Below, one piece after another: positions 1-64,000 of a stretch of DNA of 64,000 bases. A program made the position numbers and the translations under genes. The notes under the pieces are model-generated. The model searched no databases, was not told the origin of the DNA, and saw only the letters and a program-made list of their open reading frames with translations. Source of the stretch: a virus; the IMG/VR virus record IMGVR_UViG_3300037851_000757, positions 714 through 64,713 of that record; one strand, written 5' to 3'. How positions within the stretch are numbered: position 1 is the stretch's first letter; the number at the start of each line of letters is the position of its first letter.

Positions 1-306
1 AATAGATAGGATAGCATTTTTGGCAAGTATGACTTCACCAGTATCAAGGCATATTTCATCCTTGAACTTTTCGTCGCTTAACTCAATTCGCTTTTCATAG
101 TGCCGTCTTGCGTCGATACTTTTCTCGAATACAAGACGTTTAAAAATAGCCGTTAAATTGGCATTATCGCCATAGTCGGAAACCAGCATTTCAGCGATAG
201 CGTCATGCATAGCGTCTTGATATGAAAGATTTTCTGTTGACTTGATTTTTCCATACTTACGGAAAAATTTTTCATACACCTGAATTTTTTCTTCTTTCGT
301 TTTCAT
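1..306 (-). CDS. Sigma-70/ECF-like factor, region 2-like part; runs off the left edge and is absent from the ORF track
   Basis: Manual translation from ATG 306 (AGGAG upstream) gives MKTKEEKIQVYEKFFRKYG...YQDAMHDAIAEML...FKRLVFEKSIDARRHYEKR, open to position 1. The pattern resembles ECF sigma region 2 (EDxxQD...F..W..RI..N..ID..R). Confidence 0.45.
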   Translation of the reverse strand, partial: MKTKEEKIQVYEKFFRKYGKIKSTENLSYQDAMHDAIAEMLVSDYGDNANLTAIFKRLVFEKSIDARRHYEKRIELSDEKFKDEICLDTGEVILAKNAILSI

Positions 307-413
307 TGGCTTTTCTCCTATAGGTTAGAGTTAGGTGCAAAACTAGAATCAAACTATCACCTTTAAAGAACCAAGTCAAGCGAAAAAGTTACAAGAAATA
401 AAAATATTTTTTT

Positions 414-443
414 TGTAACTTTCAGCCATAGTTAAACGCATAT
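414..443 (+). promoter_or_regulatory. 30-bp element TGTAACTTT-N5-ATAGTTAAACGCATAT, copy 1
   Basis: Matches the reverse complement of 10811-10840, with a 16-bp exact core and a 9-bp exact flank. Confidence 0.55.
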
Positions 444-682
444 GTTTTGAAAGCGAAAAAGTTATTCGCTTTTATAGACGAAAGTCAACCTAAAAAATTG
501 ACTATGGTCTATAGCACAATCGGCCCGGTATTAAAAATCGGCCGCCGTAGGGATACGGTTAGGTTGGCGGTTTAAAACTGAAAAACCGTTAGATAATAAT
601 GCTGGATACTATCCCTCTTGACCCCGATGCATTATTATCGAAGTCCCGTCTATATCCTGAGTCGCCAGAATCGGAGGTTTCT

Positions 683-901
683 ATGTTTCAAAAAATCCGA
701 TGGATACTCGGAGAGAATGTCAAACGCAATGATGTTATGTATGTAACCATTGATGGTATCGCGTTTACGTTGAACGGTATCGAAGCAATGATTCATAACC
801 TTCGACGCCGCAATGAGGAACTTGAGCTATCACTCAAGATAGCTCAGAACGCCTACCTTCGAGCTTCTGGTCATACCTTCAAAAAAATCGCCATCTCATA
901 A
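683..901 (+). CDS. Hypothetical protein with a C-terminal coiled coil
   Basis: Track ORF 599..901; GGAGGT precedes ATG 683 (MFQKI), the likely start. Confidence 0.6.
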   Translation: MFQKIRWILGENVKRNDVMYVTIDGIAFTLNGIEAMIHNLRRRNEELELSLKIAQNAYLRASGHTFKKIAIS

Positions 902-948
902 TGATTTTAAAATCATTCCGGCGACTCAGAATATAGACGGGATCGATT

Positions 949-973
949 TTGGCACCCAATAGATGGCCTCTCC
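949..973 (+). repeat. Left arm of a 25-bp inverted repeat flanking ParB-like gene 1
   Basis: TTGGCACCCAATAGATGGCCTCTCC is a 24/25 match to the reverse complement of 2212-2236. Confidence 0.85.
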
Positions 974-1012
974 AAAATGATTCTTAACATCTATCAAATT
1001 GGAGGTTCCACA

Positions 1013-2188
1013 ATGAAAGAGTATACATCAGCACTCCTTCCGATGAAGGCCATCTACATGGGGCGGAACGTCAGACTTCCGGCCTTGATGAAAATCGCGG
1101 AACTGGCGGCTGATATCGCGGAGAATGGCTTACTCACCCCGATTTTGGTCTATGAAGTGAAACCGAGGGGTTTCGAAGTCATTCAAGGCCATCGGCGGCT
1201 GCACTCCATTCAATCGTTGGCGGAGGAAGCCTTCGAGAAGCACTTCTCAAGAGGAATTCCGGTGACTGTCGTAACCGGCGTTACCTATGACGAGGCGCAG
1301 TTGATGAAGGTCGATCATGGCAACGAAGTCGGCCTCTCCGATCCGATGGAAATCCAACTTTGCGGGAATATCCTCTTCTCGCAGGGCAAATCGGAAAAGG
1401 AAGCAGTTATTCGCCTGGCGGCTCTGATGGATAGAATTAAGCCCATGAAGAGCGAGAAGCTGAAGAAGTACCAGACAATGCTGGCCGACGCCAAGCTGCT
1501 CACCATCAAGGGAATGACCGAGGAAGCAAAGGCCAAGCTGAAGGATGCCGAGGATTTCCTGTTCAACTACCGGCGCGGGTATATCCAGAACATTCACAAT
1601 GCCTGGAGATGCCCCACGGTGGTCATGGCGGCCTTGTACCTGAAAGCAACTGGCACGGCTCCTGAGAAGGGAACGGATTTCTTCACCGAGCAGAAGCTGC
1701 CCAAGGGGATTACTTACCAGCACGTCACGTCTCTTTGGAAGGCTTTTGAGAAGGATCTCACCCACAAGGATGAGACTGGGAAGCTGAAGTACAACAAGAC
1801 GCTGCCCGGTCCAGACTTTACCGCCAAGTGGAATGAGATCTGCACGGAGCTGAACAAAGCGGCCGAAGATTCCGAGAGCGGAGGAACTCGCGCCAAGGCG
1901 ATGTCGGCCGGTGACATGGAGAAGGAGTTGACGGAAGGAAAATGGCAGTCAAACGGCTTCCAGATGCTCACCCGCCATCACCGGAAAGAAGAAGGCGTTG
2001 ATACGGCCCGCCTCATGGCTCTGGACAAACTGGCCTTCCTGGCCGAGCTGTTGTCCGAGCGCGCTCCGAAAGAATGGGCCGACGCCGTGGAACTGGCCGA
2101 GGGCATCATCAAGATCCAGACCGAAGCCCAGACGCAAGCGGTTAGAGTGGAAGCTCCTGCAAGGGCTTCCGGTGGCAAGAAGAAATAA
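1013..2188 (+). CDS. ParB N-terminal (ParB/Srx fold) domain protein 1
   Basis: LAADIAENGLLTPILV...EVIQGHRRL motifs. GGAGG precedes ATG 1013 (track start 977). The C-terminal part is unrecognised. Confidence 0.8.
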   Translation: MKEYTSALLPMKAIYMGRNVRLPALMKIAELAADIAENGLLTPILVYEVKPRGFEVIQGHRRLHSIQSLAEEAFEKHFSRGIPVTVVTGVTYDEAQLMKVDHGNEVGLSDPMEIQLCGNILFSQGKSEKEAVIRLAALMDRIKPMKSEKLKKYQTMLADAKLLTIKGMTEEAKAKLKDAEDFLFNYRRGYIQNIHNAWRCPTVVMAALYLKATGTAPEKGTDFFTEQKLPKGITYQHVTSLWKAFEKDLTHKDETGKLKYNKTLPGPDFTAKWNEICTELNKAAEDSESGGTRAKAMSAGDMEKELTEGKWQSNGFQMLTRHHRKEEGVDTARLMALDKLAFLAELLSERAPKEWADAVELAEGIIKIQTEAQTQAVRVEAPARASGGKKK

Positions 2189-2211
2189 GCAGTTGATTCG
2201 GTAAATCAACC

Positions 2212-2241
2212 GGAGAGGCCATCTCTTGGGTGCCAAGATCC
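2212..2241 (-). repeat. Right arm of the inverted repeat; 2229-2241 is also complementary to 2506-2518
   Basis: GGAGAGGCCATCTCTTGGGTGCCAAGATCC read directly from the sequence. Confidence 0.85.
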
Positions 2242-2255
2242 AGAACGGAGAGCCT

Positions 2256-2462
2256 ATGGCAAATAGCATCGAAGTCTGCATCAAAACCTTTCTCGATGCC
2301 GAGAAGAAGGCAAAGATTGCAAACGATGAAGCCAAACGTGCCTTAAGAGACTTGATGGAAGTTGCGATTGATTATAGAGCAATTGGATTGCTCCAGCTCA
2401 ATCTTCCTGCTATCCGTCATCTTGAGAGGGACTTGTGGAGATTGTCCCAGGCTTCACAATAG
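2256..2462 (+). CDS. Small hypothetical protein
   Basis: Track ORF 2226..2462; GGAG precedes ATG 2256 (MANSIE). Confidence 0.6.
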   Translation: MANSIEVCIKTFLDAEKKAKIANDEAKRALRDLMEVAIDYRAIGLLQLNLPAIRHLERDLWRLSQASQ

Positions 2463-2617
2463 TAATGTTTCTTATCACGATAGTCGGGATGTTCCTATAA
2501 AAATCGGATCTTGGCACCTGTTATTTATAGCTTTTTAAAAAATAGCAGGACTGCGACCCCACGACTCCAGCAGTACTGCGCCCAAAAAATACCTCTTGAT
2601 TCTCAAATCAAACCTCC

Positions 2618-2648
2618 AGCGGCGGGCGTCGAGGGGTGCGCCGCTTTT
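2618..2648 (+). terminator. Possible intrinsic terminator of the rightward unit
   Basis: AGCGGCG...CGCCGCT stem followed by TTTT; the loop is long. Confidence 0.35.
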
Positions 2649-2996
2649 GGCTTCTTATAATGCGCCAGAATCGGGGCTGCGATTTTTAAACTACCTTTTG
2701 AAAAATTAATAAGGCGCGAGAGTGTGGCTGTGGGAAAAGAAAAACAGTTCTTTTAAACGAGATCTCCAGAATCAACATACCAGAATCAAAATCAAAGAGA
2801 TAGAACAGTAACATTTATTCAAAATGACAAAAAGTGTCTCACTAATATGAGACACCTTTTGCCAAAAAAGAGAAAAAACTCAACAAATTGATGCAGGTTT
2901 TTCGCCAATGTCTCACATTACTGGTCAATTTGAGACAATCTAACTTTCCTAATAATATCAGCAAGTTACCATTTTCTTACTAACTATTATAAAATT

Positions 2997-3023
2997 ATCT
3001 AATCTAATCTAATCTAATCTAAT
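2997..3023. repeat. (AATCT)n pentanucleotide tandem repeat in an AT-rich non-coding region
   Basis: ATCT AATCT AATCT AATCT AATCT AAT. Confidence 0.8.
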
Positions 3024-3206
3024 AAAAATATATATAGAGAATATAAATCCAGATAGTCTCAGAATCGGGTTTCCTAAGAATATCAGCGACTTAGCTATCT
3101 GGCAAGAAATTGCACGATAGAAAAATTTTCGGCGAAAACCTAAATCAATTTTTCGACTTTTTCCAAAAACTCGTCTAAAATTACTCAAATTTTTAATTAG
3201 AAAAAT

Positions 3207-3470
3207 TTAGAATCTAACAACCCAAACCTCCATCCACCCGGTTTTTTCCGGATCAAAAATGCCCTTCGGCACTTTTGTCCGAAAGATTTCCACAATCTCA
3301 GAAATGCCAAGAGCCTTTTTTGCAAAATTCTCGACATTCTCAGGCTTGGCGCTCGCCTTCATCCGAATGTATAGTTGCCGGTCATTTGCGTCGATGCGTT
3401 GAACCCACTTTTCCATCGTAAACACGCTCCTTGACAATCCCTCTGGTCTTGTCGTAGGTGTATTTTTCAA
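3207..3470 (-). CDS. Hypothetical protein
   Basis: Last ORF of the leftward arm; the true start may be an internal Met. Confidence 0.5.
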   Translation of the reverse strand: MKNTPTTRPEGLSRSVFTMEKWVQRIDANDRQLYIRMKASAKPENVENFAKKALGISEIVEIFRTKVPKGIFDPEKTGWMEVWVVRF

Positions 3471-3639
3471 CTACTGTCCCCTTGCTGTAGACCCTCACCT
3501 TCTCGACTCCCGACGATCCCATTCTATAATATTCCTGTTGAGCCGGCACCTCCCGTTTAACCTTAACTCGAATCGTTTCCGCGTAAAGACCTCCCGAAAC
3601 TCCAATGCTGATTCCCAAAATCAAGAAAAAGATCTTCAT
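3382..3639 (-). CDS. Small exported or membrane-anchored protein
   Basis: Hydrophobic N-terminus MKIFFLILGISIGVSGGLYA; GGAGG SD; start overlaps the upstream stop. Confidence 0.6.
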   Translation of the reverse strand: MKIFFLILGISIGVSGGLYAETIRVKVKREVPAQQEYYRMGSSGVEKVRVYSKGTVVEKYTYDKTRGIVKERVYDGKVGSTHRRK

Positions 3640-4547
3640 AAAACCTCCAGCAATGCCGAATGCTTGTAGAGATTATCGAGAGCCTGTTGTTTCAGACTGT
3701 CTAAAACAACCCCCGATTTACAGGCTTCCCAAATAGACTGTATTCTTTTCCACAGGCCTATCTGAAATCCCTCAGAAATAGTGTTTCGATGAGACGCCAC
3801 TCTTATTACTGGAAACTGTCCTCCTCCCCTACAGCAAAGTTGGTGAACGGTTGTTAGAAATTCAGAGCCGACAGGGGTCCCAAGTATCCAAGAGTAAATG
3901 CTTAGTTGCGTCGCCCATGATTTATCAACATCTTCTAAAGGAAACGAAGAGACCATCAGCCCGTACCTCATTTTGGGCATCACGTCTTTATGGAAGCCCC
4001 GACGCTCGCCAGCATCATAAAGCTCCATGTACCCTTTTCGAGGAGAGGTAGTCTTAGAAGACATATACCCATTGACTTTCCAATCATGAACGATCTTACA
4101 CCCCGCCCGATTCTTGTAAAAAATATCAGGCTTTCCTAAAAGTACGACCCCGGCTTCCTCCTTTGTGTGCGCCACGCGATTCTCGATTTGAAACTCAAAA
4201 CGAGGCGTATCTTCCGCTCCTTGTAAGTCAAGCAAGAGATCTGCCAATGCCCCGGATTTCCGGTAGCACTCAAAAGCCCAGGCTCCATTTTGCATCGCCC
4301 AGTCTCTATTATGGCTCTCTACTTGATTTTCGAAAATCTCAACAAAGTCGAAACCGCGTAAGCTACCAAATAGAGAGCGCGTTAAAAAGCTCTTGACATA
4401 GGCATCAAAAGCAGCTCCAATAGCCATTGCTTGAGTTTGAGGAGTCCGAGGCGGACGAAAATCTGCAAGATACTGTAAATAAAATGCTTCTCGATCATCC
4501 TCCCATAACATAATTGCTGTGGGTGACAGGTAACGAATTTCCTTCAT
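3636..4547 (-). CDS. PD-(D/E)XK nuclease-family exonuclease
   Basis: YLSPTAI...C/D-x-FYLQY-type N-terminus, LLGKPD...IVHDWK catalytic pattern and QLSIY motif. Confidence 0.75.
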   Translation of the reverse strand: MKEIRYLSPTAIMLWEDDREAFYLQYLADFRPPRTPQTQAMAIGAAFDAYVKSFLTRSLFGSLRGFDFVEIFENQVESHNRDWAMQNGAWAFECYRKSGALADLLLDLQGAEDTPRFEFQIENRVAHTKEEAGVVLLGKPDIFYKNRAGCKIVHDWKVNGYMSSKTTSPRKGYMELYDAGERRGFHKDVMPKMRYGLMVSSFPLEDVDKSWATQLSIYSWILGTPVGSEFLTTVHQLCCRGGGQFPVIRVASHRNTISEGFQIGLWKRIQSIWEACKSGVVLDSLKQQALDNLYKHSALLEVL

Positions 4548-4834
4548 TTTATTCTCCTCCGAAGAATTTCAAGTTGTTCCTCCGCTTCCCCTATTCCTTT
4601 CTTTATCTGCTTCTTCAAGATTCCGAGTTCCGACTCTTCAATTTGTCGATTTACAGAATCAAGACGAGCAAGCAGGTTCATAATATGTTGCCAATGAGAC
4701 TTTAGTTCTGCTGCCCCTATATGCCCTTTGCAGATGTAACTCCCAGGCTCCAGATAGATCTCTGCTTCCTCACTTCCACAAAGAGCGCACAAAAAAGAAG
4801 TTTTTAGTTTGTCGATTTTTTGTTCGTTGTCCAT
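4544..4834 (-). CDS. Hypothetical protein with a Cys/His Zn-finger-like segment and a coiled coil
   Basis: CALC...CKGH followed by heptad-rich sequence. Confidence 0.6.
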   Translation of the reverse strand: MDNEQKIDKLKTSFLCALCGSEEAEIYLEPGSYICKGHIGAAELKSHWQHIMNLLARLDSVNRQIEESELGILKKQIKKGIGEAEEQLEILRRRIK

Positions 4835-5390
4835 CCAAGGTCTCCCGAATCTTATATTTCTTTAAGTGTTCGATAATTTCAAACCATTGTGTGTTGATTT
4901 CGATAATCAGTTTTTCTACCTTCCGTAGCTTCACCCCCATTCCCTGGAGAACTGCATATTCTCCATAGTCAACATCAATTTTTATATAGTCTGGACCAGC
5001 AAGAGGAATATGGTCCCCTCGATAAACGAGCACTTTACCTTGTCCGGTCCCGACTACACCCCCGCTTCTCCCTGCTTCATTCTGGTGAGTAAATGCCTGT
5101 ATTTCTGTTCGCTCCCCTAAAGCTACTGATAAACACTCAACCTGTTCTTCCATATTATTGATTTTAACATTATAGCAAAGAGCTTCATAATTCTTGAGAT
5201 CAGGTTCAAAAGCTACAACTTTCACACCCCGTAACGCTGCATATATCGAATAAATGCCGATATTTGCACCAACGTCCCAGAAAATTTTCTTGGGCTTCAG
5301 GCTGTTTAGCCACGCGATTGTTTCGGGTTCTTTTGTGTAGAGAGTTTCAAGCCTCCACCGCTCCCATTCATTTGATGTCCGAATCTTCAT
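4770..5390 (-). CDS. FkbM-family SAM-dependent methyltransferase
   Basis: FWDVGANIGIYS, VVAFEPD, IKIDVDYGEYAVLQG and LIIE motifs. Confidence 0.85.
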   Translation of the reverse strand: MKIRTSNEWERWRLETLYTKEPETIAWLNSLKPKKIFWDVGANIGIYSIYAALRGVKVVAFEPDLKNYEALCYNVKINNMEEQVECLSVALGERTEIQAFTHQNEAGRSGGVVGTGQGKVLVYRGDHIPLAGPDYIKIDVDYGEYAVLQGMGVKLRKVEKLIIEINTQWFEIIEHLKKYKIRETLDGQRTKNRQTKNFFFVRSLWK

Positions 5391-5615
5391 TCAATTCGGC
5401 TCCTTCCATCGTTCCCCAAATGGGATTACGTTACTTGCTAAAATAGCACAAACTCGTCCATCACTCTCCCACTGAATTCGATACCACTTTTTTCCTGATA
5501 ACTCAAATTCTCCTACTACCCTCCCGCGTTCATTAACAGTTTCATAATCATAAATACCACAGCTCCGACAAAAGGCTGCTTTTTTTACTACAACCATCCC
5601 TACCTCCTTTGGCAT
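5391..5615 (-). CDS. Hypothetical protein
   Basis: Tightly packed in the operon. Confidence 0.55.
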   Translation of the reverse strand: MPKEVGMVVVKKAAFCRSCGIYDYETVNERGRVVGEFELSGKKWYRIQWESDGRVCAILASNVIPFGERWKEPN

Positions 5616-5813
5616 TTAGAAATCACACCCCTTTTCAATCTTATCAGCACAAGAGTTGCAGTAAGCATAATCGGGACGGATTTTCACAATCCTACCACAC
5701 CCCTGACACTTTTTTCGAACAGACTCGCGCTGTACTTTATGATAAAAGTCTTGCATATCAGGGTCGTCCATCCCTTCCCAATGGCCAAAATTATCATCAT
5801 AGTAGGTAGGCAT
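5616..5813 (-). CDS. Small Zn-ribbon protein
   Basis: CQGC...CNSC. Confidence 0.65.
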   Translation of the reverse strand: MPTYYDDNFGHWEGMDDPDMQDFYHKVQRESVRKKCQGCGRIVKIRPDYAYCNSCADKIEKGCDF

Positions 5814-6268
5814 TAGTCACACACCCATTCCATAATTTCTGCATATTTCCCAGTTCCACGTTGACGGCATCCACCACCTGTTCTCATTTGAACTTCAATA
5901 ACAAGTTGATATCCAACATCTTCAGGATAAGTATAATACCAGTAAATATGATCCCTCATTTTGGCTGGATACTCTGTTTCTTTTAATCCTTCTTCTTCAT
6001 AAAGGATTTCGTCAATCAAAATTAGAGCTTCTCGAAGAGGATGTTTTCCTTCATCCGATCTTAAAGAAACAGTAACATGGGTCGCGCCAGCATGATAGCT
6101 AATATGAGCAGTCCCAGACTCAAACTCCTCATATTTTTTAGCAACTAAGGTTGCCAGATTATAGAGCCTTCCAATACCAATAAGAGCCTGTCTCTCCTCT
6201 CGATGACTCTCTAAAATTCTTTTTTGAAGTTCAGCGTAATCTGGATTTCTCATTTTTCTTTCCTCCAA
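5813..6268 (-). CDS. Hypothetical protein
   Basis: Operon packing; GGAGG lies near the second Met. Confidence 0.6.
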   Translation of the reverse strand: MEERKMRNPDYAELQKRILESHREERQALIGIGRLYNLATLVAKKYEEFESGTAHISYHAGATHVTVSLRSDEGKHPLREALILIDEILYEEEGLKETEYPAKMRDHIYWYYTYPEDVGYQLVIEVQMRTGGGCRQRGTGKYAEIMEWVCD

Positions 6269-6428
6269 GAAGAAATAGAATCAATCCAATGAATAAAGCT
6301 TGAGAAGCAAGTAGTGGGTAGCTGTACCAAGCATCAATGATAGATAAATCAAGGTAATGGTAAAGGGCTGTCACCCCCCAAAAATTTAAGGTAAAAACTA
6401 TCCCACCAATCAATAATTTTTCTACCAT
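6231..6428 (-). CDS. Small two-TM membrane protein
   Basis: Two hydrophobic segments. Confidence 0.55.
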   Translation of the reverse strand: MVEKLLIGGIVFTLNFWGVTALYHYLDLSIIDAWYSYPLLASQALFIGLILFLLGGKKNEKSRLR

Positions 6429-6435
6429 ACCCCAC

Positions 6436-6747
6436 CTATTTAAGGATAAGTTTTAAAGCCTTTGCCCGAAGTTTCTCTACTCTCACTTCTAATTTGGAGA
6501 TTCGAGCAGCCAATGCCTTGTACTTAAGGATTTGACTCTCAGTTAATATTGGCTTTTTCTCATTCATAATATTTTGGATCTCCTCTAATGTGTAGACCTT
6601 TACCTTGCCTCGGGTTTCTGCTCTTGGTCTAAATCGAACAGGAACCCGCCGGACACTTTTTGAAATAGTACTTTCTTTTACAATCTCTTTAATGTCCGGG
6701 TCATGAGTCTCTAAAGGCAAACCGTTTAAGGTTACACCTTTAATCAT
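6436..6747 (-). CDS. Hypothetical protein
   Basis: GGAGG SD upstream; C-terminal coiled coil. Confidence 0.65.
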   Translation of the reverse strand: MIKGVTLNGLPLETHDPDIKEIVKESTISKSVRRVPVRFRPRAETRGKVKVYTLEEIQNIMNEKKPILTESQILKYKALAARISKLEVRVEKLRAKALKLILK

Positions 6748-6759
6748 TTTCTCTTCCTC

Positions 6760-7140
6760 CTAAAAGAAGTTCAAGATTGTTGGAATCATTACACGTTGTC
6801 CACATCCATCACACTTAAATTTGCCATGAGCATCATACTCCAGTGTCCTTGGTTCATTGCAACTTGGACACGCAATTGTTCGACATCCATTCGTCATGGC
6901 TTCTTCAAAATACTCGACAGTTGCCTCCTCAATGCCGAGGGCTATAGGTTTCTTGTAGTTTCGATTTGAAGGAGTTCTTTTAATAAATTTTGTTCCAAGA
7001 TACGTTGAAAACTCTCCTTTCTTTAGGCATTCTCCACAAACAAATGCCCAACGTCCAGAGTTAGCTAAAGGAACATCATAGGATGCCTCTTTTCCACAAA
7101 AATTACAATCTGGACACTCTTTCACAAAAAGTTCTTTCAT
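6760..7140 (-). CDS. Hypothetical protein with two Zn-ribbons
   Basis: CNFC..CGEC and CPSC..CDGC. AGGAGG precedes ATG 7140 (track start 7206). Confidence 0.7.
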   Translation of the reverse strand: MKELFVKECPDCNFCGKEASYDVPLANSGRWAFVCGECLKKGEFSTYLGTKFIKRTPSNRNYKKPIALGIEEATVEYFEEAMTNGCRTIACPSCNEPRTLEYDAHGKFKCDGCGQRVMIPTILNFF

Positions 7141-7302
7141 ATCACCTCCTTTCGTGGATGTTCTATTGAGCACAGAATCTGAATTCTGTGCTCTAACAAC
7201 ATCCACCCTGAAATAGGAAGTCGTTAATTTTCCGATTTTGAAAATCGGCGGTGTTTACCAGCCTACAGGGGCCTTCGCCCTGCGCCAGCGATAGATTGTA
7301 TT

Positions 7303-7476
7303 TTAAGACAAAGCTCTGGAAATTCGTTCGCGTTCGGCCCGAAGTCGAATAACTTCAGTTTCAAGTTTCTTGATTTTGGCTTCCAGCTTAGGGACTTGCT
7401 CTGCGACAGTGAGGGAAACTCTAAGATCCTCTGCTTCATCGCGAAGCCGCTCAATACATTGAACAAGATCATCCAT
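7303..7476 (-). CDS. Small coiled-coil protein (57 aa, not in the track)
   Basis: Manual translation MDDLVQCIERLRDEAEDLRVSLTVAEQVPKLEAKIKKLETEVIRLRAERERISRALS with a GGAG SD. Confidence 0.65.
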   Translation of the reverse strand: MDDLVQCIERLRDEAEDLRVSLTVAEQVPKLEAKIKKLETEVIRLRAERERISRALS

Positions 7477-7621
7477 AGTATTCTCCTTTCATTCTTTTTT
7501 CGTATTTCTCTTCTCTTTTAAGATAAGCTAATGCCTTCCCTCTGTTGTATTTGAGCATTTTTAGAAATTCTAAGATTTTAGCATCATCTAAAAAATACTC
7601 ATAGATTCTATTTGAGATCAT
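7469..7621 (-). CDS. Small hypothetical protein
   Basis: C-terminal part of track ORF 7469..7717; the Met at 7621 is coupled to the upstream stop. Confidence 0.45.
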   Translation of the reverse strand: MISNRIYEYFLDDAKILEFLKMLKYNRGKALAYLKREEKYEKRMKGEYYG

Positions 7622-7865
7622 CAGAAGTATCTGTCCTTTTGTGTGGCACAGAACCTTCACTGAAAAATCGGTAGTCTTCGAGGTTTGGCGCAATATGGAA
7701 TCTTGGGTAGATTTCAATTGGAATGGCCTCCGAGACTATTTTAAGATTGTTGAGTTGGCGTTCAAAGTCAAGAAGAACTTCTGGAAGCCGGTTAATTTCT
7801 GTGTCTTCCATTCCTCGAAGAACCACACTGATTGTTGCGGGCATTGTGATTTTCCTAATCTTCAT
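7608..7865 (-). CDS. Hypothetical protein
   Basis: GGAGAG precedes ATG 7865 (MKIRK). Confidence 0.55.
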   Translation of the reverse strand: MKIRKITMPATISVVLRGMEDTEINRLPEVLLDFERQLNNLKIVSEAIPIEIYPRFHIAPNLEDYRFFSEGSVPHKRTDTSDDLK

Positions 7866-8400
7866 ATTTTCTCTCCTTCCATACTTCCGCTGTAACAAAT
7901 CTAGTAGAGACTCGTTTTCCGGTATCAATAAAATGTGGCCGACACTCTTCGATAATTTTGGCGTTTTCTGACCACCCCTTAACGAAAAATTCTCCAGGTC
8001 CTAAGTGTTCCTCTGGGAGATTTACTGTTAATGTTGCAAGAAGCTTTCCTTCTTGTAAAAAAAGTTGGACAGCTGTTCTCCCATTAGAGTATTTTGCATA
8101 CTCTATTGTTACCTCTCCGAAAGATGTCTTAATCTTTTTCATTATGCCCCCCCGCAACTCGTTCAAAAAGGCATATGCCTCTTTTAAAGAAAGATTTCGA
8201 GAATCTTTTAAGTGTCTCACAGCAGCAACTGCCCCATTTTTCATATACAGCTCAGTAATTATTTTAATATCAGGGTATTTCTCATACATCCAGTTTGGCA
8301 GTCGTTTCCGTTGAGAATAAACAGCTTGTCTACCAGTATGCCTCCAACGAATAATTAACCGATTATCCTCATAAACATACATTTTATCTGTTGTTTTCAT
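7855..8400 (-). CDS. Two-domain protein: ribosomal L7/L12 C-terminal-like segment plus a common small phage domain
   Basis: GAVAAVRHLKDSRNLSLKEAYAFLNEL resembles the L7/L12 CTD. Internal ATG 8142 follows a G7 run. Confidence 0.55.
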   Translation of the reverse strand: MKTTDKMYVYEDNRLIIRWRHTGRQAVYSQRKRLPNWMYEKYPDIKIITELYMKNGAVAAVRHLKDSRNLSLKEAYAFLNELRGGIMKKIKTSFGEVTIEYAKYSNGRTAVQLFLQEGKLLATLTVNLPEEHLGPGEFFVKGWSENAKIIEECRPHFIDTGKRVSTRFVTAEVWKERKYED

Positions 8401-8522
8401 TGGACTTCGGCTCCTCTTTCTTCATAAAAACAAGTCCATCCAAATGACTCCCAACGTTTAGAAGTAGGATGCCATGTAACTGGACCAGAGGATGCGGGCC
8501 AGCATTGATTATACCTCAACAT
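8397..8522 (-). CDS. Small hypothetical protein (41 aa, not in the track)
   Basis: MLRYNQCWPASSGPVTWHPTSKRWESFGWTCFYEERGAEVQ; its stop overlaps the next ATG (ATGA). Confidence 0.4.
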   Translation of the reverse strand: MLRYNQCWPASSGPVTWHPTSKRWESFGWTCFYEERGAEVQ

Positions 8523-8575
8523 ATCCACAGGAAAGTAACCAGTTCCTCTAACTTTAAGAAAAATGATAATATTGT

Positions 8576-9649
8576 TTACGCATCTTCTCTTTTCCTCCAG
8601 TATCTTGCTTCTTGTGGAATTCCGTCTTTACTAAGACCGCGATACCGAAAAGTTACTTTCTGTCCTCGTGGAATTTCAATTCCATTTATTTCTTCTGGTA
8701 TCTCCTTTCCTGGGTTATTCGTCGCCCATGATTTTTCAGTCAAGTCTCTTTCATCATCGTTGAGTCCAGCTAACTCCAGTCTCTTACCTTGAAAATCAAT
8801 AATTAATGCACCAATTCTTCCAAGTAACTTGCTTCCTTTATCCGTCTCCTTTCCGCTGATGTAGCCAATCACAACTCCTTCAGCGTCATCAAGCTTTTTT
8901 AATTTGAGCATATCATGAGTCCGCTCAGCCCTCCAACAGGAATCAGGATTTCTAATAATAAGTCCTTCTCCACCTTCAGAAGAAATTCTGTCAAGCTGAA
9001 ACTCAAGTTGCTTCTCAGCAATATAAGTAGAATAATCTAAAGCATTTTGCATAACAATAGTAATTGGGTCTATGTCACAAAAAGCCCACAACTTTTTATA
9101 GATGGTTCTAAATTGAGTTTTTGGAGAACCCATCCACAATAATTTATTAACATACTTTCGATCATTGTAAAAATTTAAACATTCTTGACCATCAATAGCT
9201 TTTTTAAAATGTAGCGTATCAATATATCTTGACCTAAAAATTTCATCAGCAGAAGGGCTGTCAAAAACTGCAAAAACAATAGAAACCCATTCAAAGTCGT
9301 CTGGCTCGAGTTTTTTAATGATTGATGAAATCTCTTGTCGATATAATTTGTTAAAACTCCAAAGCTCTCCGTCTAAAAGCATCGGAGGAAGTTTGTCCAA
9401 AAATCGATCTGGGGCATGAATGACATTCCCATATCTGCTCCAAAGGCCAGTAGCAATTGGAGGTTTCTTGTACCGGGCATCCTTTGCTGTATTTGCCCAA
9501 GGAACCTCTGATTTTGGGACGCCTCGACTTACACCCCCATCCCAAAAACAGCGCTGCCCATCAAGTTTTTCACTCCAATACCAGCCTGCGACCCCATGCT
9601 TCTTCAATTTCAATGGGTGTGCTAAATGTAGGAACTCCGATTTCGCCAT
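8576..9649 (-). CDS. lig: ATP-dependent DNA ligase
   Basis: SEKLDGQR (motif I), LDGEL, EGGEGLIIR, MLKLKK and a C-terminal OB domain. Confidence 0.92.
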   Translation of the reverse strand: MAKSEFLHLAHPLKLKKHGVAGWYWSEKLDGQRCFWDGGVSRGVPKSEVPWANTAKDARYKKPPIATGLWSRYGNVIHAPDRFLDKLPPMLLDGELWSFNKLYRQEISSIIKKLEPDDFEWVSIVFAVFDSPSADEIFRSRYIDTLHFKKAIDGQECLNFYNDRKYVNKLLWMGSPKTQFRTIYKKLWAFCDIDPITIVMQNALDYSTYIAEKQLEFQLDRISSEGGEGLIIRNPDSCWRAERTHDMLKLKKLDDAEGVVIGYISGKETDKGSKLLGRIGALIIDFQGKRLELAGLNDDERDLTEKSWATNNPGKEIPEEINGIEIPRGQKVTFRYRGLSKDGIPQEARYWRKREDA

Positions 9650-10232
9650 CTGTCTCCTCCAGACTTTTATTTAGAATTTTTTTAAGTTCATAATCAATAT
9701 ACCCTAAAGGATTGTAAATTTTTCCAAGACTGTTCCACGGTCTTGGAAACAATATAGACCATCCTCCAGCTCTGGAAAATCTCCTACAAGTTTTTTCATG
9801 ATCATCCAATAAAATTGAGAATCTTGAAGCAAGCAAACTTTTGTCTGGACAAAAAATCACTTTATTACTTTTCACGTATTCTGGAAGATAAGTTAAATAC
9901 CAATCAGCACATTTACCAAGACAGCTTCGAGAAAGTGGAACACTGGTCACAATAAAAACTTGTGAAAATTCAAAATATTTTTTTAGTAATTGAAACAAAT
10001 CGAAAGCTTCTTCTGTTGGGGTCATTTTATCCCAGGATAGGCTATCTAATTCTTTTCCCCAATCTTTTCTTGAGAATCCAAGAATGTCTCGAACATCAGT
10101 TTGATTTGTCCAATTAAAAGTTCGTTGATAGCGTTTTTCACAGGTTCCCACAAAGTCTCTAATAACTCCATCTGAGTCAATAAAGATTTTAAATACCACT
10201 TTTTTTCCTCCAACGTTCTCTAATCTTTTCAA
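9570..10232 (-). CDS. HAD-family 5'(3')-deoxyribonucleotidase
   Basis: IFIDSDGVIRDF and LLDDH motifs. The likely start is GTG 10199 after GGAGG. Confidence 0.8.
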   Translation of the reverse strand: MKRLENVGGKKVVFKIFIDSDGVIRDFVGTCEKRYQRTFNWTNQTDVRDILGFSRKDWGKELDSLSWDKMTPTEEAFDLFQLLKKYFEFSQVFIVTSVPLSRSCLGKCADWYLTYLPEYVKSNKVIFCPDKSLLASRFSILLDDHEKTCRRFSRAGGWSILFPRPWNSLGKIYNPLGYIDYELKKILNKSLEETDGEIGVPTFSTPIEIEEAWGRRLVLE

Positions 10233-10752
10233 TAGTTTTTTGTATTTTTGACTTGCTACAATTTAGTTCTTCCGCAATTTGACGAATGGCTCGTTCTTCA
10301 AGTCGAAGAGATAAAACATCTTTTTCAAATTTAGATAACTGTAAATCTTCGATAGACTCTTTCAACAAGAGGGCATAAAAACCATTATAAGAAATTTTTG
10401 AAATGATAGAAAAATCAGGGTCATTAAAAATGATTGGGTAGATTTCGGAAATCTTAAAAGGTCTTTTTTCATTAAGTGCTTTTAGTCTGGCTTTCTTTAT
10501 ATAAGATGTGGGGAGATAAATAAGTGGGATCTTTTTTAATTCTTCAAAAAGATATCGTCGAATATTTAAATAAATAATTGCTCCTGCATACTCAAATTTC
10601 TTTTGAGAGATAACAATTCTGATTCCATGACACATCCCTTCAAGGGCAGCACTTTTAAGGTCATCTTTATGCTTGGGGAATTTTGTTGTATATCTTCTTG
10701 CTGTTGCTTCAGCTAATTTTTGGAACTTTTTTAAAAGTTCCTCTGATGTCAT
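10189..10752 (-). CDS. Sigma-70-like transcription factor (regions 2 and 4)
   Basis: DDLKSAALEGMCHGI region-2-like segment and LSKFEKDVLSLR...IRQIAEELNCSKSKIQK HTH; AAGGAGGT SD. Confidence 0.75.
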   Translation of the reverse strand: MTSEELLKKFQKLAEATARRYTTKFPKHKDDLKSAALEGMCHGIRIVISQKKFEYAGAIIYLNIRRYLFEELKKIPLIYLPTSYIKKARLKALNEKRPFKISEIYPIIFNDPDFSIISKISYNGFYALLLKESIEDLQLSKFEKDVLSLRLEERAIRQIAEELNCSKSKIQKTIEKIRERWRKKSGI

Positions 10753-10770
10753 AAATCATTACCTCCTTTA

Positions 10771-10891
10771 TGATTTGATTTATATAATAAAAAAAACATG
10801 GTCTTTTGTAATATGCGTTTAACTATAGGCAAAAGTTACAGACCTTCAGATTTGATTTGATTTATAAAAGCTGCTTGACCTGATTTGATTT
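10771..10891. promoter_or_regulatory. Upstream control region of the sigma-like gene
   Basis: Three TGATTTGATTT copies (10771, 10853, 10881) and copy 2 of the 30-bp element (10811-10840). Confidence 0.6.
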
Positions 10892-11351
10892 CACCCACAA
10901 GCCAAGCCTCATGCACAAGATCAATTTCTCTTACACTGATTTTAGAAATCTTCGGAGAGCTTGGGTCATAAATAGCCCCAGAAAAATCTAATACTTTAGC
11001 ATGAGACTCATAGATTAGAATTGCTTGGTTTCCAATAAGTCTAACAAAGAACCTCTCTATAGCATACAGTGGGTCATAAATTAATTTTGCATATCTTTGA
11101 TCTTGGCTCGGACTTGAAGCTGGAAACTTCTCAATTGGAAATAAACACTTTCCGTGAAGGATAAAAAGATCTTGGATTTCTTGAATATGAATTCCTCTTA
11201 AATTTTTCGGTGGAGGGAAATCCTTCCACCAGATTTCTTGGCCGTCTGTTTTTAATACAGCTTGTAAAATTCCAATATCAACATCTAAAAGCATTGCTGC
11301 ACAATAAAGAAGACATTGTTGTTTACCTGGAGTTTGAAGTAAGTGTCTCAT
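10836..11351 (-). CDS. Peptidase C39-like (papain-fold) protein
   Basis: Q-x5-QCLLYCAAMLL N-terminal Cys motif and a later H-x3-LD. Confidence 0.5.
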   Translation of the reverse strand: MRHLLQTPGKQQCLLYCAAMLLDVDIGILQAVLKTDGQEIWWKDFPPPKNLRGIHIQEIQDLFILHGKCLFPIEKFPASSPSQDQRYAKLIYDPLYAIERFFVRLIGNQAILIYESHAKVLDFSGAIYDPSSPKISKISVREIDLVHEAWLVGEIKSGQAAFINQIKSEGL

Positions 11352-11832
11352 CTTTTTTCTCCAAAAGGGATTCCGGAATCTCTACGCAGCATTCACCGAT
11401 AGTTTTAAAATCCCCTGAGATTTTGCAAGCAAAAATAATAACTCGTTTTTGCTTCTCTTTAAGTTTCAAAACAAGAGGAATAAAATCACTATCGGCAGAC
11501 CCAAGGACTACCATATCAAGATTTTCTGCTGCTTCAAGAATATCAACAGCTATTTTTACATCATAGTCAGCTTTCTTTATAATCTGCCCATGTTCTGTAA
11601 AAGATTTTGGGGTTTGATATTTTGGTGTAAACCCAATCTGTTTTAACATATGAATAAATCCAGCGGCCTGATTTTTAACTTGTGCTCCATAGGCATTTGC
11701 GATTGCAACATCTCCAAGTCCCTGGATATATTCAAGGTATTTCTTGTAATTTAATTTTCTTCCTTTGTACTTTTTATTAATGCAGTAGTAAAGATTACTG
11801 ACATCAATAAAAACTCCTATTTGCTTTGGCAT
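11323..11832 (-). CDS. NYN-domain (LabA/DUF88, PIN-like) protein
   Basis: VFIDVSNLY, KKADYDVKIAVD, LGSADSDFIPLV. Confidence 0.85.
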   Translation of the reverse strand: MPKQIGVFIDVSNLYYCINKKYKGRKLNYKKYLEYIQGLGDVAIANAYGAQVKNQAAGFIHMLKQIGFTPKYQTPKSFTEHGQIIKKADYDVKIAVDILEAAENLDMVVLGSADSDFIPLVLKLKEKQKRVIIFACKISGDFKTIGECCVEIPESLLEKKDETLTSNSR

Positions 11833-11841
11833 ATGGTCCCC

Positions 11842-12441
11842 TTATAAGTCATCAAAGACAATTGGGATTGTTGTTTTTAATTCTCTTAGAAGTGGAAGCA
11901 TGAGTTCTCTCATTTGTGGATGAGCTGCTTTTGAACATCGTAATTTAAAAATATGCCTCCATTCTCGGAAATTAGCAGTTGTGATAATTTCAGTTTTTAA
12001 GGAATTTGGAAGAACTTCTCTTGCCTGTTCTGGCCTCCATCCTTGAGAAAGTAGTTGCTTATAATAATATTCAGAAAGTTTGCAGGCTTCGTGAAATAGA
12101 TTAAATTGGTCTAAGTTTGATTGTTCTATCCAAACTGGCATAATAAATTCTATTTCTCTTCCTCCGTAATTGACATATCGTGTTGACTCTTGACTGTAAG
12201 AAGCGAGTCGATGACGTACAAGCTCATGAGTAACACCGCGATTTGTAATAAATCTAACAGACAATACCCCATGTTCAATGACACTTTCATGCCCCCTTTT
12301 GATTATTTGACTGACAAATTTTTCAGCAGATGAAAATGTAATCTTTTCTTCTGATTTATAACACGTTCTTCCACATTCCTCAATATATTCAAGGTTTCCA
12401 GAGATTTTCAAAATCTTATAGGACTGTTTAATTAATTTCAT
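11842..12441 (-). CDS. thyX: Flavin-dependent thymidylate synthase
   Basis: GHESVIEH, THELVRHRLASYSQESTRY signature, EQAREVLP, NFREWRH, AHPQMR. Confidence 0.95.
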   Translation of the reverse strand: MKLIKQSYKILKISGNLEYIEECGRTCYKSEEKITFSSAEKFVSQIIKRGHESVIEHGVLSVRFITNRGVTHELVRHRLASYSQESTRYVNYGGREIEFIMPVWIEQSNLDQFNLFHEACKLSEYYYKQLLSQGWRPEQAREVLPNSLKTEIITTANFREWRHIFKLRCSKAAHPQMRELMLPLLRELKTTIPIVFDDL

Positions 12442-12734
12442 TCTTCTACCTCATAAGTGTCAGAAAGAGAGTTTTCTTTTTTAACTTTATCATATGCAAG
12501 TTGGGCATAGTGAGCAACTTTAATCAAGTCTCTTAGAGATTCTGCTGGTCCTCTTGCATTCGACCCGAATCTGTTGATATATCTTTTTATATTTTGGACA
12601 CAATCATGCGATGTAAAATGTTCTACTTGATCATTCCCATCAGGATTTTGATACTGGGGAATCGTATAGACTTCAATATGCTTTAAAACTTTTTTTGAAA
12701 AGATTCCCCAATCTTTTATACGATCAATAGCCAT
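12438..12734 (-). CDS. DUF3310/T7 gp1.7-like protein (possible nucleotide kinase)
   Basis: NIKRYINRFG...DLIKVAHY pattern, next to thyX. Confidence 0.5.
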   Translation of the reverse strand: MAIDRIKDWGIFSKKVLKHIEVYTIPQYQNPDGNDQVEHFTSHDCVQNIKRYINRFGSNARGPAESLRDLIKVAHYAQLAYDKVKKENSLSDTYEVEE

Positions 12735-12743
12735 AATTACCTC

Positions 12744-13094
12744 CTATCTATAGACACCTGTATATTGCCACCAGTTGTGTCTGGTAAATAATTTTTTATA
12801 TTCTTCTTCTGTGGCACCAACAAGAACCCAGACTCCTGAACCATTGGCACACAATAATGGAAAAGTTTCATGTTGAGCTGGAGTAAAAGGATCACCAGAT
12901 CTTTTAGGATCTTTTACTTCAACCCATCTATGTCCATAGCGTGCGTGAGTACAAAAAAGATCTGGAAATCCTGACTGATACATATTTCCATGTGTTGCTT
13001 TAACAAACCAGCCACGATACCGTAAAAAAGTAATAATAGCTTCTTGTATTCCTTTCTCTGGTCCATGTTTCTTTCGAGGAATAAAAGGTTTCAT
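12744..13094 (-). CDS. VRR-NUC family nuclease (probable junction resolvase)
   Basis: PEKGIQEAI...GFPDLF...WVEVK...TPAQ. GAGG precedes ATG 13094. Confidence 0.8.
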   Translation of the reverse strand: MKPFIPRKKHGPEKGIQEAIITFLRYRGWFVKATHGNMYQSGFPDLFCTHARYGHRWVEVKDPKRSGDPFTPAQHETFPLLCANGSGVWVLVGATEEEYKKLFTRHNWWQYTGVYR

Positions 13095-13095
13095 A

Positions 13096-13356
13096 TTATT
13101 CCTCGGCAAGAACAGATAAGACAAGACACTGAATTGCCCTTATCATGAGCTTTTCATATTCTTCACGCTGCGTCGTCGCTACCCGAATTGCCCGACATTC
13201 CTGGATGTACTCCATCGCTCTCATCTCCAGATAGTTCTTGTCTGCTATCTTTACGAGCACGTTCAGGTTTCCCGGCTCTCTCGGATTGAACTGGGCTTGC
13301 GACAGGATTTTGCGGATGCTCTTTATACTTGGAAATGAACTCTTTTTCGAACTCAT
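13096..13356 (-). CDS. Hypothetical protein overlapping the upstream gene
   Basis: GGAGAGGAG precedes ATG 13356 (MSSKK); ends just before the VRR-NUC start. Confidence 0.55.
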   Translation of the reverse strand: MSSKKSSFPSIKSIRKILSQAQFNPREPGNLNVLVKIADKNYLEMRAMEYIQECRAIRVATTQREEYEKLMIRAIQCLVLSVLAEE

Positions 13357-13513
13357 TGATTTGCTCCTCTCCAATATTAAGTTTTGACTCCAAGTGAAAA
13401 ACACGAAGAACAATATTTTTCAGGACTCCTTGCATTTCGAGAAGGGATTTAGCAAGTTCCTTTTGAGACATTGAAATTTGATTCATTTTCCAAATAATTT
13501 GGCTTTCTTTCAT
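13163..13513 (-). CDS. Hypothetical protein (coiled-coil N-terminus)
   Basis: Start is coupled to the upstream stop (TAATG). Confidence 0.5.
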   Translation of the reverse strand: MKESQIIWKMNQISMSQKELAKSLLEMQGVLKNIVLRVFHLESKLNIGEEQINEFEKEFISKYKEHPQNPVASPVQSERAGKPERARKDSRQELSGDESDGVHPGMSGNSGSDDAA

Positions 13514-14244
13514 TACTCTTTTTCCTTTCTCATTTTTTGTACCAGATTTCTAACAATTGTTTTCTTAAAAAGATCTGGTCGCTTTGCTACCATGACAGTT
13601 TTACGCAATTTTTGAAGAGCTTCTGTTAAAAGAATTGTTTCTCTATGATCTCCAAAATCATTCCAAGAGCGATATCGTTCCCATAGTTCATCACTTAAAA
13701 GGCTCTTAATTGCTTTGGCTGCTCGATATTCATTGTTGTAAATTTGCTCTATCCAATTAAAAGACTCATGTATTAGGCTCTTGTCTAATTCTTCAGCTTC
13801 TTCGTGAATATATAAATAATCTTCAGGGATTCCAGCTTCAGTTAATATTGGTAACATAAGTTGAATCAATTTTTTCATCTCTGGAATTAAAGCTTTTCGA
13901 GAAATCGACGTATGAGTTGTAGGATTTTCTTTAGCTTGTCTAAGGGCTAAAAGAAGCTCCATTTTTGAAAGTCTTGAATAATTAAGAACATAATACTTTC
14001 TTCCCATTTCCCTAAGTTGGACAGTTGTAAGGTCCCCTAATTCAAGAAAAGGATGATTTCGATACCAGTTTATAACTTCTTCTTTATTTTTTTGTTCAAC
14101 AAAGTTAAGAAGTTTTTCTTGTTGTGGCTCATCTGATAATATCCATAAGTTTTCAAAACTTGGACGCCCTATAATATATTCAATATTTCGGAGTGTTTTA
14201 ATCTTTTCATGAAGACGGGATCGAAGTTTTAACAATCTATCCAT
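13513..14244 (-). CDS. Protein containing a Rho N-terminal-like (HeH) domain
   Basis: LTTVQLREMGRKYYVLNYSRLSKMELLLAL matches the Rho_N pattern; GGAGG SD. Confidence 0.6.
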   Translation of the reverse strand: MDRLLKLRSRLHEKIKTLRNIEYIIGRPSFENLWILSDEPQQEKLLNFVEQKNKEEVINWYRNHPFLELGDLTTVQLREMGRKYYVLNYSRLSKMELLLALRQAKENPTTHTSISRKALIPEMKKLIQLMLPILTEAGIPEDYLYIHEEAEELDKSLIHESFNWIEQIYNNEYRAAKAIKSLLSDELWERYRSWNDFGDHRETILLTEALQKLRKTVMVAKRPDLFKKTIVRNLVQKMRKEKE

Positions 14245-14253
14245 TTGACCTCC

Positions 14254-16593
14254 CTATTTCTTTGATGCCCATGAATCTAAATGTGTTTTCCAATCCATTT
14301 TAATTAGAGGAACCTTTTCTTTAAAAGACTCTACTGTTTCTTTAACAGTTCGAGCAACTATTGGTACATATTCAGGATGTGTTGGAGAAAGAATTTCATC
14401 ATGGACATTCATAGGTTGAACCCTCCAATGATTTATTCCACATGGCTGAATGTCCCAAATTTTTCTTTGAACTTTTTTAGTAATTTCGGCACCTGAAGAT
14501 TGAATAACATGATTTGCAGCAGCACGCATATTGGCTGCTTGTTGTGCAAAAGCGGCCGCAAATAAAGCAGATCTAAGAGCACCAGAAGCAGTTTGTTCTC
14601 TATCTCTTCTGATCACTTTGATCGCCATTTTAAGCCAGCTTCTTGGCGGATCATTTGCAAGATCAAAAAGAGCTTTAACGATTTGGTTTTCTAAAGTAAA
14701 ATAACGTCTGAATCCAAACAGGGATTCAATATATTCAGAAGGTTCATGCCATTCCACTTTTGTTCCAATACCGCCAGGTTGTCGCATTGAACAGAACATA
14801 TCAAATATCTTTTTTCGTTCTCTTCCCCACACGATATATCTCGCACACCACCTTCGGTATGCTTCTTCAGCAGTTTTTTCAGGAATCCCAACTCTATTAG
14901 ACAGTGTGTAGGCTTCACCTCCGTAAAGGAGAGCGAAGACTCCATTTTTTGAGCGCCCATAAAAATCTTCGTAAAAATTAGCGGCTCCATCTGATTTCAA
15001 AATCTCCTCATAGGTTTTATCTGGAAAGAGATAAACGCCAAAAAGAGCATGAATCTTTTTACCAGACATTAAGTCGGATCTAAGATCCGGGTCAGCATAA
15101 GCAGCATCGGCAAGGCATACTTCAAAACCAGAAAAATCACCACCGCATAAAACAGTGTTCTCCAATGCAAGAGGGAAACATTTTCTAACATAGTTCGATT
15201 TTTTGATTCCCTGTGGATTGAGTCCGCCAGTACCTGCCATGCGAGAGCTGCGAGTACCGATAACAACAAAGTCAGCATGGAATCTCCCTGCAAGAAGAAG
15301 TTTGTCATAGACTTCTATTTCCTTTTTGGCTTTTCGAGCTTTAATGATTTCAGCAGCACGCTCGGCAGCCGGATGAGGGTCTTTTCCAGGAATAAGACCA
15401 TCATCGCAAGAATTGCACCCCATGCCAGAACAAGCACTACAAACCTCAGATACACGCCATTGGGCAATTTCTTCAAGAATAATTCCTTTTGTTGTGATTT
15501 TCCCATCAACACTCATTACAACTTTTTCTGCTTCTGATAAAACTTCTTCCAAATAAGCTCGGACCACAGCGTGGGAATTATAATTGAATTTTCGTCTTGT
15601 TCCTTCTTCTTTTGCAATCGCTTTTTGACGAAGTTCGACAATGGCTTCGGTGTCAATTCTAAAGCCACGCCAGCGCACAGCCCCAACCATGCAAGTAAGA
15701 ACAGAGTCATCATCATCTGGTTCTGGAGAACCGAAAAAATGATATAACCCGCGAGTATCAGCCACATCATCATAAGCATATTCTCTTGCAAGACTATTGT
15801 ACGACCAATAGTTAACGTGCTGCTGGATTCTAAACGGCCAAGAATATTCCCACATTCCACGGATTTCAGAATCAGAGCTATTTAAAAATACTTTAGCAAA
15901 TGGGGCATACCCAAGCTCTGCCGGGGATGCTTTAGCTGGAAGAGAAATATCAGTATAAAGAAGTCGGTCATCTTTTGCTACCCCAGTATCTATAGCTAAG
16001 GCTTTTAAAGCTGAACTTGGAGAAAATTTTAAAACAAGATCCTTGAATCCTGGAATCATTGCTCCAACATCATCTTTAAGATCAAATACTTGCCATCTTA
16101 TTGTTTTATCTTCTCTTCGAGCAAAATAAATATCCTTTAATGGAATTCTTTTATTTAATTCTGCACAAAGCTGCCAAGCAAGAACGGTAGGAACTTTTTT
16201 GATACGGATATCTTCTCTATCCATTGTTGATTGATATGGGCCTTTGCGTGCGTGCATCATAATGTCAAAGGCTTTTACTGGCTTTAAACATAATCCGTCT
16301 CTTGCATATGGCTCCGCATTGTAGTATTCTTCAATGCAATCAATAGGATGTTTATTTTTATCTTTTAAAAGAGAAAGAGTTGTATAAAGTTGACAAAGAT
16401 GAAAATGATCAAAACTTAGATTAAATCCACAGACTCCTCCATCATGTAGCATAAATTCTTCAATAAGTTCAAGAGTTTCTTGTACGGGCCTGTTCCATGG
16501 AGAATAAAGATTAATGGGGCCTTCATCAAAAGCATATTGAATAAGAACTATCGGCCCGTGAAATCCACAAGTTTCTGTATCATAAAAAATCAT
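14254..16593 (-). CDS. polA: Family A DNA polymerase with a 3'-5' exonuclease domain
   Basis: DTET (ExoI), GFNLSFD (ExoII), YAYDD (ExoIII), TRSSRM, DFSGFE (motif A), KNGVFALLYG (motif B), VHDE (motif C). Confidence 0.93.
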   Translation of the reverse strand: MIFYDTETCGFHGPIVLIQYAFDEGPINLYSPWNRPVQETLELIEEFMLHDGGVCGFNLSFDHFHLCQLYTTLSLLKDKNKHPIDCIEEYYNAEPYARDGLCLKPVKAFDIMMHARKGPYQSTMDREDIRIKKVPTVLAWQLCAELNKRIPLKDIYFARREDKTIRWQVFDLKDDVGAMIPGFKDLVLKFSPSSALKALAIDTGVAKDDRLLYTDISLPAKASPAELGYAPFAKVFLNSSDSEIRGMWEYSWPFRIQQHVNYWSYNSLAREYAYDDVADTRGLYHFFGSPEPDDDDSVLTCMVGAVRWRGFRIDTEAIVELRQKAIAKEEGTRRKFNYNSHAVVRAYLEEVLSEAEKVVMSVDGKITTKGIILEEIAQWRVSEVCSACSGMGCNSCDDGLIPGKDPHPAAERAAEIIKARKAKKEIEVYDKLLLAGRFHADFVVIGTRSSRMAGTGGLNPQGIKKSNYVRKCFPLALENTVLCGGDFSGFEVCLADAAYADPDLRSDLMSGKKIHALFGVYLFPDKTYEEILKSDGAANFYEDFYGRSKNGVFALLYGGEAYTLSNRVGIPEKTAEEAYRRWCARYIVWGRERKKIFDMFCSMRQPGGIGTKVEWHEPSEYIESLFGFRRYFTLENQIVKALFDLANDPPRSWLKMAIKVIRRDREQTASGALRSALFAAAFAQQAANMRAAANHVIQSSGAEITKKVQRKIWDIQPCGINHWRVQPMNVHDEILSPTHPEYVPIVARTVKETVESFKEKVPLIKMDWKTHLDSWASKK

Positions 16594-17444
16594 TCGGTCT
16601 GTCCATCTAAAGTAAATGGGATATATTCAAGATTGTTTTCTTTTGCAAAAGCTTCCAGAGAAAGAACTAAGTCTCCGGTGCTAATTTCACCAGCACACCA
16701 GGACATTGTTCGAGTATGAAGACCATTTCCGATTCCAGAATCTTGAATATGAGCCATCATATTAAAGATCTCAGAGCGTTTCCGTTGTCTCTTTTCTCTC
16801 ATTACTTCTTGTTTTGTCCGGTTGATTTTAATATCACCAGTTCTTGCTTTTCCTTCTTTTAGTTCTTTTATAGCAGAAAAAATTTGAGTAACATCACCAG
16901 TTCTGTTGTAGATTGTATAAAGATCTCGAATGTTCTGTTGAGTAAAAAATCCAGCAGCTGCTTCAAGATGAACTTCTTTTGGAAGACTTAACAACATAAA
17001 ACGAACTTGAACCCATCCTCTTGACATCCCAAGAACAGAAGCAGTATCCATCTCATTAAGACCGAGATCTTTCATTCTCTTGATTGCCAATGCTTCTTGG
17101 TAAATGTTGAGATTTTGCCTTTGAATATTCTCGGCCAGATTGATTTTTAGAGCATCAACTTCACTCAAAATCGGTTTTATTACAGCAAAAATATATTTTT
17201 CTTCATTGACACGATGAGCCATCAAACGACGAAAACCAGCAGCAAGCCGGTATTTTTTTCCAGTCTCCATTTGTTTGGCATCATCGTAAAGGGCAACTAC
17301 AACAGGCTGATGAAGCCCATTTACTTTGATGTCATTTGCAAGATCGATAACATCAATTGGAGTAATCTTCCCACGGCAGTTAAAATTTTCATCATCATGG
17401 ATTTCTGAAATCAAAATTCTTTCTACATTCATTTTGTGATCCAT
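16590..17444 (-). CDS. parB: ParB/RepB/Spo0J-family protein 2 (ParB-N plus HTH)
   Basis: LANDIKVNGLHQPVVV, AAGFRRL, ENIQRQNLNIYQEA, HTH TASVLGMSRGWV. Confidence 0.88.
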   Translation of the reverse strand: MDHKMNVERILISEIHDDENFNCRGKITPIDVIDLANDIKVNGLHQPVVVALYDDAKQMETGKKYRLAAGFRRLMAHRVNEEKYIFAVIKPILSEVDALKINLAENIQRQNLNIYQEALAIKRMKDLGLNEMDTASVLGMSRGWVQVRFMLLSLPKEVHLEAAAGFFTQQNIRDLYTIYNRTGDVTQIFSAIKELKEGKARTGDIKINRTKQEVMREKRQRKRSEIFNMMAHIQDSGIGNGLHTRTMSWCAGEISTGDLVLSLEAFAKENNLEYIPFTLDGQTE

Positions 17445-17605
17445 TGTCTTTGCTCCTCCTCAAATGAATAAAGTAAGGTGATTGTTACATCTGTACTTTT
17501 ATACTCATCCAAAACAACTTGAAGCTCGCCAATAGTCAAAGGACCGATTGCATGAATCTCAAAGAGAGAGTGAGGATGAACAATTATAACATATTTTTCA
17601 CCCAT
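17429..17605 (-). CDS. Small hypothetical protein (58 aa, not in the track)
   Basis: MGEKYVIIVHPH...QWITK fills the gap and overlaps both neighbours. Confidence 0.45.
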   Translation of the reverse strand: MGEKYVIIVHPHSLFEIHAIGPLTIGELQVVLDEYKSTDVTITLLYSFEEEQRQWITK

Positions 17606-19607
17606 TTATATTCTCCTCATATTTTTTCTCAAGAACTGATAGTTCAGCTTGGAACTCTCCAAGAGAAACTGATTGAAGTTCTTTTTTCAGTTTCAAATTA
17701 TTATAGACATATTCATCAGAAGGCAAGAGAAAAAGATCTTTAATTATTAGCCCTCTATTAGAATCCATACCGATTCGATGAGCACGATCCTCTGACTGCA
17801 TTCGTGCTTCTCCTTTAAAGCTATTTGAAAAGAAAAATTCAATAGGAGAAGCAGTTAAGGTTAAAGCCATTCCTCCAGCTTCTGGATTTCCTACAAAACA
17901 AACTCTCGGATAGGTTTCTCGTAATTCTTCTGCTTTAGGATGCGTTCGATCCATTGCTGATAAAAGTTCATCAGAATCAGCAAGTTCTCCGGAAGGAAGT
18001 TTTGCTAAATAGCCTCTTCCATCAACTCTAAGAACTGCCCATCCTTGTTGCAGAGCGATTCGAACTAATCTATCCAAAGTTCCAGTAAAGCCACCCCATA
18101 CGATAAACCGCCCAATATCTTCAGCAGCATCCAATTCTTCAATAAATACTTCATCTTTTGGTGTCCCAATCTCATATGTAACTGTCTCATAAACAGGTTC
18201 CGTTCCTTTTCCGCCGCAAGTAGGGCATTCAATAATTTGTGTTTTTATTTCCGATAAAGAATCCTTAATGTCTGTTGTAACTTGTTCATAATGATTTATA
18301 GAATCGTTTTCAAAAGGAGCTTCAATAGTCTTTTTTCCAGCACATAAACGACAAGTCTGTTCTCCTTTCTCTTGTTGTTTGTATTGGAATCCATCAGCAA
18401 GTTCTCTCAATAATGTCAATGCCTCAATCGCTCTTGTTGCCATTTTTTTAATTAATTTTGCTGCTTGTAACATCTCTACTGACGGTTTGGCTCTTATAAT
18501 TTCATATTGTTTATCTGGCAAATCTAAACAGTCTTTTTTAAAGAAAACAACAACAAGTCCCTTTGTCCTTTCTCGAAGAAGAGCAACTTCATTTATTGAT
18601 TCTTTAAATGCATGAGCGGCGGCTGCTTGTTTGGGGTCTACATCAAAAACCCCGCCTAATTCAGTATGAATAGGGTCATTTCTATATTGGCCACAGATAG
18701 AACATTTTTCTGGGTCGTTAAGCCATGTTACAAGATGAGGATAAACTCCTCCAGTAATTAGGCTCTCTCGTTGTTCAATTATACAAAGTCGTTTTTTAAA
18801 AGCAGCAATACTTCCTTCTTTTAGGAAGCCAGGGCAAGCTACTTCACATTGATGCCACCAATCAGTTGGATCTTTTGGAGCAGGCGATCCGGACATTTCG
18901 ACAATATAACCATCTCTTCCGTACTTTTCTCTGATATTGTTGGCAAGATGCAAAGCTGCCTGAGATCGTTGAGCGTTTGGACTTTTGATTTTTGAGGATT
19001 CATCAAAACAGACAATCTTTGGAACTGGTCTGATGTCAGTCCAGTTTTTAAGCTCTCTAACAAGTCCTTCGTAGGTGAACATTCGCGGTCTGATTTGAGC
19101 ATCCCATTTAAGAAGCTCTCTTCCGACTGCTTTGACACCTGCTCTTGGACCAATGTACCACGCTTCTTCATTTGATACCGCGAATCCCGTTTTTTTGGCA
19201 TAGTCGAGAACCTCAATAAAGGAAAGAGTTTTACCTGTTCCCATCTCAGCAGCCCAAATTCCATGATGAACTGTTAAAAGATGAGAAGTCATATGTTTTT
19301 GATGATCATAAAGAGTACGATTAGTTTCAAAAGAAATAAATTCTTGCTCATAGGGTTCATATGTATTTATCCCCATGAGATAATGCAAATTGAACCAATT
19401 TCTATGGCTATTTTTGATTGACCAAATCTTTCTGGGATTAACTTCATCATAACCATGCCACTTTGCCCCTTCCATATTTCTGATTTCATCAAGCAGAATT
19501 TTATTATAGGCAAATTGGCACTCAATTTTTGACGGAGTTATCCGGAGTTTGATTACTTTCCAAAAATTCCCCGCTCGGACTTTTATCTCTTCGATTTTTT
19601 CGCTCAC
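17598..19607 (-). CDS. SNF2-like superfamily 2 helicase with Zn-finger insertions
   Basis: YDHQ, EMGTGKT, FDESSKIK, SGSPAP, GGMALTL, QSEDRAHRIG. Confidence 0.88.
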   Translation of the reverse strand: MSEKIEEIKVRAGNFWKVIKLRITPSKIECQFAYNKILLDEIRNMEGAKWHGYDEVNPRKIWSIKNSHRNWFNLHYLMGINTYEPYEQEFISFETNRTLYDHQKHMTSHLLTVHHGIWAAEMGTGKTLSFIEVLDYAKKTGFAVSNEEAWYIGPRAGVKAVGRELLKWDAQIRPRMFTYEGLVRELKNWTDIRPVPKIVCFDESSKIKSPNAQRSQAALHLANNIREKYGRDGYIVEMSGSPAPKDPTDWWHQCEVACPGFLKEGSIAAFKKRLCIIEQRESLITGGVYPHLVTWLNDPEKCSICGQYRNDPIHTELGGVFDVDPKQAAAAHAFKESINEVALLRERTKGLVVVFFKKDCLDLPDKQYEIIRAKPSVEMLQAAKLIKKMATRAIEALTLLRELADGFQYKQQEKGEQTCRLCAGKKTIEAPFENDSINHYEQVTTDIKDSLSEIKTQIIECPTCGGKGTEPVYETVTYEIGTPKDEVFIEELDAAEDIGRFIVWGGFTGTLDRLVRIALQQGWAVLRVDGRGYLAKLPSGELADSDELLSAMDRTHPKAEELRETYPRVCFVGNPEAGGMALTLTASPIEFFFSNSFKGEARMQSEDRAHRIGMDSNRGLIIKDLFLLPSDEYVYNNLKLKKELQSVSLGEFQAELSVLEKKYEENING

Positions 19608-19616
19608 GCTTTTCTC

Positions 19617-19859
19617 CTAACAATCAAGCACTATATGGCAATTTTCTTCATACTGAGAACACTGTTGTCTTTCAGGGTCTCCTTGTGAAACAGGATCTCC
19701 TTCTCTCCGAATCGTCCAGCCAGAATTAATTCCAGTAGGGTTCACTCGATTTGCGAAATCCATAACCTGTTCATCGGTATCAGTTTTGGGAACACAAACC
19801 TGTATAGAAAAAACTCCTTGTATTATCACTTCTCTATTCATATCGCCCCCAATAAGCAA
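19617..19859 (-). CDS. Small Cys-containing hypothetical protein
   Basis: Operon packing; the start is probably the second Met. Confidence 0.6.
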   Translation of the reverse strand: MLIGGDMNREVIIQGVFSIQVCVPKTDTDEQVMDFANRVNPTGINSGWTIRREGDPVSQGDPERQQCSQYEENCHIVLDC

Positions 19860-20292
19860 TCATTTTTTCTTGCTTCTCTGTATCTTTTAACTCCACTGGC
19901 CACCAATATGGTGCAGAAACATCAATATCAGTCCAATTAAATTTTTTATAATAATCCGGGAGTTTCCGCATCAAATTGCATTTATGTGATTTATGCAATC
20001 GTTCATCCCCTAACCAGGGTGGAAAAAATATTTTGATTGGAACTTCATAAAATAACATATCATTATCAAAACCTCGGGACACCCATTCATGAATAATACA
20101 ATTTGTATAGTATTTTAAACAGTCCTCCCATCCCTGCCACATCCTTACTACAACATGATTGTGCCAACGATTTTGAGGATTTTTTAAAGCATTTAAAATT
20201 TGCATTGATTCTACACGCTGTTTTCCTAATCGTCTATAATCTAAGATAGTAGCACACTTTTCGAAGTCTGGGTCTGGTAAAAAAGTTTGCAT
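19834..20292 (-). CDS. denV: Pyrimidine-dimer DNA glycosylase (DenV-like)
   Basis: MQTFLP...LDYRRLGKQRVE..QIL, H..V.MW, PPWLG, HKSHKCNL.RK. Confidence 0.8.
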   Translation of the reverse strand: MQTFLPDPDFEKCATILDYRRLGKQRVESMQILNALKNPQNRWHNHVVVRMWQGWEDCLKYYTNCIIHEWVSRGFDNDMLFYEVPIKIFFPPWLGDERLHKSHKCNLMRKLPDYYKKFNWTDIDVSAPYWWPVELKDTEKQEKMIAYWGRYE

Positions 20293-20295
20293 TAT

Positions 20296-20523
20296 TTATC
20301 TTTCTATTTTCCTTTTACAACAGGGGCAAATATCTGTTTGGGTTGTTATTCTCTTCTTGTTGAAAGTGCAGAAATGCCCTGGATCATCGTCATACCAGTC
20401 CCTAAGTAGGAGATTTTCCTCTTCAAGAAAACGCAAATAATCCATCTCTTCGTCTGAGAGGATGTATTTTTCAAAATCTTCTTCTGTGAATTTACTACGG
20501 GGGAGCTTAATAAGTTCTTTCAT
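20296..20523 (-). CDS. Small hypothetical protein
   Basis: Operon packing; HFC...CPCC. Confidence 0.55.
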   Translation of the reverse strand: MKELIKLPRSKFTEEDFEKYILSDEEMDYLRFLEEENLLLRDWYDDDPGHFCTFNKKRITTQTDICPCCKRKIER

Positions 20524-21034
20524 ATTTCGGTCCCATAACTGTTAGGCCATTGACTTCATTTTTCTCCACATCACCCCAAACTTCCTGGAAGCCAAGACGC
20601 ACGAATAGGGCATAAAGATTGTGGAAAAAGATGTGGAGTTCTTCTTTTTGAGAAGAACTCAGTCCTCTACGGACAGCCAAATACCAGTCAGCCACAGTAG
20701 CCGAAATAATTACGAGGAATTCTTTGCGACCTTTTCTAACGAGGTAATTTAGATTGGGGAAATCAGTTAGGAGGGCTGTTACTAAATCACACTCAAGAGC
20801 ACAAATAAAACTTATGCTAAAATGCTCAAAAGTGTTATTAAGAAAATATCCTCTTCTTAAATGATGGAGTGGGTGATTTTTCAGATCTAATGTTGCTAAA
20901 TATGCAACAGGAGATTCTATTTTTATAGTAGTTGCACCCAAGCCAGAAGAAGGACTAAATCCAAGTACTTCTTGGACTGTTTTAATATAGATTTCCCAAT
21001 CAGGTCGAGTTACAGCTAATGGGCTGATTTTCAT
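20507..21034 (-). CDS. Degenerate ThyX-like protein
   Basis: FEHFSISF and IISATVADW align by eye with ThyX IEHGVLSV and ITTANFREW; the RHR..S..Q.S.R signature is absent. Confidence 0.45.
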   Translation of the reverse strand: MKISPLAVTRPDWEIYIKTVQEVLGFSPSSGLGATTIKIESPVAYLATLDLKNHPLHHLRRGYFLNNTFEHFSISFICALECDLVTALLTDFPNLNYLVRKGRKEFLVIISATVADWYLAVRRGLSSSQKEELHIFFHNLYALFVRLGFQEVWGDVEKNEVNGLTVMGPKYERTY

Positions 21035-21046
21035 ATTTCTCTTAAT

Positions 21047-21075
21047 GAGAGGGGTAGAAGGCTTCTACCCCTCTC
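21047..21075. terminator. Strong hairpin (13-bp perfect stem) after the SSB-like gene
   Basis: GAGAGGGGTAGAA-GGC-TTCTACCCCTCTC; no U-tract on the coding strand. Confidence 0.5.
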
Positions 21076-21085
21076 TGAAGATAGA

Positions 21086-21733
21086 TTATCTCGTTCTGGA
21101 AGCTTTTTCATCTTCCTGAACCCGCTCGACGGTCTTTTGTGGAGGATTAATAAATTTCTTGTATTCCTCCTCCAAGTCCTCTTGATCTGGCAAATCAAAT
21201 ACTGTGGTGCATCGTTCTGCTTTTGCGCTGAACCAGGTATATTTGGCGTTTGAAATCTGCACACCTTTCAAGGTTACAGCTTGTCTCATCATTTCATTTA
21301 CAACTGTCGCTTCTCTCCTCATTGATTTTGTCCCCATGAAGAAAGTTGCGAATTTCCGAGCGTCAGGAATCCAGACCAGAAATTCTGGTCCATACATGGC
21401 ACCCGAATCTTTTTCACCAGAAAGATCACGAATACGTGCAAATTCAGGATCTTTGGTATTGTAAATCGAAATGATTTCATCTGAAATTTGAAGAGCCTTT
21501 GGCCGCCAAGCGATAACCAGAATATTTACTTCTTTTCCGAGATCCTTCATGTTTTGATCTCGCACAATCGCAAAATGATTGATTGGGAAAGCTCCAGTTT
21601 TGCAAACTTCAGAAGAAGCGGTCATGAGTTGAAGTCGAGGAAGATAGTCTCCTGTTTTCGTAGCTTCAGAAAAATCATCTTCAGTATAGACTTGTGGAAC
21701 TTCTCCGGTAGGCAGGATAATGAGTTCGTTCAT
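21086..21733 (-). CDS. Putative ssDNA-binding protein
   Basis: YLPRLQLMT N-terminal motif, beta-rich core, charged C-terminus, position in the replication arm. Confidence 0.5.
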   Translation of the reverse strand: MNELIILPTGEVPQVYTEDDFSEATKTGDYLPRLQLMTASSEVCKTGAFPINHFAIVRDQNMKDLGKEVNILVIAWRPKALQISDEIISIYNTKDPEFARIRDLSGEKDSGAMYGPEFLVWIPDARKFATFFMGTKSMRREATVVNEMMRQAVTLKGVQISNAKYTWFSAKAERCTTVFDLPDQEDLEEEYKKFINPPQKTVERVQEDEKASRTR

Positions 21734-21774
21734 TTTCTTGATGTCCTTTCTGAATGTTAAATGATTTTAAAAAT

Positions 21775-21809
21775 ACAGGGGTCTATACCCAGTCAATATA
21801 GACCCCTGT
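21775..21809. terminator. Intrinsic terminator-like hairpin downstream of ParB-like gene 3
   Basis: ACAGGGGTCTATA-9 nt-TATAGACCCCTGT with T-runs on both sides. Confidence 0.7.
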
Positions 21810-21841
21810 TTTACTACACCGACCTGAAGTGGAGGTGTGCT

Positions 21842-22903
21842 TCAGGCAGGCGGGGGTGCAGTAGCAGGAGCCGGTGCTTCTACTTCAGGAGCCTTCCCAA
21901 GATCAGGATAAGGAAGTGCTTCACCCTTCATCTCTGCTTCTGCATTGGCTGCGGCTTTACGAGCGAAATCAGCCTTCTTGTCAGCGACTTCGGCTTTTCT
22001 CTTTTCCCGCTCTGCGCGCCGCTTTGCGTCTTCTTCTTTCTTCGCTTTTTCCCGCGCATCGAAATCAGCTTTCTGAGTTTCGAGACTTACGGGGTCCATG
22101 TGCAGGAGCCAGGCGACAGCCAAAGAGAAGGCAGCTTCAGCCGTCTTCGTTTTGGTTGCCTTGATCAGCTTCGGGCCGACTTCGGGAGTTTCCAGTTCGG
22201 TTTTGACTTCTTTGAGTTTGCGGAGATGTGCAATCGGCTGGAAAACTACTTTCGTGGCGTCCTGACCCTGGCGCTTTGCGTCCTTGATCTCTTTGACCCT
22301 TGCGTTGACGAGTGGGATAAATTCGTCGGGGACTTGCGTGATTGCCCGATCAACAAAATTCGCGAGTTCTTCGGCGGGCAATTTGGCCAGGGCGTAGGCA
22401 TTTGACAGACTGATTTGCCCACTGTTGATGAGTTCAAGGATCTGGGGATTGTCGATCTTGTTGAGGCCAAGGCGTTGCGAAATCCACATTGGAGACTTGC
22501 CAAGACGCTTAGCAAGTTCCGCCTCGGTCATAAGAGGATTGCGGGCCAAAATCCGTTTGAGCTGCTGGCTGTATTCCGCCGGACGGGTTTCGACCTTGTG
22601 AATGTTGGCCATGATTTGGGCTTCCAACATCTGATCTTCGTCCAACGGGACGATATCAACTCCGATTTCGGAAATCCCTGCATCTTTGGCCGCGCTGAAA
22701 CGATGAAGACCGTCGATCAACTCGAAGTATTCTTCTTTCGTCTCAGGGTCTACTCGGGGACGCACAGTGATTGCACCCAAGAAGCCTTTTTCCTTCATGG
22801 ACGCAACCAGCCCCAAATACTCCTCCGACTGGCGGTTGACCGTGCGCAGGGCAACCGGGTTCTCTCTGATTTGCGGAATCTGCACCTTACGAAGATCACC
22901 CAT
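21842..22903 (-). CDS. parB: ParB/RepB/Spo0J-family protein 3 (ParB-N, HTH, charged coiled coil, Pro/Ala tail)
   Basis: LVASMKEKGFLGAITV, LIDGLHRF, ANIHK, HTH MTEAELAKRLGKSPMWISQRL; AGGAGG SD. Confidence 0.88.
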   Translation of the reverse strand: MGDLRKVQIPQIRENPVALRTVNRQSEEYLGLVASMKEKGFLGAITVRPRVDPETKEEYFELIDGLHRFSAAKDAGISEIGVDIVPLDEDQMLEAQIMANIHKVETRPAEYSQQLKRILARNPLMTEAELAKRLGKSPMWISQRLGLNKIDNPQILELINSGQISLSNAYALAKLPAEELANFVDRAITQVPDEFIPLVNARVKEIKDAKRQGQDATKVVFQPIAHLRKLKEVKTELETPEVGPKLIKATKTKTAEAAFSLAVAWLLHMDPVSLETQKADFDAREKAKKEEDAKRRAEREKRKAEVADKKADFARKAAANAEAEMKGEALPYPDLGKAPEVEAPAPATAPPPA

Positions 22904-22996
22904 ACAAAACCTCCTAAATTGTAGTTAGGCTCATTTGAGCCGATTCATAAATCGCGTATGCGCGTTTATTAAATGATTCTATAATCATAATTACAA

Positions 22997-23342
22997 AAAT
23001 CAAATCATGATTTGATTTATATAATAAACGTGATACGCTATCCCACTAAAAGGAAATACGTTTTTTTACGGTTTTTGTACTTATTTTTTTTACCTTATTA
23101 TATGGCATTGACTGGTTTCGCTTACTATTCGCTTTTAAATTGCTATCTATATTTTATATCTTGTATCCTTAATTATATGCTATGCAATTAAAAAATAGTT
23201 AGTAATGAACTGGTAACAAGTTGGAATTTTACCGAAAAAAATTAGAAGTACAAAAACCAGTAAAAAACGTATTACTTTAAAGATAGCCAGTGAATTTAGT
23301 AATGATTTGATTTATGTAATGCTCATAATTAAAATCAAATCA
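22997..23342. promoter_or_regulatory. Divergent control region between the two replication arms
   Basis: Perfect 22-bp palindrome at 22997-23018; imperfect inverted repeat 23047-23082/23246-23279; inverted 11-mers at 23303-23313/23332-23342. Confidence 0.75.
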
Positions 23343-23379
23343 AAAAATAACTTTTTGATTCTACAAATCAAAGGAGCCT

Positions 23380-23838
23380 ATGCAAAATCTTTCTTCATTA
23401 AAAGAGCTTCTTCTTGAAATTTTGGAATCAACCGCCCAAACCAACACTGATATACAGGCAACTCAGCAAATGGGTGTAAGTGTTTCTAATGCTTTAACTA
23501 AGCGCGAAGGTGGAATTGTTGTTATCCAAAATCAAAATGTTGAGATTTATACTAAGATTATCCCGACGATTGTAAAAGCTCTACGTTTATGTGATTCTCT
23601 AAGTTCTCCTGTAATAGAAATGGAAAAACCTTTAACAGATCCAACAGAAAATTATTGTAAATGGATGTATGAGCGTAAAATTGATTGGGAAACCATGCAG
23701 GAGGTTACTCGCAAAAATTATTTAAGTTATGTTATTGATAGATTTAAAACTAAAAAAGAAGCAGCAGAATGGCTTGGGCTTGGCGTTGCCTATGTTTATA
23801 ATTTACTGAGAAAAGAAGAAAAAACTGAAAGCGAATAA
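23380..23838 (+). CDS. Regulator with a C-terminal Fis/NtrC-type HTH
   Basis: YLSYVIDRFKTKKEAAEWLGLGVAYVYNLLRK; AAGGAG SD. Confidence 0.65.
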   Translation: MQNLSSLKELLLEILESTAQTNTDIQATQQMGVSVSNALTKREGGIVVIQNQNVEIYTKIIPTIVKALRLCDSLSSPVIEMEKPLTDPTENYCKWMYERKIDWETMQEVTRKNYLSYVIDRFKTKKEAAEWLGLGVAYVYNLLRKEEKTESE

Positions 23839-26528
23839 TGCCAACAAAAACCGAAGCAATCAAAAAATTTCTAACAATTAAGACCCATAATGATTTGGCC
23901 AATCTCTATACCTATGATATGGAGTGCCAAATTAATGTTTCTCAGGACGGTGGAGATCGAATTGAAGGGGAATTCCAAGGAAGAAAATGGCGTGGGTGGA
24001 CGGACGGCCTAACTACTTGGAAACCTTTTAGAATCCCTCGTAACGCTGGGACTACGCCCGAATATGAAGATTCTGAAATTAAATTTAATTTTGAAGAACA
24101 CGTTGAAGCAATTGGAATGACCGGGTGGGATTGGAAAAATCGATGCTCAAAATGGGTGGCTTTTGATTTTGATGCTATAGTTGGACATAGTGAAAAACAC
24201 GCCAAAAAATTAACTGAAGAACAACTTAAAGAAATTAAGGAAGTTGCTTTTGGCGTCCCTTGGGTAACAATTAGAAAATCAACATCTGGAACAGGTCTTC
24301 ATCTTTATATTTTCTTAAATAATGTTCCAACTGAAAACCACAGTGAACACGCGGCTCTTGGAAGAGCTATTATTGGAGTTTTGTCTGCTTTGACAGCCTA
24401 CGATTTCCAGAATCAAGTTGATATTTGTGGTGGAAATATGTGGGTTTGGCATCGAAAGATGCAAGGAACAGACGGTCTTACTCTTATTAAACAGGGAGAA
24501 ATTTTTTATGATATCCCAAAGAATTGGAGAGATCATGTCAAAGTTATCACAGGACACCGAAGAAAAAATCTTCCTCAACACATTGAGGCAATCGGACTCG
24601 CTGATACCTTTGAAGAGCTTTCTGGACAGTATCCTAAAATCCCACTCGATGAAGAACATAAAAAACTCATCGACTATCTCTCTAAAGAAAATGCCCTTTG
24701 GTGGTGGGACCAAGATCACCATGCTCTCGTTACCCATACCGTGTATCTTAAAAGAGCACATGACGCTCTCAATTTCAGAGGAATCTTTGACACTAACTCT
24801 CCAGCAACAAATCTTAGTGAACAAAATTGCTTCGCATATCCTATGCGTCGTGGAAGCTGGACTGTTCGAAGATTTACTCCAGGAGTCAAAGAGCATGACT
24901 CTTGGGAACAAGATGGAGCCGGATGGACACGCTGTTACTTAAATCGTTCTCCAACATTTGCTTCTGCTTGTCGAAGTTTTGGCGGTCTTGAAGATCCTTC
25001 TGGAGGATTTATTTTTAGAGATGCTGAAGGAGCAATCCAAGCAGCCCTTGCTATTGGAGTTCATCTTCATGTAGGGACGCCTCAGCGTGGACGAGAAACA
25101 AAATTAAGCCTCCATAAAGACGGAAGATTGATTTCTGAAATCGAATACAAACCAACAGACAGAATTGAAGAAATGTCTGGATGGCTTCCTAAAAAAGGAA
25201 AAACATGGTTAAAGATTCATACCGTTCAATCAATGTCTCCAACTGAAAGTGAGCATCAAAGCTATGATGATATTGTAAGGCATTTAGTAACAACAACCAA
25301 TGAAGATTATGGATGGATGATAAAATCAGACAGTATCTGGAGAATTGAACCTCTCGCGCATATTCGCGTAGCTCTTGGAGCAATGGGGTTAAATTCTAAA
25401 GACATTACTTCGATTTTAGGATCAAGCGTTTTTAAATGTTGGAATATTGTAAATAAGCCATTTCAACCAGAATACCCTGGAGATCGAGAATGGAATCGAA
25501 ATGCAGCGCGTCTTCGATTTGTCCCATCAACATACAGTGAAAGTCTCTATTATCCACATTGGACAAAAATTCTTAATCATTGTGGAAAAGGACTTGATGA
25601 AGCAGTCAGACGAAACGGTTGGTGTAAAGCTAATGGAATTTTAACAGGTGGAGATTATCTTAAATGTTGGATAGCTTCACTTTTTAAGGAACCTCATGAA
25701 CCACTTCCATATCTCTTCTTTTATTCAATGCAACAAGGAACAGGAAAATCAATTTTTCATGAAGCCCTTAGTCTCCTTCTCACACGCGGGTATCAGCGTG
25801 CGGATGCAGCTCTTATCTCTCAAGCTGGTTTTAATGCAGAATTGGAAGGTGGCATTATTTGCGTTGTTGAGGAAACAGATCTTCGTAAAAATCAACAGGC
25901 ATATAATCGTATTAAAGATTGGGTCACCTCCCGTGATTTGCTTATACATTGTAAAGGGAAAACTCCTTATCATATCCCCAACACAACACATTGGATACAA
26001 TGCTCGAATAACCATCAATCGTGTCCTATCTTTCAAGGAGATACACGAATAACTATGAGCTATGTTGAGCCTCTCGACCCTCTTGAGCTAATTCCAAAGA
26101 AGAGGCTAATTCCTTTACTTGAAAAAGAAGCGAGTGATTTTTTGTCAGCAGTTATGAATCTTGATTTACCACCATCAACTGATAGGTTAAATGTTCCAGT
26201 TATTGAGACTGAAGATAAATTAATGCTTCAAAAAATAAATGAGACTCCTTTAGAAAGATTCTTGAGTGACGAAACTCTCCCAAAAAACGGGCATTTAATA
26301 AAATTCTCAATTTTCTATGAAAGATTTGTGGAATCACTTGATGTAAGTGAACAGACTGCTTGGTCAAAAATACGAACACGTCGGGAGCTTCCTTCAACAT
26401 TCCCATATGGAAGGGAACACGGAACAGGACAATTTCATATTGGAAACATAGCTTGGAAGGAAGATACTGATCCTCCAGGTATAAGATATATTTTAAAGGA
26501 GGGATATCTTGAGCAAGAGACTAACTGA
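23838..26528 (+). CDS. Primase-helicase (AEP-like N-terminus plus D5/SF3-like NTPase)
   Basis: VAFDFD and GLHLY primase motifs; QGTGKS Walker A, VVEE, SNN. Confidence 0.85.
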   Translation: MPTKTEAIKKFLTIKTHNDLANLYTYDMECQINVSQDGGDRIEGEFQGRKWRGWTDGLTTWKPFRIPRNAGTTPEYEDSEIKFNFEEHVEAIGMTGWDWKNRCSKWVAFDFDAIVGHSEKHAKKLTEEQLKEIKEVAFGVPWVTIRKSTSGTGLHLYIFLNNVPTENHSEHAALGRAIIGVLSALTAYDFQNQVDICGGNMWVWHRKMQGTDGLTLIKQGEIFYDIPKNWRDHVKVITGHRRKNLPQHIEAIGLADTFEELSGQYPKIPLDEEHKKLIDYLSKENALWWWDQDHHALVTHTVYLKRAHDALNFRGIFDTNSPATNLSEQNCFAYPMRRGSWTVRRFTPGVKEHDSWEQDGAGWTRCYLNRSPTFASACRSFGGLEDPSGGFIFRDAEGAIQAALAIGVHLHVGTPQRGRETKLSLHKDGRLISEIEYKPTDRIEEMSGWLPKKGKTWLKIHTVQSMSPTESEHQSYDDIVRHLVTTTNEDYGWMIKSDSIWRIEPLAHIRVALGAMGLNSKDITSILGSSVFKCWNIVNKPFQPEYPGDREWNRNAARLRFVPSTYSESLYYPHWTKILNHCGKGLDEAVRRNGWCKANGILTGGDYLKCWIASLFKEPHEPLPYLFFYSMQQGTGKSIFHEALSLLLTRGYQRADAALISQAGFNAELEGGIICVVEETDLRKNQQAYNRIKDWVTSRDLLIHCKGKTPYHIPNTTHWIQCSNNHQSCPIFQGDTRITMSYVEPLDPLELIPKKRLIPLLEKEASDFLSAVMNLDLPPSTDRLNVPVIETEDKLMLQKINETPLERFLSDETLPKNGHLIKFSIFYERFVESLDVSEQTAWSKIRTRRELPSTFPYGREHGTGQFHIGNIAWKEDTDPPGIRYILKEGYLEQETN

Positions 26529-26739
26529 TTTTCGAGTTTCAAGATATAATGAAGCCATAGCAAATGAGGTTTCTTATCGAGTCGTTCTCAATTTTGGAGA
26601 AATCAGAAAAGAGGAATGTTCCAAAATAATTACAGACCCAATATATTTTTGCGGGTATATTAAAGAAGAATCGAATATATTGGAAGTTGCAAATTTTTTC
26701 GAAGGGCTGTCCAAACAACTTAAAAGTCATTTACTATGA
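26509..26739 (+). CDS. Hypothetical protein
   Basis: GGAGG precedes the TTG start; operon packing. Confidence 0.55.
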   Translation: MSKRLTDFRVSRYNEAIANEVSYRVVLNFGEIRKEECSKIITDPIYFCGYIKEESNILEVANFFEGLSKQLKSHLL

Positions 26740-26954
26740 AATCGATTCGAGAAATCTTAGACGAACTACGAGAACACGAACGCCAGCAACTTATGTATGG
26801 TTTTGAGCACGAGTTTGCTCAATTTGTTTGTCTTCCGGGGAAAAAATTTATTGGTGTAAATGTAAAAGGAATCAAACACCTAAAAATTGAACAAGAGGCA
26901 GGCGTATGGGCAGTCGGCTCAATAATGGGAACCCCGAAGTGCGAACTAAAATAG
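26736..26954 (+). CDS. Hypothetical protein
   Basis: ATGA coupling with the upstream gene. Confidence 0.6.
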   Translation: MKSIREILDELREHERQQLMYGFEHEFAQFVCLPGKKFIGVNVKGIKHLKIEQEAGVWAVGSIMGTPKCELK

Positions 26955-27175
26955 ATTATCGGGCAGCTAAAGAAAATCAAATAGTTCATCAGGTTGTCTA
27001 TGAATGGTTAAAAACTACTAAATCCTCTAAGAAATTTGACCTGCTTAGAGATTGGCGAGATCAAAAAATTCTACTTTTAATTGATTTAAAGAATCTTAAA
27101 GTAAAACCAAAGAACCCAGAACGCTACTATTTTTTACAAAAATATGTAGGGAAATATCTTGGGGTGGATAAATGA
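26906..27175 (+). CDS. Hypothetical protein
   Basis: Operon packing; start uncertain. Confidence 0.5.
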   Translation: MGSRLNNGNPEVRTKIDYRAAKENQIVHQVVYEWLKTTKSSKKFDLLRDWRDQKILLLIDLKNLKVKPKNPERYYFLQKYVGKYLGVDK

Positions 27176-27420
27176 CACCAATACAATTTCCTGAATGTAA
27201 TGTAATTTTTGCAAAAGACCAAAAAGAATATTTGCCATTGCCGGCTTATCTTGAACTTTTTGGTTCTGGCCGAATTATTTCTTGTTGGAAAGCAACTTGG
27301 AAAGAAAGACTGATTTTTCTTTTAACAGGACGAATCTGGTTACAGATTCTAACTTTTTCTGAAAAACTCCAGCCTCAGTTTTTAGGCTTAACTGACCCTT
27401 TTATAAAGGAAAAAAAATGA
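27172..27420 (+). CDS. Small conserved-looking phage protein
   Basis: FPECN..FAKDQKEYLPLPA...ISCW..TWKERL pattern; ATGA coupling. Confidence 0.65.
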   Translation: MTPIQFPECNVIFAKDQKEYLPLPAYLELFGSGRIISCWKATWKERLIFLLTGRIWLQILTFSEKLQPQFLGLTDPFIKEKK

Positions 27421-28304
27421 CTGATTTGATGAATCTTTTTAATGACCTTGATAGACAGACTTCTGAAAAAGATCCAAAAGATAGAATTTTACGTGCTCCT
27501 TTTGGGTATCCTGGTGGTAAAACAAGAAGCCTTGCAAATATTATAAAACATCTTCCATACAAACCTATTTATGTAGAACCTTTTGGAGGATCTGCCTCTC
27601 TTTTATTGGCTCGACAACCTGTAAAATTAGAGGTTTTCAATGATCGGTATGCTGGAGTTGTTGCTTTTTATCGTTGTCTTCGGCATCCGGAAAAATATAA
27701 ACAGCTTATAGATTATTTGGAACTTACCGTCCATTCGCGGGAAGATTTTATTGATGCAAAACAAACTTGGTGTGATGAATCTGATGATGTGATTCGGGCC
27801 GCTAAGTGGTATTATATGATTAGCTATAGTTTTGGGTCACTCGGTAGAAATTTTGGGCGTTCAATAAGTATGAATGGAGTCTTAGCCGGAAAAATTACTA
27901 ATAAATTAAAATATTTTCCACTTATTCATAGTCGTTTACAAAAAGTTCAAATTGAAAATCAAGATTGGAAGGATTGCCTCCATGATTACGATTCTAAAGA
28001 TACTGTATTCTATATTGACCCTCCTTATATTGATGCCTATCCTGGTACTTATGAAATTGAACTTAATAAAAAATCCCACATCGATCTCATTGGTACGATC
28101 TTTCATCTTAAGGGATTTGTGGCCTTAAGCGGATACAGTAATCCTATTTATGAAAATCGAGACTGGGATGCTCGATACGCTTGGGATTCTTTTGTTAGTA
28201 TAGATCCTTGTGCATTTACCGAAACAAATTACAAAGAAAATTTAAAATGTTCTGTTAAAAGACAAAAGGCAGAGGAGATTTTATGGATCAAAGAAGTCCA
28301 TTAA
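27417..28304 (+). CDS. dam: DNA adenine methyltransferase (Dam/D12 class)
   Basis: YPGGK, YVEPFGGSAS, FND, FYIDPPY. Target specificity is not established. Confidence 0.9.
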   Translation: MTDLMNLFNDLDRQTSEKDPKDRILRAPFGYPGGKTRSLANIIKHLPYKPIYVEPFGGSASLLLARQPVKLEVFNDRYAGVVAFYRCLRHPEKYKQLIDYLELTVHSREDFIDAKQTWCDESDDVIRAAKWYYMISYSFGSLGRNFGRSISMNGVLAGKITNKLKYFPLIHSRLQKVQIENQDWKDCLHDYDSKDTVFYIDPPYIDAYPGTYEIELNKKSHIDLIGTIFHLKGFVALSGYSNPIYENRDWDARYAWDSFVSIDPCAFTETNYKENLKCSVKRQKAEEILWIKEVH

Positions 28305-28861
28305 GTCTATCAGACTATGAATGGGCAGCGTCTGAATTAGGCTGTCAACGAGAAGTTATACAAGCTGTTGCTCAAGTAGAATCAATAAAAGATGGGTTCT
28401 TTCCTAATGGCCATCCCAAGATTCTTTTTGAAGGACATATTTTTCACAAATATACTAAAGGTTACTTTGATTTGTCCTATCCGACTCTTTCTTTTCGATC
28501 TTGGACACGAAAATATTATGGCAAAACTTGGAAGATTGAACTATCAAGATTTAATACCGCTCAAATTCTAAATCGTCCAGCAGCTATTTATGCTTCTTCT
28601 TGGGGAAAATTTCAAATAATGGGCTTTAACTGGGGCTGCACCGGATCTAAAAGCGAAGAAGATTTTGTGCGGAACATGAAGGTGAATGAACAAGAACACT
28701 TAAAAGCATTTGTTAGTCTTCTTAAAAGCTGGAAACTTAATCCAGTCTTAGCGTCTTGTGATTGGAGGAGATTTGCAAAAGTCTATAATGGAGCGGGCTA
28801 TGAAGCAAACAACTATCATAAAAAACTTGAAACCGCCTATGAAACGTTGCTCAATTATTGA
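28283..28861 (+). CDS. N-acetylmuramidase-family endolysin (DUF3380-like)
   Basis: AVAQVES..GF...PKILFEGHIF, ASSWGKFQIMGFN, FAKVYNG.GY..NNYHKKL. Confidence 0.9.
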   Translation: MDQRSPLSLSDYEWAASELGCQREVIQAVAQVESIKDGFFPNGHPKILFEGHIFHKYTKGYFDLSYPTLSFRSWTRKYYGKTWKIELSRFNTAQILNRPAAIYASSWGKFQIMGFNWGCTGSKSEEDFVRNMKVNEQEHLKAFVSLLKSWKLNPVLASCDWRRFAKVYNGAGYEANNYHKKLETAYETLLNY

Positions 28862-28973
28862 TCTTCAGGAGTATAAGAAACAACATATTGAGCGGCTAAA
28901 ACAAAAATGTCGGAAGAGTCTTTCTGAAGCTCTTTTACAAGTTTCTGAAAAATCTTCTGCATGGGAGGACTAA
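28839..28973 (+). CDS. Small hypothetical protein
   Basis: 3' part of track ORF 28758..28973; bridges the endolysin and exonuclease. Confidence 0.35.
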   Translation: MKRCSIIDLQEYKKQHIERLKQKCRKSLSEALLQVSEKSSAWED

Positions 28974-29602
28974 TGGCAAGATCTATGCAGCATTGGAATG
29001 GGCATCTTCTTTGTGCAATTGATACTGAAACGTCTGGTCTTGACCCTTTTTGGCATGAGATTTTGCAAATCTGTATTTTGCCACTTGACTCAAATATAGA
29101 ACCTCTTCAAGATCATTTGCCTTTTTATATTAATCTTATCCCAGAGCATCCTGAACGAGTTTCCCAAGAAGCTCTTAATAAAAATGGATTGGATATGGCC
29201 GAATTGACTTTAAAGGGAATAGATAAGGTCAAGGCTATAGATCTCTTTGAAGACTGGATAAAGCAGTTAAAACTCCCGACAACAAAATATGGAACCCCAA
29301 AACAACTAATGCCACTTGGTCATAACTACAGTTTTGATCGAGCCTTTATTATTTCTTGGCTTGGGAATGATCTCTACAATCAATATTTTAATTATCATCA
29401 TCATGATACGATGATAGCTGCTCACTATTTAAACGATCGAGCTGCTTTCCATGCTGAAAAAGTTCCTTTTAGCAAGACAAACCTTCAATGGCTTTGCACC
29501 ACATTAAATATAAAATCGGAAAGAGCACATACAGCTCTTTCCGATTGTGTCTCAACTGCTCAGGTCTATAAGAAATTACTCGCTCGCGGCTTGATTGCAT
29601 GA
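28961..29602 (+). CDS. DEDDh 3'-5' exonuclease
   Basis: IDTETSGL, GHNYSFD, DT, HTALSD. Confidence 0.9.
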   Translation: MGGLMARSMQHWNGHLLCAIDTETSGLDPFWHEILQICILPLDSNIEPLQDHLPFYINLIPEHPERVSQEALNKNGLDMAELTLKGIDKVKAIDLFEDWIKQLKLPTTKYGTPKQLMPLGHNYSFDRAFIISWLGNDLYNQYFNYHHHDTMIAAHYLNDRAAFHAEKVPFSKTNLQWLCTTLNIKSERAHTALSDCVSTAQVYKKLLARGLIA

Positions 29603-29830
29603 TGCACAAACTATCTGAGTGACCTCTTTATCGAACAGACTACATTCTATAATAGTTTCTATTTTACCGCAAGAGAGCTGCTCAGATGTTAAAAATCGAT
29701 AAGAGCATTCTGGAATAACAGGATGGGCCAGATACTTATTTTTAAAATCTAAAACATACCCAGGCGGAGGTTCTGGATTCCCGCGCATAGGTGCAAAGCA
29801 GTCACCGTTTGGAAGCTTCCGCCATAGCAT
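29576..29830 (-). CDS. Small Cys-rich protein, last gene of the late arm
   Basis: C..R, CG, EC, CASC; convergent with the exonuclease. Confidence 0.65.
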   Translation of the reverse strand: MLWRKLPNGDCFAPMRGNPEPPPGYVLDFKNKYLAHPVIPECSYRFLTSEQLSCGKIETIIECSLFDKEVTQIVCASCNQAASE

Positions 29831-30101
29831 CTTTGTGTCTCCTTACAAGACGATCTTTTCTAAGTCTTACAATTTCATTAATTTGACCATTTGTTAATCT
29901 TTCTTCAAGTTCTTTAATTCCTATTGAATTTGCCCCTTCACAGATTTCTGTAATCTTGTGTAAAAGAACATCATCAAGCTTTGTTGGGGTCAATTTTACA
30001 ATGGCTTTTGCGGCTCCAAGACCAGAACCACCTCCAAGAAGAAAGACAATACACCCTGTTAAAAATTGATGCTTATCTATCCAATCTAAAAGAAAATCCA
30101 T
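29802..30101 (-). CDS. Holin-like membrane protein
   Basis: N-terminal TM segment, then IVKLTPTKLDD seen in small holins, and a basic C-terminus. Confidence 0.5.
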   Translation of the reverse strand: MDFLLDWIDKHQFLTGCIVFLLGGGSGLGAAKAIVKLTPTKLDDVLLHKITEICEGANSIGIKELEERLTNGQINEIVRLRKDRLVRRHKDAMAEASKR

Positions 30102-30110
30102 AGTCTCTCC

Positions 30111-30434
30111 TTAGATTTTATGGCATCTATTACAGTCAACAGTTTTTTCAGCGTGTTTTTTGTGATATTTTGTTTGCCATAAAATAAAAACTTTTTTAGT
30201 TGACCCTGAATGACAACTTCCGCAACTATCAAATGCATTTTCACGATTAGGAGTTTTAATTGGTACTTGATCTATCCAACATTTAGGACAAAGTGAGTCC
30301 CATAATGGTGTAAATTCATTTTGAAAACAACGTAACTTACCGGCTTCTTCAATACAAGGGATGAATCCACTTTGAAGAGCTGCAACTGAGGAAGCAAAGA
30401 AAATTAAGATGGGAATAATAATAATTTTTTTCAC
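30111..30434 (-). CDS. Exported di-heme c-type cytochrome
   Basis: Sec-type signal MKKIIIIPILIFFASSVAA; CGSCH and CNRCH; extra His pair YHKKH; additional CPKCW; GGAG plus GTG start. Confidence 0.75.
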   Translation of the reverse strand: MKKIIIIPILIFFASSVAALQSGFIPCIEEAGKLRCFQNEFTPLWDSLCPKCWIDQVPIKTPNRENAFDSCGSCHSGSTKKVFILWQTKYHKKHAEKTVDCNRCHKI

Positions 30435-30444
30435 TTTAGTCTCC

Positions 30445-30885
30445 TTATTTTATCCAAGGTAAAACTTTTGTTCTGTCTTCCTGAATTTGATATTTTAAAT
30501 AGCATCTATCTTTTAGAGAAATTGGTGTAGAAATTGTCTGGAACTTTATTAAATCATCACCAATTATAATAACTTCAGGTCCGAGATTTTCTTGTATAAA
30601 TTTAATTTTGGGCAAAAGATAATTAGCGAGTTCTTGATAAGTTCCAGATGTATCAATAATCTTTTCAGCCCCATCAAGAAACTTTGAAATTTCTTTTTTC
30701 CCAATATTTTCAAGTTTGCTGATTTCATAAATCGATAATTTAATAATTGTGTTAGTTGTTTGTAGATTTGGGAAAAATTGTTCAATATAACTTCCATCGG
30801 GGAATTCTTTACAAATGCTAACAGGTTTTGTTGGAGCTATACATCCAACAATAATTACTAAAAAAAGAAGAAGATATAATTTCAT
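30445..30885 (-). CDS. Lipoprotein
   Basis: MKLYLLLFLVIIVG-C lipobox-like signal; AGGAG SD. Confidence 0.7.
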   Translation of the reverse strand: MKLYLLLFLVIIVGCIAPTKPVSICKEFPDGSYIEQFFPNLQTTNTIIKLSIYEISKLENIGKKEISKFLDGAEKIIDTSGTYQELANYLLPKIKFIQENLGPEVIIIGDDLIKFQTISTPISLKDRCYLKYQIQEDRTKVLPWIK

Positions 30886-30894
30886 GATAGGCTC

Positions 30895-31659
30895 CTATTC
30901 AATTATAACATTAGAAGGATTACTCATTCTTGTTTGAATTAACCAGGGTTGGACTGCTGCATGAGTTTTGCTTGTCCCATAAATAGACTCTTTCAGAACT
31001 CCATCAATTTTTCCTACTGCCTTAACTTCAAAACGAACAGAGTCTTCTTCAGAAAGAATTTTAATAGGAATTTCTTTTTGAGCAGTTTCCCCTTGAAAAA
31101 TTACAGTAGAAGTTTTTTCTTTGACTCCTCGAAACTTGAAAGAAGGTTCTGTTACATTACTTTGTTCCCAATTCCAAGCGAATGTTATAAGTTCTCCAAT
31201 CTTCTTTTTATATAAAAGAATCTCAAGTGGGGTCAATGAAAGCTCATTAGTTAAAAGAAACATATCAACTTTAGTGTTTGATTCCCGTCCTGAAATTGTA
31301 AGGGTATGCTCTCCCTCCGGAAGGTCAAACTCACTGTCATTAAAACGATCCCAAGCAAAAGTTCCACGAGTTCCAACTGGTGTCATCCAGACATATTTTG
31401 TGCCAGTATTCATTGTTACAAAAACAGAGTTTTCTGCGTCAGAGGCTCTTTCGAATCGTCCCCAAAGGGCATACTTTCCAGCAGTTTTTATATTGATTTT
31501 AAAAATCGCAGTACCGGCATTTGAAGCAGTAGCCCAAATAAAAGAATCGCCAGCGGAGAACCCAGTAAGCTGAGCAGATTCAGCCTCAAAGTAAATCTGC
31601 TCAGCTTTACACGTTCCCCCAAATGCCAACAGCGCAAGAAGGAGAATTAGTTTTTTCAT
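30895..31659 (-). CDS. Exported protein with a CBM6/CBM35-like jelly-roll and an Fn3-like domain
   Basis: Signal peptide; FEAES; YALWGR; LPEGEHTLTISGRE.NTKVDMFLLT; C-terminal FAWNW...FEVKAV. Confidence 0.65.
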   Translation of the reverse strand: MKKLILLLALLAFGGTCKAEQIYFEAESAQLTGFSAGDSFIWATASNAGTAIFKINIKTAGKYALWGRFERASDAENSVFVTMNTGTKYVWMTPVGTRGTFAWDRFNDSEFDLPEGEHTLTISGRESNTKVDMFLLTNELSLTPLEILLYKKKIGELITFAWNWEQSNVTEPSFKFRGVKEKTSTVIFQGETAQKEIPIKILSEEDSVRFEVKAVGKIDGVLKESIYGTSKTHAAVQPWLIQTRMSNPSNVIIE

Positions 31660-32060
31660 TGGACAATTACCTCAATAATGACATCAAAAGGAAGCCCAAC
31701 ATTTGAAAATGGAATAACAAATTCAAGATAATCAAGTCCTGTAACAGTTTTTCCCTGAACACGATCTGTCATGTTCCCATTTTTTGAGACAGCCGCAATT
31801 GAAAAATATCTTTTGACTGTTTCTCCAGGCGTCCCCGTTACTGTAACTTGTTTTGAAACTGTAAGAGAAGTTTGTCCAGTGTATGGAACAACTTCTATTT
31901 TCGTGGGGGTAACAGTCGGGGAATCTGCCATGTAAAGAACCCACTCTTTTAGATTCACCAAATCTTCTGTGGGCTGTTTCCAAGACATTTTGACTGTTTC
32001 AGCAAAAACGACAGATGCCATGAGACAAAGAACCAGACTAATTAGACAGCTTTTTTTCAT
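31656..32060 (-). CDS. Exported Fn3/Ig-like protein
   Basis: Signal MKKSCLISLVLCLMASVVFA; MSWKQP...YFSIAAVSKNGN. Confidence 0.65.
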   Translation of the reverse strand: MKKSCLISLVLCLMASVVFAETVKMSWKQPTEDLVNLKEWVLYMADSPTVTPTKIEVVPYTGQTSLTVSKQVTVTGTPGETVKRYFSIAAVSKNGNMTDRVQGKTVTGLDYLEFVIPFSNVGLPFDVIIEVIVQ

Positions 32061-32469
32061 TTACTCCTCCATTGAGTTTGTGGAGTGTCTCCACTTTGTT
32101 TTCAAGCCGCTCCAAACGAGCGTCTTGTCGTTGATTCTCACGATCAATAAGACCGCCAAAAAGTTTTAAATTTTCATTTGTATGGGTTAGTTGCGTTTGG
32201 ACAATTTGGACACTTCCAATAAGTTGTGTAACCTGATTAGAAAGTGCTCCCATTTCTCCTTTCATTGTCCAAAGAAACATTAGTAAAAGAATACATAGTC
32301 CCCCCAGGCCACTGATTATAAGATAAAATGTCAAGGTTGTCGGCCTTGCTTTTACCCCGCTCCAGATGTCGTCTAATTTCGCATCAACGGGCTTACAAAT
32401 TGTTTCACAGGCCATTGGGGGTGTCGTCCTCCTTTCGTGGTGTCTTCTGTTTGCATCCTCGCCTTCCAT
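32038..32469 (-). CDS. Single-TM coiled-coil membrane protein (i-spanin- or holin-like topology)
   Basis: TM FYLIISGLGGLCILLLMFLW followed by a long heptad region. Confidence 0.6.
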   Translation of the reverse strand: MEGEDANRRHHERRTTPPMACETICKPVDAKLDDIWSGVKARPTTLTFYLIISGLGGLCILLLMFLWTMKGEMGALSNQVTQLIGSVQIVQTQLTHTNENLKLFGGLIDRENQRQDARLERLENKVETLHKLNGGVNEKKLSN

Positions 32470-32481
32470 TTCTTTCTCCTT

Positions 32482-33795
32482 TTACTTAAGAACCATTAAA
32501 GTATTCCATGTTTCATTCCCAGGTATGGGTGGACCATTCATAAAAAAAGAAGCATATTCGATTCCTGGGGTTGGGCTTATTGGTTTTTCTACTAAGTCAA
32601 AGATTTCAGTAAATTGTCTTGTCCCATGATTATAATTTCTAAATTTCCAGATACTCCCATCACTCTTTCTCCTAACATAAGCTGCTGCAAAATTTTGCTC
32701 TGCACAGCTACAATCCCATCGCCAGTCCCAACGTGATTCTAAAAGAGAAATTGGGTTATGGCCTTCATCATGAACAGCAGCTCCGACACTATTTAGTGTA
32801 ATCCATCTACCAGGAGCTTGAAAAACAATATAATCTCTTGGTGTAATAACTGATTGGTAGTGTCCTTGATCTGTGTAATAATGACTATGATCAAAAGAAT
32901 TTGCAAAAATTAAAAAATTACTTGTCCACTGATATGAATATCTTAAATAATAAAAAGGACTAACATGAAAAAGAGGCCGTATCCAAGGACGCGCATAAGG
33001 TGGAGTATTCCCAAGTACTCTCCACGGCTGTTCATCAGTTTTAGAATCTGGGCTGAATCCACAAAGTCTGGTTTCCGGCCAATCATCGACACTTTCTCCT
33101 TGATAATAAGCATTATAGAGATTATCTGTTGTCCCAGGCCAAGCAGCTAAAAACTCCATAACAGGAGAAGGGGCAACCCCTTCAGATTCACGAGGACAGT
33201 ATTCTTGAAAACGATAATGGCCATCATCCCAAGCTTCAAGCCAACGACTATAATGCCAGTAGTGATCCGGATCATAATTTGGAGAATCAGTTAGCCAATC
33301 ATACCCATAATTAGTTGGACGATCAATTCCATCAACAATAAATCCATATTCTGGATTATAAACTCCTCTATCACCAAAAGCTTCCCCTGTATACCACCAA
33401 TCTGTTATAAATTCAGCAACCACTTCCCAATCCTCATTCCAACTTACCATAGGACGATAACCTGGTTGATTTTCTGGAATCCTTTTTCCTACCCATTTAA
33501 GTCTCAAAATTCTGTGTGTTGTCGTTTGCGTATCACGATCAGTTGCTTGGCTTAGAAAAATATGCCATCCTGCGGCCAAACCATATTTAGGAGTTCGAAA
33601 TTTAGCTTGAAATGGTCTTGGTCTTAGAGGATATATTGGCTGAATCTCTAATGTTGGGATTTTCCCATAATTAACCCACTCTCTCCCTGTGTGATGCCAT
33701 AAAGTATAATATGTGGCATTTCTTTGAGAATAATCATCATTTGGGTCGAATGAAAGACAAAGACATTCGACCCGTTTTAGAAAGGGCGCACCTGA
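32482..33795 (-). CDS. Trp/Tyr-rich tail-associated frame, probably the -1 frameshift extension of 33777..36176
   Basis: The track starts it at TTG 33579 with no SD. The frame is open upstream to a TGA at 33843-33841 with no ATG/GTG/TTG before 33579. Confidence 0.6.
   Translation of the reverse strand, partial: SGAPFLKRVECLCLSFDPNDDYSQRNATYYTLWHHTGREWVNYGKIPTLEIQPIYPLRPRPFQAKFRTPKYGLAAGWHIFLSQATDRDTQTTTHRILRLKWVGKRIPENQPGYRPMVSWNEDWEVVAEFITDWWYTGEAFGDRGVYNPEYGFIVDGIDRPTNYGYDWLTDSPNYDPDHYWHYSRWLEAWDDGHYRFQEYCPRESEGVAPSPVMEFLAAWPGTTDNLYNAYYQGESVDDWPETRLCGFSPDSKTDEQPWRVLGNTPPYARPWIRPLFHVSPFYYLRYSYQWTSNFLIFANSFDHSHYYTDQGHYQSVITPRDYIVFQAPGRWITLNSVGAAVHDEGHNPISLLESRWDWRWDCSCAEQNFAAAYVRRKSDGSIWKFRNYNHGTRQFTEIFDLVEKPISPTPGIEYASFFMNGPPIPGNETWNTLMVLK
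33743..33773. other. Hairpin with a perfect 10-bp stem just past the tail-tip gene stop
   Basis: GGGTCGAATG-11 nt-CATTCGACCC. Confidence 0.7.
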
Positions 33796-36176
33796 TTTTT
33801 TTCCCCCTTCCTTCCAAGAACAAGGAAGCCGGTGTTCCCTTCAATAAGTTCAAAACTATTAGCTTGTGTTCCTAACTCAACTCCAAGATCAGAAGGTTCG
33901 GGGCCATCAACATATGCAGAAATGTCAAAAGCATTATAGGCTTTTCCTTTTGCTCCTTCAGGGATATCTGTATTTGGAAAATAAACACGGCCAGGAGGGA
34001 GATTATCTTCAGTCGGTTTTCGGATTAAAGCATGATCCCCATCATAGCCATAGTGTTCTGCTGGAGAAAAAGCTGGAATTGCATCTGTTGCTTTTACTTT
34101 TTCAAGATTTTTATCTACAGAACCAGAACCGATAGAAATTCTGCCACCTTCGATTCCTGTTACTACAAACCCACTTCTCGCCTTAGTGAGCCATTGTTTG
34201 TCTTTTTCAGTCCCAACATTATCACCGAGAGCATAGGTCGGGGAGTTAAAGTAGTTTGGATGATTTTGTGGGTTCAAATCATAATCACACCAAACCCCAT
34301 CACCAGCAGGAAATCCCCATCCGTAGTATCCAATAGTATTTTCTTTAGTAAAAAGAACTTTTCCTGAATCAAGATTATCCTCGCGCGGAATCCCAACATG
34401 GGCAACATCCATTGTTTCTTTATCTTCTAAAACAAAAACGTCTTTTTCTACCCAAAGAATTTCATAAGCATTATATGCCCCTATTGAACCATCTTCAATA
34501 TGGATACGTGTTCCACCGGCGTTTTTAAGTTTTTGATTTATAGAATCGTCAATGTCAGAGTCACAAACTAATTTTTCTTCTCTCGCTGGAACAGGAGAAG
34601 TGTACCCATCTTTAGGCTCATTTCCACCAGTCCAATAATGAGGATCTTCAATAGGTTGCCCACCAGAATGATCTCCAGCTTTTGACCCAAGTTCTATTTT
34701 TATTTCAATAAGACTTGAATCATGATTATGGTTAACTGATTCTGCAAATCCGCGAAGGCCATAAGCACTAAGAGCCGGATAAGAAACAAAGACTCCATCG
34801 TAGGCTTCAATGCCAAGTGCAGGTAAAAAAGACTGTACAGTTATTTTCCTCCAAGAGTGTGAATATCTGTACGCCCAAAAAGAAGCGCTAACCTGGACAG
34901 CCCGCAAAGTTGTAAAACAAAAGAAGTTATAATCTTGTGGAATAACCCCGTATCTATCAACTTCATTTTTAAAAACGGTTTTTTGGTTTCCTTCTTTATG
35001 CCCACTATAGTCTTGAACCCAAGTCGCATTAAAAACAGTAACAAGATCCTCCGTTTCAGTAAAACCTAATTCAGCCCCTTTCAACTTAATTTCATTTGCA
35101 GTAAGTGCTCCACCAATTATATTGTTTGTAAAAAGTGGCCGAAGAAAAGCTACATTATCTTTAGTAAAAAGAAGACACCTTGCTTGCCAAGCCATTTTTT
35201 CACTAAGAGAAAGTGCATCCTCTTGATCAGCAAGAACAAAGTGACCAGGAGTATCCCCAACTAAAGAAGCAGCAGTAGAAAAAGAAACTGGGTCAACAGT
35301 TAAATCTGTAAAAGTCTCGAGAATCCATTCAATTTGATTAGCAATATTAGAAGAAAGTCCTGTGCAGTCAACAAAAATATCATCTTGCCAATTTTCCCCC
35401 TCTATTTTTGAAAGAGCAATAGGAAAAGAGACTAAGGTTACTGTTTTTCCACCAACAGACTCATTGTTCACTGAATAATAAGCAGAGTCAACAAGAAATA
35501 AATCATCAGGATCGCCAACAACACAAGACTTTTTTGCAAAAACATTTGAAATAGAAACAGTATTATAGCCAACTAAATATTTTTCAGGTAAATCTGGTTC
35601 TTCATCAGTTGGCCCATAGATTCTGGAAATCGGAACTCGTTTTGGGCTTCCAAAAATAATTGACCAATTAGAATTATAGGCTTCTGGTAAAAGACCCTCA
35701 ACATAGTTAGGGTCTGTTTCGTATTCTGATGGTGAAAATCCAACTTCCCCTTTTCCTTGGAATGTTTCAACACTAAAAGAAAAAGTTCTTTCTTCTTCAC
35801 TCCAAGCAATTGGCCCCGCTATTTTTCCATTTAGCATTAATGTAGCATCAGAAGATGGTAAATCATAATAATGATGCCAAATTTTTGCTTTTGTTCCTTC
35901 AATAACTTCTGTATTTATTTTTGCTTTAATGGCAGAAGAAGTGTCATCAAGAGTCACAGAAACAGATGAGACTTCTCCTGTTGCTCCAATTTTTCCGCTG
36001 CTAACAAATTCTCCTATACTGATAATAGCTACTTGACAGGCTTGCCCATTAAAAGTATAATCAAGCTCAGTATAGTAGACTGTTCCACTTCCCCAATTTA
36101 TCTCAAGGACAATGATTGGAAAAGTTCCCTTAGCAGTTAAAGATTTAGCAAGAGCTGAAGAAGTTTGATTTTTCAT
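33777..36176 (-). CDS. Tail tip/hub-like protein
   Basis: Large ORF downstream of the tape measure; SSVSVTLDD, LLNG, IIFG.PKRVP and MAWQARC features typical of sipho tail-tip proteins. Confidence 0.6.
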   Translation of the reverse strand: MKNQTSSALAKSLTAKGTFPIIVLEINWGSGTVYYTELDYTFNGQACQVAIISIGEFVSSGKIGATGEVSSVSVTLDDTSSAIKAKINTEVIEGTKAKIWHHYYDLPSSDATLMLNGKIAGPIAWSEEERTFSFSVETFQGKGEVGFSPSEYETDPNYVEGLLPEAYNSNWSIIFGSPKRVPISRIYGPTDEEPDLPEKYLVGYNTVSISNVFAKKSCVVGDPDDLFLVDSAYYSVNNESVGGKTVTLVSFPIALSKIEGENWQDDIFVDCTGLSSNIANQIEWILETFTDLTVDPVSFSTAASLVGDTPGHFVLADQEDALSLSEKMAWQARCLLFTKDNVAFLRPLFTNNIIGGALTANEIKLKGAELGFTETEDLVTVFNATWVQDYSGHKEGNQKTVFKNEVDRYGVIPQDYNFFCFTTLRAVQVSASFWAYRYSHSWRKITVQSFLPALGIEAYDGVFVSYPALSAYGLRGFAESVNHNHDSSLIEIKIELGSKAGDHSGGQPIEDPHYWTGGNEPKDGYTSPVPAREEKLVCDSDIDDSINQKLKNAGGTRIHIEDGSIGAYNAYEILWVEKDVFVLEDKETMDVAHVGIPREDNLDSGKVLFTKENTIGYYGWGFPAGDGVWCDYDLNPQNHPNYFNSPTYALGDNVGTEKDKQWLTKARSGFVVTGIEGGRISIGSGSVDKNLEKVKATDAIPAFSPAEHYGYDGDHALIRKPTEDNLPPGRVYFPNTDIPEGAKGKAYNAFDISAYVDGPEPSDLGVELGTQANSFELIEGNTGFLVLGRKGEKNQVRPF

Positions 36177-37324
36177 AGTACATTCCCAAAAAGAAGTTTT
36201 TTTCTTGATGTTGCAAGACAGTCTACACAGCTTAAATGAACAGACTGCTTAACTGCTGAAACCCTTCTTAAAGACTCAGTAAAATTATTATGATAACAAA
36301 CTCCATCAATCTTAATAAATTCGCTTTCACTTTTTGCAACTCCTATAGAGCCATCCCAACTTTTAATATTTAAAAAGACTTGGATATCACTAATATGATT
36401 AGCAAATCCATAAAGACCGTCTTCTGAACCAGCAAAAATAATCCCAACAAGATAATATTGCCCCCCGCTTTTAAATAAAATTGGCGCTCCTGAATCCCCT
36501 GCACTCAAAAATCTTGTTGGGGAATAAAGCAGTATTTGATCATAAAATCTTGCTATTGATCCAGAGTAATCAACATTTGCACTTGCTTTTTTATCAATAA
36601 TTGTAGCTTCTGTATTCCCGGTCGTTCTTCCACTTTTATATACAATATTATCCACACTATATTGGAGTTTGCTGGCATGAGGAAAAGACGCAGGAGAAGC
36701 AACATCTAAAATTCCAGGAAGATGCAAATTTTGAGCATTTAGGGTACAAATAGCTGCATCAATATAATTTGATCCAAGATCCCCAAAGGAAATAGGAATT
36801 GTCCTTTTTCCGGTAGCAATAATATCATAGATTGGGTGTCCACCATCATAGACTCCAGGTTGAACACACTCAGCATAGGAAATATTACTATAGCCAACTC
36901 CAGTTTCAGGAGGAAAAACTGTATTATAAATAACACCAAGAACATGATTACAAGTTAAAAGAACAATTTGCTCATCTTCTTCGTCAACAACAAAGAGGCT
37001 TAAAGTACCAGCATTAACTAAATGGCTGGCCCCAATACTGATACCACCCTGCAAAGGACGATGCTTGATACCGTGAGGGTAACAAGAACCTTCAGTATTA
37101 TTTGGGCAAGAAGTTAATGCTTTTACCTTAGAAAAAACAATAACGTCTGTTAATTGTCCTTCTTCTGTTTGTTTTGGAATCCGATCTTCCTCAGAAAGAT
37201 TTTGCAAATCTTCCTTTTTAGAAACGCCAACAACAAGACAAGGTTTTCCAGTATCTTTACCTTTTACTTTTTTTGTTCCTTTAAAAGTAATTATAACATT
37301 CTTTTTTTGAAGAAGTGTTTTCAT
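36173..37324 (-). CDS. Trypsin-like serine protease (Nal1-like, with prodomain)
   Basis: RPLQGGISIG, LTCNHV (His), IDAAI (Asp), KSGRTTG, AGDSGA (Ser). Confidence 0.88.
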   Translation of the reverse strand: MKTLLQKKNVIITFKGTKKVKGKDTGKPCLVVGVSKKEDLQNLSEEDRIPKQTEEGQLTDVIVFSKVKALTSCPNNTEGSCYPHGIKHRPLQGGISIGASHLVNAGTLSLFVVDEEDEQIVLLTCNHVLGVIYNTVFPPETGVGYSNISYAECVQPGVYDGGHPIYDIIATGKRTIPISFGDLGSNYIDAAICTLNAQNLHLPGILDVASPASFPHASKLQYSVDNIVYKSGRTTGNTEATIIDKKASANVDYSGSIARFYDQILLYSPTRFLSAGDSGAPILFKSGGQYYLVGIIFAGSEDGLYGFANHISDIQVFLNIKSWDGSIGVAKSESEFIKIDGVCYHNNFTESLRRVSAVKQSVHLSCVDCLATSRKKLLFGNVL

Positions 37325-37851
37325 AGGATTCCTTGATTCTTATTTTCACAAAGAGAATATAAGTAATTAAGATTTGCCATACAATAATTAAATATATAAA
37401 AAGTTATTTCTCCAAAATTGCCAATTTGTTCGGCTTCACCTTCAACAGAAAAAGAAAAATATATTGCTGTTCTACTAATCTTTTCTCCATAGGCTTCAAT
37501 AGAAAGTTGAAAACTTACAGAATGAGTAATTTCTACTGCAACAGCTTCAACAGAAAGTTGAAAACTTACAGAATGATAGACATGATCTGCTGAGGCTTCA
37601 ACAGAAAACTGGATACTTCCTTGAAAAAAATTATTATTCCATCCATTTACTGAAAGAGCAAAAGAATTATTACTATTACTTAACTCCCCACCATAAGCTT
37701 CAATTTCAAAAAGAAGAAGAAGAATTTCTGCACCGGCTTGTCCAAGTAGGCCAGAAAAATTTAGACCTATTGCAAAGATACAAGTCCCATCTCCTTCTTG
37801 TATAAGATCCGATACTCTAATATCTGTAAAAAAATCAGAGAGTTTTGGCAT
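37321..37851 (-). CDS. Tail-associated protein with short 17-aa repeats
   Basis: HSVSFQLSVEA/HSVSFQLSIEA; DNA repeat at 37493-37525 and 37544-37576. Confidence 0.6.
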   Translation of the reverse strand: MPKLSDFFTDIRVSDLIQEGDGTCIFAIGLNFSGLLGQAGAEILLLLFEIEAYGGELSNSNNSFALSVNGWNNNFFQGSIQFSVEASADHVYHSVSFQLSVEAVAVEITHSVSFQLSIEAYGEKISRTAIYFSFSVEGEAEQIGNFGEITFYIFNYCMANLNYLYSLCENKNQGIL

Positions 37852-39353
37852 TAAAATAGTCTCCGATATAGAAGATGATTATAACCACTTTCAATTTGAT
37901 CATATATGCCAATTACATTTTCAAGTCTATAAAATCCTCCTATCCCTCCTACAGTATCATTTTTTGTTGTTTTCAAGAGAGTAAAATTAGGAATAGAAAA
38001 ATCGTATTCAATTAATTGTATACTTATAGAAACTATATTTTTTACTGTATCTCTTCCGGCACCATAAATATATCCTGTCTGTGCAGGAAAGATGTATTTT
38101 TCAACCCAAGAACTACCATTCCAAGAAAAGATAACAAGACCACTATATAATGAAAAAATATGTGGAGTTTCTCCATCACAAAGAATGTAAAGTCCTTCAA
38201 GATTTGACCAACTTGATCCAGATGGAAGAGTTTTGACAATTGAAGTAACCCATGATCCAGTTTTATTGGTTGTATGTTTAATATAATAGTATGGAGCTGT
38301 ATATGCTCCAGTTACAATATGAACATACCCTGAGGAATCAACAGTCATATGGAATTGACTCCCCATACTGTTTTCAGAAGTAGCTTGTTCAGCTGTCCAA
38401 GTTCCATTAGATGTTCTTTTTGCTACACTAACTGATTTATTAAATTTTATTGGAACAAAAAGTTCTCCATTTTCTCTTAAAACTTGATATGGAGTATACA
38501 GATTTCCATATTGAAAATACCCTATATATTCTTCATACCATCCAATTGAAGTTTTGATATAATGATAATTATTATAGCTTGATGAATAAGCAAAGAAACA
38601 AGGATTCTTTAAAAGTTTTGAATATAGAGAAACTCCTTGGAAATAATTTGGAGAAATATTTAAAAGCGTTGTCCATGCTTTATTAGCAATAGAATAATGA
38701 AGACCTTCAGAGCCTCTGTAAAAGAAAAAATCACCATTGTCATAAATATAAACGCCCCCTAAATTATATTGATGAGCAGCTTCTCCAATAAATTGATATT
38801 TAGAGACTGGAAAATCTGTCATATAGGCTTCGATTCTCAAAATCTTAAAAGTATAATCAACACCACTTGTAAAAGTAAATGTAAGATACTCAAAAAAAGG
38901 TCTATTTTCTTCAAGACTAAATGCAGTAGGGAGCATTATTAACTGTCCAGACTTATATTTCTGAATCCCTCCTGTTGCGTTATATAACTCTACTTCTATC
39001 TGTTTATTTGGAACAGATGTATAATAGATTCTTAGTGCTGTAATATTACCTCTCATCAATTGGTCATTTCTGACATTTATCCACGCAAAACTATAAGGGG
39101 CAACAGAAGCTGGCATCTTCCAACAATTTAAAAGAGGGTCCCAAATCATTGTATCTGGAAAAGTTGGATGGATTCCTTTATCAGAAGTAAAATATGTATC
39201 GGGGAGAGTTGTCCATTCAGGATTAACTTCAGGATTATATTGGACAAATTCTTCAAAACTTTTAACAAGAACTTGATCTCTATAAGCAGAATATGAGTCA
39301 AGTGCACTTGGCCAAGGAATTGGCCTACCATCATCATCATAGCCCCAAGCCAT
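37851..39353 (-). CDS. Tail-associated protein with a beta-propeller-like C-terminus (possible receptor binding)
   Basis: Tyr/Ser-rich beta repeats such as FHMTVDSSGYVHIV and GSWVTSIV. Confidence 0.5.
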   Translation of the reverse strand: MAWGYDDDGRPIPWPSALDSYSAYRDQVLVKSFEEFVQYNPEVNPEWTTLPDTYFTSDKGIHPTFPDTMIWDPLLNCWKMPASVAPYSFAWINVRNDQLMRGNITALRIYYTSVPNKQIEVELYNATGGIQKYKSGQLIMLPTAFSLEENRPFFEYLTFTFTSGVDYTFKILRIEAYMTDFPVSKYQFIGEAAHQYNLGGVYIYDNGDFFFYRGSEGLHYSIANKAWTTLLNISPNYFQGVSLYSKLLKNPCFFAYSSSYNNYHYIKTSIGWYEEYIGYFQYGNLYTPYQVLRENGELFVPIKFNKSVSVAKRTSNGTWTAEQATSENSMGSQFHMTVDSSGYVHIVTGAYTAPYYYIKHTTNKTGSWVTSIVKTLPSGSSWSNLEGLYILCDGETPHIFSLYSGLVIFSWNGSSWVEKYIFPAQTGYIYGAGRDTVKNIVSISIQLIEYDFSIPNFTLLKTTKNDTVGGIGGFYRLENVIGIYDQIESGYNHLLYRRLF

Positions 39354-39364
39354 TAGTCTTCCTT

Positions 39365-40285
39365 TTATTTATAAATTCTTAGTAGACTTGCTGTTATATT
39401 CACTGGCCCCCAGAGACCAGCTCCTGGGACATATGTAGCGAGAGAAATATTTTTCCAATTAAAAGCATATGCCACTATATAGTCAGGCATATCCCACCCA
39501 ATATCATATTCAGGGATAGCAAAAACTCCTATAATTGCATTTTGATAATAACATGGAATGATTGTCCATTCATGATAAAATTGAATAGCTGCATCATAGG
39601 TTTTATCTTCATCTATCAACTGTTTAAGAAGTGAATCTGTGATTCCAGAAATCTTTTCAGTCTGAACATTTACAATAGAGGACTCATTAAAAGGATATTT
39701 TGGATATGCATAAGGTTGATATTGTCTAACAAGATGTCTAACAAACTCAGTCTGATCAATTTCGTCTGGTGGAAGATAGTCTGGAGGAGGAATTGGAGGT
39801 TGGACTCCCCCACCCCCTCCTCCAGGAGGAGGTGGATTCCAGATAGGAGGATCTGGTGGAATATAAATATCAGGGATCTCTGTTGTTTTAGGGATATTTG
39901 TATATAAATTTGATTGACGAGAAAAAGTAAATGTCTTTCCATTGTGCCAAGATTTTATCTTAAAAAACTTTTCAACAAAAAGCCAAAAATTTGGGGCATT
40001 TGTTGGATAGAAGAAAGTCCCATATCCTTCCATAATTAGCTTTATTCCAAACTGGAAGTCTGATCCTGTATCAGTATAAATTGCCTGAAGCCAATATTTT
40101 TCTTTTGTGTATTCTGTATAGTAATTTTTGAATTGTTCAGAGTCAGGTGTTGCATTTAAATAAAGAATTTGCCCCTCTACCCACGGCCCTTCCAATAGAA
40201 CTATGGCAGGGCCGCAGGTTAAACGAATCTGTCGCTGGTACCCTTTAAGCCAGCAATTTAAAGTCTGGGAGGCACCGTACCTCAT
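39365..40285 (-). CDS. Tail-associated protein with a Pro/Gly-rich linker
   Basis: PPDPPIWNPPPPGGGGGGVQPPIPPPDYLPP. Confidence 0.6.
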   Translation of the reverse strand: MRYGASQTLNCWLKGYQRQIRLTCGPAIVLLEGPWVEGQILYLNATPDSEQFKNYYTEYTKEKYWLQAIYTDTGSDFQFGIKLIMEGYGTFFYPTNAPNFWLFVEKFFKIKSWHNGKTFTFSRQSNLYTNIPKTTEIPDIYIPPDPPIWNPPPPGGGGGGVQPPIPPPDYLPPDEIDQTEFVRHLVRQYQPYAYPKYPFNESSIVNVQTEKISGITDSLLKQLIDEDKTYDAAIQFYHEWTIIPCYYQNAIIGVFAIPEYDIGWDMPDYIVAYAFNWKNISLATYVPGAGLWGPVNITASLLRIYK

Positions 40286-41019
40286 AAAGCAACTCCAATA
40301 ATATCAAACTGATTGATCATGAAATCAGTTCCAGTATTAATTGAAAGATTAGCTACATTTAATTGCGCCCCACTAAGAGCAACAGCCCCATCAAAACGAA
40401 CGGCAACTGAACTTGATCCAGTAATTCCTTCTTGGGCATAGAACCGGAACCATCCCGCCGTTCCACTATTGGAAGGAGATCCTTTCCAAGTCTGTGTTGA
40501 GAGCTTACTTAGTTTTCCAGGAGTAGTCGGAGTATCTTCAAATTGAAGACCATTTTCACCAGTTGAAGTATTGTGTGCTCCACCATTATCGGTAATTTTA
40601 ACAAGCTCAGTCCCAGTTTCAGAGGAATCCGCATCAGCCGGCTGTGACCCGGAAAAAATTTTAATAAATCCGAATTTTAAAAGATCATTAACACTTGCGC
40701 CTTTGGCACAAACGACAGCAGTTGTTGCAGCACCAGCTTCTGCGGTAGCAACAGAACCAGTGGCAATTCCAAGAGTTGTTGCAGAAACAGTAAGGATCTT
40801 TCTTAAGAAATTATTTCCACCAGTTGTTGCATTAAAAACTTGAATCCAGTCACCAACTTGAAATCCATCGGTGATCCAAGATCCAGTAGTTCTTGTAATA
40901 CTATCATTTCCAGCCCCTCCATCCACAAAAGAGATGTCAGTTCCAGCATAAACACCTTTTGGGACACCAGGGGAAGAGACTAATCCATTCAGAAATCCGG
41001 TACTAAGTTTCAGTGACAT
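40282..41019 (-). CDS. Virion structural protein (tail or fibre associated)
   Basis: MSLKLSTG...IFSGSQPADAD...GTAGWFRF pattern recurring in phage structural genes; Gly/Thr-rich. Confidence 0.7.
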   Translation of the reverse strand: MSLKLSTGFLNGLVSSPGVPKGVYAGTDISFVDGGAGNDSITRTTGSWITDGFQVGDWIQVFNATTGGNNFLRKILTVSATTLGIATGSVATAEAGAATTAVVCAKGASVNDLLKFGFIKIFSGSQPADADSSETGTELVKITDNGGAHNTSTGENGLQFEDTPTTPGKLSKLSTQTWKGSPSNSGTAGWFRFYAQEGITGSSSVAVRFDGAVALSGAQLNVANLSINTGTDFMINQFDIIGVAL

Positions 41020-41031
41020 TGTTCTTTCTCC

Positions 41032-41565
41032 TTATTCTTCTATTTGGTATTTACCATACACGCTGTAGCCATTGAGGGTTTTTAAAAATGTGTTTACTTC
41101 ATTAGGGGCTAAACACTCCTTTTCTGGATACCGAGAATCAATAAGATGAAGATACGCGGCATGTTCACTACAAATTTTTGCCCAAGGAGATTGGATACAA
41201 GCTAACCCAAGAAGTTGTCCGAAAATTGCCAATACATCATAACGAGTTTTTAAAAGTGGTTTTTTAAGTTCTTCATTGATTCTGGAAATCACAAGCTCTT
41301 TTTGACTTTTTGTTGCAAAATCAATCGTCCAAAATTTAAGAATCTGGCACTTATTTAAGAATTTATCTACTGGAACTTCTTTGAACCACAAATGTTGGGA
41401 AGCAAAATAACCTGGCCGATGCGCCCACATAAAATGAGAATAAATACTTTTTTTCTTTGCTCTTATTCCAAAAGAAAAGAAGCTGGTTAAACAGGTGCTA
41501 AAAACTGGCATCGGTAATAAATCTACTGGAAGATTTCGGACAGTTTCTGGAGTTAGATAATTCAT
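41032..41565 (-). CDS. Permuted papain-like (YiiX/YebB-type NlpC/P60) enzyme
   Basis: YSHFMW (His), YDVLAIFG, ICSEH (Cys after His). Confidence 0.7.
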   Translation of the reverse strand: MNYLTPETVRNLPVDLLPMPVFSTCLTSFFSFGIRAKKKSIYSHFMWAHRPGYFASQHLWFKEVPVDKFLNKCQILKFWTIDFATKSQKELVISRINEELKKPLLKTRYDVLAIFGQLLGLACIQSPWAKICSEHAAYLHLIDSRYPEKECLAPNEVNTFLKTLNGYSVYGKYQIEE

Positions 41566-41573
41566 AATTCCTC

Positions 41574-42224
41574 TTAAATGTTGAAAGTGATTGCAATTCC
41601 AAGACCCTTTGGTGGAGTAGTTGGAAGTTGGTCAATATCAACATAAATTTGATCACCAGTCTGCAAATCATCATAGCTTGTGTTAACAACTCCATCCTCT
41701 GCATAATATTCAGTTGGATCAATAGTGATTCTGGTAGAAAGCATATCAACATTGGCTCCAGCTCTTCGTCGTCGAAGTTGAATAGTTGTCGCCCCTGTTC
41801 CTGCACCAAGAGTATGAACAGAAGCTAATACACCAACAAGATTATAACCATTCAAAAGAGGAGGGACTGTAAAAGCAATTGTTCCATCTCCGACAGCTAC
41901 ATCAATAATACTTTCAATTGGGGCAAAAGTTATGATTTTTGCTGTACTATTTGCAGCAATAAAAGAGTCAATTTGTGCATGAGTGTTTGTACCAATATCT
42001 GTCAAATTTGTATGAGATTTTGTTGCTAAGTCAGCAATACTGCTTCCAGTTTTATCGACAGCAGCCCAAGGAACATCACCAATTCCAATAGTAGCTAAAA
42101 GACTTGATAAAAAATTAGAAGCCGATGCCCGAATATTTGACCATGTTTGACCTACAGGGCGAATCATAATAACATGATCTGTTCCAGTAATAGAGCCAAC
42201 TTCTGTACTATCAGAGAGTTTCAT
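41574..42224 (-). CDS. Virion structural protein
   Basis: HTNLTDIGTNTHAQID linker and a beta-rich C-terminal domain. Confidence 0.6.
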   Translation of the reverse strand: MKLSDSTEVGSITGTDHVIMIRPVGQTWSNIRASASNFLSSLLATIGIGDVPWAAVDKTGSSIADLATKSHTNLTDIGTNTHAQIDSFIAANSTAKIITFAPIESIIDVAVGDGTIAFTVPPLLNGYNLVGVLASVHTLGAGTGATTIQLRRRRAGANVDMLSTRITIDPTEYYAEDGVVNTSYDDLQTGDQIYVDIDQLPTTPPKGLGIAITFNI

Positions 42225-42586
42225 ATTTTTATTCCTCGAAATTCAAGAGTTATTGAAGCAAAGGATTTTGAATCTTGGCTTTTTTCAAAAGGATTATTTA
42301 AAAAGACTCCTTTCCATTGACGATTTCGAGAATCAAGATAGCCAGCCATATTATTTACAGCTTGATATAAAAAAAGCTTTAAATTAGCAAACTGAGTAAA
42401 AGATAACTTCTCAAATGTCATTAAGAGCTTCTGTGTTCCAGTAGCTTTTCTATAGGTATAGACCCGTCCGGTTGCTGACCAGTCAATATTAAAAGGCTCT
42501 TCGAGTTGCCGAGAGTTCCCCAATATAGGACTCGGCAAAACTAAAATAACAGATGGAGTAGGATATGGGTAAGAGAGAGTCACCAT
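42221..42586 (-). CDS. Distal tail-like protein
   Basis: Position after the tape measure; LPSPILGN...YTY...LLMTFE.L; similar to its upstream neighbour. Confidence 0.55.
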   Translation of the reverse strand: MVTLSYPYPTPSVILVLPSPILGNSRQLEEPFNIDWSATGRVYTYRKATGTQKLLMTFEKLSFTQFANLKLFLYQAVNNMAGYLDSRNRQWKGVFLNNPFEKSQDSKSFASITLEFRGIKI

Positions 42587-43129
42587 TTAAAAATTTTCTC
42601 CATATAAATATCCGCCTTCTTCCATTTCAAAATGAGCTGCTTCTGCTTCTGATAAAAGCTGATAAAAATAATCATTTTCAAGAGTTGGATAATAGTTACT
42701 CTGTCCTGGTACTGGTGTTATAGTATTATAATCAAGACTTCCATAGCATCCACCAACTTGATATGAAATAAGAGTAGCAAGATACTCAAATTCTATATCA
42801 TACCAGCAAAGATCTCTGATCTCGAGAATCTCAATTACAGGATTTATAATAAAGCCGGTAAGAGCAACCCCATAGCTTTCTGAAAGGGTCACAGAAAGAC
42901 CAATAGACGCTCTATATAGTGCTTCAAAATCATTTACTTGGGCTTCCTTTAATCCTGTAAAAGAATATTGTCTTTTCTCTATAACCGGCCAAAGAGGATC
43001 TTTAAAAATCTTAGGGAGTCCACCTTTTAGATTTCGGACAACTGCTCCTGACTCAAATCGAAGAATATCCCCTAAATCTGCACTTACAAGAGAAACACTG
43101 TAAGTACTATATGTTAGGCTAATTGGCAA
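42587..43129 (-). CDS. Distal tail-like protein
   Basis: Directly follows the tape measure; GGAGG precedes TTG 43129 (track start 43213). Confidence 0.55.
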   Translation of the reverse strand: MPISLTYSTYSVSLVSADLGDILRFESGAVVRNLKGGLPKIFKDPLWPVIEKRQYSFTGLKEAQVNDFEALYRASIGLSVTLSESYGVALTGFIINPVIEILEIRDLCWYDIEFEYLATLISYQVGGCYGSLDYNTITPVPGQSNYYPTLENDYFYQLLSEAEAAHFEMEEGGYLYGENF

Positions 43130-46100
43130 AGGAAAGCCTCCCAAGTCTAATTTGTTTTTTGATGCTTTTGCCAAGTCTAAGGACATTAACTTCTGGAGAA
43201 GATGAAACTCCATTAAAGTTCATGTCCCCAAAATTATAAGTTGTACTGCCAGAGTTAAATCGCCTGACTCCAGAGTTCATTGCAACAAGCTGACTATAGA
43301 ATTTTCTTGAAGCTGCTGGATTCATGACCATTTCATCAGGAGATAACCAAGCCAACTGGGTGTCAATTCCTGCACTTCTACCACTGGCATACCGAGGATT
43401 TCCTTTTGAATCCATAGTAATAGAGGGAGAGGTAATCAGATTTGATAAGATTCCTCTAACTTCACCAATAGCAGTTCTGGCACTTTCAACATATCTCAAC
43501 CAAATTTGTCGGTTTCCTTCAATTTCTTCAATTTGCCGATTCCGGACATCAATCAAAACCTGTTGCTGAGCAGCTAAAGAAGCATCTTTAAGACGAAGGT
43601 TAACAAGACTCTCTATCTGGAGTTTTTCAAAAGCTATTTGAGCGTCTTTATAAAATTGTGTTCCATATTTTTTGCTATACTCCTCCATTTTCTTAAAAGC
43701 TGTACTTTGAGCCTCTGTGACTTTTTGGAGTTCTTCTGGAGAAGTAATTTTAGTTAAATCTGTCCAAGAAGCTTTTGTTACAATATTTGACAAATCTTTA
43801 ATGATAGAAAGTTCATCTTCTAAATATTGCTGCCTCTGCTTTTCAGTAGTAAGACGAGAAGCTGCCACTCCCTGCATCATTCGATCATATCTGGCAATTT
43901 CTTCAAGATAGTATCTATAATACCCTTCACCACTTTTAATTGGCGACCATTTTTTTGCGTCAATTAATTGATCTGAGAAATCAATTTGTTCTTTAACAAG
44001 CTTTTTTAATTCAGCAGAGATTGCTTCAAAGCGTTCTTTATTAGTCGCTTTTGCAGCTTTTGCAAGTTCTTCTTCAAGAAGCCCAACCTGTGCAGCAGTT
44101 GCTTGATATTTTGAAAATAGATCTGGTTCCTTTCGATCATAGCGATCTTTACCAGAGAGACGGCGCTCCATAATATAATTGGTAGCTTCCATCTCTTTAT
44201 TAAAATCTTTTTGTTTCTTTTTTGCAATATCTTCAAGGCGATTAATTTCTTCTCGAACAGTAGATAAACGATCTCGAATAGAATCAATAATCTTTTCTTC
44301 AAATCTTGTTACGGACCCAAGAAAATCTTCATAAGGCTCTTTTTGAAGATTGATCATTTGGGTAAGAAGCCCACGCTCTTCTGCCAAAGATTGCAATTGT
44401 TTTTTTGAAGCATCTTCAACAGCCTTCACGCGGGCGTCATACGCCGTGTTTATATTGAGAAGCTCTCTATCAAGCCACTTTTTTTGGTTATCTGCTGTTG
44501 CTCTATCAATTTTATCAGCTTTTTCTTGCCCAAGTCTAATAATAAATCGAGAAATAAAAACACCTGTCCCAAGGGCAGCAAGTCCTGCTAAAATTGGATT
44601 TAATCCAGCAAGAGCAAAAGTTAAAGCTCCAACAGCAGGGACAGCTGTATAAAAAATAGTATCAGAAAAAGCTTTAACACCAGCAGTAATATTATCAAAA
44701 TTTGCACCAAGACCTGCAACAGTATCAATCATTCTTTTACCGACATCAACGGTAAAGAAATTCTTGATTCGCTCCATCACTACTGCAAGTTGTTTTTCAG
44801 GTTTTTCTGTGATTAGTTTTATTTGATCATTATATGTTTTAACAGCTTCGGTAATGTCTACATAATCTTGCTCAACTTCCTTAAGACTTTTACCAGTAAT
44901 GGACATGACACCTTGCATGGCTCGGAGTCTGCCCATTAATTTTCCTATTTCAGCTGTATCTTCTCCAAATCTATCAGAAAGCAGCGTTAAAAAAGGTAAA
45001 AATCCATATGTCTCAATGGCTGCTTGGCCAGTTTCAACACCAAGTTCTTTAAACCATTTTGACATTTCCTCTGTTGGTTTGATTAATTTAAGAAAAACGT
45101 TCCGAAGATACGTGGCAGTCGTATTATATTTGATACCTTGTCGAGAAGCAACTGTGATAAGAGACTGGAGTTCGTTTAATTTAACTCCTACTTGTGCAGC
45201 AGGAACAGCTAATTGACCAAAAGTCTGAGCCATTTCAGATGCTTTGACTCGACCAAGGTCAATAGTTGCAAAGAAAGAAGCCGCAATCTCATTTGCTCTT
45301 GATGTATCTAATTTAAAAGCGTTAATTGTGGCATCAAGAAGTTGGACAGCTTCAGTAGTAGTTGAGACAGAAGTTACTGCAAACTGATTTACTTCTTGTA
45401 GATACCGAAAAGTATCTGCACCTTCAACAATCTGATCTGAAATTGCTTCATAGCCTGCTGCAACTTGATCAAGAAGTGGACCTCCCCAAGTATCAGAAAG
45501 TTTCCTAAAACCATCTACCCATTGATTAACACCTAAAGGAAATTTTGAAGATATAGTCTGGACTTCACCTATTCTGATTCCAAGTTCTATAACAGTCCCC
45601 ATTCCTTCCCGAATGGTTCTTATTATAGAAGAAACAGCTTGGTGAATTAATTGAACGCCAATAAGTCTGGTAAAACTTTTCCAAGAAAGAGTAACTTCAT
45701 CAAGCGCGCCTTTTAATTTTTTTGTTGACTGTGTGGCTTGCCCCTGTTGAACAGCAACTTTGAAAAAAGCTGCTGCTTGTGCATCAATCTGTTTTGTAAA
45801 AGAAGCTCCAAGTTGTGCTTGAGTATTCTTAACTCTTAGCATGGCAGTTTGGATATCGCTCAAACCACCAACATAAGAACGAATACGATTTTTCCCAATA
45901 TCGTCCCACATCTTAGAGATTTGGGAATAAGCAATATCATGCTGTGCACGAAGTTCTCGAACAGAAGTAATAGCATTTTTGTAGCTAAGAATTTCTTCTG
46001 GGGTTGCCTGTCTTTTAGCAATTTCAGTTCGAGAAATACCTTTTTGAAGAAGTAATGATGTTGCAGAATCAGCCTTTCTTGAAAGTTGCTGTCTCCTTTT

Positions 46101-46787
46101 AAGGGCTGCTTCTTCTTGTGCCGCTGCTTTTGCTTCTTCAAGAGCACGAAGACGTTGTTTTTCCGCAACCTCAGCTTCTGCTTTTGCTTTTGCTAATTGT
46201 TTTCGTGATTCTGCACCAAGCCTCTCTTTTGCAATTAAAACATCTTCAAGGGCATTACGAACTTTTCGCAGAGCACCTGCGTAGGCTTGAGTTTCTCCTC
46301 GTCCAAGTTCTCCCCAAATTTTAGTAATATGTTCTCTTGCAACATTGTGCTGTGCAACGATTTCCCGTAAACGCCCAGCAGCGTTTTTATAGTCAACTTG
46401 CTCTCCACGAGTTGCGCCAAGTTGCCCAATGCCTGCTTGGGTTGTCCCTCGCTGGACAAGATCACCAGCATATCGAGCATTTGTTGAAGCGAGGTCAACT
46501 ATAGCCCTTCTTTGACGCTGAATAGAAGAAGTTGTAGAGTCAGTCTGAGAGGAAAGACGTTGTTGAGCAGAAATTATAGAATCAAAATTTTTAACAACTG
46601 TCCCAAGTGATTTTGCTAAATCAGAAACAGTTTTAGCTGTCTCTGCAAATTTTGTCAGAGTTTTATCAGCACTCTTATTTGTTTTTTCTTGAGCTTTTGC
46701 AACAGTTTCCCACTGTTTTACGAGCTTCTCAAGTTCTTTGAAGACTGCACTAAAATCAGCGGAGGCTTGAGCAGTATCGGTTGCCAT
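43119..46787 (-). CDS. Tape measure protein
   Basis: 1222 aa, Ala-rich helical, with a TP901-like core (AAGYEAISD...ATIDLGRV..SEMAQTFG), downstream of the tail chaperones. Confidence 0.92.
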   Translation of the reverse strand: MATDTAQASADFSAVFKELEKLVKQWETVAKAQEKTNKSADKTLTKFAETAKTVSDLAKSLGTVVKNFDSIISAQQRLSSQTDSTTSSIQRQRRAIVDLASTNARYAGDLVQRGTTQAGIGQLGATRGEQVDYKNAAGRLREIVAQHNVAREHITKIWGELGRGETQAYAGALRKVRNALEDVLIAKERLGAESRKQLAKAKAEAEVAEKQRLRALEEAKAAAQEEAALKRRQQLSRKADSATSLLLQKGISRTEIAKRQATPEEILSYKNAITSVRELRAQHDIAYSQISKMWDDIGKNRIRSYVGGLSDIQTAMLRVKNTQAQLGASFTKQIDAQAAAFFKVAVQQGQATQSTKKLKGALDEVTLSWKSFTRLIGVQLIHQAVSSIIRTIREGMGTVIELGIRIGEVQTISSKFPLGVNQWVDGFRKLSDTWGGPLLDQVAAGYEAISDQIVEGADTFRYLQEVNQFAVTSVSTTTEAVQLLDATINAFKLDTSRANEIAASFFATIDLGRVKASEMAQTFGQLAVPAAQVGVKLNELQSLITVASRQGIKYNTTATYLRNVFLKLIKPTEEMSKWFKELGVETGQAAIETYGFLPFLTLLSDRFGEDTAEIGKLMGRLRAMQGVMSITGKSLKEVEQDYVDITEAVKTYNDQIKLITEKPEKQLAVVMERIKNFFTVDVGKRMIDTVAGLGANFDNITAGVKAFSDTIFYTAVPAVGALTFALAGLNPILAGLAALGTGVFISRFIIRLGQEKADKIDRATADNQKKWLDRELLNINTAYDARVKAVEDASKKQLQSLAEERGLLTQMINLQKEPYEDFLGSVTRFEEKIIDSIRDRLSTVREEINRLEDIAKKKQKDFNKEMEATNYIMERRLSGKDRYDRKEPDLFSKYQATAAQVGLLEEELAKAAKATNKERFEAISAELKKLVKEQIDFSDQLIDAKKWSPIKSGEGYYRYYLEEIARYDRMMQGVAASRLTTEKQRQQYLEDELSIIKDLSNIVTKASWTDLTKITSPEELQKVTEAQSTAFKKMEEYSKKYGTQFYKDAQIAFEKLQIESLVNLRLKDASLAAQQQVLIDVRNRQIEEIEGNRQIWLRYVESARTAIGEVRGILSNLITSPSITMDSKGNPRYASGRSAGIDTQLAWLSPDEMVMNPAASRKFYSQLVAMNSGVRRFNSGSTTYNFGDMNFNGVSSSPEVNVLRLGKSIKKQIRLGRLSFAN

Positions 46788-47323
46788 TAGTAATTTACCT
46801 TTGATCTAAATTTAAAGGGAAAATGACTTGCGTCTGGCAGATACTTTTCATAGTTATTCTCAATAAAGATTTCAGCATCTATCATAGCTTCATTTAAGCT
46901 CTGCCACTGTGGCTCCCAATACCAATATTGCCAAACTTTTATTTGAAACCGAAAAGACATTGTTGGGCGGTCTATTGACCCATAATTAAATTTAAAAGCA
47001 TTTAGCCCTGCTTTAACGCCTTCCGGGATTCCTTTTATTTTTTTCGGATAATATCTTCCACTTATAGCAGTTACTCCACGCCTAACTCTTTTAGGGGCAA
47101 CATAAGGAAGAATACTTGTTTTTGCTACTTTAGCCATTGGCTCAAGAGATGCTGCCGACATTCCCGTATCTACCGCTACATTAGTTACAGCAGATTTTAC
47201 AAAGACGCCCGCAGCATCTCGCATGAGCCGCTTCATCGCTTCATAGTACTTCCTTTTCCATTCAGCAAAAGCACTTTTGATTGCTGAAATCTCGACTCTA
47301 CCGTATGTCAGTTTCAGTACCAC
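46787..47323 (-). CDS. Neck/tail-completion-like virion protein
   Basis: VAVDTGMSAASL resembles HK97 gp10-like PVDTG..R.S. Confidence 0.5.
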   Translation of the reverse strand: MVLKLTYGRVEISAIKSAFAEWKRKYYEAMKRLMRDAAGVFVKSAVTNVAVDTGMSAASLEPMAKVAKTSILPYVAPKRVRRGVTAISGRYYPKKIKGIPEGVKAGLNAFKFNYGSIDRPTMSFRFQIKVWQYWYWEPQWQSLNEAMIDAEIFIENNYEKYLPDASHFPFKFRSKVNY

Positions 47324-47953
47324 TTTCCTCTATCATCCTTAGATGATTATAACCAATTAAAGATGCTTGAGTCCAGATATCGCAATCATCCCACACTGAT
47401 TTTACTCCAGAAGGTTGAATCCCAAATCTTTCACAAGCTCTCCAAATTGCATACCGCTCGCTACGAAATTTAGGGATTATGCTTTGTCTTTCTCCTCCTG
47501 GAGACCAGCTAAAAAACTATCTGTTGCAGCCTTTACCTTTTCATCATCCAATCCTTGGACTTCAATATAGGCTCGCATCAGACGAAGGCGTTCTGCATCT
47601 GTTAGCCCAGACGAAACAAGTTCACTTTCAACATTCCCCCAGGTTTCAGGATTTGCAAGATCAATAGTTTCCCATTCAAGTCCAGGGGTTGAACTTAAGG
47701 CTTTTATTAACATCCAATTAGACTTGTGCTCTCCCCATTTTTGAAGACTTTTTCTATAATCAGGATCTTCAATCAAGTGGATTTTCTGTCCATCTGCCGT
47801 CTTTTTTACAGGTGGAATTGGAGCAGGATAAATTTTGTCAAATTCATTTGACTCTAAAACGGCCTGGATAACAAATACTAAGTTTCCAGTGTCACGCGGC
47901 AATACGATAGTTTTTTTTGGCGCTCCGGCCACTTTTATACCGTGCAATTTCAT
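47298..47953 (-). CDS. Tail assembly chaperone GT (-1 frameshift product)
   Basis: Slippery T TTT TTA at 47516-47510. The -1 frame reads SWSPGGERQSIIPKFRSERYAIWRACERFG...DIR to TAG at 47298. Confidence 0.8.
47477..47953 (-). CDS. Tail assembly chaperone G
   Basis: Lies between the major tail and tape measure genes and carries the slippery site near its end. Confidence 0.8.
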   Translation of the reverse strand: MKLHGIKVAGAPKKTIVLPRDTGNLVFVIQAVLESNEFDKIYPAPIPPVKKTADGQKIHLIEDPDYRKSLQKWGEHKSNWMLIKALSSTPGLEWETIDLANPETWGNVESELVSSGLTDAERLRLMRAYIEVQGLDDEKVKAATDSFLAGLQEEKDKA

Positions 47954-47972
47954 AATACCTCTTTTTTAGAGT

Positions 47973-48002
47973 GACTGGCGGACCAGCTTTGATCCGCCAG
48001 TC
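47973..48002. terminator. Hairpin after the major tail gene
   Basis: GACTGGCGGA-10 nt-TCCGCCAGTC; no U-tract on the coding strand. Confidence 0.5.
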
Positions 48003-48008
48003 TCAGAA

Positions 48009-48503
48009 TTAAGTTGATTGAGGAGTCCGAACTGAAGATGCCTGAGTAGCGTTACATTTGCCAGAACAGCTAATCGAGGCTCCCCGAAGATCGTGTTCAA
48101 GAGATTCCCATCGAAAATCAGGAAAAGTAATTACTTCTTGGTCCCCACAGGTTGATGGAGTAGGAAGATATTCAAGCTCCAGGTCTACAGCATACGGGCG
48201 ACAGGCATCAGAATCAGTTGAAATCCAACCAATTCGAGACGCCCCTTTGAGTGCTTCTTCGACACTTGGAGCTGTGCTCGAAGACCCAAGAATGTATTCC
48301 CACATGAAGTCAAAACTGACCTCCATCGGGACTTCATCCCCCTGTTTGACATCACTGAGAACACCACGATCAAGAATGTATTCATTGTTTCTTTTCTCAG
48401 AGTAGGTTAGATTTCCTTCCCCGATCTTGACCGTGAGTGTTTTTGGGGTGCCAGTCCCGTCCTTAATTTTGAGAGTAGCCTTTTTCAAGTCTATGGCTGC
48501 CAT
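48009..48503 (-). CDS. Major tail (tube) protein
   Basis: Position, size, beta-rich composition; AGGAG SD. Confidence 0.75.
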   Translation of the reverse strand: MAAIDLKKATLKIKDGTGTPKTLTVKIGEGNLTYSEKRNNEYILDRGVLSDVKQGDEVPMEVSFDFMWEYILGSSSTAPSVEEALKGASRIGWISTDSDACRPYAVDLELEYLPTPSTCGDQEVITFPDFRWESLEHDLRGASISCSGKCNATQASSVRTPQST

Positions 48504-48521
48504 CTTGTGATCATCTCCTTG

Positions 48522-48980
48522 TTAGAGGTCTAATTTGTAATGACCTTCAACAGTAGCTTGCTGAAGGGCTTTGTCCTGAGCAATTACACCAAAATGACTA
48601 ATAACTAAAAGCTGTCGATCCCGTTTGTTTTGTAGAAGCTCAGCACACGTCAGGAGAGACTGATCATCTGATGGTCCTGACCCATATTTAAAAATTTGTA
48701 AAGGGGAATAAAACTTAGCTGCTATAGCTCCAGCCATTGTGTGAATTTTATGAAGATTTGAAAAATCAACAACAGACTGAAGTAAAACATTAACCTCAAT
48801 CAAAGCTTCCCAAGTTGCTTTGTCGAGTTGTGAAAAATAAGGACCATCCATACGAACTTCAATAAAATCTTTATCCTCCCAAGTTGTCCGAGGTTCTCCT
48901 TCAATAAAAGTTTTATAGCCGGTTGATGCAAAATGTTCTGTTACAGAAGCATAAATCCAGCGAGGCCAATTAGAATTCAT
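48522..48980 (-). CDS. Tail terminator-like protein
   Basis: Position just upstream of the major tail gene. Confidence 0.6.
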   Translation of the reverse strand: MNSNWPRWIYASVTEHFASTGYKTFIEGEPRTTWEDKDFIEVRMDGPYFSQLDKATWEALIEVNVLLQSVVDFSNLHKIHTMAGAIAAKFYSPLQIFKYGSGPSDDQSLLTCAELLQNKRDRQLLVISHFGVIAQDKALQQATVEGHYKLDL

Positions 48981-49404
48981 TGGAGTTCTCCGAATTTGTA
49001 AGAGTCGTCATAGTTATTAAATATCCGAGGCCATTAACAATTGCTTCAGCTGATTTAACAAGATACACAACTGTGTCTATCAAAACTTGAGTACTTTCTT
49101 TTATTTCAAATTCTTTTGGTACATCAGCCCCATCAATAATAACGACCCTTGTATCCGCCCCAAAGAACCCGCCATAAGTAAAATTCTTATTAGCAGCAAT
49201 AAAAGACAGGTCATAGACGAATGAAGGCTTTAGATGAGTTGGTAACAAAATCGCCCTCATTACTGAAATTGTGTGATAAGTCTTGAACACTTTTCCAGTT
49301 TTTCTATCAACATTAGACTCGACAATGTTCCTTAGTCTGATTGACGAAGGATAGTCTTTTTTCAGTTGATATAAAACGTTTTTGACCTGTCTTAGATTGT
49401 CCAT
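48970..49404 (-). CDS. Head closure-like protein
   Basis: Position after the capsid gene; beta-rich; GAGG SD. Confidence 0.55.
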   Translation of the reverse strand: MDNLRQVKNVLYQLKKDYPSSIRLRNIVESNVDRKTGKVFKTYHTISVMRAILLPTHLKPSFVYDLSFIAANKNFTYGGFFGADTRVVIIDGADVPKEFEIKESTQVLIDTVVYLVKSAEAIVNGLGYLITMTTLTNSENSNEF

Positions 49405-49424
49405 GTACCTCTTACCTCATTTCG

Positions 49425-50828
49425 CTATGACAGCAGCGCAATTCCGAGATTGGTGTCGAGGACTTTGATTCCGCAAAGCATATCAACAGTCACTCGATGA
49501 CCTTGTTTCACACCGTCATAGGTAATAACGACACGAATAGCCAGATCATTGAACTTGGCCACAAAAGACTGTGCGCCTTGGGTGATCGGCTCCGGAAGTG
49601 GACGAGAAACAAATGCCATTGCGTTGGGATGCAGGCAAAGGCCATAATTTCCGGAAGGACCGATGCCGACCATGCCGTTATCTGCCTTGAGTGCATCCAA
49701 CGGAACATCAAGCAGAAGTTCGGTAGTGCTTGCCTGGAGTGCAGAATACTGATCCACATTCCAGTTTGCATGAGAACCAGAAATGATTGGACCAACCGAA
49801 ATAAGCTGGCCAGCCTGCGGCGCTACCGAGAAACCATCAACAGTAATGGGCTTCAGCCATCCTGCGGCATAACCTGCACCCAAATTGATGGCCCCAGGAA
49901 CATAAATGGTGACTGCTGCGGTTGAAGCGCAAGCATACTTGAGACCCGGAGAAATGGTGATGGTTTCTCCAGATGCATCAATATTTACGATCTTCTGCGG
50001 AGTCATGTCACCAGCAACAGTCAGCCAGCCGCCTTTGTGTGCGTCATGCTCAGTCGTGAAAGCAGTTACGTTCAGGACGGTGGAGCCAACCGCTTCATTT
50101 GCCGTCAATGCTGTGGCATAAGTGGTATTGCCCGGAGCGATTGAAGGAGCATTTTGGGCCATAACCCAATTGGTTCCAAGCAGAAGGCCAAGAGAGCCAG
50201 TTCGGACAGCCGTTCCGTTGTCACCGATTTTCTCAGCAGAAGAAAATTCGGCGACCATCGAAAGATCACCTTTCTGCTGAGGAGTGAGTAGGCCATAGCG
50301 AGCACCAGGCGGGACATGAAGTGTATTGAACTTGGTCTCGACATCAACGACAGCCTGCTTACTAAGAGGGGTTCCAAGTTTCCCAACAGAATTGCCAAGG
50401 AATTTGTAGACCTGAGAAAGAATCATCAAATCAACACCCTGGACGATGCTGGACAGAGCCGGAATCAGGTACATCTCGCGCAGCCGTTTGAAAGAAAGAG
50501 CTTCTTCACCGTCTCGAATAATGAAGCTGGTGTAGAGATGCTGATTCAAGGCCACAGGAACATTTTCAGCCGTGGCATCCTGAGATACAACATCATCATT
50601 GTGCCATTTGCGCTTCATGCTGAACTTGCCAGGACGATGAGCATTCACGATGTCGCCGGCTTGCGCAATCTCATCCTCGAAATCGCGATAGACAAAATTC
50701 AACCCGACGGCCTGTGCTTCAAGAACCATAAGAGCTTCTTGCGCCCAGACTTCCGGAATGAGTGCATCGATGTTGTTGTCAAAAACTGGCGTCCAAATCT
50801 TGTAAAAGGTTGTCTTCATGATTTGCAA
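49425..50828 (-). CDS. Major capsid protein (P22 coat-like, with an inserted domain)
   Basis: IPEVWAQEAL, RDFE....GD.V, DMLCGIKVLD C-terminus; follows the scaffold gene; GC-richer codons. Confidence 0.88.
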   Translation of the reverse strand: MQIMKTTFYKIWTPVFDNNIDALIPEVWAQEALMVLEAQAVGLNFVYRDFEDEIAQAGDIVNAHRPGKFSMKRKWHNDDVVSQDATAENVPVALNQHLYTSFIIRDGEEALSFKRLREMYLIPALSSIVQGVDLMILSQVYKFLGNSVGKLGTPLSKQAVVDVETKFNTLHVPPGARYGLLTPQQKGDLSMVAEFSSAEKIGDNGTAVRTGSLGLLLGTNWVMAQNAPSIAPGNTTYATALTANEAVGSTVLNVTAFTTEHDAHKGGWLTVAGDMTPQKIVNIDASGETITISPGLKYACASTAAVTIYVPGAINLGAGYAAGWLKPITVDGFSVAPQAGQLISVGPIISGSHANWNVDQYSALQASTTELLLDVPLDALKADNGMVGIGPSGNYGLCLHPNAMAFVSRPLPEPITQGAQSFVAKFNDLAIRVVITYDGVKQGHRVTVDMLCGIKVLDTNLGIALLS

Positions 50829-50838
50829 AATCCTTTCG

Positions 50839-51693
50839 CTATTTGATTAGTCCTTCTTTTCTGGCTTTTCGATAAGCCTCAGGATCTCTCGCCAATGTTC
50901 TTGTGTCGAGATCCTTTCCTTTGACTGTGCGGTACCGCCCAAAGCCAGGATTTCCTTCTGCTGAAAATAGATTTAGATGTTCTTCCATCTCAGACATTCT
51001 TTTGATGGCATCTCCGGGGTTGAGATCAAGGACGATAGGTTTTCCGTTTTTGTCCTTGTCAGCAAAAGAAACCTTTGAAACATACTTGCCTGTGGGTTTC
51101 CCATCTTCTCCAAGTTCCTCGACTAATCGAGTATGAGGCCGCAATAAGGTCAAAATCTGATTTGGATTTACTGCTTTTGGAGACGATCCAGAAGCGGCCG
51201 AAAGAATAGATGTTTCTATTGTTGATTCTGTGTAGCGTTTTTTCCAAGTATCACGATCCATGCTAACAGCATCAATTTCTTTTTTATGATTCTTTAAAAG
51301 TTTTTCTCTCTCCTGAGCAGCCGTTTCTTCTTTTGTTTTCAATGTTGCCTGTGTAGCTTGAATACGCTGTTCCAATTCTTCTCGTTCTTCGCTTGAAAGA
51401 GTCGCTTTTGTTTTCAAAGATTCAAGTTCATCAAGAGTCCGTTGAAGTAGAGTTTGATGTTTTCTACGATCCTCAGCCAGAATAGTGTTAACTCGTTCTT
51501 GGGTGTGAAGTTTGCCTGCTTTAACATCTAAATTCAATTTAGCAGCGGTAAGAAGTTTTGAAGTTTTCTTGTACTCAGGAGAATTTGCATCAGAAATCTT
51601 AGAGAGCTGTGTCTCTAAGTCTGTTACAAGAGCAGCATCTTCATCCCCGTCAAAGACGGTAATCCACAATTTTTTATAGAAAATCTGATTCAT
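50839..51693 (-). CDS. Capsid scaffolding protein
   Basis: Charged coiled coil immediately upstream of the capsid gene; ends DPEAYRKARKEGLIK. Confidence 0.75.
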   Translation of the reverse strand: MNQIFYKKLWITVFDGDEDAALVTDLETQLSKISDANSPEYKKTSKLLTAAKLNLDVKAGKLHTQERVNTILAEDRRKHQTLLQRTLDELESLKTKATLSSEEREELEQRIQATQATLKTKEETAAQEREKLLKNHKKEIDAVSMDRDTWKKRYTESTIETSILSAASGSSPKAVNPNQILTLLRPHTRLVEELGEDGKPTGKYVSKVSFADKDKNGKPIVLDLNPGDAIKRMSEMEEHLNLFSAEGNPGFGRYRTVKGKDLDTRTLARDPEAYRKARKEGLIK

Positions 51694-51704
51694 ATAATCT
51701 CTCC

Positions 51705-52379
51705 TTATGAAGCCCTACTAAGAATAACCCCTTGGGAAACATCTAAATACGGGCGAATTAATTTCCAAGCCAAATAGCTTGGTATCCCTGCCTGGATATG
51801 TTCCTGAGGGATGGATCGGTCGTAGGTTGACCGAACACTTGAGTATTGACTTGTTAAAAGGGATAAATTTTCAAATTCCATTTCTGGATTTCTTCCATCA
51901 AGTAGAGCAAGTGCTAATTCACAGACTGCATTCTTTAAATCTTGTGGGGTAACTGTAAAACTGATAATGGATAATCTCGAAATCAAACTTGTTGCCATAA
52001 TCAAAGCTTTATCTTTTTCTGTATCTAAAGCATTTTCCCAAGGTCGAATGAATAATCTTTCCCCAAAATAAGCATCTGCATCAAGACGATTAACCCAAGA
52101 TTTCCCACTGGTTACAAGTTCAGGACCATCTATAATGTTTGGGACATAAGTAAAGATTCCAGCATCATATTCAATTTTAAAGCAATAGTCATATTCAAGG
52201 TCATAAGCCGGATCTGTAAAAGTATATGAATATTCTAAAGCACTTATTTTAGTTACTGCTGTTGCTGGAGGAGCTACAAGAACCTGATTATCTGATCGTT
52301 TGATACCGTAAGTAGCATCCTGATTTGATAGAACGATAGTAATAGGTTCAGATATAGCAGTAAAATTAATCGTCGTCAT
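51705..52379 (-). CDS. Head-tail connector-like protein (DnaT-like C-terminal domain)
   Basis: SWVNRLDADAYF...EKDKALIMAT...PQDLKNAVCELALALL. Confidence 0.65.
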   Translation of the reverse strand: MTTINFTAISEPITIVLSNQDATYGIKRSDNQVLVAPPATAVTKISALEYSYTFTDPAYDLEYDYCFKIEYDAGIFTYVPNIIDGPELVTSGKSWVNRLDADAYFGERLFIRPWENALDTEKDKALIMATSLISRLSIISFTVTPQDLKNAVCELALALLDGRNPEMEFENLSLLTSQYSSVRSTYDRSIPQEHIQAGIPSYLAWKLIRPYLDVSQGVILSRAS

Positions 52380-54054
52380 TTGATGCTCCTCTGCGGTCTT
52401 TATTGAGCTTATCTATTTCATCGTCATTTAGATTTTGCAAATCTCTTACGCCTCTATTAGAAACAGCAGATTGTGCCTTTGCGATTCTTGCTGCTCGATC
52501 TGCATGATCTTTTTTGGCTTTTTCTGCTTCTCCTTTTGGGTAGCCCAGAGCTTCTGAAGCAGTTGCATCCGAAACAAGACCTTCTTTGTGATCTTCTCTT
52601 ATTATTTCATGATCCATTGTGGTAACTTGAGCAGTCAATATTTCTTCATAAATTACTTCCATCGTTTCTTGTCTAACTTTAGTTTCAAGAGCAGTAATGG
52701 CAATCTGTCTATCAATTTCTTTTTGAAAAGTAATAGAAGGAACAACTGTTTTTAATTCTTTTAACTTTTTAATTTCATCAAGACGCTCTGCATCTGATCG
52801 AAGACTATATTTTTTTGGGTATTTAATAACAGCCGCACTTTTTCCAGATTCATACATTGTCCAGATTTCTGCAATCTCTCGTTCAACTCTTTCCAACTCC
52901 ATACCAATATAACTTAGCCCTGCTTCCAAACCTTTTTCATCTGTTAAATCTGCACTCTGAGAACCAGCAGGCCGTTCTAAATTCTTTAAAGAAAGGTTAA
53001 CCAATTTTCGAATATCTTCTTTTAACTGATCACTTTTTTTCATGCTTGCTAAAAGCGGCTCTGGAGATGGATTTATAAAATCAGGTCGCTCTAACCCTTT
53101 TGCATATTTTCGACCATGTGTGACACCTATTTTAATATCAGATCTGCCTTGTGCATCAGCAGTCTCTCTTGCTGGAACCCCTTCTTCTGTGTCACTAAGT
53201 TGTAATTTTGCAAAATTTTCCATTTGAGGATTAAATTGCTCAGTATAAAATGGAAAATTACTTTTTAGTGAGTATCCAATATCAGAACTTTCTAAATTAA
53301 GTAGAGCAATTTGATAATCAGAGACATCAGTTAAAAGGCTCTGACTTAGAGTTGCAATTACTAAAGGAATTCGAGGGAGATCTATTTTAAGGGCTTCTCC
53401 TTCTTGCTCTCCTTTTGAATTATAAATAGTTAAAGAGACACCATTTTCTTCAAGAATAATGTGCCTATATTTTATTTCTCTTCCTTTTACAAGATGTGTA
53501 ACAGGGTCAACAACATCTATATAATCTTTTAAAAGGACTGCTACTAAGATGTTGTCTACATAAGTCCAAGATTGGATATCTTCTGCTGGATAGTAATAAA
53601 GATAAGGAGAAAATTGTTTTGACTGTAATTTGGTTGTTCCAATATCTGATGCTTTGTCAACAAAGATTCCAACTTTTGCCATTGGAAGCAGTTCTGGTAA
53701 AACTTGAGTTCCGATAAAAGTTGTCATAGTCATACCAGCTCTGTCAACACCACCAGTGTCTCCATAAACAGCTTTTTGATAAGAAGAAGAACCACCGATT
53801 CGCTGAATCTCAACGAGTCGTTGATATATTGAATTTTTAATATCAATAATAGCTGCTTTTGCATGAGCTGGACAATAAGAAATATCTCGTCTTGTTACAA
53901 AATCTGTTGCTTCTTCTCTATGAGAAAATTTTTTCAAATATTTATTAACAAAATCCTTGCCACCTACAAAAGTTGCCCGATATTTTTCCCAATTTGAAAC
54001 ACTTGAAAGATAATCAGGGTGAAAAGTTTCCGTAATTTTTGATTTCCGAGCCAT
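52366..54054 (-). CDS. Portal protein
   Basis: HPDY...W.KYR..F.GG...YL N-terminus; directly downstream of TerL. Confidence 0.85.
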   Translation of the reverse strand: MARKSKITETFHPDYLSSVSNWEKYRATFVGGKDFVNKYLKKFSHREEATDFVTRRDISYCPAHAKAAIIDIKNSIYQRLVEIQRIGGSSSYQKAVYGDTGGVDRAGMTMTTFIGTQVLPELLPMAKVGIFVDKASDIGTTKLQSKQFSPYLYYYPAEDIQSWTYVDNILVAVLLKDYIDVVDPVTHLVKGREIKYRHIILEENGVSLTIYNSKGEQEGEALKIDLPRIPLVIATLSQSLLTDVSDYQIALLNLESSDIGYSLKSNFPFYTEQFNPQMENFAKLQLSDTEEGVPARETADAQGRSDIKIGVTHGRKYAKGLERPDFINPSPEPLLASMKKSDQLKEDIRKLVNLSLKNLERPAGSQSADLTDEKGLEAGLSYIGMELERVEREIAEIWTMYESGKSAAVIKYPKKYSLRSDAERLDEIKKLKELKTVVPSITFQKEIDRQIAITALETKVRQETMEVIYEEILTAQVTTMDHEIIREDHKEGLVSDATASEALGYPKGEAEKAKKDHADRAARIAKAQSAVSNRGVRDLQNLNDDEIDKLNKDRRGASNDDD

Positions 54055-55715
54055 TATAAGATTCTCCCAATATTATAATTTACTGCTAAATTTGCCGCCA
54101 ATGGCAAAGCAATTTCAGCATAATTACCACTATGAGCAAAATGGTCAGAATCGTGCTCACTCTTAACATAGCGACCAACAGGATTTCCATCTTGATCTTT
54201 TTCATAGACACGGACAAGTGATTTAATATGATCTTTATATTCTGTGCTTAAATCAATTGGGAGAATAATTTTATTTTTACGGTATCTTGAAAATCTTAAA
54301 TCAAGCCAAGAAGTTCTATCCACAGTAATTGTATATTCTTCCTCACTGTGGATATGAATTTGTTTTGTATTGCCAACTTTATTCCCATAATAGCAGAGTT
54401 TTACTCTCCCAAAATGTCTTTGAGCAAACTCTAAGGCTTTTCTTTTTTCCGGGTGTGCATCAATCACACAAAAAGCAATCCCAAATCTTCTCATTAAGTC
54501 ATCAAGATTTTCAAAATCTAAAGTCTTCCCTTCATTTATTAATTTACAAGTAGCAGCTAAGCTAATATCTGTTTCTAAATCTTTACCTCCAAAAAACCAT
54601 TGATCGATTTCAAAATGTAACCATTTTCCAACATCTACTCCCATTGTTAAAAGAGCATCTTTTGGAACAATTCCTATTTTTTGATGATTTCCAAGACAAG
54701 CCAATATGTCAGTATCAGTAATCCGTGCTCCTTCAACAATATGAGTCAATCCAAGCTTTGAATTATAAAATTCCTGTTCATCTGCTGGATTACTTTTAGA
54801 TTTAAGATAGAGACTTGCAATTTCATAAGGCTTTACAGTCATGGAATATAACTGGCTAATATGATACCCATAAATGTCTCTATCATCATATGTTGGAATC
54901 CATTTGGCATTTGGTGGCGCTAAAAAATTAATCTTATCTTCATGTTCTAATATCTTTTTACATTCTTTACAAATTAGATGGCTTTCTCGAATTTTTTGAT
55001 CTGTTACCTCCTCTGCTGTTATGATTAAACAATCTGGAAAAATTAAATGGGTATATTTTGAACAATGTGGACAACGAAAATAATAAAGATGTTGTGTACT
55101 GATTTTGAAATCTGCATTTATTCCGTAATTATCTATGGTTGGAGTTGAAATTTGAAAAAATTGTTTTTCAATTTGTCCAGAAGCCCGTTCAAAGATCATT
55201 GGGACATTCTCTTGGACCATTTCATCTTTTTCATCAATAATTGCCAAGCCAACAGGAATTGATTTAAGTTGACTCCGACTTCTTGAACCGCGAATATATA
55301 AATTTGCACTTCCAGCCCTTTTATGTCCGATGTTTTTAACATCTGTAAAAAGACTTTTTAAATGTGGACTCATCTCTAACGCAGAGTCAAATCGAGCTGT
55401 TGAAAAGTCACTGGCGTCTGGTGTCGTTGCTGGTAGCACATATAGAACACTTGTTCGATCAACATCTATGGCTTTAAAAGATCTATTTAAAGCGACTTCC
55501 GTATATCCCATTTGGGCAGCTTTCTGCCCAATAATATTTTCAGCAACACAATCATGCAAATCAATTAACCAAGGATGATACTTAAATGTCCAAGGACCAG
55601 GAAAAGGTTTCCCCATTATCCTATAAGTCGAAGCATATCTTGAGACAGTTGTTACTGCTTTTCTCTGAAGGCCAGAAACAACTCTTTCATATAAAAGTTT
55701 TTGGAGAGAGTGCAT
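54054..55715 (-). CDS. terL: Terminase large subunit (lambda GpA-like)
   Basis: QKAAQMGYTE Walker A, IIDEKD Walker B, ISTPT, CPHC..CKEC, GVDVG, DHFAH. Confidence 0.92.
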   Translation of the reverse strand: MHSLQKLLYERVVSGLQRKAVTTVSRYASTYRIMGKPFPGPWTFKYHPWLIDLHDCVAENIIGQKAAQMGYTEVALNRSFKAIDVDRTSVLYVLPATTPDASDFSTARFDSALEMSPHLKSLFTDVKNIGHKRAGSANLYIRGSRSRSQLKSIPVGLAIIDEKDEMVQENVPMIFERASGQIEKQFFQISTPTIDNYGINADFKISTQHLYYFRCPHCSKYTHLIFPDCLIITAEEVTDQKIRESHLICKECKKILEHEDKINFLAPPNAKWIPTYDDRDIYGYHISQLYSMTVKPYEIASLYLKSKSNPADEQEFYNSKLGLTHIVEGARITDTDILACLGNHQKIGIVPKDALLTMGVDVGKWLHFEIDQWFFGGKDLETDISLAATCKLINEGKTLDFENLDDLMRRFGIAFCVIDAHPEKRKALEFAQRHFGRVKLCYYGNKVGNTKQIHIHSEEEYTITVDRTSWLDLRFSRYRKNKIILPIDLSTEYKDHIKSLVRVYEKDQDGNPVGRYVKSEHDSDHFAHSGNYAEIALPLAANLAVNYNIGRIL

Positions 55716-56023
55716 TAATAATCCACCACATTAAATTCTAAAATAAATTCGCCAATACTCTGTTGATTTGTTGTAACAACCATCCGAATGATATATGAAT
55801 TTTTATCAAGACCACCTTTTAAATAAGGCTTAAGATAAACACCTGTAAATGTTGATTTTACAGAATCAAGAACTTCTGGAGAAGATGATTTACTCTTTTT
55901 GTTGAAAGCTGTAAAATCAACATTTGTTATTGTTTCAGTTAAAAGCCAGCTCGAAATATCTATGGAAGCATACCCGGCTTCTTTAGGAGTCTTCTCGGTT
56001 AAGATTTTTAAAATCTCACTCAT
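55715..56023 (-). CDS. Fibre adaptor-like small virion protein
   Basis: KTPKE..Y.SID.S.WL...GG....Y.I...V.T pattern. Confidence 0.5.
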   Translation of the reverse strand: MSEILKILTEKTPKEAGYASIDISSWLLTETITNVDFTAFNKKSKSSSPEVLDSVKSTFTGVYLKPYLKGGLDKNSYIIRMVVTTNQQSIGEFILEFNVVDY

Positions 56024-56376
56024 AGATAGACCTCATAATCCTGTCTGGTGACAAGGGTGCGTCCGCATGAATGAATTACATAAAATCGATATTTTTGAGT
56101 CACACAACAATTCAAATACTCTTTTAACTGGATTCCCTCTTTTGTTTGTTTCAGAAAACCTCGTCCAAATCTTCTGACAAACTGTTCTCCAGCAGCCAAA
56201 TCAATTAAAACATCATGGCGAGGAAATCCTGGAACCGAGGGAAGAAAAGAACAACGTATAATCTTTTCTATAGGGAGTACTTTCCAAGTATTCTCTTTCC
56301 CATCGGCTTCGTATTGTGAAAGAATCTGGCCATCGACAGTTTCCATCTGCCAATGGTATGTAGTACGGAAATCCAT
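56020..56376 (-). CDS. Hypothetical protein
   Basis: AAAGG precedes ATG 56376 (MDFRTT); track start 56415. Confidence 0.65.
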   Translation of the reverse strand: MDFRTTYHWQMETVDGQILSQYEADGKENTWKVLPIEKIIRCSFLPSVPGFPRHDVLIDLAAGEQFVRRFGRGFLKQTKEGIQLKEYLNCCVTQKYRFYVIHSCGRTLVTRQDYEVYL

Positions 56377-56395
56377 GCGAACGCACCTTTCTTTT

Positions 56396-56890
56396 TTAAG
56401 TCTCGTCATAAGCAAATGTCAAAGTTTCTGCCGTGAGTGTCCCAGGATTTGCCGTGCTCGCAACGGTCAACTGAAGCCGCAAAAAGTCACCTTTGTAAGC
56501 GGCACTCCCAGTGTGAGGACCAGTATTAGTTACATCCAAATCTATTGGTGATCCACTGGTCTTTGTGAACAAATCAGTCCCAGAAATATTGGTATTGACG
56601 TTAGTGGCCCAAGAACCGGAAGTTGTGTATTGAACACCTACGCCAGTTCCAAAACCACTGCTACCATCCGAGTATGCCCGTAGATTTGTGATATCAACTG
56701 AAGGCGCAGTACTGAAATAAAAACGAAGAGTCTTTGTATAAGAATAAGAAGTCCCAGACGGAGGAATTTGAACGCGATTGTTGTTATCAACAGTGTTTTC
56801 ATCTGCACTCTTAAAGCGAACAGTTCCAGAGGTTTTGTCAACTCCTGTTGAAGTTCCAGACATTTCATGAATTTGGACGACAGCTGCCAT
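56396..56890 (-). CDS. Virion structural protein (beta-rich)
   Basis: Ser/Thr/Gly-rich; GGAG SD. Confidence 0.65.
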   Translation of the reverse strand: MAAVVQIHEMSGTSTGVDKTSGTVRFKSADENTVDNNNRVQIPPSGTSYSYTKTLRFYFSTAPSVDITNLRAYSDGSSGFGTGVGVQYTTSGSWATNVNTNISGTDLFTKTSGSPIDLDVTNTGPHTGSAAYKGDFLRLQLTVASTANPGTLTAETLTFAYDET

Positions 56891-56892
56891 TG

Positions 56893-59800
56893 TTAGTCTC
56901 CTATGAGCTGATCCCGGTACTTAAATGACCAATTAGGATTTACAGTTTTTAAAACCGGACGAGTAGATGCTGTTTTAAGTGGGACTCTATGTGATTTTGA
57001 AAATCCTGACCATTTCGGTGTGGCTAAAACAAGAGTCGTATAAATTATTGCATCTAAGAGAGTCTGTTTTTGCATATTGATTTTATGCAAAAGACTATCC
57101 ATTGATGCAGCAACTTCAATTGTTCCACTTAAAATTGCATCTATGTAAATATCCTTAATTGATCCACTATAGAGTTCCGCATCTATGCTCACAGTTTTGG
57201 TTTGGCCAGCACGGCTCAATAGAGCATCCAGCTCCAAGGAGCTGAAAGATTCTTTTATAAAATAAGCGTCAAGATTCGTTGAGATTGTTCTAAGATTAAA
57301 TGTAATTGCATCAAGAACAGCTGATTTTGTTTGTTGTTTTGTAAGAAGTGAATCCAAAAGAAGGTCAGAAATTAATGTTTTCCAGAGTATAGCGTCGAGT
57401 GTAGGTTGCTGTAAAAATGTTTTTTGTGTAATAGCATCAATATCTGTTCCAAGAGTATGAGAACGAGCAAGAAGGCTGTCTATTGAAAGAGTTGTAAGAA
57501 TATTAGCCTTATTTAAAAGGCTGTCAATAGAAAAAGTTTTTGCTTGAACTCCATTCAAATAAGCATCTAAAAGAACTGGTAAAGATCCACCGTATCCTAA
57601 AAGAGCATCTATTGAAAGACTTGTTTGTATCCCTATTTTATTTAGAAAAGCATCAAGTCCAAGTGTTTTTATATAAGAAATATAAAGCTGAGCATCAAGT
57701 CCGAGAGTCTTTAATATTCCAGTTTTATTGAGAAGACTATCAATATTAACAGGACGTGTGCCAGTATAAAATAGAATTGCATCTAAAGCAAGCTGTTTTG
57801 TAAGGATTTGATAAATCAAACTATCTAAAGAAGTAGTTTTAAGAATATCGAGTTTGTGTAAAGCTGCATCAAGAGAAGTTGTAATTTGACTTCCTGTAAT
57901 AGCAAATAGAATAGCATCTAAGCTAAGAGTTTTTGTAAGATCAAGTTTGTGAAGCAAAGAGTCAAGAGAAGTTGTTTTTGTAAGATCGAGTTTATTTAAA
58001 ACAGAATCAAGAGAAAGAGTTTTAAGTTCTTCTTTTGAAATTTGAGCATCTAAAAAAGTAGATAAAGTTTGGCTGGCTTTATTCAATAAGCTATCTAATG
58101 AAATTGTTTCAGATTGCAGAATCTGTAGAAAAGCGTCAATAGAAGTAGTTACAGACAAACCCGTTTTATGTAAAGCTGCATCAAGAGAAGTTGTTTTTGT
58201 AAGATCGAGTTTATATAAAACAGCATCCAAAGAAACATCTTTGAGTCCAAGATAAGCTAAAAAAGCATCAAGAGAAGTTGTTCTTATAAGCTCAAGTTTG
58301 TTTAAAACAGAATCAAGAGAAGCAGTTCTTTCAATCCCTGAATGTTGAAGAATAGAATCAATCAAAAAGGTTTGGGTAAGTCCGACAGCATTTAAAAGAC
58401 TGTCTAAAGAAATCGTTTTATAAATAATCTGATACAAGAAAGCATCAATAGAAACAGATTTTGTAAGATCAAGTTTGTGAAGAAGTGCATCAATATAAAC
58501 ACTATCTAAGCCAGTTTTAAATAGAAAAGCATCAAGACTTGAAAAGCGTGTTAAGTCAAGTTTGTTTAAAAGAGCGTCAAGAGAAACAGTTTTAAGAATA
58601 TCAAGTTTGTTTAAAAGTGAGTCAAGAGAAGTTGTTCTTGTAAGATCAAGTTTGTTTAAAAGTGAGTCAAGAGAAGTATCGATTGCATAAATCTTAGCAA
58701 GAATTGAATCAATACTTAAGGTTATTGGAACTTGTTTTGTTAAATAAGAGTCAAGAGAAGTAGTTTTAAGAATATCGAGTTTGCTTAAAAGAGAATCAAG
58801 TGAAACTGTTTTTGTATAAGTGGCCGCTGTACTTAATAAATTTAAATGATCTCGTCGCTGCGGCCGGAACATCGCATAAGGGTCTTGAGTAATAAGTGCC
58901 GGAAATCCCGACTGCTCGGCATACTGGCCATCATCGTCCCAATGATAAAAATAGGCCAAATCAATGTTTGCGTAATCGTAGGTGGTCGAAGTCCACCAAG
59001 CTCCCAAACAATAATAGATCGTGCCGCTTACTTGGTTGAACCAATAGGCGGTTGTGCCTGTTCCCCCAACAACTCCGGTTTGGACAACATACTTTCCGTT
59101 GATGTAGATTCTCGCATTGTCACCGGATTGCGACACAAAAACATGGTACCATTTGCCATTTTGCAAACTCTCATGGACCACCAATTCGTAATAATTGGTT
59201 GAAGTCGTTCCTATTACTTGGAGAGTGAGTTGCCCACTTATTGTAACAAGCAAATTAAGTCTGGGATTGGTAGCCGCACTTGCACTCGCTATAAAAATTT
59301 GGCTATTTGATCCATCAGCCCTTGATTCTCTCCACCTGAATCCTGCGGCAAACGAGCTTTTGGAATGACTGAAATATGTGCCAATGCTTGTGGGAAATTT
59401 TACGGCATCATCATTGCCGTCCAAAACCAGATACCCGCGACTATCGACTGCCGCCCCGCCCACTATATCAGAAGAATAAAGGTCTAAGGCTAAGTCTTCG
59501 GCCTTTAAACCGCCCCCTTGAGTTGAAAAAACGTGCGCCCATGTCAACGCCTGGGCGTGGGGATGGCTTTTGTTAAGCAAAAGCGCATGGGGGGCTGGCG
59601 GCACAAAAATTTCGGGAATCTCATCCGAATAAGACGCATCGACAATTTCAATTTGTGCCGCTTTCCAGTAATCGGCGTTGACCGCAGTACACGTTTTTGT
59701 TGTCGTTGCCCCTGTCGAAGATACTGTTCCCCATGAGGCGTGGATCGAAAGGCCGCTTGAACTGGCGGCACTCTGCCTGTCGGCAATCTCGGTATATGTC

Positions 59801-60276
59801 GGCGTTGAGCCACTCGGTGCCGTCCAAGTGGTGCCATACATTGAGCTTGCGATGCACAAAGATACGTTGTTCGCCCGCATGACGATTATTGGGCAAACGG
59901 CGCTTGTCGATGACGCATTGGCTGTCGATGTTACAAAATCACCTATCGGCGCTGATGTTTTTATCCCGCTCCACGCCGAAATAAATCCAGCATTTTCAAT
60001 CGAAGAAGAAAACCCCCAAACGAAATTGGACGCCGATACGTCCGAAGCAGTTGCGATTTTGTAATAAGCATACTGGGTATGCGTCCTAGTCCCGATCACT
60101 GAACGATACAACATGGTCCACCCAGATGGGGCTGAGTTGACCAAATTGCTTGCCGACTCGATACAAAAAGCCGCAATCATCAAATGACCCTCAGCCAAAC
60201 CTGTCGGCTTGGTGAGGGTTATTGATGTCGCCCCTGTGCTGCTTGCAAGTTGCGTATTGACGTGTCCGATTGCCAT
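56893..60276 (-). CDS. Fibre-like protein: beta-sandwich N-domain, LamG/ConA-like domain and about 41 repeats of 14-15 aa
   Basis: LDGNDD, GKWYHV...YING (LamG-like); repeat x-S-(L/I)-D-(S/A)-x-L-x-K counted by hand. Confidence 0.8.
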   Translation of the reverse strand: MAIGHVNTQLASSTGATSITLTKPTGLAEGHLMIAAFCIESASNLVNSAPSGWTMLYRSVIGTRTHTQYAYYKIATASDVSASNFVWGFSSSIENAGFISAWSGIKTSAPIGDFVTSTANASSTSAVCPIIVMRANNVSLCIASSMYGTTWTAPSGSTPTYTEIADRQSAASSSGLSIHASWGTVSSTGATTTKTCTAVNADYWKAAQIEIVDASYSDEIPEIFVPPAPHALLLNKSHPHAQALTWAHVFSTQGGGLKAEDLALDLYSSDIVGGAAVDSRGYLVLDGNDDAVKFPTSIGTYFSHSKSSFAAGFRWRESRADGSNSQIFIASASAATNPRLNLLVTISGQLTLQVIGTTSTNYYELVVHESLQNGKWYHVFVSQSGDNARIYINGKYVVQTGVVGGTGTTAYWFNQVSGTIYYCLGAWWTSTTYDYANIDLAYFYHWDDDGQYAEQSGFPALITQDPYAMFRPQRRDHLNLLSTAATYTKTVSLDSLLSKLDILKTTSLDSYLTKQVPITLSIDSILAKIYAIDTSLDSLLNKLDLTRTTSLDSLLNKLDILKTVSLDALLNKLDLTRFSSLDAFLFKTGLDSVYIDALLHKLDLTKSVSIDAFLYQIIYKTISLDSLLNAVGLTQTFLIDSILQHSGIERTASLDSVLNKLELIRTTSLDAFLAYLGLKDVSLDAVLYKLDLTKTTSLDAALHKTGLSVTTSIDAFLQILQSETISLDSLLNKASQTLSTFLDAQISKEELKTLSLDSVLNKLDLTKTTSLDSLLHKLDLTKTLSLDAILFAITGSQITTSLDAALHKLDILKTTSLDSLIYQILTKQLALDAILFYTGTRPVNIDSLLNKTGILKTLGLDAQLYISYIKTLGLDAFLNKIGIQTSLSIDALLGYGGSLPVLLDAYLNGVQAKTFSIDSLLNKANILTTLSIDSLLARSHTLGTDIDAITQKTFLQQPTLDAILWKTLISDLLLDSLLTKQQTKSAVLDAITFNLRTISTNLDAYFIKESFSSLELDALLSRAGQTKTVSIDAELYSGSIKDIYIDAILSGTIEVAASMDSLLHKINMQKQTLLDAIIYTTLVLATPKWSGFSKSHRVPLKTASTRPVLKTVNPNWSFKYRDQLIGD
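57030..58830 (-). repeat. Coding tandem repeat array (42-45 bp period)
   Basis: Recurring TCAAGAGAAGTTGTT...AAGATC(A/G)AGTTT(G/A)T units on the + strand. Confidence 0.85.
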
Positions 60277-60277
60277 T

Positions 60278-61294
60278 TTAACTCAGCGATAAGATTGCTG
60301 TTCCTATGACAGAGATAGCAACATTTTGACCAGTGTTATCAGCAGCAATACAGCGAAGATATTTTACCCCAACAGGGATTTCTATTGAATGGGAAAAAAT
60401 TCCATTAGCAGTTATTGGACCGAATATCCATGGACCGAAATTATACCAATCTTTATTGTTTGCACTCACTTCAATTTTAACAGCAACTGGGAGAGTAGGA
60501 CCAGTTGATTCATTTGTAAATTTGATTTCTAAAATCGCACCATAGCTTCCAGATAAATCCCATGTTGCAGAATAGACTGGCAGATACGGCATTACGGTAA
60601 CATTGTTCAATAAGACATATACACCAAGCATATCTGTTGATGCTTGCTGCAAACAACAAGCAACGCAAATCATCCAAAGTTGATTGCCAGAATTCCCATC
60701 TGGGTCAAATTGCACTTGGACACTTCCTGATGGAAATCCTTCAGCCGTCACGCCATATGAATTGTTATAAGAATCACCTTCAAGAGTCGTTGCATTCGTC
60801 CATGTTACTCCAGTCGGTAGATTCGCGTCATAGGCATATGCCGCAACAAAAATAGCATCTCCAGAAAGACAATAGAGAGAAGGAAGTATAAGATATGAGT
60901 TTGAAGCAATCTCACTAAAAGTTCCATCTCCATCTGCGTGTCTAAATGGGCATTTTGTATTTATTCCTTTATAGGTAGCATAATGAAGATGTCCACCATC
61001 AAGGAAAGTTGAAGATCCATCAAAATCCCATGCTAAGGTTTGTGTTCCAGTAGGGGGGTTAACCAAGTAATAAATTGCTACAAAATTATCTACAAAGTCA
61101 TTTGAAACTAAACACGTTAATTCTACCGAGTTAAGTGTAATGACCGCATCGGTAGCAAATTTGCCGATAGTGGTAACACAACCAACGACGGCGAGCATGA
61201 AAATCTCGGCATCAGAGGGTACCGAAATTGATTGCGATCCACTGTTCGCGGAAGAATGAATGGATGCGCTTGATCCTGTTCTTGTAACAGCCAT
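60278..61294 (-). CDS. Virion structural protein, two beta domains
   Basis: The C-terminal part (PTLPVAVKIEVS...WYNFG...IEIPVGVKYL) is paralogous to 61294..61659. Confidence 0.7.
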   Translation of the reverse strand: MAVTRTGSSASIHSSANSGSQSISVPSDAEIFMLAVVGCVTTIGKFATDAVITLNSVELTCLVSNDFVDNFVAIYYLVNPPTGTQTLAWDFDGSSTFLDGGHLHYATYKGINTKCPFRHADGDGTFSEIASNSYLILPSLYCLSGDAIFVAAYAYDANLPTGVTWTNATTLEGDSYNNSYGVTAEGFPSGSVQVQFDPDGNSGNQLWMICVACCLQQASTDMLGVYVLLNNVTVMPYLPVYSATWDLSGSYGAILEIKFTNESTGPTLPVAVKIEVSANNKDWYNFGPWIFGPITANGIFSHSIEIPVGVKYLRCIAADNTGQNVAISVIGTAILSLS

Positions 61295-61659
61295 TAACTT
61301 AAAGCCGACACTTCGGCTCCCTCAACTCGCAGAGTTACGTTCTGTCCGGTATTTGAACCTGAAACTGTTTTTAAATATTTTGCACCTATTGGAATTTCAA
61401 CAGAATAGGATGCAACCGCATTGTTTGTGATCGACCCCTGAATCGCTGCGCCGAAGTTGTAATAGTTGGAATCATCTGGACTTAACTGGATCTGCACCTT
61501 AGCCGCCACGGTAGGGCCAGTTGCACCATTGGTCAATTTAATGTACAACATCCCACCGAAGCCATCAGCCAGATTCCATGCAGTTGAAGTCGTATCACCT
61601 GCACCAGCCGTAAGAGTCACATTGTTGTGAATGACTGTTACGGTTTTAGTTGTTGCCAT
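61294..61659 (-). CDS. Small virion structural protein
   Basis: TNGATGPTVAAKVQIQLS...YYNFG...EIPIGAKYL...NTGQNV. Confidence 0.7.
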   Translation of the reverse strand: MATTKTVTVIHNNVTLTAGAGDTTSTAWNLADGFGGMLYIKLTNGATGPTVAAKVQIQLSPDDSNYYNFGAAIQGSITNNAVASYSVEIPIGAKYLKTVSGSNTGQNVTLRVEGAEVSALS

Positions 61660-61670
61660 GATTCCTCCAA

Positions 61671-61922
61671 TCAGACTTGTGGATCAGCCGCAATTATTGC
61701 AGTCAAAACGTTTGCAGCTTTTGCAGCTTCATTTGCTTTTAGAACTTGCCAAGCATCTCTCGCAGTAATTGCTTGAGCAACAAATTCATTGCGTCCTTCA
61801 ACACTTGCGATCGCCCGTTGCGAAAATGAAAACGTTCCATATGTTGGGTCTGTCCAGATTCCAACAATAGTCCCAGTGTCAACTTTGTCGGGGTCGAATG
61901 AAATTTGAATCTGCCAGGACAT
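61671..61922 (-). CDS. Hypothetical protein
   Basis: Operon packing; GAGG SD. Confidence 0.6.
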   Translation of the reverse strand: MSWQIQISFDPDKVDTGTIVGIWTDPTYGTFSFSQRAIASVEGRNEFVAQAITARDAWQVLKANEAAKAANVLTAIIAADPQV

Positions 61923-61924
61923 TT

Positions 61925-62398
61925 TTAATTTCCTCTCATTGGGATAAAATCAAAAACAATCTTGAACTTTGCACCATTAACAGAGTTTCCAGTAATTTTC
62001 AACCAGAGAGAATTATACACTGGAGCGTCGAAAACAGAACCGCCAGCCAGAGGCCGAAAATGATTATTTGCAGCAGCATCGATGGTGTTCGCGCCCGCGC
62101 CGCCCAAAAGATCGTAAGCAACATCAATAGGCTCGACAGTGAAATCACTATCAAGAGTAGGAGCTGGAGATCCAAAGTATGTGTGCAAAGATCTAAGAGC
62201 ATATCCCTCCTGAAAAGTCAAGACTTTTTGTAGACTGTCAGCAAGCTGAGTATCTGCGACAGTCCCATCAGTGTGTGCTGTTACGTTAGCAGTTACTTGC
62301 ACCCCTCCACCTGTCAATTTAGTAGAGGTGTAAATAACTTCACTGGCCGCAAAACAGATTTGTGGAATCAAAAAAAGAAGAAAAAAAAGTCTTTTCAT
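61925..62398 (-). CDS. Protein with a signal-peptide-like N-terminus and a beta-rich body
   Basis: MKRLFFLLFLIPQICFA-A. Confidence 0.65.
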   Translation of the reverse strand: MKRLFFLLFLIPQICFAASEVIYTSTKLTGGGVQVTANVTAHTDGTVADTQLADSLQKVLTFQEGYALRSLHTYFGSPAPTLDSDFTVEPIDVAYDLLGGAGANTIDAAANNHFRPLAGGSVFDAPVYNSLWLKITGNSVNGAKFKIVFDFIPMRGN

Positions 62399-62399
62399 T

Positions 62400-63104
62400 T
62401 TATTTCTCCTTTATAAGAAGTGTATAAAAGTCTTCTATATTTTGAAGACAATTAGCGGCCCCTTTATACTGCTGTAACATATCATGATGCTTTTGTGATT
62501 CAGTATTGATATATTCTCTCATGGCTGCGATGCGATGATACCAGAGCTTTCTCTTTCCTTCTGTAAAAGCATAAAAAGAATCACTCTCAAGAAGCGGGGA
62601 ATCTTTGCCTGTAATAACCTCGATGCCCAATCCCTCAGCCAAGCCACAGAAATAGGTAACTGAGGCTTTTTGTTCTACATACTCCTGAGAAGTACATAGA
62701 TCAATCCCACCGAGGCGAATACAGGTAAAACCCTCCATGATCGCTAAAGCGATCATATAGGACATTGTTGCATCAAAAAAGTGACGGAATTTTGTTTTCA
62801 GAGCTTCTAAAGGAAGAACAACAGCATGAGTGAAAGGATTAACTGGAAGAATTTCTTGAGTATAGATAGGGACATTAAGAGCGTTGAGTTCTTGTATATA
62901 GACATCTACTGGTTTGTCTCGAAAAATTGAAGAACCTTTTCTTAACCACCCATTTTGTGAGAGGCTGAAAGCATGAACTTCAAAAATTCTCGAGAAGGAG
63001 ACACCTGGAAAAATAGTGTAATTATTATTGATTCCCCAAATCTCTCCTTCCAAAGAGATTTCGGAGTCCCCACCACCAAGCATTGTGACAGTTTTATGAT
63101 TCAT
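62400..63104 (-). CDS. Putative glycosyltransferase-like (Maf/sialyltransferase-like fold) protein
   Basis: TMLGGGDS...WGINN...MIALAIMEGFTCIRLGGID resembles I.GNGPS...N...A+..G...I.L.G.D. Tentative. Confidence 0.4.
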   Translation of the reverse strand: MNHKTVTMLGGGDSEISLEGEIWGINNNYTIFPGVSFSRIFEVHAFSLSQNGWLRKGSSIFRDKPVDVYIQELNALNVPIYTQEILPVNPFTHAVVLPLEALKTKFRHFFDATMSYMIALAIMEGFTCIRLGGIDLCTSQEYVEQKASVTYFCGLAEGLGIEVITGKDSPLLESDSFYAFTEGKRKLWYHRIAAMREYINTESQKHHDMLQQYKGAANCLQNIEDFYTLLIKEK

Positions 63105-63648
63105 TATTCAAACCTTTGCCAATCAAACCCAGGATACGAGTTGAAATAAGATCGAGCTTTTCTTGATCATCACCGATTACTTCTGCAATGATGTTGACAA
63201 TCTCTCCAGCAAAAATCATAAGCTGGCCTTTTTCAAGATGCTCGCCCATTGCAGACTCTAAACGGTGACAAGAGGCGACAACTTTTTCAATTTTTAGTAC
63301 AAGATCACTGATCGGGCCAGCCTGGAGCATAAGATCAGTTGAGCTTTTGCAATGAGCAAATCGTTCTTCAAGTAAGATTCGGAGAATCCCGACTTCTTCA
63401 CGAAGAGATTTGATATTGGGGTGGGAGTTAAATTCATCGGCTCGTGCCTGCCATTGGCCGAGTCGAAAAATTCGTAAGCTTACTGCTCTTTGGGACTCCA
63501 ATTCTTTATGTCCACCATGAGCGAGACATTTAACCCCTCCCTCCACGGCTTGATTACGGCATTGCCCGATATTTGGGATTACCTGCTGACAGCGATTAGG
63601 AGCGGCAGGGTATTCGACTCTTTTAATTGTTTCTGGGAGGTCATGCAT
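63094..63648 (-). CDS. Terminase small subunit-like protein (C..C..HGG type)
   Basis: RC...QC...KCLAHGG followed by a helical region; first gene of the late arm; likely start ATG 63648. Confidence 0.6.
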   Translation of the reverse strand: MHDLPETIKRVEYPAAPNRCQQVIPNIGQCRNQAVEGGVKCLAHGGHKELESQRAVSLRIFRLGQWQARADEFNSHPNIKSLREEVGILRILLEERFAHCKSSTDLMLQAGPISDLVLKIEKVVASCHRLESAMGEHLEKGQLMIFAGEIVNIIAEVIGDDQEKLDLISTRILGLIGKGLNNES

Positions 63649-63741
63649 TTTTGAGCTTCTTTTTTTTGATTTTTGAAATCGCTCATCTTTTTGAGCAGGC
63701 TTTTCGCCAAAATAAAAAACAAAGAGGTATCCATATAATAT

Positions 63742-63777
63742 ATACGTTTTTTTACGGGTTTTGGACACTTATTTTTT
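63742..63777 (-). promoter_or_regulatory. Operon-head motif, copy 3
   Basis: ATACGTTTTTTTACGG is identical to 23056-23071. Confidence 0.65.
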
Positions 63778-63910
63778 CTGCAATTTTTTTCGCCGAAAAT
63801 CATGCGCAGAAATATGTGCATAGTGCTAAAAGGGTCATATTTGATTCGATAAATCTATTCTTTCTTTATAAAGTTTCTTTATAAAAATTCTTTATAAAAA
63901 AATTTTTTAG

Positions 63911-64000
63911 AAAAAATTTTTCTAAAAAATTTTTCTAAAAAATTTTTCTAAAAAATTTTTCTAAAAAATTTTTCTAAAAAATTTTTCTAAAAAATTTTTC
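63911..64000. repeat. Tandem repeat (AAAAAATTTTTCT) x7, running off the window
   Basis: Counted directly. It is preceded by three TTCTTTATAAA units at about 63862-63898. Confidence 0.9.

What the first reader, a model, noticed from the sequence alone, without database searches (positions are those of the whole stretch)
949..2518. ParB-like gene 1 is bracketed by 25-bp inverted repeats, with a third site competing for the right arm
Seen: A (949-973) matches the reverse complement of B (2212-2236) at 24/25. C (2506-2518, GGATCTTGGCACC) is perfectly complementary to 2229-2241, which overlaps B. A/B enclose exactly the ParB1 ORF, and B/C enclose exactly the next small ORF. The enclosed gene is GC-rich (34/60 in 1441-1500 versus 22/60 in 13981-14040). 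No recombinase is in the window and I see no target-site duplication. Inferences: mutually exclusive long-range mRNA stems (RNase III-type processing or a stability switch), invertible segments using a host recombinase, or ParB1 binding sites.
Basis: partly seen in the sequence, partly recalled or inferred. Interest (0 to 1): 0.7.

Follow-up and report, generated by a model that had tools for sequence, protein, structure and literature searches.

The report
Gene-bracketing RNA stems in phage operon
In a freshwater phage, three neighbouring genes are each enclosed by their own pair of complementary sequences, and 17 related phages keep this pairing although the paired letters and some enclosed genes have changed, which points to a conserved long-range mRNA fold that most likely lets a host double-strand RNase cut the operon transcript into single-gene messages with paired ends.

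Summary
A/B is a 29-nt inverted repeat (27/29) around the ParB-like gene. B/C (13/13) surrounds the next small gene.

A and the missed pair are the only long-range helices in the 64-kb window that beat every shuffle. All 17 distinct relatives (ParB-like protein 36-74% identical) have a 23-32 bp helix around the ParB-like gene, with unrelated arm sequences:
- 94.8% canonical pairs over 24 positions in 12 lineages
- at least three pair types at every position
- non-cognate arms mostly score at background

The flanking small genes are bracketed too (46 distinct brackets), even where the enclosed gene is unrelated. Non-Watson-Crick pairs favour G·U on the sense strand (35 to 9). The B/C competition recurs in six relative loci (at least five lineages).

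Best reading: sense-strand mRNA helices, probably host RNase III substrates that yield end-paired single-gene mRNAs. B:C would form only once A:B is cut. This mechanism is inferred, because no RNA data exist.

DNA inversion and ParB-binding sites are not supported. This scan noted a similar mRNA bracket on other DNA (e1-2745098). I rate it a new variant of a known kind.

The parts
571..600 (+). Weak sigma-70-like promoter candidate for the operon (TTTAAA, 18 nt, AATAAT)
   Evidence: 9 of 12 matches. This is a consensus match only and is not shown to be functional.
589..642 (+). Local hairpin in the leader (arms 589-602 / 629-642), directly upstream of the first bracket. The stretch next to the bracket (CCGATGCATT...) is conserved in L006, L010 and L022.
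   Evidence: I7, 14 nt, 93%; flank listing.
644..671 (+). Stem 1, 5' arm (ends 2 nt before the Shine-Dalgarno sequence of orfU)
   Evidence: I2, 28 nt, 26/28; score 59, above the shuffle maximum of 45; mean pair probability 0.82 in the 2.1-kb transcript fold.
683..901 (+). orfU, 72 aa, no known family. Homologues occupy this slot in L006, L008 and L022; unrelated genes occupy it in L010, L015, L016, L018 and L036.
915..942 (+). Stem 1, 3' arm (starts 13 nt after the orfU stop, ends 2 nt before stem 2)
   Evidence: cognate score 59, non-cognate 11-22.
945..973 (+).
   Evidence: z = 19; probability 0.94-0.98.
1013..2188 (+). ParB-like gene (391 aa): N-terminal ParB/Srx CTPase-type domain with a GHRR motif, the rest all-helical
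   Evidence: model with pLDDT 88; Foldseek matches to PadC, ParB, Noc and KorB.
2212..2240 (+). Stem 2, 3' arm = site B (starts 23 nt after the ParB-like stop)
2229..2241 (+). Stem 3, 5' arm: the outer 12 nt of B plus one more nt (ends 5 nt before the Shine-Dalgarno sequence of orfD)
   Evidence: z = 5.3; 0 of 300 shuffles reach it.
2256..2462 (+). orfD, 68 aa, helical, no known family. Homologues occupy this slot in L006 and L010; unrelated genes occupy it in six other lineages.
2506..2518 (+). Stem 3, 3' arm = site C, a near copy of the outer part of A
   Evidence: Pair probability is 0.013 in the intact transcript and 0.98-0.99 in an RNA that begins inside B.
2619..2650 (+). Intrinsic-terminator-like hairpin with a T run; probable 3' end of the operon transcript
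   Evidence: 2625-2642 and 2628-2651; reading of the sequence.

Best explanation
The inverted repeats are the two halves of long-range helices in the sense-strand mRNA of a small three-gene operon (orfU, ParB-like, orfD). Each cistron is closed by its own helix. The 5' arm sits a few nucleotides upstream of the cistron's Shine-Dalgarno sequence, and the 3' arm sits shortly after its stop codon. Stems 1 and 2 (28 and 29 bp, 2 nt apart) are long enough to be substrates of the host's double-strand-specific RNase III. The phage encodes no RNase III of its own. Staggered cuts in these stems would split the polycistronic transcript into single-gene mRNAs whose 5' and 3' ends stay paired in a half-stem. 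Such pairing would shield the ends from 5'-end-dependent and 3'-exonucleolytic decay and would make each gene's expression independent of its neighbours. The third site is part of the same device. In the intact transcript B pairs with A. Once stem 2 is cut, or A is lost, the freed outer half of B pairs with C and closes the orfD mRNA. Shown: that the helices exist, are conserved, covary, lie in a fixed geometry, and are thermodynamically predicted. Inferred: that they form in RNA (about 85% likely), that RNase III cuts them (about 55%), and the ordered A:B to B:C refolding (about 40%).
For: 1. Significance. Stems 1 and 2 are the only long-range helices in the window above every shuffle. Stem 2 has z = 19.
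2. Conservation of structure without sequence. All 17 distinct relatives (ParB-like protein 36-74% identical) have a 23-32 bp helix around the gene. Cognate flanks score 49-69. Non-cognate flanks score 13-25, except among close kin.
3. Covariation. With the helix bases aligned in 12 lineages, 94.8% of 288 cells are canonical pairs, every one of 24 positions shows at least 3 canonical pair types, and sliding the partner by 1-3 nt drops this to 36-49%.
4. Stem 1 behaves the same way: cognate 30-62, non-cognate 10-31.
5. Stem 3 is significant in the window and in six relative loci (z = 4.3-7.9). Its 5' arm always overlaps the outer 11-16 nt of stem 2's 3' arm.
6. The brackets persist although the enclosed small genes are unrelated in many lineages. 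L017 has seven consecutive bracketed cistrons.
7. Strand. With Watson-Crick-only scoring, 46 distinct brackets hold 925 WC, 35 G.U on the sense strand, 9 A.C and 27 other pairs (p = 1e-4). My hand count of non-shared events is about 24 to 9 (p about 0.015).
8. Geometry. The arms are never inside a coding sequence. The 5' arm usually ends 12-20 nt before the start codon, next to the Shine-Dalgarno sequence. The 3' arm starts 4-68 nt after the stop.
9. Folding the whole 2.1-kb transcript gives pair probabilities of 0.82 (stem 1), 0.94 (stem 2) and 0.013 (stem 3). An RNA that starts inside B gives stem 3 a probability of 0.85-0.99 in 5 of 6 lineages.
10. Precedent. RNase III cuts long-range intramolecular mRNA duplexes of 10-36 bp up to 505 nt apart in B. 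subtilis (PMC11780869), and cleavage-site pairs 16-1080 nt apart in E. coli (PMC6212723).
Against: There is no RNA evidence of any kind: no RNA run holds the sequence, and only assembled DNA contigs could be laid. The host is unknown, so the presence and specificity of its RNase III are assumed. Predicting the fold of a 2-kb RNA is unreliable, and coupled transcription and translation could prevent pairing across 1.2 kb. The G.U over A.C excess is moderate and is reversed in the window's own stem 1, which has two A.C and no G.U. A first count with looser helix ends was not significant (43:30, p = 0.16). In relatives whose arrays reuse identical arms, the minimum-energy fold prefers local hairpins between adjacent arms plus one outer bracket, so the per-gene bracket is not the only possible fold there. 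Stem 3 is absent in the three most distant lineages tested for it (L024, L026, L036) and was not predicted in L016.
Confidence: 0.55

Rival explanations
1. The helices form in the mRNA but are not cleaved. They act as structural closures or insulators, like the 5'/3'-UTR pairings of B. subtilis hbs or S. aureus icaR. They would hold each cistron's ends together, present the Shine-Dalgarno sequence at the mouth of a helix, block access by RNase E/Y/J, and tune translation. B:C versus B:A would be an equilibrium switch rather than a step that follows cleavage.
For: All the structural evidence is the same. The 5' arms abut the Shine-Dalgarno sequence (2-8 nt in most brackets). Many flanking brackets are only 13-19 bp, which is short for efficient RNase III cleavage. 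Most stem 2 helices carry a conserved central mismatch that splits them into about 14 + 10-15 bp (position 15 non-canonical in 7 of 12). Precedent: a 14-bp 5'/3'-UTR pairing modulates RNase Y cleavage of hbs mRNA (PMC5737220), and icaR is a further case (PMC3868564).
Against: By established knowledge of the enzyme, helices of 25-32 bp are expected RNase III substrates in almost any bacterium. B:C has a probability of only 0.013 in the intact transcript, so an equilibrium switch would rarely populate it without cleavage or loss of A.
Confidence: 0.22
2. The arms are primarily DNA-level recombination points that let small genes be exchanged between phages, comparable to the PeSL promoter/stem-loop cassettes of T4-type phages or to integron attC sites. 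On this view the complementarity is secondary.
For: The cargo of the flanking slots differs between close relatives while the arms stay the same (for example L015 and L016 share arms, but their orfU genes are unrelated). In L017, L008, L039 and L040 the same arm sequences are reused along arrays of small genes. PeSL-mediated shuffling is documented (PMC2839356, PMC4122927).
Against: In the window, the arms of stems 1 and 2 are unique, so they offer no repeats for homologous exchange. The ParB-like gene is never exchanged, yet it has the longest and most strongly covarying helix. Direct repeats would serve recombination; here inverted complementarity is what is conserved, including pairs that are G.U only on the sense strand. 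There is no promoter consensus inside the elements and no integrase or resolvase in the phage. Gene exchange may be a by-product of the repeated arms rather than their function.
Confidence: 0.08
3. The repeats are binding sites of the ParB-like protein (parS-like or operator-like sites).
For: The enclosed protein has a ParB/Noc/KorB-type N-terminal domain. A, B and C share a 12-nt word found only three times in the window.
Against: The arms are unrelated in sequence between phages whose ParB-like proteins are 36-74% identical. One phage carries three different arm pairs. The individual arms are not palindromes like parS, NBS or OB sites. Unrelated small genes are bracketed in the same way. The 12-nt word reached 3 copies in 3 of 100 shuffles.
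Confidence: 0.03
4. The pairs are recombination sites of invertible DNA segments flipped by a host recombinase.
For: Inverted repeats of 13-29 bp flank whole genes, which is formally the anatomy of an invertible segment.
Against: No recombinase is encoded in the phage. Every pair has a different sequence, and the sequences differ between relatives, which does not fit recognition by one recombinase. All 17 lineages and both DNA runs show one orientation, although contigs cannot exclude rare variants. Inversion would uncouple the genes from their promoter.
Confidence: 0.02

Closest known systems
RNase III processing stems that bracket 16S and 23S rRNA in bacterial rRNA operon precursors (established knowledge)
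   Same: The sequences flanking each functional unit of a polycistronic transcript pair over 1-3 kb into helices of about 20-30 bp. Successive units each have their own helix, and cleavage releases the units.
   Different: Here the enclosed units are protein-coding cistrons of a phage. The arms abut the Shine-Dalgarno sequence and the stop codon. A third arm competes for one helix half. Cleavage is not demonstrated.
RNase III sites between the early genes of phage T7 (R0.3, R0.5, R1, R1.1, R1.3; established knowledge)
   Same: A phage polycistronic mRNA is cut between every cistron by host RNase III, and the remaining structures stabilise the products. Internal mismatches or loops are part of the sites.
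   Different: The T7 sites are local hairpins in the spacers. Here the two strands of each helix lie on opposite sides of a gene, so the products would have paired 5' and 3' ends.
Long-range intramolecular RNase III targets in bacterial mRNAs (B. subtilis, PMC11780869; E. coli, PMC6212723)
   Same: Duplexes of 10-36 bp form between mRNA segments hundreds of nucleotides apart and are cut with a 2-nt stagger.
   Different: Those cases are scattered and often lie inside coding sequences. In the text I read they are not described as arranged one per cistron, or with a competing third arm. The loop here reaches 1.2-1.45 kb.
5'/3'-UTR pairing of single mRNAs: B. subtilis hbs (14 bp, PMC5737220) and S. 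aureus icaR (PMC3868564)
   Same: Pairing of the 5' and 3' untranslated ends of one message controls nuclease access and translation.
   Different: Those are monocistronic host genes with short pairings that overlap the RBS or a cleavage site. Here there is an array of 13-32 bp brackets in one operon, and the Shine-Dalgarno sequence is left free.
PeSL mobile regulatory cassettes of T4-type phages (PMC2839356, PMC4122927)
   Same: Repeated intergenic stem-loop elements border small exchangeable ORFs in variable regions of phage genomes.
   Different: PeSLs are local promoter-plus-terminator motifs repeated in direct orientation, and they act through DNA homology. Here the conserved property is complementarity across a gene, with unique arms in the window and no promoter motif.
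ORF-bearing intervening sequences of 23S rRNA, and the IVS-like bracketed cassettes noted by this scan (e1-2474415 and sister notes)
   Same: A small gene is enclosed by a long stem that RNase III is thought to cut.
   Different: orfU and orfD gave no Pfam match at E <= 0.01, so they do not match the PF05635 four-helix-bundle family. The arms are not arrays of short repeats. The large ParB-like gene is bracketed as well.

Membership tests
RNase III processing helix | Double-stranded RNA helix of about two turns (>= 20 bp), mismatches tolerated | tested here: met
   Stem 1 is 28 bp (26 WC + 2 A.C). Stem 2 is 29 bp (27 WC + 1 G.U + 1 mismatch). Both are predicted in the full-length fold. Stem 3 (13 bp) does not meet this.
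RNase III processing helix | Pairing maintained by compensatory change (a selected RNA structure) | tested here: met
RNase III processing helix | RNase III-dependent paired cleavages with a 2-nt 3' overhang | not testable with these tools
   No RNA run is listed; only DNA contigs could be laid.
RNase III processing helix | An RNase III available in the infected cell | tested here: inconclusive
   The phage encodes none (PF14622 and PF00636 absent). The host is unknown. RNase III rang in 8-9 of the 14 control genomes, all but one of them bacteria.
Invertible DNA segment (inverton) | A site-specific recombinase encoded nearby | tested here: not met
   No PF00239 or PF00589 match in the 64.75-kb record.
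Invertible DNA segment (inverton) | Both orientations present in the population | tested here: inconclusive
   Only the reference orientation appears in two DNA runs (contigs only) and in all 17 relatives.
ParB-binding site (parS / NBS / OB type) | A conserved, roughly 16-bp palindromic sequence shared among phages with homologous ParB | tested here: not met
   The arms are not palindromes and are unrelated between relatives.
PeSL-type mobile regulatory cassette | Composite early promoter plus local stem-loop, repeated in direct orientation at the borders of exchanged ORFs | tested here: not met
   In the window the arms of stems 1 and 2 are unique, and no promoter consensus lies within them except a weak 9/12 match in A. 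Relatives do reuse arms at the borders of exchanged ORFs.
Transposon or MITE terminal inverted repeats | Target-site duplication, and terminal repeats conserved among copies | tested here: not met
   No direct repeat flanks any pair in the window. The arms differ between lineages while synteny is fixed.
Integron attC cassette | IntI integrase and R''/R' core sites (GTTRRRY) | tested here: not met
   No tyrosine recombinase. No core-site motif is seen in the arms listed.
ParB/Srx superfamily (the enclosed protein) | N-terminal ParB/Srx fold with the GxxR nucleotide-binding motif | tested here: met
   PF02195 scores 24.6 bits, just under the 26.3 cut-off. A profile of 29 homologues hits Noc and ParB chains. 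Foldseek gives probability 1.0 to PadC, ParB, Noc and KorB. G59, H60 and R62 are invariant and R61 is nearly invariant (GHRR motif).

The most novel reading that the evidence does not exclude
The operon is built from modular bracket units (5' arm, Shine-Dalgarno sequence, ORF, 3' arm) that act as natural cistron insulators. Host RNase III cuts every unit free as an end-paired mRNA. One surplus arm (C here, the last R-type arm in relatives) lets the whole chain of pairings shift by one register after the first cut. Because expression of a unit does not depend on its neighbours, unrelated genes can be swapped into the slots. This would be a previously undescribed way of organising and evolving a phage operon.
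Probability: 0.3. Interest if true: 0.8.

Novelty: new variant of a known kind. Interest (0 to 1): 0.7.

Why it matters
Long-range pairing in bacterial mRNAs has only recently been mapped. It is usually seen as scattered single cases, and few have comparative support. This locus offers 46 naturally varied brackets in 17 phage lineages, with clear compensatory evolution, a fixed geometry relative to the Shine-Dalgarno sequence and the stop codon, and a conserved competing arm. That makes it a ready-made natural experiment on three questions: how 5'-3' end pairing and RNase III processing set the expression of individual cistrons, how such helices survive 1.2 kb of translated sequence between their arms, and whether insulating each cistron makes gene exchange easier. 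It also resembles the processing elements that synthetic biologists insert between cistrons to remove context effects, so the arms could serve as portable parts. The finding concerns an uncultured freshwater phage and has no bearing on pathogenicity.

Tried and rejected
- BLAST of 500-3200 against the phage and plasmid collections found no match.
- A single-protein scan of viral contigs found nothing. The alignment-based scans did.
- Rfam at a permissive threshold gave only two chance-level hits outside the operon.
- Sequencing runs: no RNA holder was listed. The two DNA holders are probably the source samples and are kept as contigs. They show only the reference arrangement, plus a meaningless 21-28 nt partial match from another contig.
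- RNAduplex on 110-nt flanks over-extended the helices and was replaced by an ungapped helix search.
- The first G.U versus A.C count used strand-symmetric extension and included noisy helix ends. It was not significant (43:30, p = 0.16). The count reported uses Watson-Crick-only scoring on 46 brackets.
- L035 and L037 at first seemed to lack stem 2. The true gene start lies upstream of the tblastn match, and both have a 27-bp helix.
- Sigma-54 or sigma-70 promoter reading of TTGGCAC in A and C: only a weak 9/12 sigma-70 match in A, and the word is not conserved in relatives.
- The 16-bp palindrome at 901-916 as a parS candidate: it has no other close copy in the window and is not conserved in relatives.
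- PADLOC gave one sub-threshold hit for the ParB-like protein (PD-Lambda-5_A, E = 0.0033) and nothing for the two small proteins. PHROGs gave only the ParB label for the large protein and one sub-threshold hit of unknown function for orfU.
- I made a full MAFFT alignment of the 17 bracketed ParB units (A2). Its ends are in register for the outer 12 pairs in all rows but L035. I did not run the count of structure pairs on it, because that needs a typed 1817-character structure string. The equivalent counts with slid-partner controls were computed.
Full report
**What is in the sequence**

The window is nearly the whole of a 64.75-kb uncultured freshwater phage record with direct terminal repeats. 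Near its left end three genes lie on the + strand between leftward-transcribed neighbours:
- orfU (683-901, 72 aa)
- a ParB-like gene (1013-2188, 391 aa)
- orfD (2256-2462, 68 aa)

Each has a GGAG-type Shine-Dalgarno sequence.

A/B is 945-973 / 2212-2240 (29 nt, 27/29). B'/C is 2229-2241 / 2506-2518 (13/13). This pair encloses orfU and ends 2 nt before A. So every cistron of the operon sits between its own pair of complementary arms. All arms lie in untranslated spacers. A terminator-like hairpin with a T run follows at about 2619-2650, and a weak promoter-like site lies at 571-600.

**Is it more than chance?**

The best Watson-Crick helix between the two flanks of the ParB-like gene scores 63, against 17.2 +/- 2.4 for shuffled flanks. 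In a scan of the whole window for helices with loops of 40-4000 nt, only the stems around orfU (59) and the ParB-like gene (63) exceed the maximum of 20 composition-preserving block shuffles (45). The one exception is an A/T tandem repeat at the far end. B/C scores 36, against 19.4 +/- 3.1, and 0 of 300 shuffles reach it. The feature is real and confined to this operon.

**Relatives**

The ParB-like protein has 31 homologues in metagenomes (37-74% identity). I recovered the DNA around them from Logan, JGI, ENA and IMG/VR, which gave 17 distinct lineages. Synteny is conserved: small + strand genes flank the ParB-like gene, and leftward PD-(D/E)XK-like and FkbM-methyltransferase genes lie downstream, as in the window.

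Every lineage has a 23-32 bp helix formed by the two flanks of the ParB-like gene. Two lineages seemed to lack it only because the true start codon lies upstream of the tblastn match.

The arm sequences are unrelated between lineages. Cognate flanks score 49-69. Non-cognate flanks score 13-25, except among close kin. By eye there are at least nine unrelated arm classes.

With the helices aligned at their base in 12 lineages:
- 94.8% of the 288 cells are canonical pairs.
- Each of the 24 positions shows at least three different canonical pair types.
- Sliding the partner by 1-3 nt lowers pairing to 36-49%.

Position 15 from the base is a mismatch in 7 of 12 lineages (T.C in the window). In L006 and L008 the mismatch lies at positions 10-11 instead. 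A central imperfection therefore seems to be part of the design.

**The flanking brackets**

The helix around the upstream small gene is present wherever enough sequence was available (14-28 bp; cognate 30-62, non-cognate 10-31). It lies 0-4 nt from stem 2 in most lineages and 13-14 nt in one clade.

The helix around the downstream gene is significant in the window and in L006, L008, L010, L014/L016/L017 and L018 (z = 4.3-7.9). It is not significant in the most distant lineages L024, L026 and L036.

In every positive case its 5' arm overlaps the outer 11-16 nt of stem 2's 3' arm and runs 1-10 nt beyond it.

The enclosed small genes are often not homologous:
- orfU belongs to one family in the window, L006, L008 and L022. 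The slot holds unrelated proteins in L010, L015, L016, L018 and L036.
- orfD is one family in the window, L006 and L010, and is unrelated elsewhere.

L015 and L016 share arms but carry different genes.

Some relatives have whole arrays. L017 has seven consecutive bracketed cistrons: three upstream of the ParB-like gene, the ParB-like gene itself, and three downstream. L039 and L040 have four brackets each. In those arrays the arm sequence is reused, so local hairpins between adjacent arms are also possible, and the minimum-energy fold prefers them. However, slot-specific inner pairs make the per-gene bracket 2-3 bp longer than the local alternative. In L017 the inner pairs are TC/GA in one slot and GGG/CCC in the next. 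Downstream of the ParB-like gene there is always one more arm of the C type than of the B type, so two pairing registers exist.

**RNA or DNA?**

The arms are never inside coding sequence. The 5' arm usually ends 12-20 nt before the start codon, right next to the Shine-Dalgarno sequence. The 3' arm starts 4-68 nt after the stop. This geometry makes sense for an mRNA element and has no obvious meaning for DNA.

With Watson-Crick-only scoring, which treats G.U and A.C alike, 46 distinct brackets contain 925 WC pairs, 35 G.U on the sense strand, 9 A.C (which would be G.U on the antisense strand) and 27 other mismatches (binomial p = 1e-4). After I removed events shared by close kin by hand, the ratio is about 24 to 9 (p about 0.015). 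The signal is strongest in the downstream brackets, whose 3' arms carry T where a C would give a Watson-Crick pair. The window's own stem 1 goes the other way, with two A.C pairs, and an earlier, looser count was not significant. So the strand test supports sense-strand RNA but is not decisive alone.

Against DNA-level readings:
- The phage has no resolvase or tyrosine recombinase.
- Each pair has its own sequence.
- All lineages and both DNA runs show a single orientation (these are contigs only).
- No target-site duplications are seen.

**Predicted folding**

Folding the presumed 2.1-kb transcript (560-2660) gives mean pair probabilities of 0.82 for stem 1, 0.94 for stem 2 and 0.013 for B:C. 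An RNA that begins in the middle of B, as it would after a cut in stem 2, forms B:C with probability 0.98-0.99 in the window and 0.85-0.98 in L006, L008, L010 and L018, but not in L016. B:C is therefore best seen as a structure that forms after A has been removed.

**Mechanism proposed**

Stems 1 and 2 are 28-29 bp of nearly perfect duplex, the classical substrate of bacterial RNase III. The phage has no RNase III gene, so a host enzyme would act. Staggered cuts would release orfU and ParB-like mRNAs whose ends stay paired in half-stems. The outer half of B would then become the 5' end of the orfD mRNA and would pair with C. This both closes that message and frees it from the complementary tail left on the orfU mRNA.

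Published work shows that such long-range duplexes are real RNase III targets in mRNAs. In B. subtilis they are 10-36 bp duplexes up to 505 nt apart (PMC11780869). In E. coli the distances are 16-1080 nt (PMC6212723). End-to-end UTR pairing can also control decay without RNase III (hbs, PMC5737220; icaR, PMC3868564). That non-cleavage variant is my main rival explanation.

The exchange of genes within conserved brackets resembles the PeSL cassettes of T4-type phages (PMC2839356, PMC4122927). I regard it as a likely consequence of the brackets rather than their purpose.

**The enclosed protein**

The ParB-like protein folds confidently (pLDDT 88). Its N-terminal domain matches the CTP-binding ParB/Noc/KorB/PadC fold, with a conserved GHRR motif. 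The remaining ~290 residues are helical and have no clear match. This neither requires nor excludes DNA binding. But the arms cannot be its conserved binding sites, because they share no sequence between phages.

**Verdict**

The other two are not.
- What is established is a conserved, covarying architecture with one bracket per cistron and a conserved competing arm.
- What is inferred is its action through RNase III and the ordered refolding.
- In the literature I could search, I found no description of a phage or bacterial operon organised this way.
- The scan has noted a related "paired-end mRNA bracket" on other DNA (e1-2745098).
- I class it as a new variant of a known kind (long-range RNase III or UTR-pairing helices), of fairly high interest.

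Noticed in passing
window 901-916: A perfect 16-bp palindrome (ATGATTTTAAAATCAT) overlaps the orfU stop codon and the first bases of stem 1's 3' arm. It has no other close copy in the window (nearest has 2 mismatches, at 22973) and is not conserved in relatives.
   Followed up: partly
window 665-674, 2665-2674, 2766-2775, 2780-2789: Four of the six copies of CCAGAATCRR in the window (0.7 expected) lie in or just downstream of this operon, all on the + strand. One is inside stem 1's 5' arm and three lie after the terminator. This may be a regulator-binding word.
   Followed up: partly
window 2893-2908 and 3127-3141; L010 3674-3699 / 3958-3983: An imperfect inverted repeat built on CAGGTTTTTCG(G)C lies between the operon and the leftward genes. 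The same word forms a 26-nt, 96% inverted repeat at the matching place in L010. It is conserved in sequence rather than covarying, so it is more likely a protein-binding or promoter/terminator element.
   Followed up: no
window 2576-2612; L006 and L010 downstream of their C arms: A conserved stretch (GCG(C/T)CC ... TTGATT(T/C)C.AAAT) follows the last arm in three lineages whose arms differ. Its function is unknown.
   Followed up: no
window 2999-3022 and 63878-63999: A short (AATCT)n run, and a 13-nt-period A/T tandem array at the right end of the window near the terminal repeat.
   Followed up: no
L018 610-876: In this relative the upstream bracket encloses an 88-aa protein that looks like a stand-alone ParB N-terminal domain (GNRR motif). 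It may be a partial duplicate of the neighbouring ParB-like gene.
   Followed up: no
L008 about 4745-4808; L017 about 4520-4575: The last bracket of the downstream arrays encloses, besides a 60-aa gene, a tiny hydrophobic ORF of about 20 aa. A strong terminator hairpin follows.
   Followed up: no
L015-L019, L017 1549-1560, 1901-1912, 2138-2148, 2448-2460: A fixed linker (TAATGACACAG[GG]) precedes every 5' arm of the upstream array and also precedes the 5' arm of the ParB bracket. It would form the loop of the alternative local hairpins.
   Followed up: partly
window 2825-2864 (- strand): A strong 18-pair terminator-like hairpin on the minus strand lies between the operon and the leftward gene block.
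   Followed up: no

Follow-up and report, generated by a model that had tools for sequence, protein, structure and literature searches.

KorB of the IncP-1 plasmid RK2 (PDB 8qa8 and 8qa9) belongs to the ParB family and serves both as a CTP-dependent sliding clamp and as a global repressor (PMC11790492). It combines an N-terminal ParB/CTPase fold with an HTH domain and works at palindromic sites near promoters, a role for which ParA is not needed. KorB has a GERR motif and an active CTPase, is partnered by KorA and TrbA, and its gene adjoins incC (parA). A genome that encodes two ParB paralogues, each with its own sites, has a precedent in Spo0J and Noc. Orphan phage ParBs are likewise a class already known: those in a survey of cultured-phage and gut-phage sets, which stresses fusions to methyltransferases and DUFs, are phage-borne, lack ParA and the ParA-binding motif, and have divergent Boxes I and III (PMC12704722). 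ParB176, associated with 5mYOX, is another phage ParB without ParA; according to PMC13229309, mutants of its conserved NTP pocket are still functional, a warning that CTP switching does not follow from pocket conservation. PadC of M. xanthus (6ryk), a ParB-like CTP-binding adaptor whose ParB-like domain is C-terminal, joins ParA to bactofilin.

Here we analysed a 64,000-bp window (bases 714-64713) of the 64,750-bp record IMGVR_UViG_3300037851_000757. The phage comes from freshwater and is uncultured, as is its clade. A sequence-only reading had seen three ParB-N-fold genes in the window, and we compared them with the systems above. The three, ParB1, ParB2 and ParB3, are not a single three-part system: ParB2 and ParB3 form a core and ParB1 is accessory. 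In the literature searched, including PMC12704722, no conserved stand-alone ParB-plus-HTH pair fixed in a replisome operon is described.

ParB-fold genes and the replication module

Each of the three proteins has an N-terminal ParB/Srx fold, and together they match PHROGs 4715, 3264, 1033 and 6218, 'ParB-like partition protein'. Like the surveyed orphans, they have divergent Boxes I and III. The reading had also given them the motifs GHRR (ParB1), GFRR (ParB2) and GLHR (ParB3) and had assigned an HTH to the latter two. All of this was borne out, by Pfam for ParB2 (ParB_N 35.2 bits, HTH_ParB 23.5 bits) and ParB3 (37.5 and 30.9 bits), and for ParB1 by an AF2 fold match together with a Pfam ParB_N score below the cut-off of 26.3 bits (24.6 bits, residues 39-81 only; 26.8 bits in a six-frame genome search). 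ParB2 and ParB3 exceed the cut-off of the NCBI ParB model TIGR00180 (66.4 and 74.8 versus 58.45 bits). Their best solved relatives by sequence and fold are Spo0J/ParB and Noc (PDB 1vz0, 6sdk, 6t1f, 7bnk, 7nfu and 7ol9) and KorB, although they reach only 62-72 bits with the Noc model, whose cut-off is 315. A profile of the ParB3 family finds KorB (8qa8, E 1.7e-5), which is also in the Foldseek top-hit group at 25% identity; the Pfam KorB match is weak and sub-threshold (17.9 versus 22.3 bits). Unlike KorB, ParB3 has GLHR, has lost both hydrolysis residues, has no ParA or recognised lock partner, and is encoded in a phage replisome operon.

Table 1. Features of the window discussed in the text
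Feature	Position	Strand	Evidence or remark
Inverted repeat bracketing ParB1 (29 nt), left arm	945..973	.	93% complementary to 2212-2240
ParB1, 391 aa, accessory ParB/Srx-fold protein	1013..2188	+	Pfam, AF2 fold match, homologues
Inverted repeat bracketing ParB1, right arm	2212..2240	.	overlaps left arm of next pair (2229-2241 / 2506-2518)
Second box cluster: three exact directly repeated TGATTTGATTT and one with one mismatch	10771..10891	.	abuts RBS of gene 10189-10752
Family A DNA polymerase (PolA)	14254..16593	-	start overlaps ParB2 stop (ATGA)
ParB2, core ParB (N domain and HTH)	16590..17444	-	Pfam, TIGR00180, solved relatives
SNF2-type helicase, directly upstream of ParB2	17598..19607	-	phrog_62, E 6e-39; kept in 26/26 long loci
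SSB-like protein, operon gene two after ParB3	21086..21733	-	Atlas Pam3_Gp34/DUF5895 clusters; kept in 26/26 long loci
ParB3, core ParB, first gene of leftward replication operon	21842..22903	-	Pfam, TIGR00180, fold matches
Divergent control region (476 bp) between ParB3 and primase arm	22904..23379	.	box pairs
Primase-helicase (DUF5906/D5-type), divergent neighbour of ParB3	23838..26528	+	kept in 26/26 long loci

The absence of ParA and integrase noted by the reading holds for the whole 64,750-bp record, which gave 0 matches to ParA (PF13614, PF01656), ParM (PF06406), tubulin (PF00091), integrase (PF00589) or resolvase (PF00239). The completeness of the record is unproven, since its annotated 126-bp 'direct terminal repeat' is in fact a 13-bp tandem repeat. 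ParA is also missing from 27/27 long related phage records, some of which bear terminal repeats or are rated complete, and the ParA-binding motif LG[KR]GL is absent from ParB1, ParB2 and ParB3 alike; the proposed ParA independence stands on these grounds. No canonical parS occurs within the window at up to 3 mismatches, a scope that leaves host sites aside. The phage ParBs thus differ from Spo0J and Noc in having no parA, LG[KR]GL or canonical parS, and also in having other residues at the catalytic Gln and Glu positions.

All 27 long related records carry at least two ParB_N genes, spaced 4.5-11 kb, and both ParB3 and ParB2 are present in every one. In 26/26 long loci the order is fixed: primase-helicase, control region, ParB3, SSB-like gene, SNF2 helicase and ParB2, followed by PolA in loci that extend far enough. 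PolA follows ParB2 in 24/24 long loci containing it, directly in many and past inserted ORFs in some. ParB2 and ParB3 are therefore core, universal and syntenic replication-operon genes of this clade, and the reading was also right that ParB2 is coupled to polA and that ParB3 heads its arm, directly after the control region. Its idea of one conserved triple is not supported; the sporadic retention among relatives that it had named as counting against its proposal is true of ParB1 only. Homologues number at least 795 for ParB3 and 987 for ParB2. BLASTP finds no similarity between the two proteins, so the only sign that they work together as a pair is their co-occurrence. The structural neighbours of the SSB-like protein include gp32 and phi29 SSB; its identity as an SSB is a lead only. 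A gene of 152 aa with an HTH (23380-23838) separates the control region from the primase-helicase and has a homologue in no related locus.

As the reading had noticed, ParB1 and ParB3 are GC-rich like the capsid gene. Gene-mean GC is 0.385 (sd 0.05); the two GC-richest genes are ParB1 (GC 0.55, GC3 0.70) and ParB3 (GC 0.53, GC3 0.565), and the major head gene is third (GC3 0.48). Within the window, ParB3 resembles the major head gene in showing this shift at both two-fold and four-fold sites. In 56/57 relatives GC3 is higher in ParB3 than in SNF2, PolA and primase, with a mean excess of 0.18; in the same comparison the SSB-like gene is raised too and ParB2 is not. The ParB2 GC3 of 0.26 is low and resembles the codon usage of replication enzymes. 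Taking codon bias as a mere proxy for protein abundance, we infer that ParB3 is the abundant one of the core two.

Nucleotide pocket and C-terminal domain of the core ParBs

Pocket residues were referred to M. xanthus ParB, as given in PMC13229309, through alignments of solved relatives. The GxxR pattern of Box II is present in all three proteins. ParB3 keeps R20 (=R54), S35 and G40 (=S68, G73), R68 (=R95) and N100 (=N127), invariant in 24 homologues. ParB2 keeps R24, R72/R73 and E105-N106-x-x-R109, which like N22 and G70 are invariant in 29 homologues, and G43, which is nearly so. With its ENxQR Box III, two Box II arginines and Q46-P47 in the Box I region, ParB2 resembles Spo0J/ParB, and its phosphate pocket is, by these residues, near-canonical. 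The hydrolysis residues are replaced: Q52 by A18 in ParB3 and N22 in ParB2, and E93 by L66 and F71, respectively. In ParB3, moreover, H67 takes the place of the first GERR arginine and A99 that of the Box III Glu, and the pocket may therefore serve another ligand or none.

The reading had described ParB proteins as CTP-dependent clamps. ParB1, ParB2 and ParB3 all retain the phosphate-binding residues and all lack the catalytic Gln and Glu, so for them this description is tenable only in the sense of NTP binding with slow or no hydrolysis. Nucleotide binding and specificity of ParB folds are unpredictable from sequence or AlphaFold3, according to PMC12704722.

ParB3 consists of the N domain, the HTH, a predicted dimerisation domain (225-269) and a long charged helix (271-325); a canonical ParB CTD is not recognisable. 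Structure prediction of residues 186-335 as two copies gave a score of 0.65, whereas the best of 3 controls gave 0.02; at least 98% of contacts agree between runs, and pLDDT is 80. This score was reached by 20/30 proteins solved as same-chain pairs and by 1/23 solved as single chains, a benchmark that is rough for ParB3 because a custom-built alignment was used. The C-terminal part is thus predicted to homodimerise; solved ParB C-terminal dimers exist, and the result could stem from likeness to them.

Conserved boxes and possible roles of the core ParBs

Among non-coding words of the module, GATTTGATT is the best conserved; it occurs as inverted pairs in the control region between ParB3 and primase, and AATCAAATCA is the most widely common 10-mer (28/43 non-redundant loci). 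Here one pair consists of two TGATTTGATTT boxes that form a perfect palindrome of 22 bp (22997-23018), and the other is an inverted pair at 23303-23313 / 23332-23342. In relatives, boxes are enriched 44-fold within 600 bp upstream of ParB3 homologues, always as two inverted pairs (~-60 to -95 and ~-375 to -415). The spacing between the arms of a pair differs among relatives from 0 to ~40 nt, a variability not usually seen with one dimeric binder. A second box locus abuts gene 10189-10752, which has a weak sigma-factor PHROG match; the related loci G004 and G013 also have one, 11-16 kb from ParB3.

We regard the control-region boxes as the best candidate ParB3 loading sites. Gene 23380-23838, the only other nearby HTH gene, cannot be the conserved box binder because it is missing from all relatives. 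The binder could equally be the primase-helicase, in an iteron-like manner, a factor encoded elsewhere, or a host protein. Between roughly one quarter and one third of relatives have lost the boxes, and this loss does not co-vary cleanly with the recognition helix of either ParB3 or ParB2. They contain a -35-like TTGATT and so may simply be promoter elements.

We then propose, tentatively, and as a reading somewhat short of probable, that ParB3 and ParB2 are ParA-independent, NTP-gated DNA clamps acting on the phage's own DNA, ParB3 being abundant. Both would be ParB/KorB/Noc family members of the replication module. ParB3, synthesised first and probably in large amounts, would bind a nucleoside triphosphate with slow or no hydrolysis and dimerise through its C-terminal helical domain. 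It would load at specific sites, possibly the GATTTGATT boxes overlapping the divergent primase-helicase/ParB3 promoters, and persist as a long-lived clamp that organises or coats replicating phage DNA and feeds back on both replication operons. ParB2, encoded between SNF2 helicase and PolA, would be a low-abundance paralogue with a second, distinct replisome role. The coating or condensing of phage DNA suggested by the reading is backed indirectly, and for ParB3 only, by its capsid- and SSB-like synonymous-site bias. The reading had also suggested that the proteins may hijack host ParABS/SMC loading or shield the DNA from defence.

The synonymous-site bias in 56/57 relatives is more in keeping with a stoichiometric protein than with a pure regulator. 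It is rather unlikely that ParB3, perhaps with ParB2, is purely a KorB/VirB-type regulator setting early-to-late timing without coating DNA, from GATTTGATT operators overlapping the promoters of both replication operons and the sigma-like gene. KorB and VirB do regulate without ParA (PMC11790492 and 10.64898/2025.12.19.695565), the family profile and weak Pfam match to KorB agree, the boxes are promoter-proximal ahead of ParB3, ahead of the primase arm and immediately ahead of the RBS of gene 10189-10752, and the operon to be autoregulated has ParB3 as its first gene. However, a regulator has no need for two ParBs, the Pfam KorB score is below cut-off, and boxes and recognition helices do not co-vary. 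An enzymatic role for the ParB/Srx folds (nuclease, kinase/NTPase), or activation of a DNA-modifying enzyme, is improbable, ParB1 being the foremost candidate: its Box III is degenerate, D113 is invariant and H114 nearly so, and it matches PadC and sulfiredoxin. Phage ParBs activating thymine dioxygenases are documented (PMC13229309), as are many orphans whose fold binds ATP or GTP (PMC12704722), and the phage has methyltransferases of the Dam and FkbM types together with ThyX and a ThyX-like gene. Yet the record has no Tet/JBP dioxygenase gene (Tet_JBP), whereas the 5mYOX ParBs adjoin one and lack a DNA-binding domain; ParB2 and ParB3 have full HTH domains, and ParB1 lies beside small ORFs of no assigned enzyme family.

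Bacterial ParB N domains recruit SMC and ParA. This, with the first expression of ParB3 in its operon, would suit proteins directed at the host, binding its chromosome or partners (parS, Noc-like sites, SMC, ParA/MinD-type ATPases) and disturbing segregation or division, or recruiting host condensin to phage DNA; mobile-element orphan ParBs may act in phage-host interaction (PMC12704722). We consider this quite improbable: the ParA-binding motif is in none of the three ParBs, the window lacks canonical parS (which is silent on host sites), and a placement this tight and universal among replisome genes speaks for action on the phage's own DNA. A plasmid-like prophage whose ParBs are centromere-binding proteins using host ParA is very improbable. 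The phage-plasmid N15 carries ParB/SopB. P1 does too (PMC12704722), and ParB2 and ParB3 pass the partition-protein model TIGR00180. Against this, ParA, ParM, TubZ, integrase and the ParA-binding motif are all absent, the phage owns a full replisome, two of the three ParBs lie within a replication operon and not a par locus, and a search of 185,579 species genomes gave three matches only, each on a MAG contig of discordant taxa, and 0 in isolate genomes.

ParB1 and its accessory island

ParB1 is rare and sporadic, lies in a separate accessory island outside the ParB2/ParB3 pair, and is clear in 2/27 long related records; its family has 40 homologues. The longest ORF in its frame begins at 977, and the start was placed at 1013 on the strength of homologues and of a GGAGG lying 8 nt upstream. 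In its AF2 model (pLDDT 89), the N domain best matches PadC (Z 11.7, rmsd 2.5 Å, 93 residues), followed by KorB (Z 10.4) and sulfiredoxin (Z 9.2). Unlike PadC, ParB1 has the fold at its N-terminus, followed by ~280 helical residues, and is phage-borne without ParA; its second domain is probably helical and HTH-type. Further invariant residues include N31, R33, G71, H72 and R74. ParB1 would be a mobile accessory ParB-fold gene with strong codon bias, carried by some relatives only. Every gene of its island is flanked by inverted repeats, and the ParB1 homologues in loci L084 and L085 are likewise bracketed, with differing arm sequences.

A core ParB pair in the replisome operon

The sequence-only reading had named three ORFs as divergent ParB-fold proteins, and both Pfam and fold matches demonstrate that all three are real and share the ParB N-terminal (ParB/Srx) fold. 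ParB3 and ParB2 match PF02195 with 37.5 and 35.2 bits (cut-off 26.3), carry HTH_ParB in addition, and pass TIGR00180, the NCBI ParB domain model, with 74.8 and 66.4 bits (cut-off 58.45). ParB1 stays short of the latter with 29.6 bits; against PF02195 it scores 24.6 bits as a protein, over residues 39-81 only, and 26.8 bits in a six-frame search. In the AF2 model of ParB1 (pLDDT 89), superposition of the N domain gives a Z of 11.7 with PadC, 10.4 with KorB and 9.2 with sulfiredoxin; the domain after it aligns to the helical region of pNOB8 ParB and Spo0J. The nearest solved relatives of ParB2 and ParB3 are Spo0J/ParB, Noc and KorB, while both proteins score below the cut-off of the Noc model TIGR04285 (71.6 and 62.4 bits; cut-off 315), and no similarity between the two is detectable by BLASTP. 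For the C-terminal portions of ParB2 and ParB1, Atlas searches yielded weak ParB/RepB/KorB-like leads and nothing more.

To follow these genes across related phages, we used 80 viral loci obtained by an alignment-based scan, a single-protein scan of viral contigs having given just 2, and the 27 longest related records (47-112 kb) were searched whole. All 27 contain at least two ParB_N genes on the same strand, 4.5-11 kb apart, while a clear ParB1 homologue is found in only two (43% and 34% identity). Homologue counts are at least 795 for ParB3, 987 for ParB2 and 40 for ParB1. The triple described earlier is thus reduced to a core pair, ParB2 and ParB3, with ParB1 as a sporadic companion.

The gene order around the pair is fixed in the 26 longest loci: primase-helicase, a control region of 300-500 bp, ParB3, an SSB-like gene, a variable stretch, the SNF2 helicase, ParB2 and PolA. 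ParB3, the SSB-like gene, the SNF2 helicase and the primase-helicase are present in 26/26 loci, ParB2 in 25 and PolA in 24, the misses lying beyond the locus ends. In the window the stop codon of ParB2 overlaps the start of PolA (ATGA); in relatives the two genes adjoin in many cases and are separated by inserted ORFs in some.

Coordinates of the features discussed (window numbering, except for the last row)
Feature	Position	Strand	Remark
ParB1	1013-2188	+	
ParB2	16590-17444	-	
ParB3	21842-22903	-	
Control region	22904-23379		divergent
22-bp palindrome	22997-23018		
Box pair	23303-23313/23332-23342		
Direct box copies	10771-10891		three exact, one with a mismatch
187-aa protein, weak match to phage RNA polymerase sigma factors	10189-10752	-	phrog_351, E 2.5e-5
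152-aa gene, weak C-terminal HTH	23380-23838	+	between control region and primase-helicase gene
NYN-domain nuclease	11323-11832	-	replication arm; E 1e-27
VRR-NUC nuclease match, just under the Pfam cut-off	12744-13124	-	replication arm; 23.0 vs 23.8 bits, E 8e-5
Pyrimidine-dimer DNA glycosylase (DenV-type)	19834-20292	-	replication arm; E 1e-21
Inverted repeats of the ParB1 island	644-671/915-942, 945-973/2212-2240, 2229-2241/2506-2518		
Terminal run of the 13-bp unit	1-126 and 64625-64750		numbering of the record (G000:C1)

Nucleotide pocket, codon usage and pairing

ParB proteins founded the class of CTP-dependent molecular switches. We mapped the pocket residues by alignment to M. xanthus ParB, in which Q52 and E93 are the CTP hydrolysis residues, with residue roles as described (PMC13229309). 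In ParB3 the phosphate contacts R20, R68 and N100 and the base contacts S35 and G40 are retained and invariant across 24 homologues; A18 and L66 stand at the hydrolysis positions, and H67 and A99 replace the canonical Arg and Glu. In ParB2, R24, R72/R73 and a full ENxQR Box III are invariant and G43 is nearly so (29 homologues), while the hydrolysis positions hold N22 and F71. The Arg and Asn that bind phosphate are preserved in ParB2 as in ParB3. In ParB1, N31, R33 and GHRR are retained; in place of Box III it has K-x-D, which is invariant, and then H-G, which is nearly so. The GxxR pattern of Box II is found in all three (GLHR in ParB3, GFRR in ParB2, GHRR in ParB1), and none of them has the canonical GERR or the hydrolysis residues; in ParB1 the position of Q52 holds N31. 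Since the NTP specificity of such folds is predictable from neither sequence nor AlphaFold3 (PMC12704722), we infer from the pocket only that these ParBs probably bind an NTP and hydrolyze it slowly or not at all.

In line with the GC-richer codons noted earlier, ParB1 and ParB3 are the two GC-richest genes of the genome, about 3 sd over the mean, with the major head gene third, and the shift is located at synonymous sites. Across 57 related loci with an overall GC of 34% to 61%, GC3 is higher in ParB3 than in SNF2, PolA and primase in 56 (mean +0.18); it is also raised in the SSB-like gene and not in ParB2. A bias that outlasts the saturation of synonymous sites points to selection, and its likeness to that of the capsid and SSB-like genes suggests that ParB3 may be highly expressed. 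Homologues of ParB1 at 30-45% identity have a GC3 of 0.74-0.75. The grouping of ParB1 with ParB3 by GC holds for their GC3 richness, but not for their distribution and genomic context, which differ.

In ParB3 the HTH is followed by a helical region and a charged helix of 55 residues. For two copies of residues 186-335, pairing via residues 225-269 is predicted with a score of 0.65, compared with 0.02 for the best of three controls; contacts agree by at least 98% between runs, with a pLDDT of 80. By a calibration that holds only roughly here, the alignment being our own, a score of 0.65 is reached by 20/30 solved one-chain pairs and 1/23 solved single chains. The prediction supports a putative homodimer through 225-269, though the pass may partly reflect likeness to solved ParB C-terminal dimers.

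Control region boxes and possible roles of the ParBs

A short DNA word, with the core GATTTGATT, is repeated in the module, and the window holds seven exact copies of it (TGATTTGATTT). Some 85-105 bp upstream from the start of ParB3 lies a perfect 22-bp palindrome of TGATTTGATTT; an inverted pair precedes the rightward arm, and one copy of the direct cluster directly abuts the RBS of the gene with the weak sigma-factor match. In relatives the boxes are 44-fold enriched within 600 bp upstream of ParB3 and invariably come as two inverted pairs, each close to one of the divergent genes. No 10-mer of the module is shared more widely than the core (28/43 non-redundant loci), and a second box locus 11-16 kb off recurs in two related phage records (G004 and G013). 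With inverted pairs at two divergent promoters and direct repeats before a third gene, the boxes are candidate operators, possibly of the KorB type. They contain a -35-like hexamer; a sigma-70 promoter scan of the control regions gave no more matches than shuffled sequence.

The protein that binds the boxes could be any of several. The presence of boxes shows no clean co-variation with the recognition helix of ParB3 or ParB2 or with the C-terminal 157 residues of the primase-helicase, so these three are not separable as candidates. The 152-aa HTH protein was rejected as the conserved binder because the boxes are conserved among relatives, none of which has its gene. No homologue of that gene occurs in about 80 related loci, in which nothing separates the control region from the primase-helicase, and the gene looks like a recent insertion. 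In two related loci (L032 and L034) the control region has no GATTTGATT boxes and instead holds three direct copies of the DnaA-box-like TGTGGATAAC, about 300-400 bp upstream of the ParB3 homologue; other repeats occupy the region in two further loci (AACTTCGCTTC in L029, AGATCAGGAT in L055). Such repeats, the DnaA-box-like decamers included, suggest that the control region between primase and ParB3 may also serve as a replication origin.

The reported lack of a ParA and an integrase extends from the window to the full 64,750-bp IMG/VR virus record, of which the window takes up bases 714-64713: PF13614 and PF01656 have no match, and neither a tyrosine integrase nor a serine recombinase is present. 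ParM-type (PF06406) and tubulin-type (PF00091) NTPases are likewise absent from the whole record, and a ParA above cut-off is found in 0/27 of the longest related records. A regular-expression search for the N-terminal ParA-binding motif (L/F/I)G(K/R)G(L/F/I), as defined in PMC12704722, gave no match in ParB1, ParB2 or ParB3, and canonical parS TGTTNCACGTGAAACA is absent from the window even when as many as 3 mismatches are tolerated. Plasmid partition, with none of these elements in view, is a very improbable role.

KorB is the closest functional model for a ParB that works at promoter-proximal palindromes independently of ParA. The KorB domain PF08535 (cut-off 22.3) reaches 17.9 bits in ParB3, below the cut-off, and has no match in ParB1 or ParB2. 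We regard pure KorB-like regulation as rather unlikely. The Sop system of the phage-plasmid N15 also affects phage gene expression, via dispersed centromere sites. Recent surveys show that phages carry many orphan ParB-fold proteins, by now a recognised class without known function (PMC12704722), and the ParBs of the window match PHROG families that hold them. The one phage ParB type with a demonstrated role is an activator of thymine dioxygenase (PMC13229309). This 5mYOX-associated activator has a TET/JBP-type dioxygenase beside it and no DNA-binding domain, whereas here the record has no match to such a dioxygenase (PF12851) and ParB2 and ParB3 carry HTH_ParB; an enzymatic or activator role is improbable for the ParBs of the window. 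Host takeover, by genes whose conserved place is among those of the replisome, seems about equally improbable.

We favour, tentatively, a reading in which the core ParBs are ParA-independent, NTP-gated, long-lived DNA clamps on phage DNA, acting in replication and its control. The observation behind the sequence-only reading stands, and so does the ParA independence it proposed; its joining of all three proteins into one system does not. It is tempting to speculate further that ParB3 is a hydrolysis-dead NTP clamp that spreads from the boxes and condenses replicating genomes into a ParB-type nucleoprotein body, although this joint reading is a long shot. In such a model, ParB3 would be about as abundant as SSB or capsid protein, load at the GATTTGATT boxes beside the replication origin and then spread over phage DNA. 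The resulting body would act as a replication compartment without a membrane, in which the replisome is concentrated and from which host nucleases are excluded, and ParB2 would link it to helicase and polymerase. If this were true, the physics of partition complexes would serve replication and not segregation in an entire uncultured clade of lytic-type phages.

In the literature searched, we found no description of a universally conserved stand-alone ParB pair within a replisome operon that combines a family-specific loss of hydrolysis residues with an abundance-type codon signature in one ParB. The clade offers a clean case: two stand-alone ParBs of canonical architecture are kept by selection in the replisome operon of genomes of 47-112 kb and 34-61% GC, the partition ATPase is absent, the hydrolysis residues are lost in a family-specific and invariant way, and one of the two core ParBs carries the silent-site signature of a very abundant protein. 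What a ParB clamp does in a replicating lytic-type phage thus becomes a question that can be addressed in vitro despite uncultured hosts, with candidate DNA sites already defined.

The record, its clade and the ParB1 island

The phage encodes its own replisome genes (PolA, SNF2 helicase, D5-type primase-helicase, ligase, exonuclease, SSB-like protein, ThyX and Dam) and a tailed-phage structural module of major head protein, portal, TerL and tape measure. No close DNA relative was found among GenBank phages, and no cultured phage exceeds about 25% identity for TerL or about 30% for PolA. All matches in protein searches with ParB3, ParB2, PolA, TerL and the primase-helicase are at or below 37% identity, so there is no cultured relative from which to borrow function. 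Among 185,579 species genomes the ParB3 family has 3 matches only, all in MAG contigs (Methanomassiliicoccales, Opitutales and Patescibacteria); the taxa are discordant, and we read the contigs as mis-binned phage. The sequence is present in two freshwater DNA metagenome runs, either of which may be its source, and no RNA dataset holding it is listed among the runs searched. The clade is uncultured, freshwater and probably virulent.

The record is classed as complete by a direct terminal repeat of 126 bp, which consists of the 13-bp unit AAAAAATTTTTCT repeated in tandem. With such a tandem repeat at both ends, which could mark an assembly break within the repeat and not true terminal redundancy, circular completeness is likely, short of proof.

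Six related records contain 3-5 ParB_N genes, with extra copies that differ in size, which makes the gain and loss of additional ParB-fold genes a recurrent accessory theme of the clade. Among the larger relatives (75-112 kb; records G014, G016, G020, G022 and G024), which have 3-5 such genes, some copies are short stand-alone proteins of 141-154 aa.

Relatives that carry ParB1 have it at the same place, in a small island on the opposite strand that separates the late operon from the end of the replication arm. The genes of the island in the window are each bracketed by long-range inverted repeats of 13-29 nt. The ParB1 homologues of two related loci, L084 (1115-2617) and L085 (1309-2883), are bracketed by 27-nt arms of entirely different sequence, and both loci have a nested inverted pair around a small ORF beside the homologue. 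Different arms with the same bracketing amount to compensatory change, which suggests that the repeats are either cistron-bracketing RNA stems, possibly processing sites, or the terminal repeats of a mobile cassette.

Follow-up and report, generated by a model that had tools for sequence, protein, structure and literature searches.

At the 3' end of the late operon of this phage, genes for membrane proteins and exported proteins are packed into a single run, which raises the question of whether their products form one unit. The window, a stretch of 64,000 nucleotides, contains the run as seven minus-strand genes from position 32469 to 29576. We think it likely that the run is a mosaic and not a unit, namely a lysis-type backbone (a spanin-like pair and a holin-like gene) that has been split by two independent insertions. 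The relevant features are:

32038-32469, minus strand: tmcc143, TM/coiled-coil protein of 143 residues, i-spanin-like backbone gene
31656-32060, minus strand: sp134, Fn3-like protein with a Sec signal, gene A of a mobile two-gene module
30895-31659, minus strand: cbm254, protein with a Sec signal, a CBM6/35-like domain and a second β-sandwich, gene B of the mobile module
30445-30885, minus strand: lipo146, predicted lipoprotein, o-spanin candidate or exclusion-type lipoprotein
30111-30434, minus strand: cyt107, di-haem c-type cytochrome with a Sec signal, single-gene mobile insertion
29802-30101, minus strand: hol99, holin-like protein with one TM, backbone gene
29576-29830, minus strand: cys84, Cys-rich cytoplasmic protein, true last gene of the operon
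29514-29546, minus strand: terminator-like hairpin with a 13-bp stem (6 GC pairs) and a T-rich tail, closing the late operon
28283-28861, plus strand: soluble muramidase-type endolysin (phrog_1224, E 8e-55; phrog_2860, E 2e-50)

The six open reading frames described in a first-pass annotation, from tmcc143 to hol99, all lie on the minus strand at these coordinates. Their description as a tightly coupled run was borne out. An AGGAG-type Shine-Dalgarno site lies 4-10 nt upstream of every gene in the seven-gene run, and the junctions are either gaps of 9-12 nt or overlaps, which measure 23 nt (the start of sp134 with the end of tmcc143), 4 nt (an ATGA at the junction of cbm254 and sp134) and 29 nt (cys84 with hol99). 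The six genes had been taken to close the operon; they are real, but hol99 is followed by a seventh gene, cys84, and then by the hairpin, which runs from 29546 to 29514 within the 3' end of a convergent exonuclease gene. Terminator-type hairpins are no more numerous in the region than shuffling would lead one to expect, and this hairpin is plausible as a terminator because of its position, not because of the count. The claim that the composition of the genes matches the phage is roughly right (GC content of 0.277-0.427 for the cassette genes, compared with a mean of 0.384 ± 0.050 for the phage genes), but not for lipo146, a low outlier that has the lowest value of the cassette, 0.277. The topologies proposed earlier (TM plus coiled coil, two Sec-signal sandwiches, lipoprotein, cytochrome and one-TM holin-like protein) are as described, according to sequence rules; Sec signals were judged by n/h/c-region rules together with conservation in homologues of 36-65% identity.

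Lysis-type backbone genes

tmcc143 begins with a charged cytoplasmic domain of ~45 residues, which lacks a signal peptide and contains the conserved motif CxxxC...PVDxKLDxIW. A single hydrophobic span follows (residues ~46-68), for which the sequence suggests an N-in/C-out topology. The residue pattern has a/d heptad (3-4-3-4) spacing over residues 74-106 and 119-132, two segments parted by a Gly- and charge-rich linker. Matches to Rz-like PHROGs are weak (phrog_89 and phrog_739, E 0.014 and 0.034) and at chance level when taken alone. lipo146 starts with the signal MKLYLLLFLVIIVGC, followed by IAP, and by rule contains the lipobox IVGC with Cys15 and an Ile at +2; a six-frame lipobox scan identified it as the only credible lipoprotein of the window. 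Its mature length of 131 residues is large for an o-spanin, and it is not Pro-rich. No relatives of lipo146 were found in sequence or family searches, PHROGs included, and it is an orphan.

hol99, at 99 residues, has an acidic N-terminal tail, one TM over residues 13-35, a KLTPTKLDD motif and a strongly basic, helical C-terminal third. It matches only PHROGs of unknown function (phrog_9685 and phrog_402, E 5e-4), and no holin family of Pfam, NCBIfam or PHROG. The general features of holins are there: it is small, spans the membrane once by prediction, ends in a charged C-terminus and is encoded beside spanin-like genes. cys84 gave no match to any family in Pfam, PHROG or NCBIfam. No other gene of the run is as widely conserved across the clade: tblastn gave matches in seven relatives, and the homologue in L071 is fused to a SAM-methyltransferase-like domain. 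All four backbone genes (tmcc143, lipo146, hol99 and cys84) stay below the curated family thresholds.

The closest relative, L069 (TerL 78%), has homologues of g365, tmcc143 (34% identity, E 1e-19), hol99 (41% identity, E 1e-20, at the same place) and cys84, and no homologue of sp134, cbm254, lipo146 or cyt107. Its tmcc homologue abuts a gene for a 116-residue lipoprotein, the two overlapping by 4 bp. In L070 a true holin (phrog_1299, E 6e-10) is immediately followed by a homologous lipoprotein. The order in L072, L073 and L078 is TM protein, lipoprotein, Cys-rich gene; the family of these TM proteins has a weak holin match (phrog_1350, E 9e-4), and the first two genes may be a holin plus a lipoprotein. 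At the same place L071 encodes a protein with a lipobox and a C-terminal TM, the layout of a u-spanin. The lipoproteins of the clade relatives are not homologous to lipo146. Among 25 clade records, cbm254, cyt107 and lipo146 were found in none, and sp134 had one distant match, elsewhere, in a single record; because the majority of the relatives are incomplete (CheckV 13-75%), these absences carry weight only at the syntenic locus.

Judging from these sequence features, we take tmcc143 to be a type II protein of the inner membrane whose coiled coil lies in the periplasm, and lipo146 to be a lipoprotein of the outer membrane. Their topology and position suggest that together they most likely constitute a two-component spanin. 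Compared with such spanins (lambda Rz/Rz1, or T4 PseT.3/PseT.2 of the 'separated' class), they share the type II protein with a two-segment periplasmic coiled coil, the lipobox lipoprotein without Asp at +2, and a lysis-type locus with an adjoining holin-like gene and a soluble endolysin nearby. Abutting TM/coiled-coil and lipoprotein genes are a likeness seen in L069, not in the window, where tmcc143 and lipo146 are 1.15 kb apart with two genes in between and are neither adjacent, embedded nor overlapped. They differ from known spanins in showing no significant similarity to a spanin family, in the atypical conserved N-terminal domain of tmcc143 and in the long, orphan and not proline-rich lipo146. 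A spanin pair is also split in the T5-like phages Shivani and phiR201, by a homing-endonuclease gene (PMC6139136); the likeness is the inserted DNA, which here is a two-gene module for exported proteins.

There may instead be no spanin pair. tmcc143 would then be a class III (T4 T-like) holin or an antiholin-type regulator, lipo146 an acquired receptor-blocking or exclusion lipoprotein of the T5 Llp or Cor kind, and the phage would either lack a spanin or use another outer-membrane disruptor. We regard this as rather unlikely. The 4-bp overlap in L069 is the classic spanin arrangement, a u-spanin-type protein occupies the same locus in L071, and the two-segment coiled coil of tmcc143 resembles Rz, yet a conserved cytoplasmic domain of 45 residues before the TM is atypical for i-spanins and the TM protein of L078 has its weak holin match. 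The orphan status of lipo146, its deviant GC content and its distance from tmcc143 also fit this alternative; against it, the lipobox scan gave no further candidate for an o-spanin or a u-spanin anywhere in the genome. A preprint puts the share of phages of Gram-negative hosts that lack spanins at ~15% (bioRxiv 10.1101/515445). lipo146 may also be a separate acquisition, for example an exclusion lipoprotein.

The late (tail) operon of this clade ends in lysis-type genes, here tmcc143, lipo146, hol99 and cys84. On the spanin reading, a holin, for which hol99 is the local candidate, would make the hole, and the soluble muramidase encoded 1 kb away would degrade the wall; the putative spanin would then fuse or disrupt the outer membrane. 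The muramidase, encoded on the converging strand, has no signal or SAR sequence.

The sp134-cbm254 pair

sp134 has a rule-based Sec signal, MKKSCLISLVLCLMASVVFA, followed by ETVK. The public gene call starts at Met14 and thereby loses the signal peptide; a GGAGGAG site precedes the long start, and we have corrected the call. The AF2 model (pLDDT 76.5) is a β-sandwich over residues 17-115, with FnIII matches. cbm254 likewise has a rule-based Sec signal, MKKLILLLALLAFGGTCKA, followed by EQ, and comprises a CBM6/35-like (GH115_C-related) domain at residues ~20-145 and a second β-sandwich at ~150-254. The first domain gave 1350 HMMER matches, 293 of them at E <= 1e-10, and eight of the ten matches scanned carry PF17829 (GH115_C). 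Foldseek with the AF2 model found CBM6E (8j3x) and CBM35 (2w46) at E 7e-5 to 7e-4; 3zm8 matches as well (CBM6/CBM35 structures), and the matches from the structure atlas agree. sp134 and cbm254 themselves fall below all Pfam cut-offs. Family, AF2 and Foldseek matches thus uphold the first-pass calls of Fn3-like and CBM-like proteins, and equally that of the cytochrome. The predicted folds are those of CBM6/CBM35/GH115_C modules and Fn3/Ig-like accessory domains, with the difference that here they are small, stand-alone proteins with Sec signals and not appended to a glycoside hydrolase or virion protein.

The two genes were read together in only three DNA contexts and in two gene tables without DNA. 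Homologues of sp134 in unrelated phages, P0156 (53%) and P0157 (41%), are encoded just after scaffold and major-head genes, and in both cases the next gene overlaps and is homologous to the C-terminal domain of cbm254, its product having either 292 residues with an inserted CBM or 134 residues without one. These neighbourhoods have nothing in common with the window except the pair itself and, in L092, a weak portal similarity. Two full-length homologues of cbm254, P0013 and P0016, are each preceded by a gene for a protein of 150 or 166 residues, with an overlap of 4 bp; both contain a Cys-rich insert suited to an oxidising compartment. An n/h/c signal is kept in all pair homologues, at 36-53% identity, and the residues at -3 and -1 are small.

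Multimer modelling, proposed in the first-pass annotation, was run on sp134 and cbm254 and lends weak support to binding: the score was 0.60, compared with 0.00 for the best of three controls, the runs agreed in at least 80% of contacts and the partner pLDDT was 77 or more. Of 80 solved complexes 58 reached the mark, as did two of 110 mismatches, counts that hold only roughly here, as our own alignments were used. Only seven of the 80 solved complexes reached it with a score of 0.60 or less, as did both passing mismatches, and such weak passes are more often wrong than right unless there is a good prior. sp134 and cbm254 probably form a heterodimer through the sandwich of sp134 and the C-terminal sandwich of cbm254.

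As these two genes have no room for a promoter of their own, they are made late, with the virion and lysis proteins. Our favoured view of their role is speculative: the late-expressed pair would bind an envelope glycan, for example to cover the receptors that the dying cell and its debris display, or to modulate lysis. In its fullest form this view makes the pair an undescribed, horizontally mobile 'secreted lectin' heterodimer of phages, exported late into the host envelope, where it would bind a surface or periplasmic glycan of the host; progeny would then not be wasted on masked receptors, or virions would pick the proteins up only after lysis as an extracellular decoration. We think this full version unlikely. 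If true, together with the hopping di-haem cytochrome it would suggest that freshwater phages with a host group in common exchange exported late accessory genes from one pool.

Among the domains typical of decoration on phage capsids and tails are Fn3, Ig and CBM, and sp134 and cbm254 could be virion-associated accessory or decoration proteins, their hydrophobic N-termini not being cleaved export signals or the virion being met only after lysis. The position of the pair directly after scaffold and major-head genes in two other phages fits this explanation, but the genome position of the module is not fixed. Fn3 domains from tail proteins of phages are among the structures closest to sp134, and in clade member G024 the gene for a distant, signal-bearing double-Fn3 relative adjoins a large structural gene; set against these are the canonical n/h/c signal of every homologue despite the low identity and the Cys-rich insert of P0013 and P0016. 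Tailed-phage virions assemble in the cytoplasm, which also argues against decoration, and we consider it quite improbable.

The probable cytochrome insertion and the locus as a whole

cyt107 has a GTG start, a signal ending in SSVAA, followed by LQ, and the haem motifs CGSCH and CNRCH (two CXXCH). Four further conserved Cys residues form two pairs, one of them as CPxCW. In its family the signal junction (AA followed by LQSGF) is conserved and CGSCH is present at residue 71 in every homologue; CNRCH at residue 101 is present in the two full-length homologues, while P0005 stops before the motif. The cytochrome resembles class III / c7-type small periplasmic multihaem cytochromes c in its Sec signal, two CXXCH motifs, conserved extra His residues and small size, and it matches Cytochrom_c3_2 and cytochrome c7 below threshold (PF14537, 22.3 bits against a cut-off of 25; NF043011, 20.4 against 120). 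It differs in having only two haem motifs and four extra invariant Cys residues. A PDB search gave no relative. Homologues with 62-71% identity occur in other phages, one of those at 62-65% lying in a DnaB/SNF2/primase replication module and another in an ART-PolyVal/Amidase_2 region. A scan of species genomes found no bacterial homologue, and homologues are so far known only from phage contigs.

The mosaic reading would thus involve two separate events. The first insertion would have placed the translationally coupled sp134 and cbm254, which appear to move as a pair between unrelated phages, between the two spanin-like genes; the second would be the lone gene cyt107, which encodes an exported cytochrome c with two haems and seems to hop by itself. 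Both insertions sit between conserved neighbours and are absent in close relatives. A promoter and terminator scan within the run did not exceed the shuffle expectation, and the insertions have no promoter or terminator of their own. Late-operon morons such as lambda lom and bor, HK97 gp15 and T5 llp are similar in being extra envelope-targeted genes in or beside tail and lysis genes that close relatives lack. The insertions described here differ in that gaps of at most 12 nt leave no space for a private promoter or terminator, and they ride on late transcription; moreover, the first is a conserved two-gene pair, for which no exclusion or serum-resistance function is known.

The first-pass annotation had described lysis genes interleaved with other exported proteins, and this stands: lysis-type genes (TM/coiled-coil, lipoprotein and holin-like) alternate with exported proteins that have no lysis role. 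Its further suggestion was that the six exported or membrane proteins perhaps make up one dedicated, periplasm-spanning machine for exclusion, adhesion or lysis control. Translational coupling in one run and the prediction that all six leave the cytoplasm or sit in the membrane are in keeping with this, but the synteny check showed that the genes are not linked in relatives, the result named in the suggestion itself as refuting it. The full set is linked nowhere else, L069 lacks four of the six genes, three of the six are missing from all 25 clade records, and the sp134-cbm254 pair and the cytochrome occur apart in unrelated phages at other genome positions. A single complex is therefore highly improbable. 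The locus shows no envelope machine of a new type. By sequence comparison, only two linkages survive: the backbone (TM/coiled-coil, lipoprotein, holin-like and Cys-rich genes) and sp134 with cbm254.

If the mosaic reading holds, accessory genes have forced a spanin-type gene pair apart, and two elements, a secreted Fn3/CBM module of two genes and a small cytochrome c, each move on their own among uncultured phages that are not related. Little is understood of phage proteins that are exported and expressed late but serve neither the virion nor lysis, and a conserved secreted pair with a sugar-binding-type domain is a concrete candidate for studying manipulation of the host envelope or protection of progeny at lysis. 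cyt107 would need the cytochrome c maturation system of the host, which implies a diderm, respiring host. The phage itself, from freshwater, looks virulent in style and has its own replisome.

Layout of the cassette and its genome

The record is a 64,750-bp IMG/VR virus of freshwater metagenome origin with direct terminal repeats, and the window covers nearly all of it. Two freshwater DNA runs contain the stretch, one of which may be its source, and no RNA run is listed as containing it. PHROG scans identified replication genes, a minus-strand late operon that includes portal, major head protein and tail protease genes, and a converging plus-strand arm with DNA methyltransferase, endolysin and exonuclease genes. 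The located features are as follows.

54054-55715, minus strand, large terminase (TerL), late operon
43119-46787, minus strand, tape measure, late operon
32038-32469, minus strand, tmcc143: one transmembrane segment (about residues 46-68), a/d heptad spacing at 74-106 and 119-132
31656-32060, minus strand, sp134: n/h/c signal peptide, Fn3-like
30895-31659, minus strand, cbm254: n/h/c signal peptide, CBM-like domain and second sandwich
30445-30885, minus strand, lipo146: lipoprotein, lipobox IVGC
30111-30434, minus strand, cyt107: di-haem cytochrome, GTG start, n/h/c signal peptide, CGSCH and CNRCH
29802-30101, minus strand, hol99: holin-like, one transmembrane segment, very basic C-terminus
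29576-29830, minus strand, cys84: Cys-rich protein
29546-29514, terminator-like hairpin with a 13-bp stem, 3' of cys84 and within the end of the convergent exonuclease gene
28283-28861, plus strand, soluble muramidase endolysin (phrog_1224, E 8e-55)

The cassette comprises seven minus-strand genes (32469 to 29576) and occupies the 3' end of the late operon, where it comes after the gene for the tail-tip protein (799 aa) and an ORF of 365 aa (g365). The first-pass annotation had described a run of exported and membrane proteins at this position, and its genes, coordinates and topologies were borne out, the topologies being assigned by simple rules. The signal and lipoprotein features of sp134, cbm254, cyt107 and lipo146 were likewise seen by simple n/h/c and lipobox rules, with small residues at -3 and -1 of the three signal peptides. 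The annotation had the cassette close the operon at 29802, but cys84, absent from its list, comes after hol99. It had also stated that the composition matches the phage; gene GC does lie within the genome range (0.384 ± 0.050), except for that of lipo146 (0.277).

An AGGAG-type ribosome-binding site lies upstream of all seven genes, which overlap by 23, 4 or 29 nt or are separated by gaps of 9-12 nt. The public gene call for sp134 (121 aa) begins at Met14 and so loses the signal peptide; the longer start, an upstream ATG, carries a GGAGGAG Shine-Dalgarno site, and the hydrophobic N-terminus is kept in homologues. At the other end of the cassette, cys84 and the convergent exonuclease gene overlap tail to tail by 27 bp (29576-29602).

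The sp134 model is an Fn3-like sandwich (pLDDT 76.5) that leaves the conserved C-terminal strand PFDVIIEVIVQ unplaced, and Foldseek searches of PDB and BFVD gave generic FnIII-level matches only. With 1350 HMMER hits, the domain family to which residues ~20-145 of cbm254 belong is very large; its members contain PF17829 GH115_C, and the model of these residues resembles CBM6 and CBM35 structures. Residues ~150-225 form a second sandwich in the model, with the conserved C-terminal tail unplaced. For cyt107 there were sub-threshold cytochrome c3/c7 matches only. No family was matched by lipo146, hol99 or cys84, no cassette protein had a significant match in PADLOC or NCBIfam, and PDB sequence searches with lipo146, tmcc143 and the cytochrome profile found nothing. 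In the ESM Atlas, lipo146 had no usable relative (its own model is poor, pLDDT 0.42) and hol99 matched unnamed viral clusters only, with scores < 0.9. A word-index protein search with cbm254 returned only the self-match.

A TerL scan of species genomes yielded only two MAG-binned contigs, one from Cloacimonadota and one from Pontiellaceae, which is too weak a pointer to name a host. Two further small genes are recorded here. The small- and large-terminase genes are separated by eight genes, one of which encodes a 157-aa Sec-signal protein (61925-62398, minus strand; MKRLFFLLFLIPQICFA/ASEV...), with no family match and no sequence kinship to sp134 or cbm254. A 65-aa ORF (6231-6428, minus strand), distant from the endolysin gene and within the early or replication region, has two predicted transmembrane segments, a short charged C-terminus and a class II holin-like shape, and no family match.

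The locus in related phages

A TerL search retrieved 50 related IMG/VR contigs. The tail-tip gene was located in 17 of 25 longer records, and the DNA downstream of it was compared. The closest relative, L069 (TerL 78%), has homologues of g365, tmcc143 (34%), hol99 (41%) and cys84 (53%), and none of sp134, cbm254, lipo146 or cyt107 at its downstream locus, where the order is tmcc131, a 116-aa lipoprotein (4-bp overlap), a 58-aa ORF, hol89 and cys93. In L070 (TerL 70%) the order is a genuine holin gene (phrog_1299, E 6e-10), immediately followed by a lipoprotein gene that is a homologue of the L069 one, then the 58-aa ORF and the Cys-rich gene. L072, L073 and L078 have a different transmembrane protein family, a different lipoprotein family (...GC/SIG) and the Cys-rich gene. 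In L071 (relative G004), the tail-tip gene is directly followed by a gene (4420-5100, plus strand) for a protein of 226 aa, which has a lipobox (ALCTGC) at its N-terminus and a predicted transmembrane segment (155-173) at its C-terminal end and is laid out like a unimolecular spanin.

When 25 clade members were searched over their whole records, none had cbm254, cyt107 or lipo146, and a single distant sp134-like domain came up, located elsewhere in its record. Single-protein pattern scans of IMG/VR found no relatives for cbm254, g365, the 799-aa tail-tip protein or the 383-aa protease. Judged from these sequence comparisons, the clade retains putative lysis-type membrane and lipoprotein genes together with the Cys-rich gene at this locus, and the window phage adds genes to them.

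The one sp134-like domain is the first domain of a 237-aa signal-bearing double-Fn3 protein in G024 (TerL 69%; L100:3470-4183, minus strand, equal to G024:C1:14469-15182), a distant relation (HMM E 2e-9) whose gene precedes one of >1000 aa. In this clade, Fn3 proteins with signal peptides thus recur at other positions. The most conserved gene at the locus is that of the cys84 family (motif ...PNGD..AP.RG.PP.PP.GY...), with members in L071, L072, L073, L078, L081 and L082; the L071 homologue (5100-5921) carries a fused SAM-methyltransferase-like domain. Downstream of the cys84 homologue, several relatives have glycosyltransferase and radical-SAM-like genes; the window phage has neither.

The secreted pair and the cytochrome in other phages

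Two homologues of sp134 were found, P0156 (53% identity; contigs L092 and L093) and P0157 (41%; L094, L095 and L096), in phages whose terminase and capsid types differ from those of the window phage. In L092 the scaffold gene and the major head gene (phrog_206, phrog_247) immediately precede the homologue. In both L092 and L094 the next gene overlaps it, and the product, another protein with a signal peptide, is a homologue of the cbm254 C-terminal sandwich; this second protein has 292 aa in L092, with a CBM inserted into the sandwich, and 134 aa without a CBM in L094. Apart from a weak portal match in L092, the pair is the only clear match between these neighbourhoods and the window. For P0013 and P0016, which are homologous to cbm254 over its full length (36% identity), the preceding gene, of 150 or 166 aa, overlaps by 4 bp; these upstream genes may be sp134 homologues. 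Alignment-based scans found nothing for cbm254 in viral or metagenome contigs and nothing for sp134 in viral contigs; in metagenome contigs the sp134 scan gave only another copy of the L094 phage and one spurious match. Since the pair recurs in phages with different backbones, what is conserved is a unit of gene A, from the sp134 family, and gene B, for a sandwich that may or may not hold a CBM; the unit is mobile between backbones and between positions.

Multimer modelling, a check proposed in the first-pass annotation, gave a score of 0.60 for mature sp134 with residues 146-254 of cbm254, versus 0.00 for the best of three controls, with contact agreement of at least 80% between runs and partner pLDDT of at least 77. 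Of the solved complexes, 58 of 80 reached the mark for this score, as did 2 of 110 mismatched pairs; only 7 of those 80, and both passing mismatches, did so at 0.60 or below. These counts hold only roughly, as our own alignments were used. The prediction lends weak support; taking translational coupling and co-inheritance as a prior, we consider a heterodimer likely.

Homologues of cyt107 (62-71% identity) occur inside a DnaB/SNF2/DUF4326/primase module (L086-L088) and, in L089-L091, flanked by large ART-PolyVal proteins and close to an Amidase_2 gene, in neither case with a lipoprotein or holin-like neighbour. The gene is thus a single-gene insertion that the window phage shares with two or more other phage backbones. 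No bacterial homologue turned up among 185k species genomes scanned by alignment, so a host origin could not be traced. A Pyr_excise-type (endonuclease V-like) gene in the window (19834-20292, minus strand) is 55% identical to L086-L088:344-844, from a phage otherwise unrelated to the window that also carries the cytochrome homologue P0003; the shared genes hint at a common host or gene pool.

Interpretation of the cassette

The first-pass annotation had suggested one envelope complex and tied this to linkage of the genes in relatives. That reading is largely refuted, because the whole set is not linked in L069 or the 25 clade members, and the pair and the cytochrome occur in separate phages. 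Very probably the cassette is instead a mosaic, a lysis-type backbone with two independent insertions, sp134 with cbm254 and cyt107. That tmcc143 and lipo146 form a two-component spanin has an even chance or slightly better; the mosaic and spanin readings taken together are reasonably probable.

For the backbone we favour a spanin pair with hol99 as the holin, since the topology fits, the equivalent genes abut in L069, a protein of unimolecular-spanin type occupies the locus in L071 and L070 has a real holin there. The endolysin is soluble, and a soluble endolysin requires a holin. A six-frame scan found lipo146 to be the only lipoprotein candidate in the window. There is also precedent for a split pair, in T5-like phages with spanin genes separated by ~700 bp containing a homing-endonuclease gene (Kongari et al., PMC6139136). 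Real caveats weigh on this reading: the spanin-family matches are at chance level, tmcc143 has a conserved 45-aa cytoplasmic domain and a topology shared with T4-type holins, the L078 transmembrane family weakly matches a holin PHROG, and lipo146 is long, an orphan and deviant in composition. The alternative, in which the backbone is no spanin pair and tmcc143 is a T4-type holin-like protein, we consider unlikely.

The secreted pair has no private promoter and would therefore be made late; it would be exported, with a lectin-type domain in most versions. For these reasons we favour a pair that binds envelope glycan at or after lysis. It might act in receptor masking or debris blocking, in the manner of Llp of phage T5, or modulate the breakdown of the wall or outer membrane. 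The main rival, decoration of the virion by sp134 and cbm254, is suggested by the placement of the pair after capsid genes in other phages, but the conserved, putatively cleavable signals speak against it, and we hold it to be improbable. Every kind of component has been described before (small cytochromes c, CBM and Fn3 domains, morons, holin-like genes and spanin-like pairs); what seems not to have been described is a secreted A/B pair that forms a mobile module in phages, or such a module inserted within a spanin-type pair.

Three other readings were rejected. The start of sp134 overlaps the end of tmcc143, as an overlapped o-spanin might, but sp134 lacks a lipobox and no Cys is found there in its homologues; the LTGC of hol99 is not taken as a lipobox, having no n/h-region in front; and no embedded Rz1-like ORF is present inside tmcc143.
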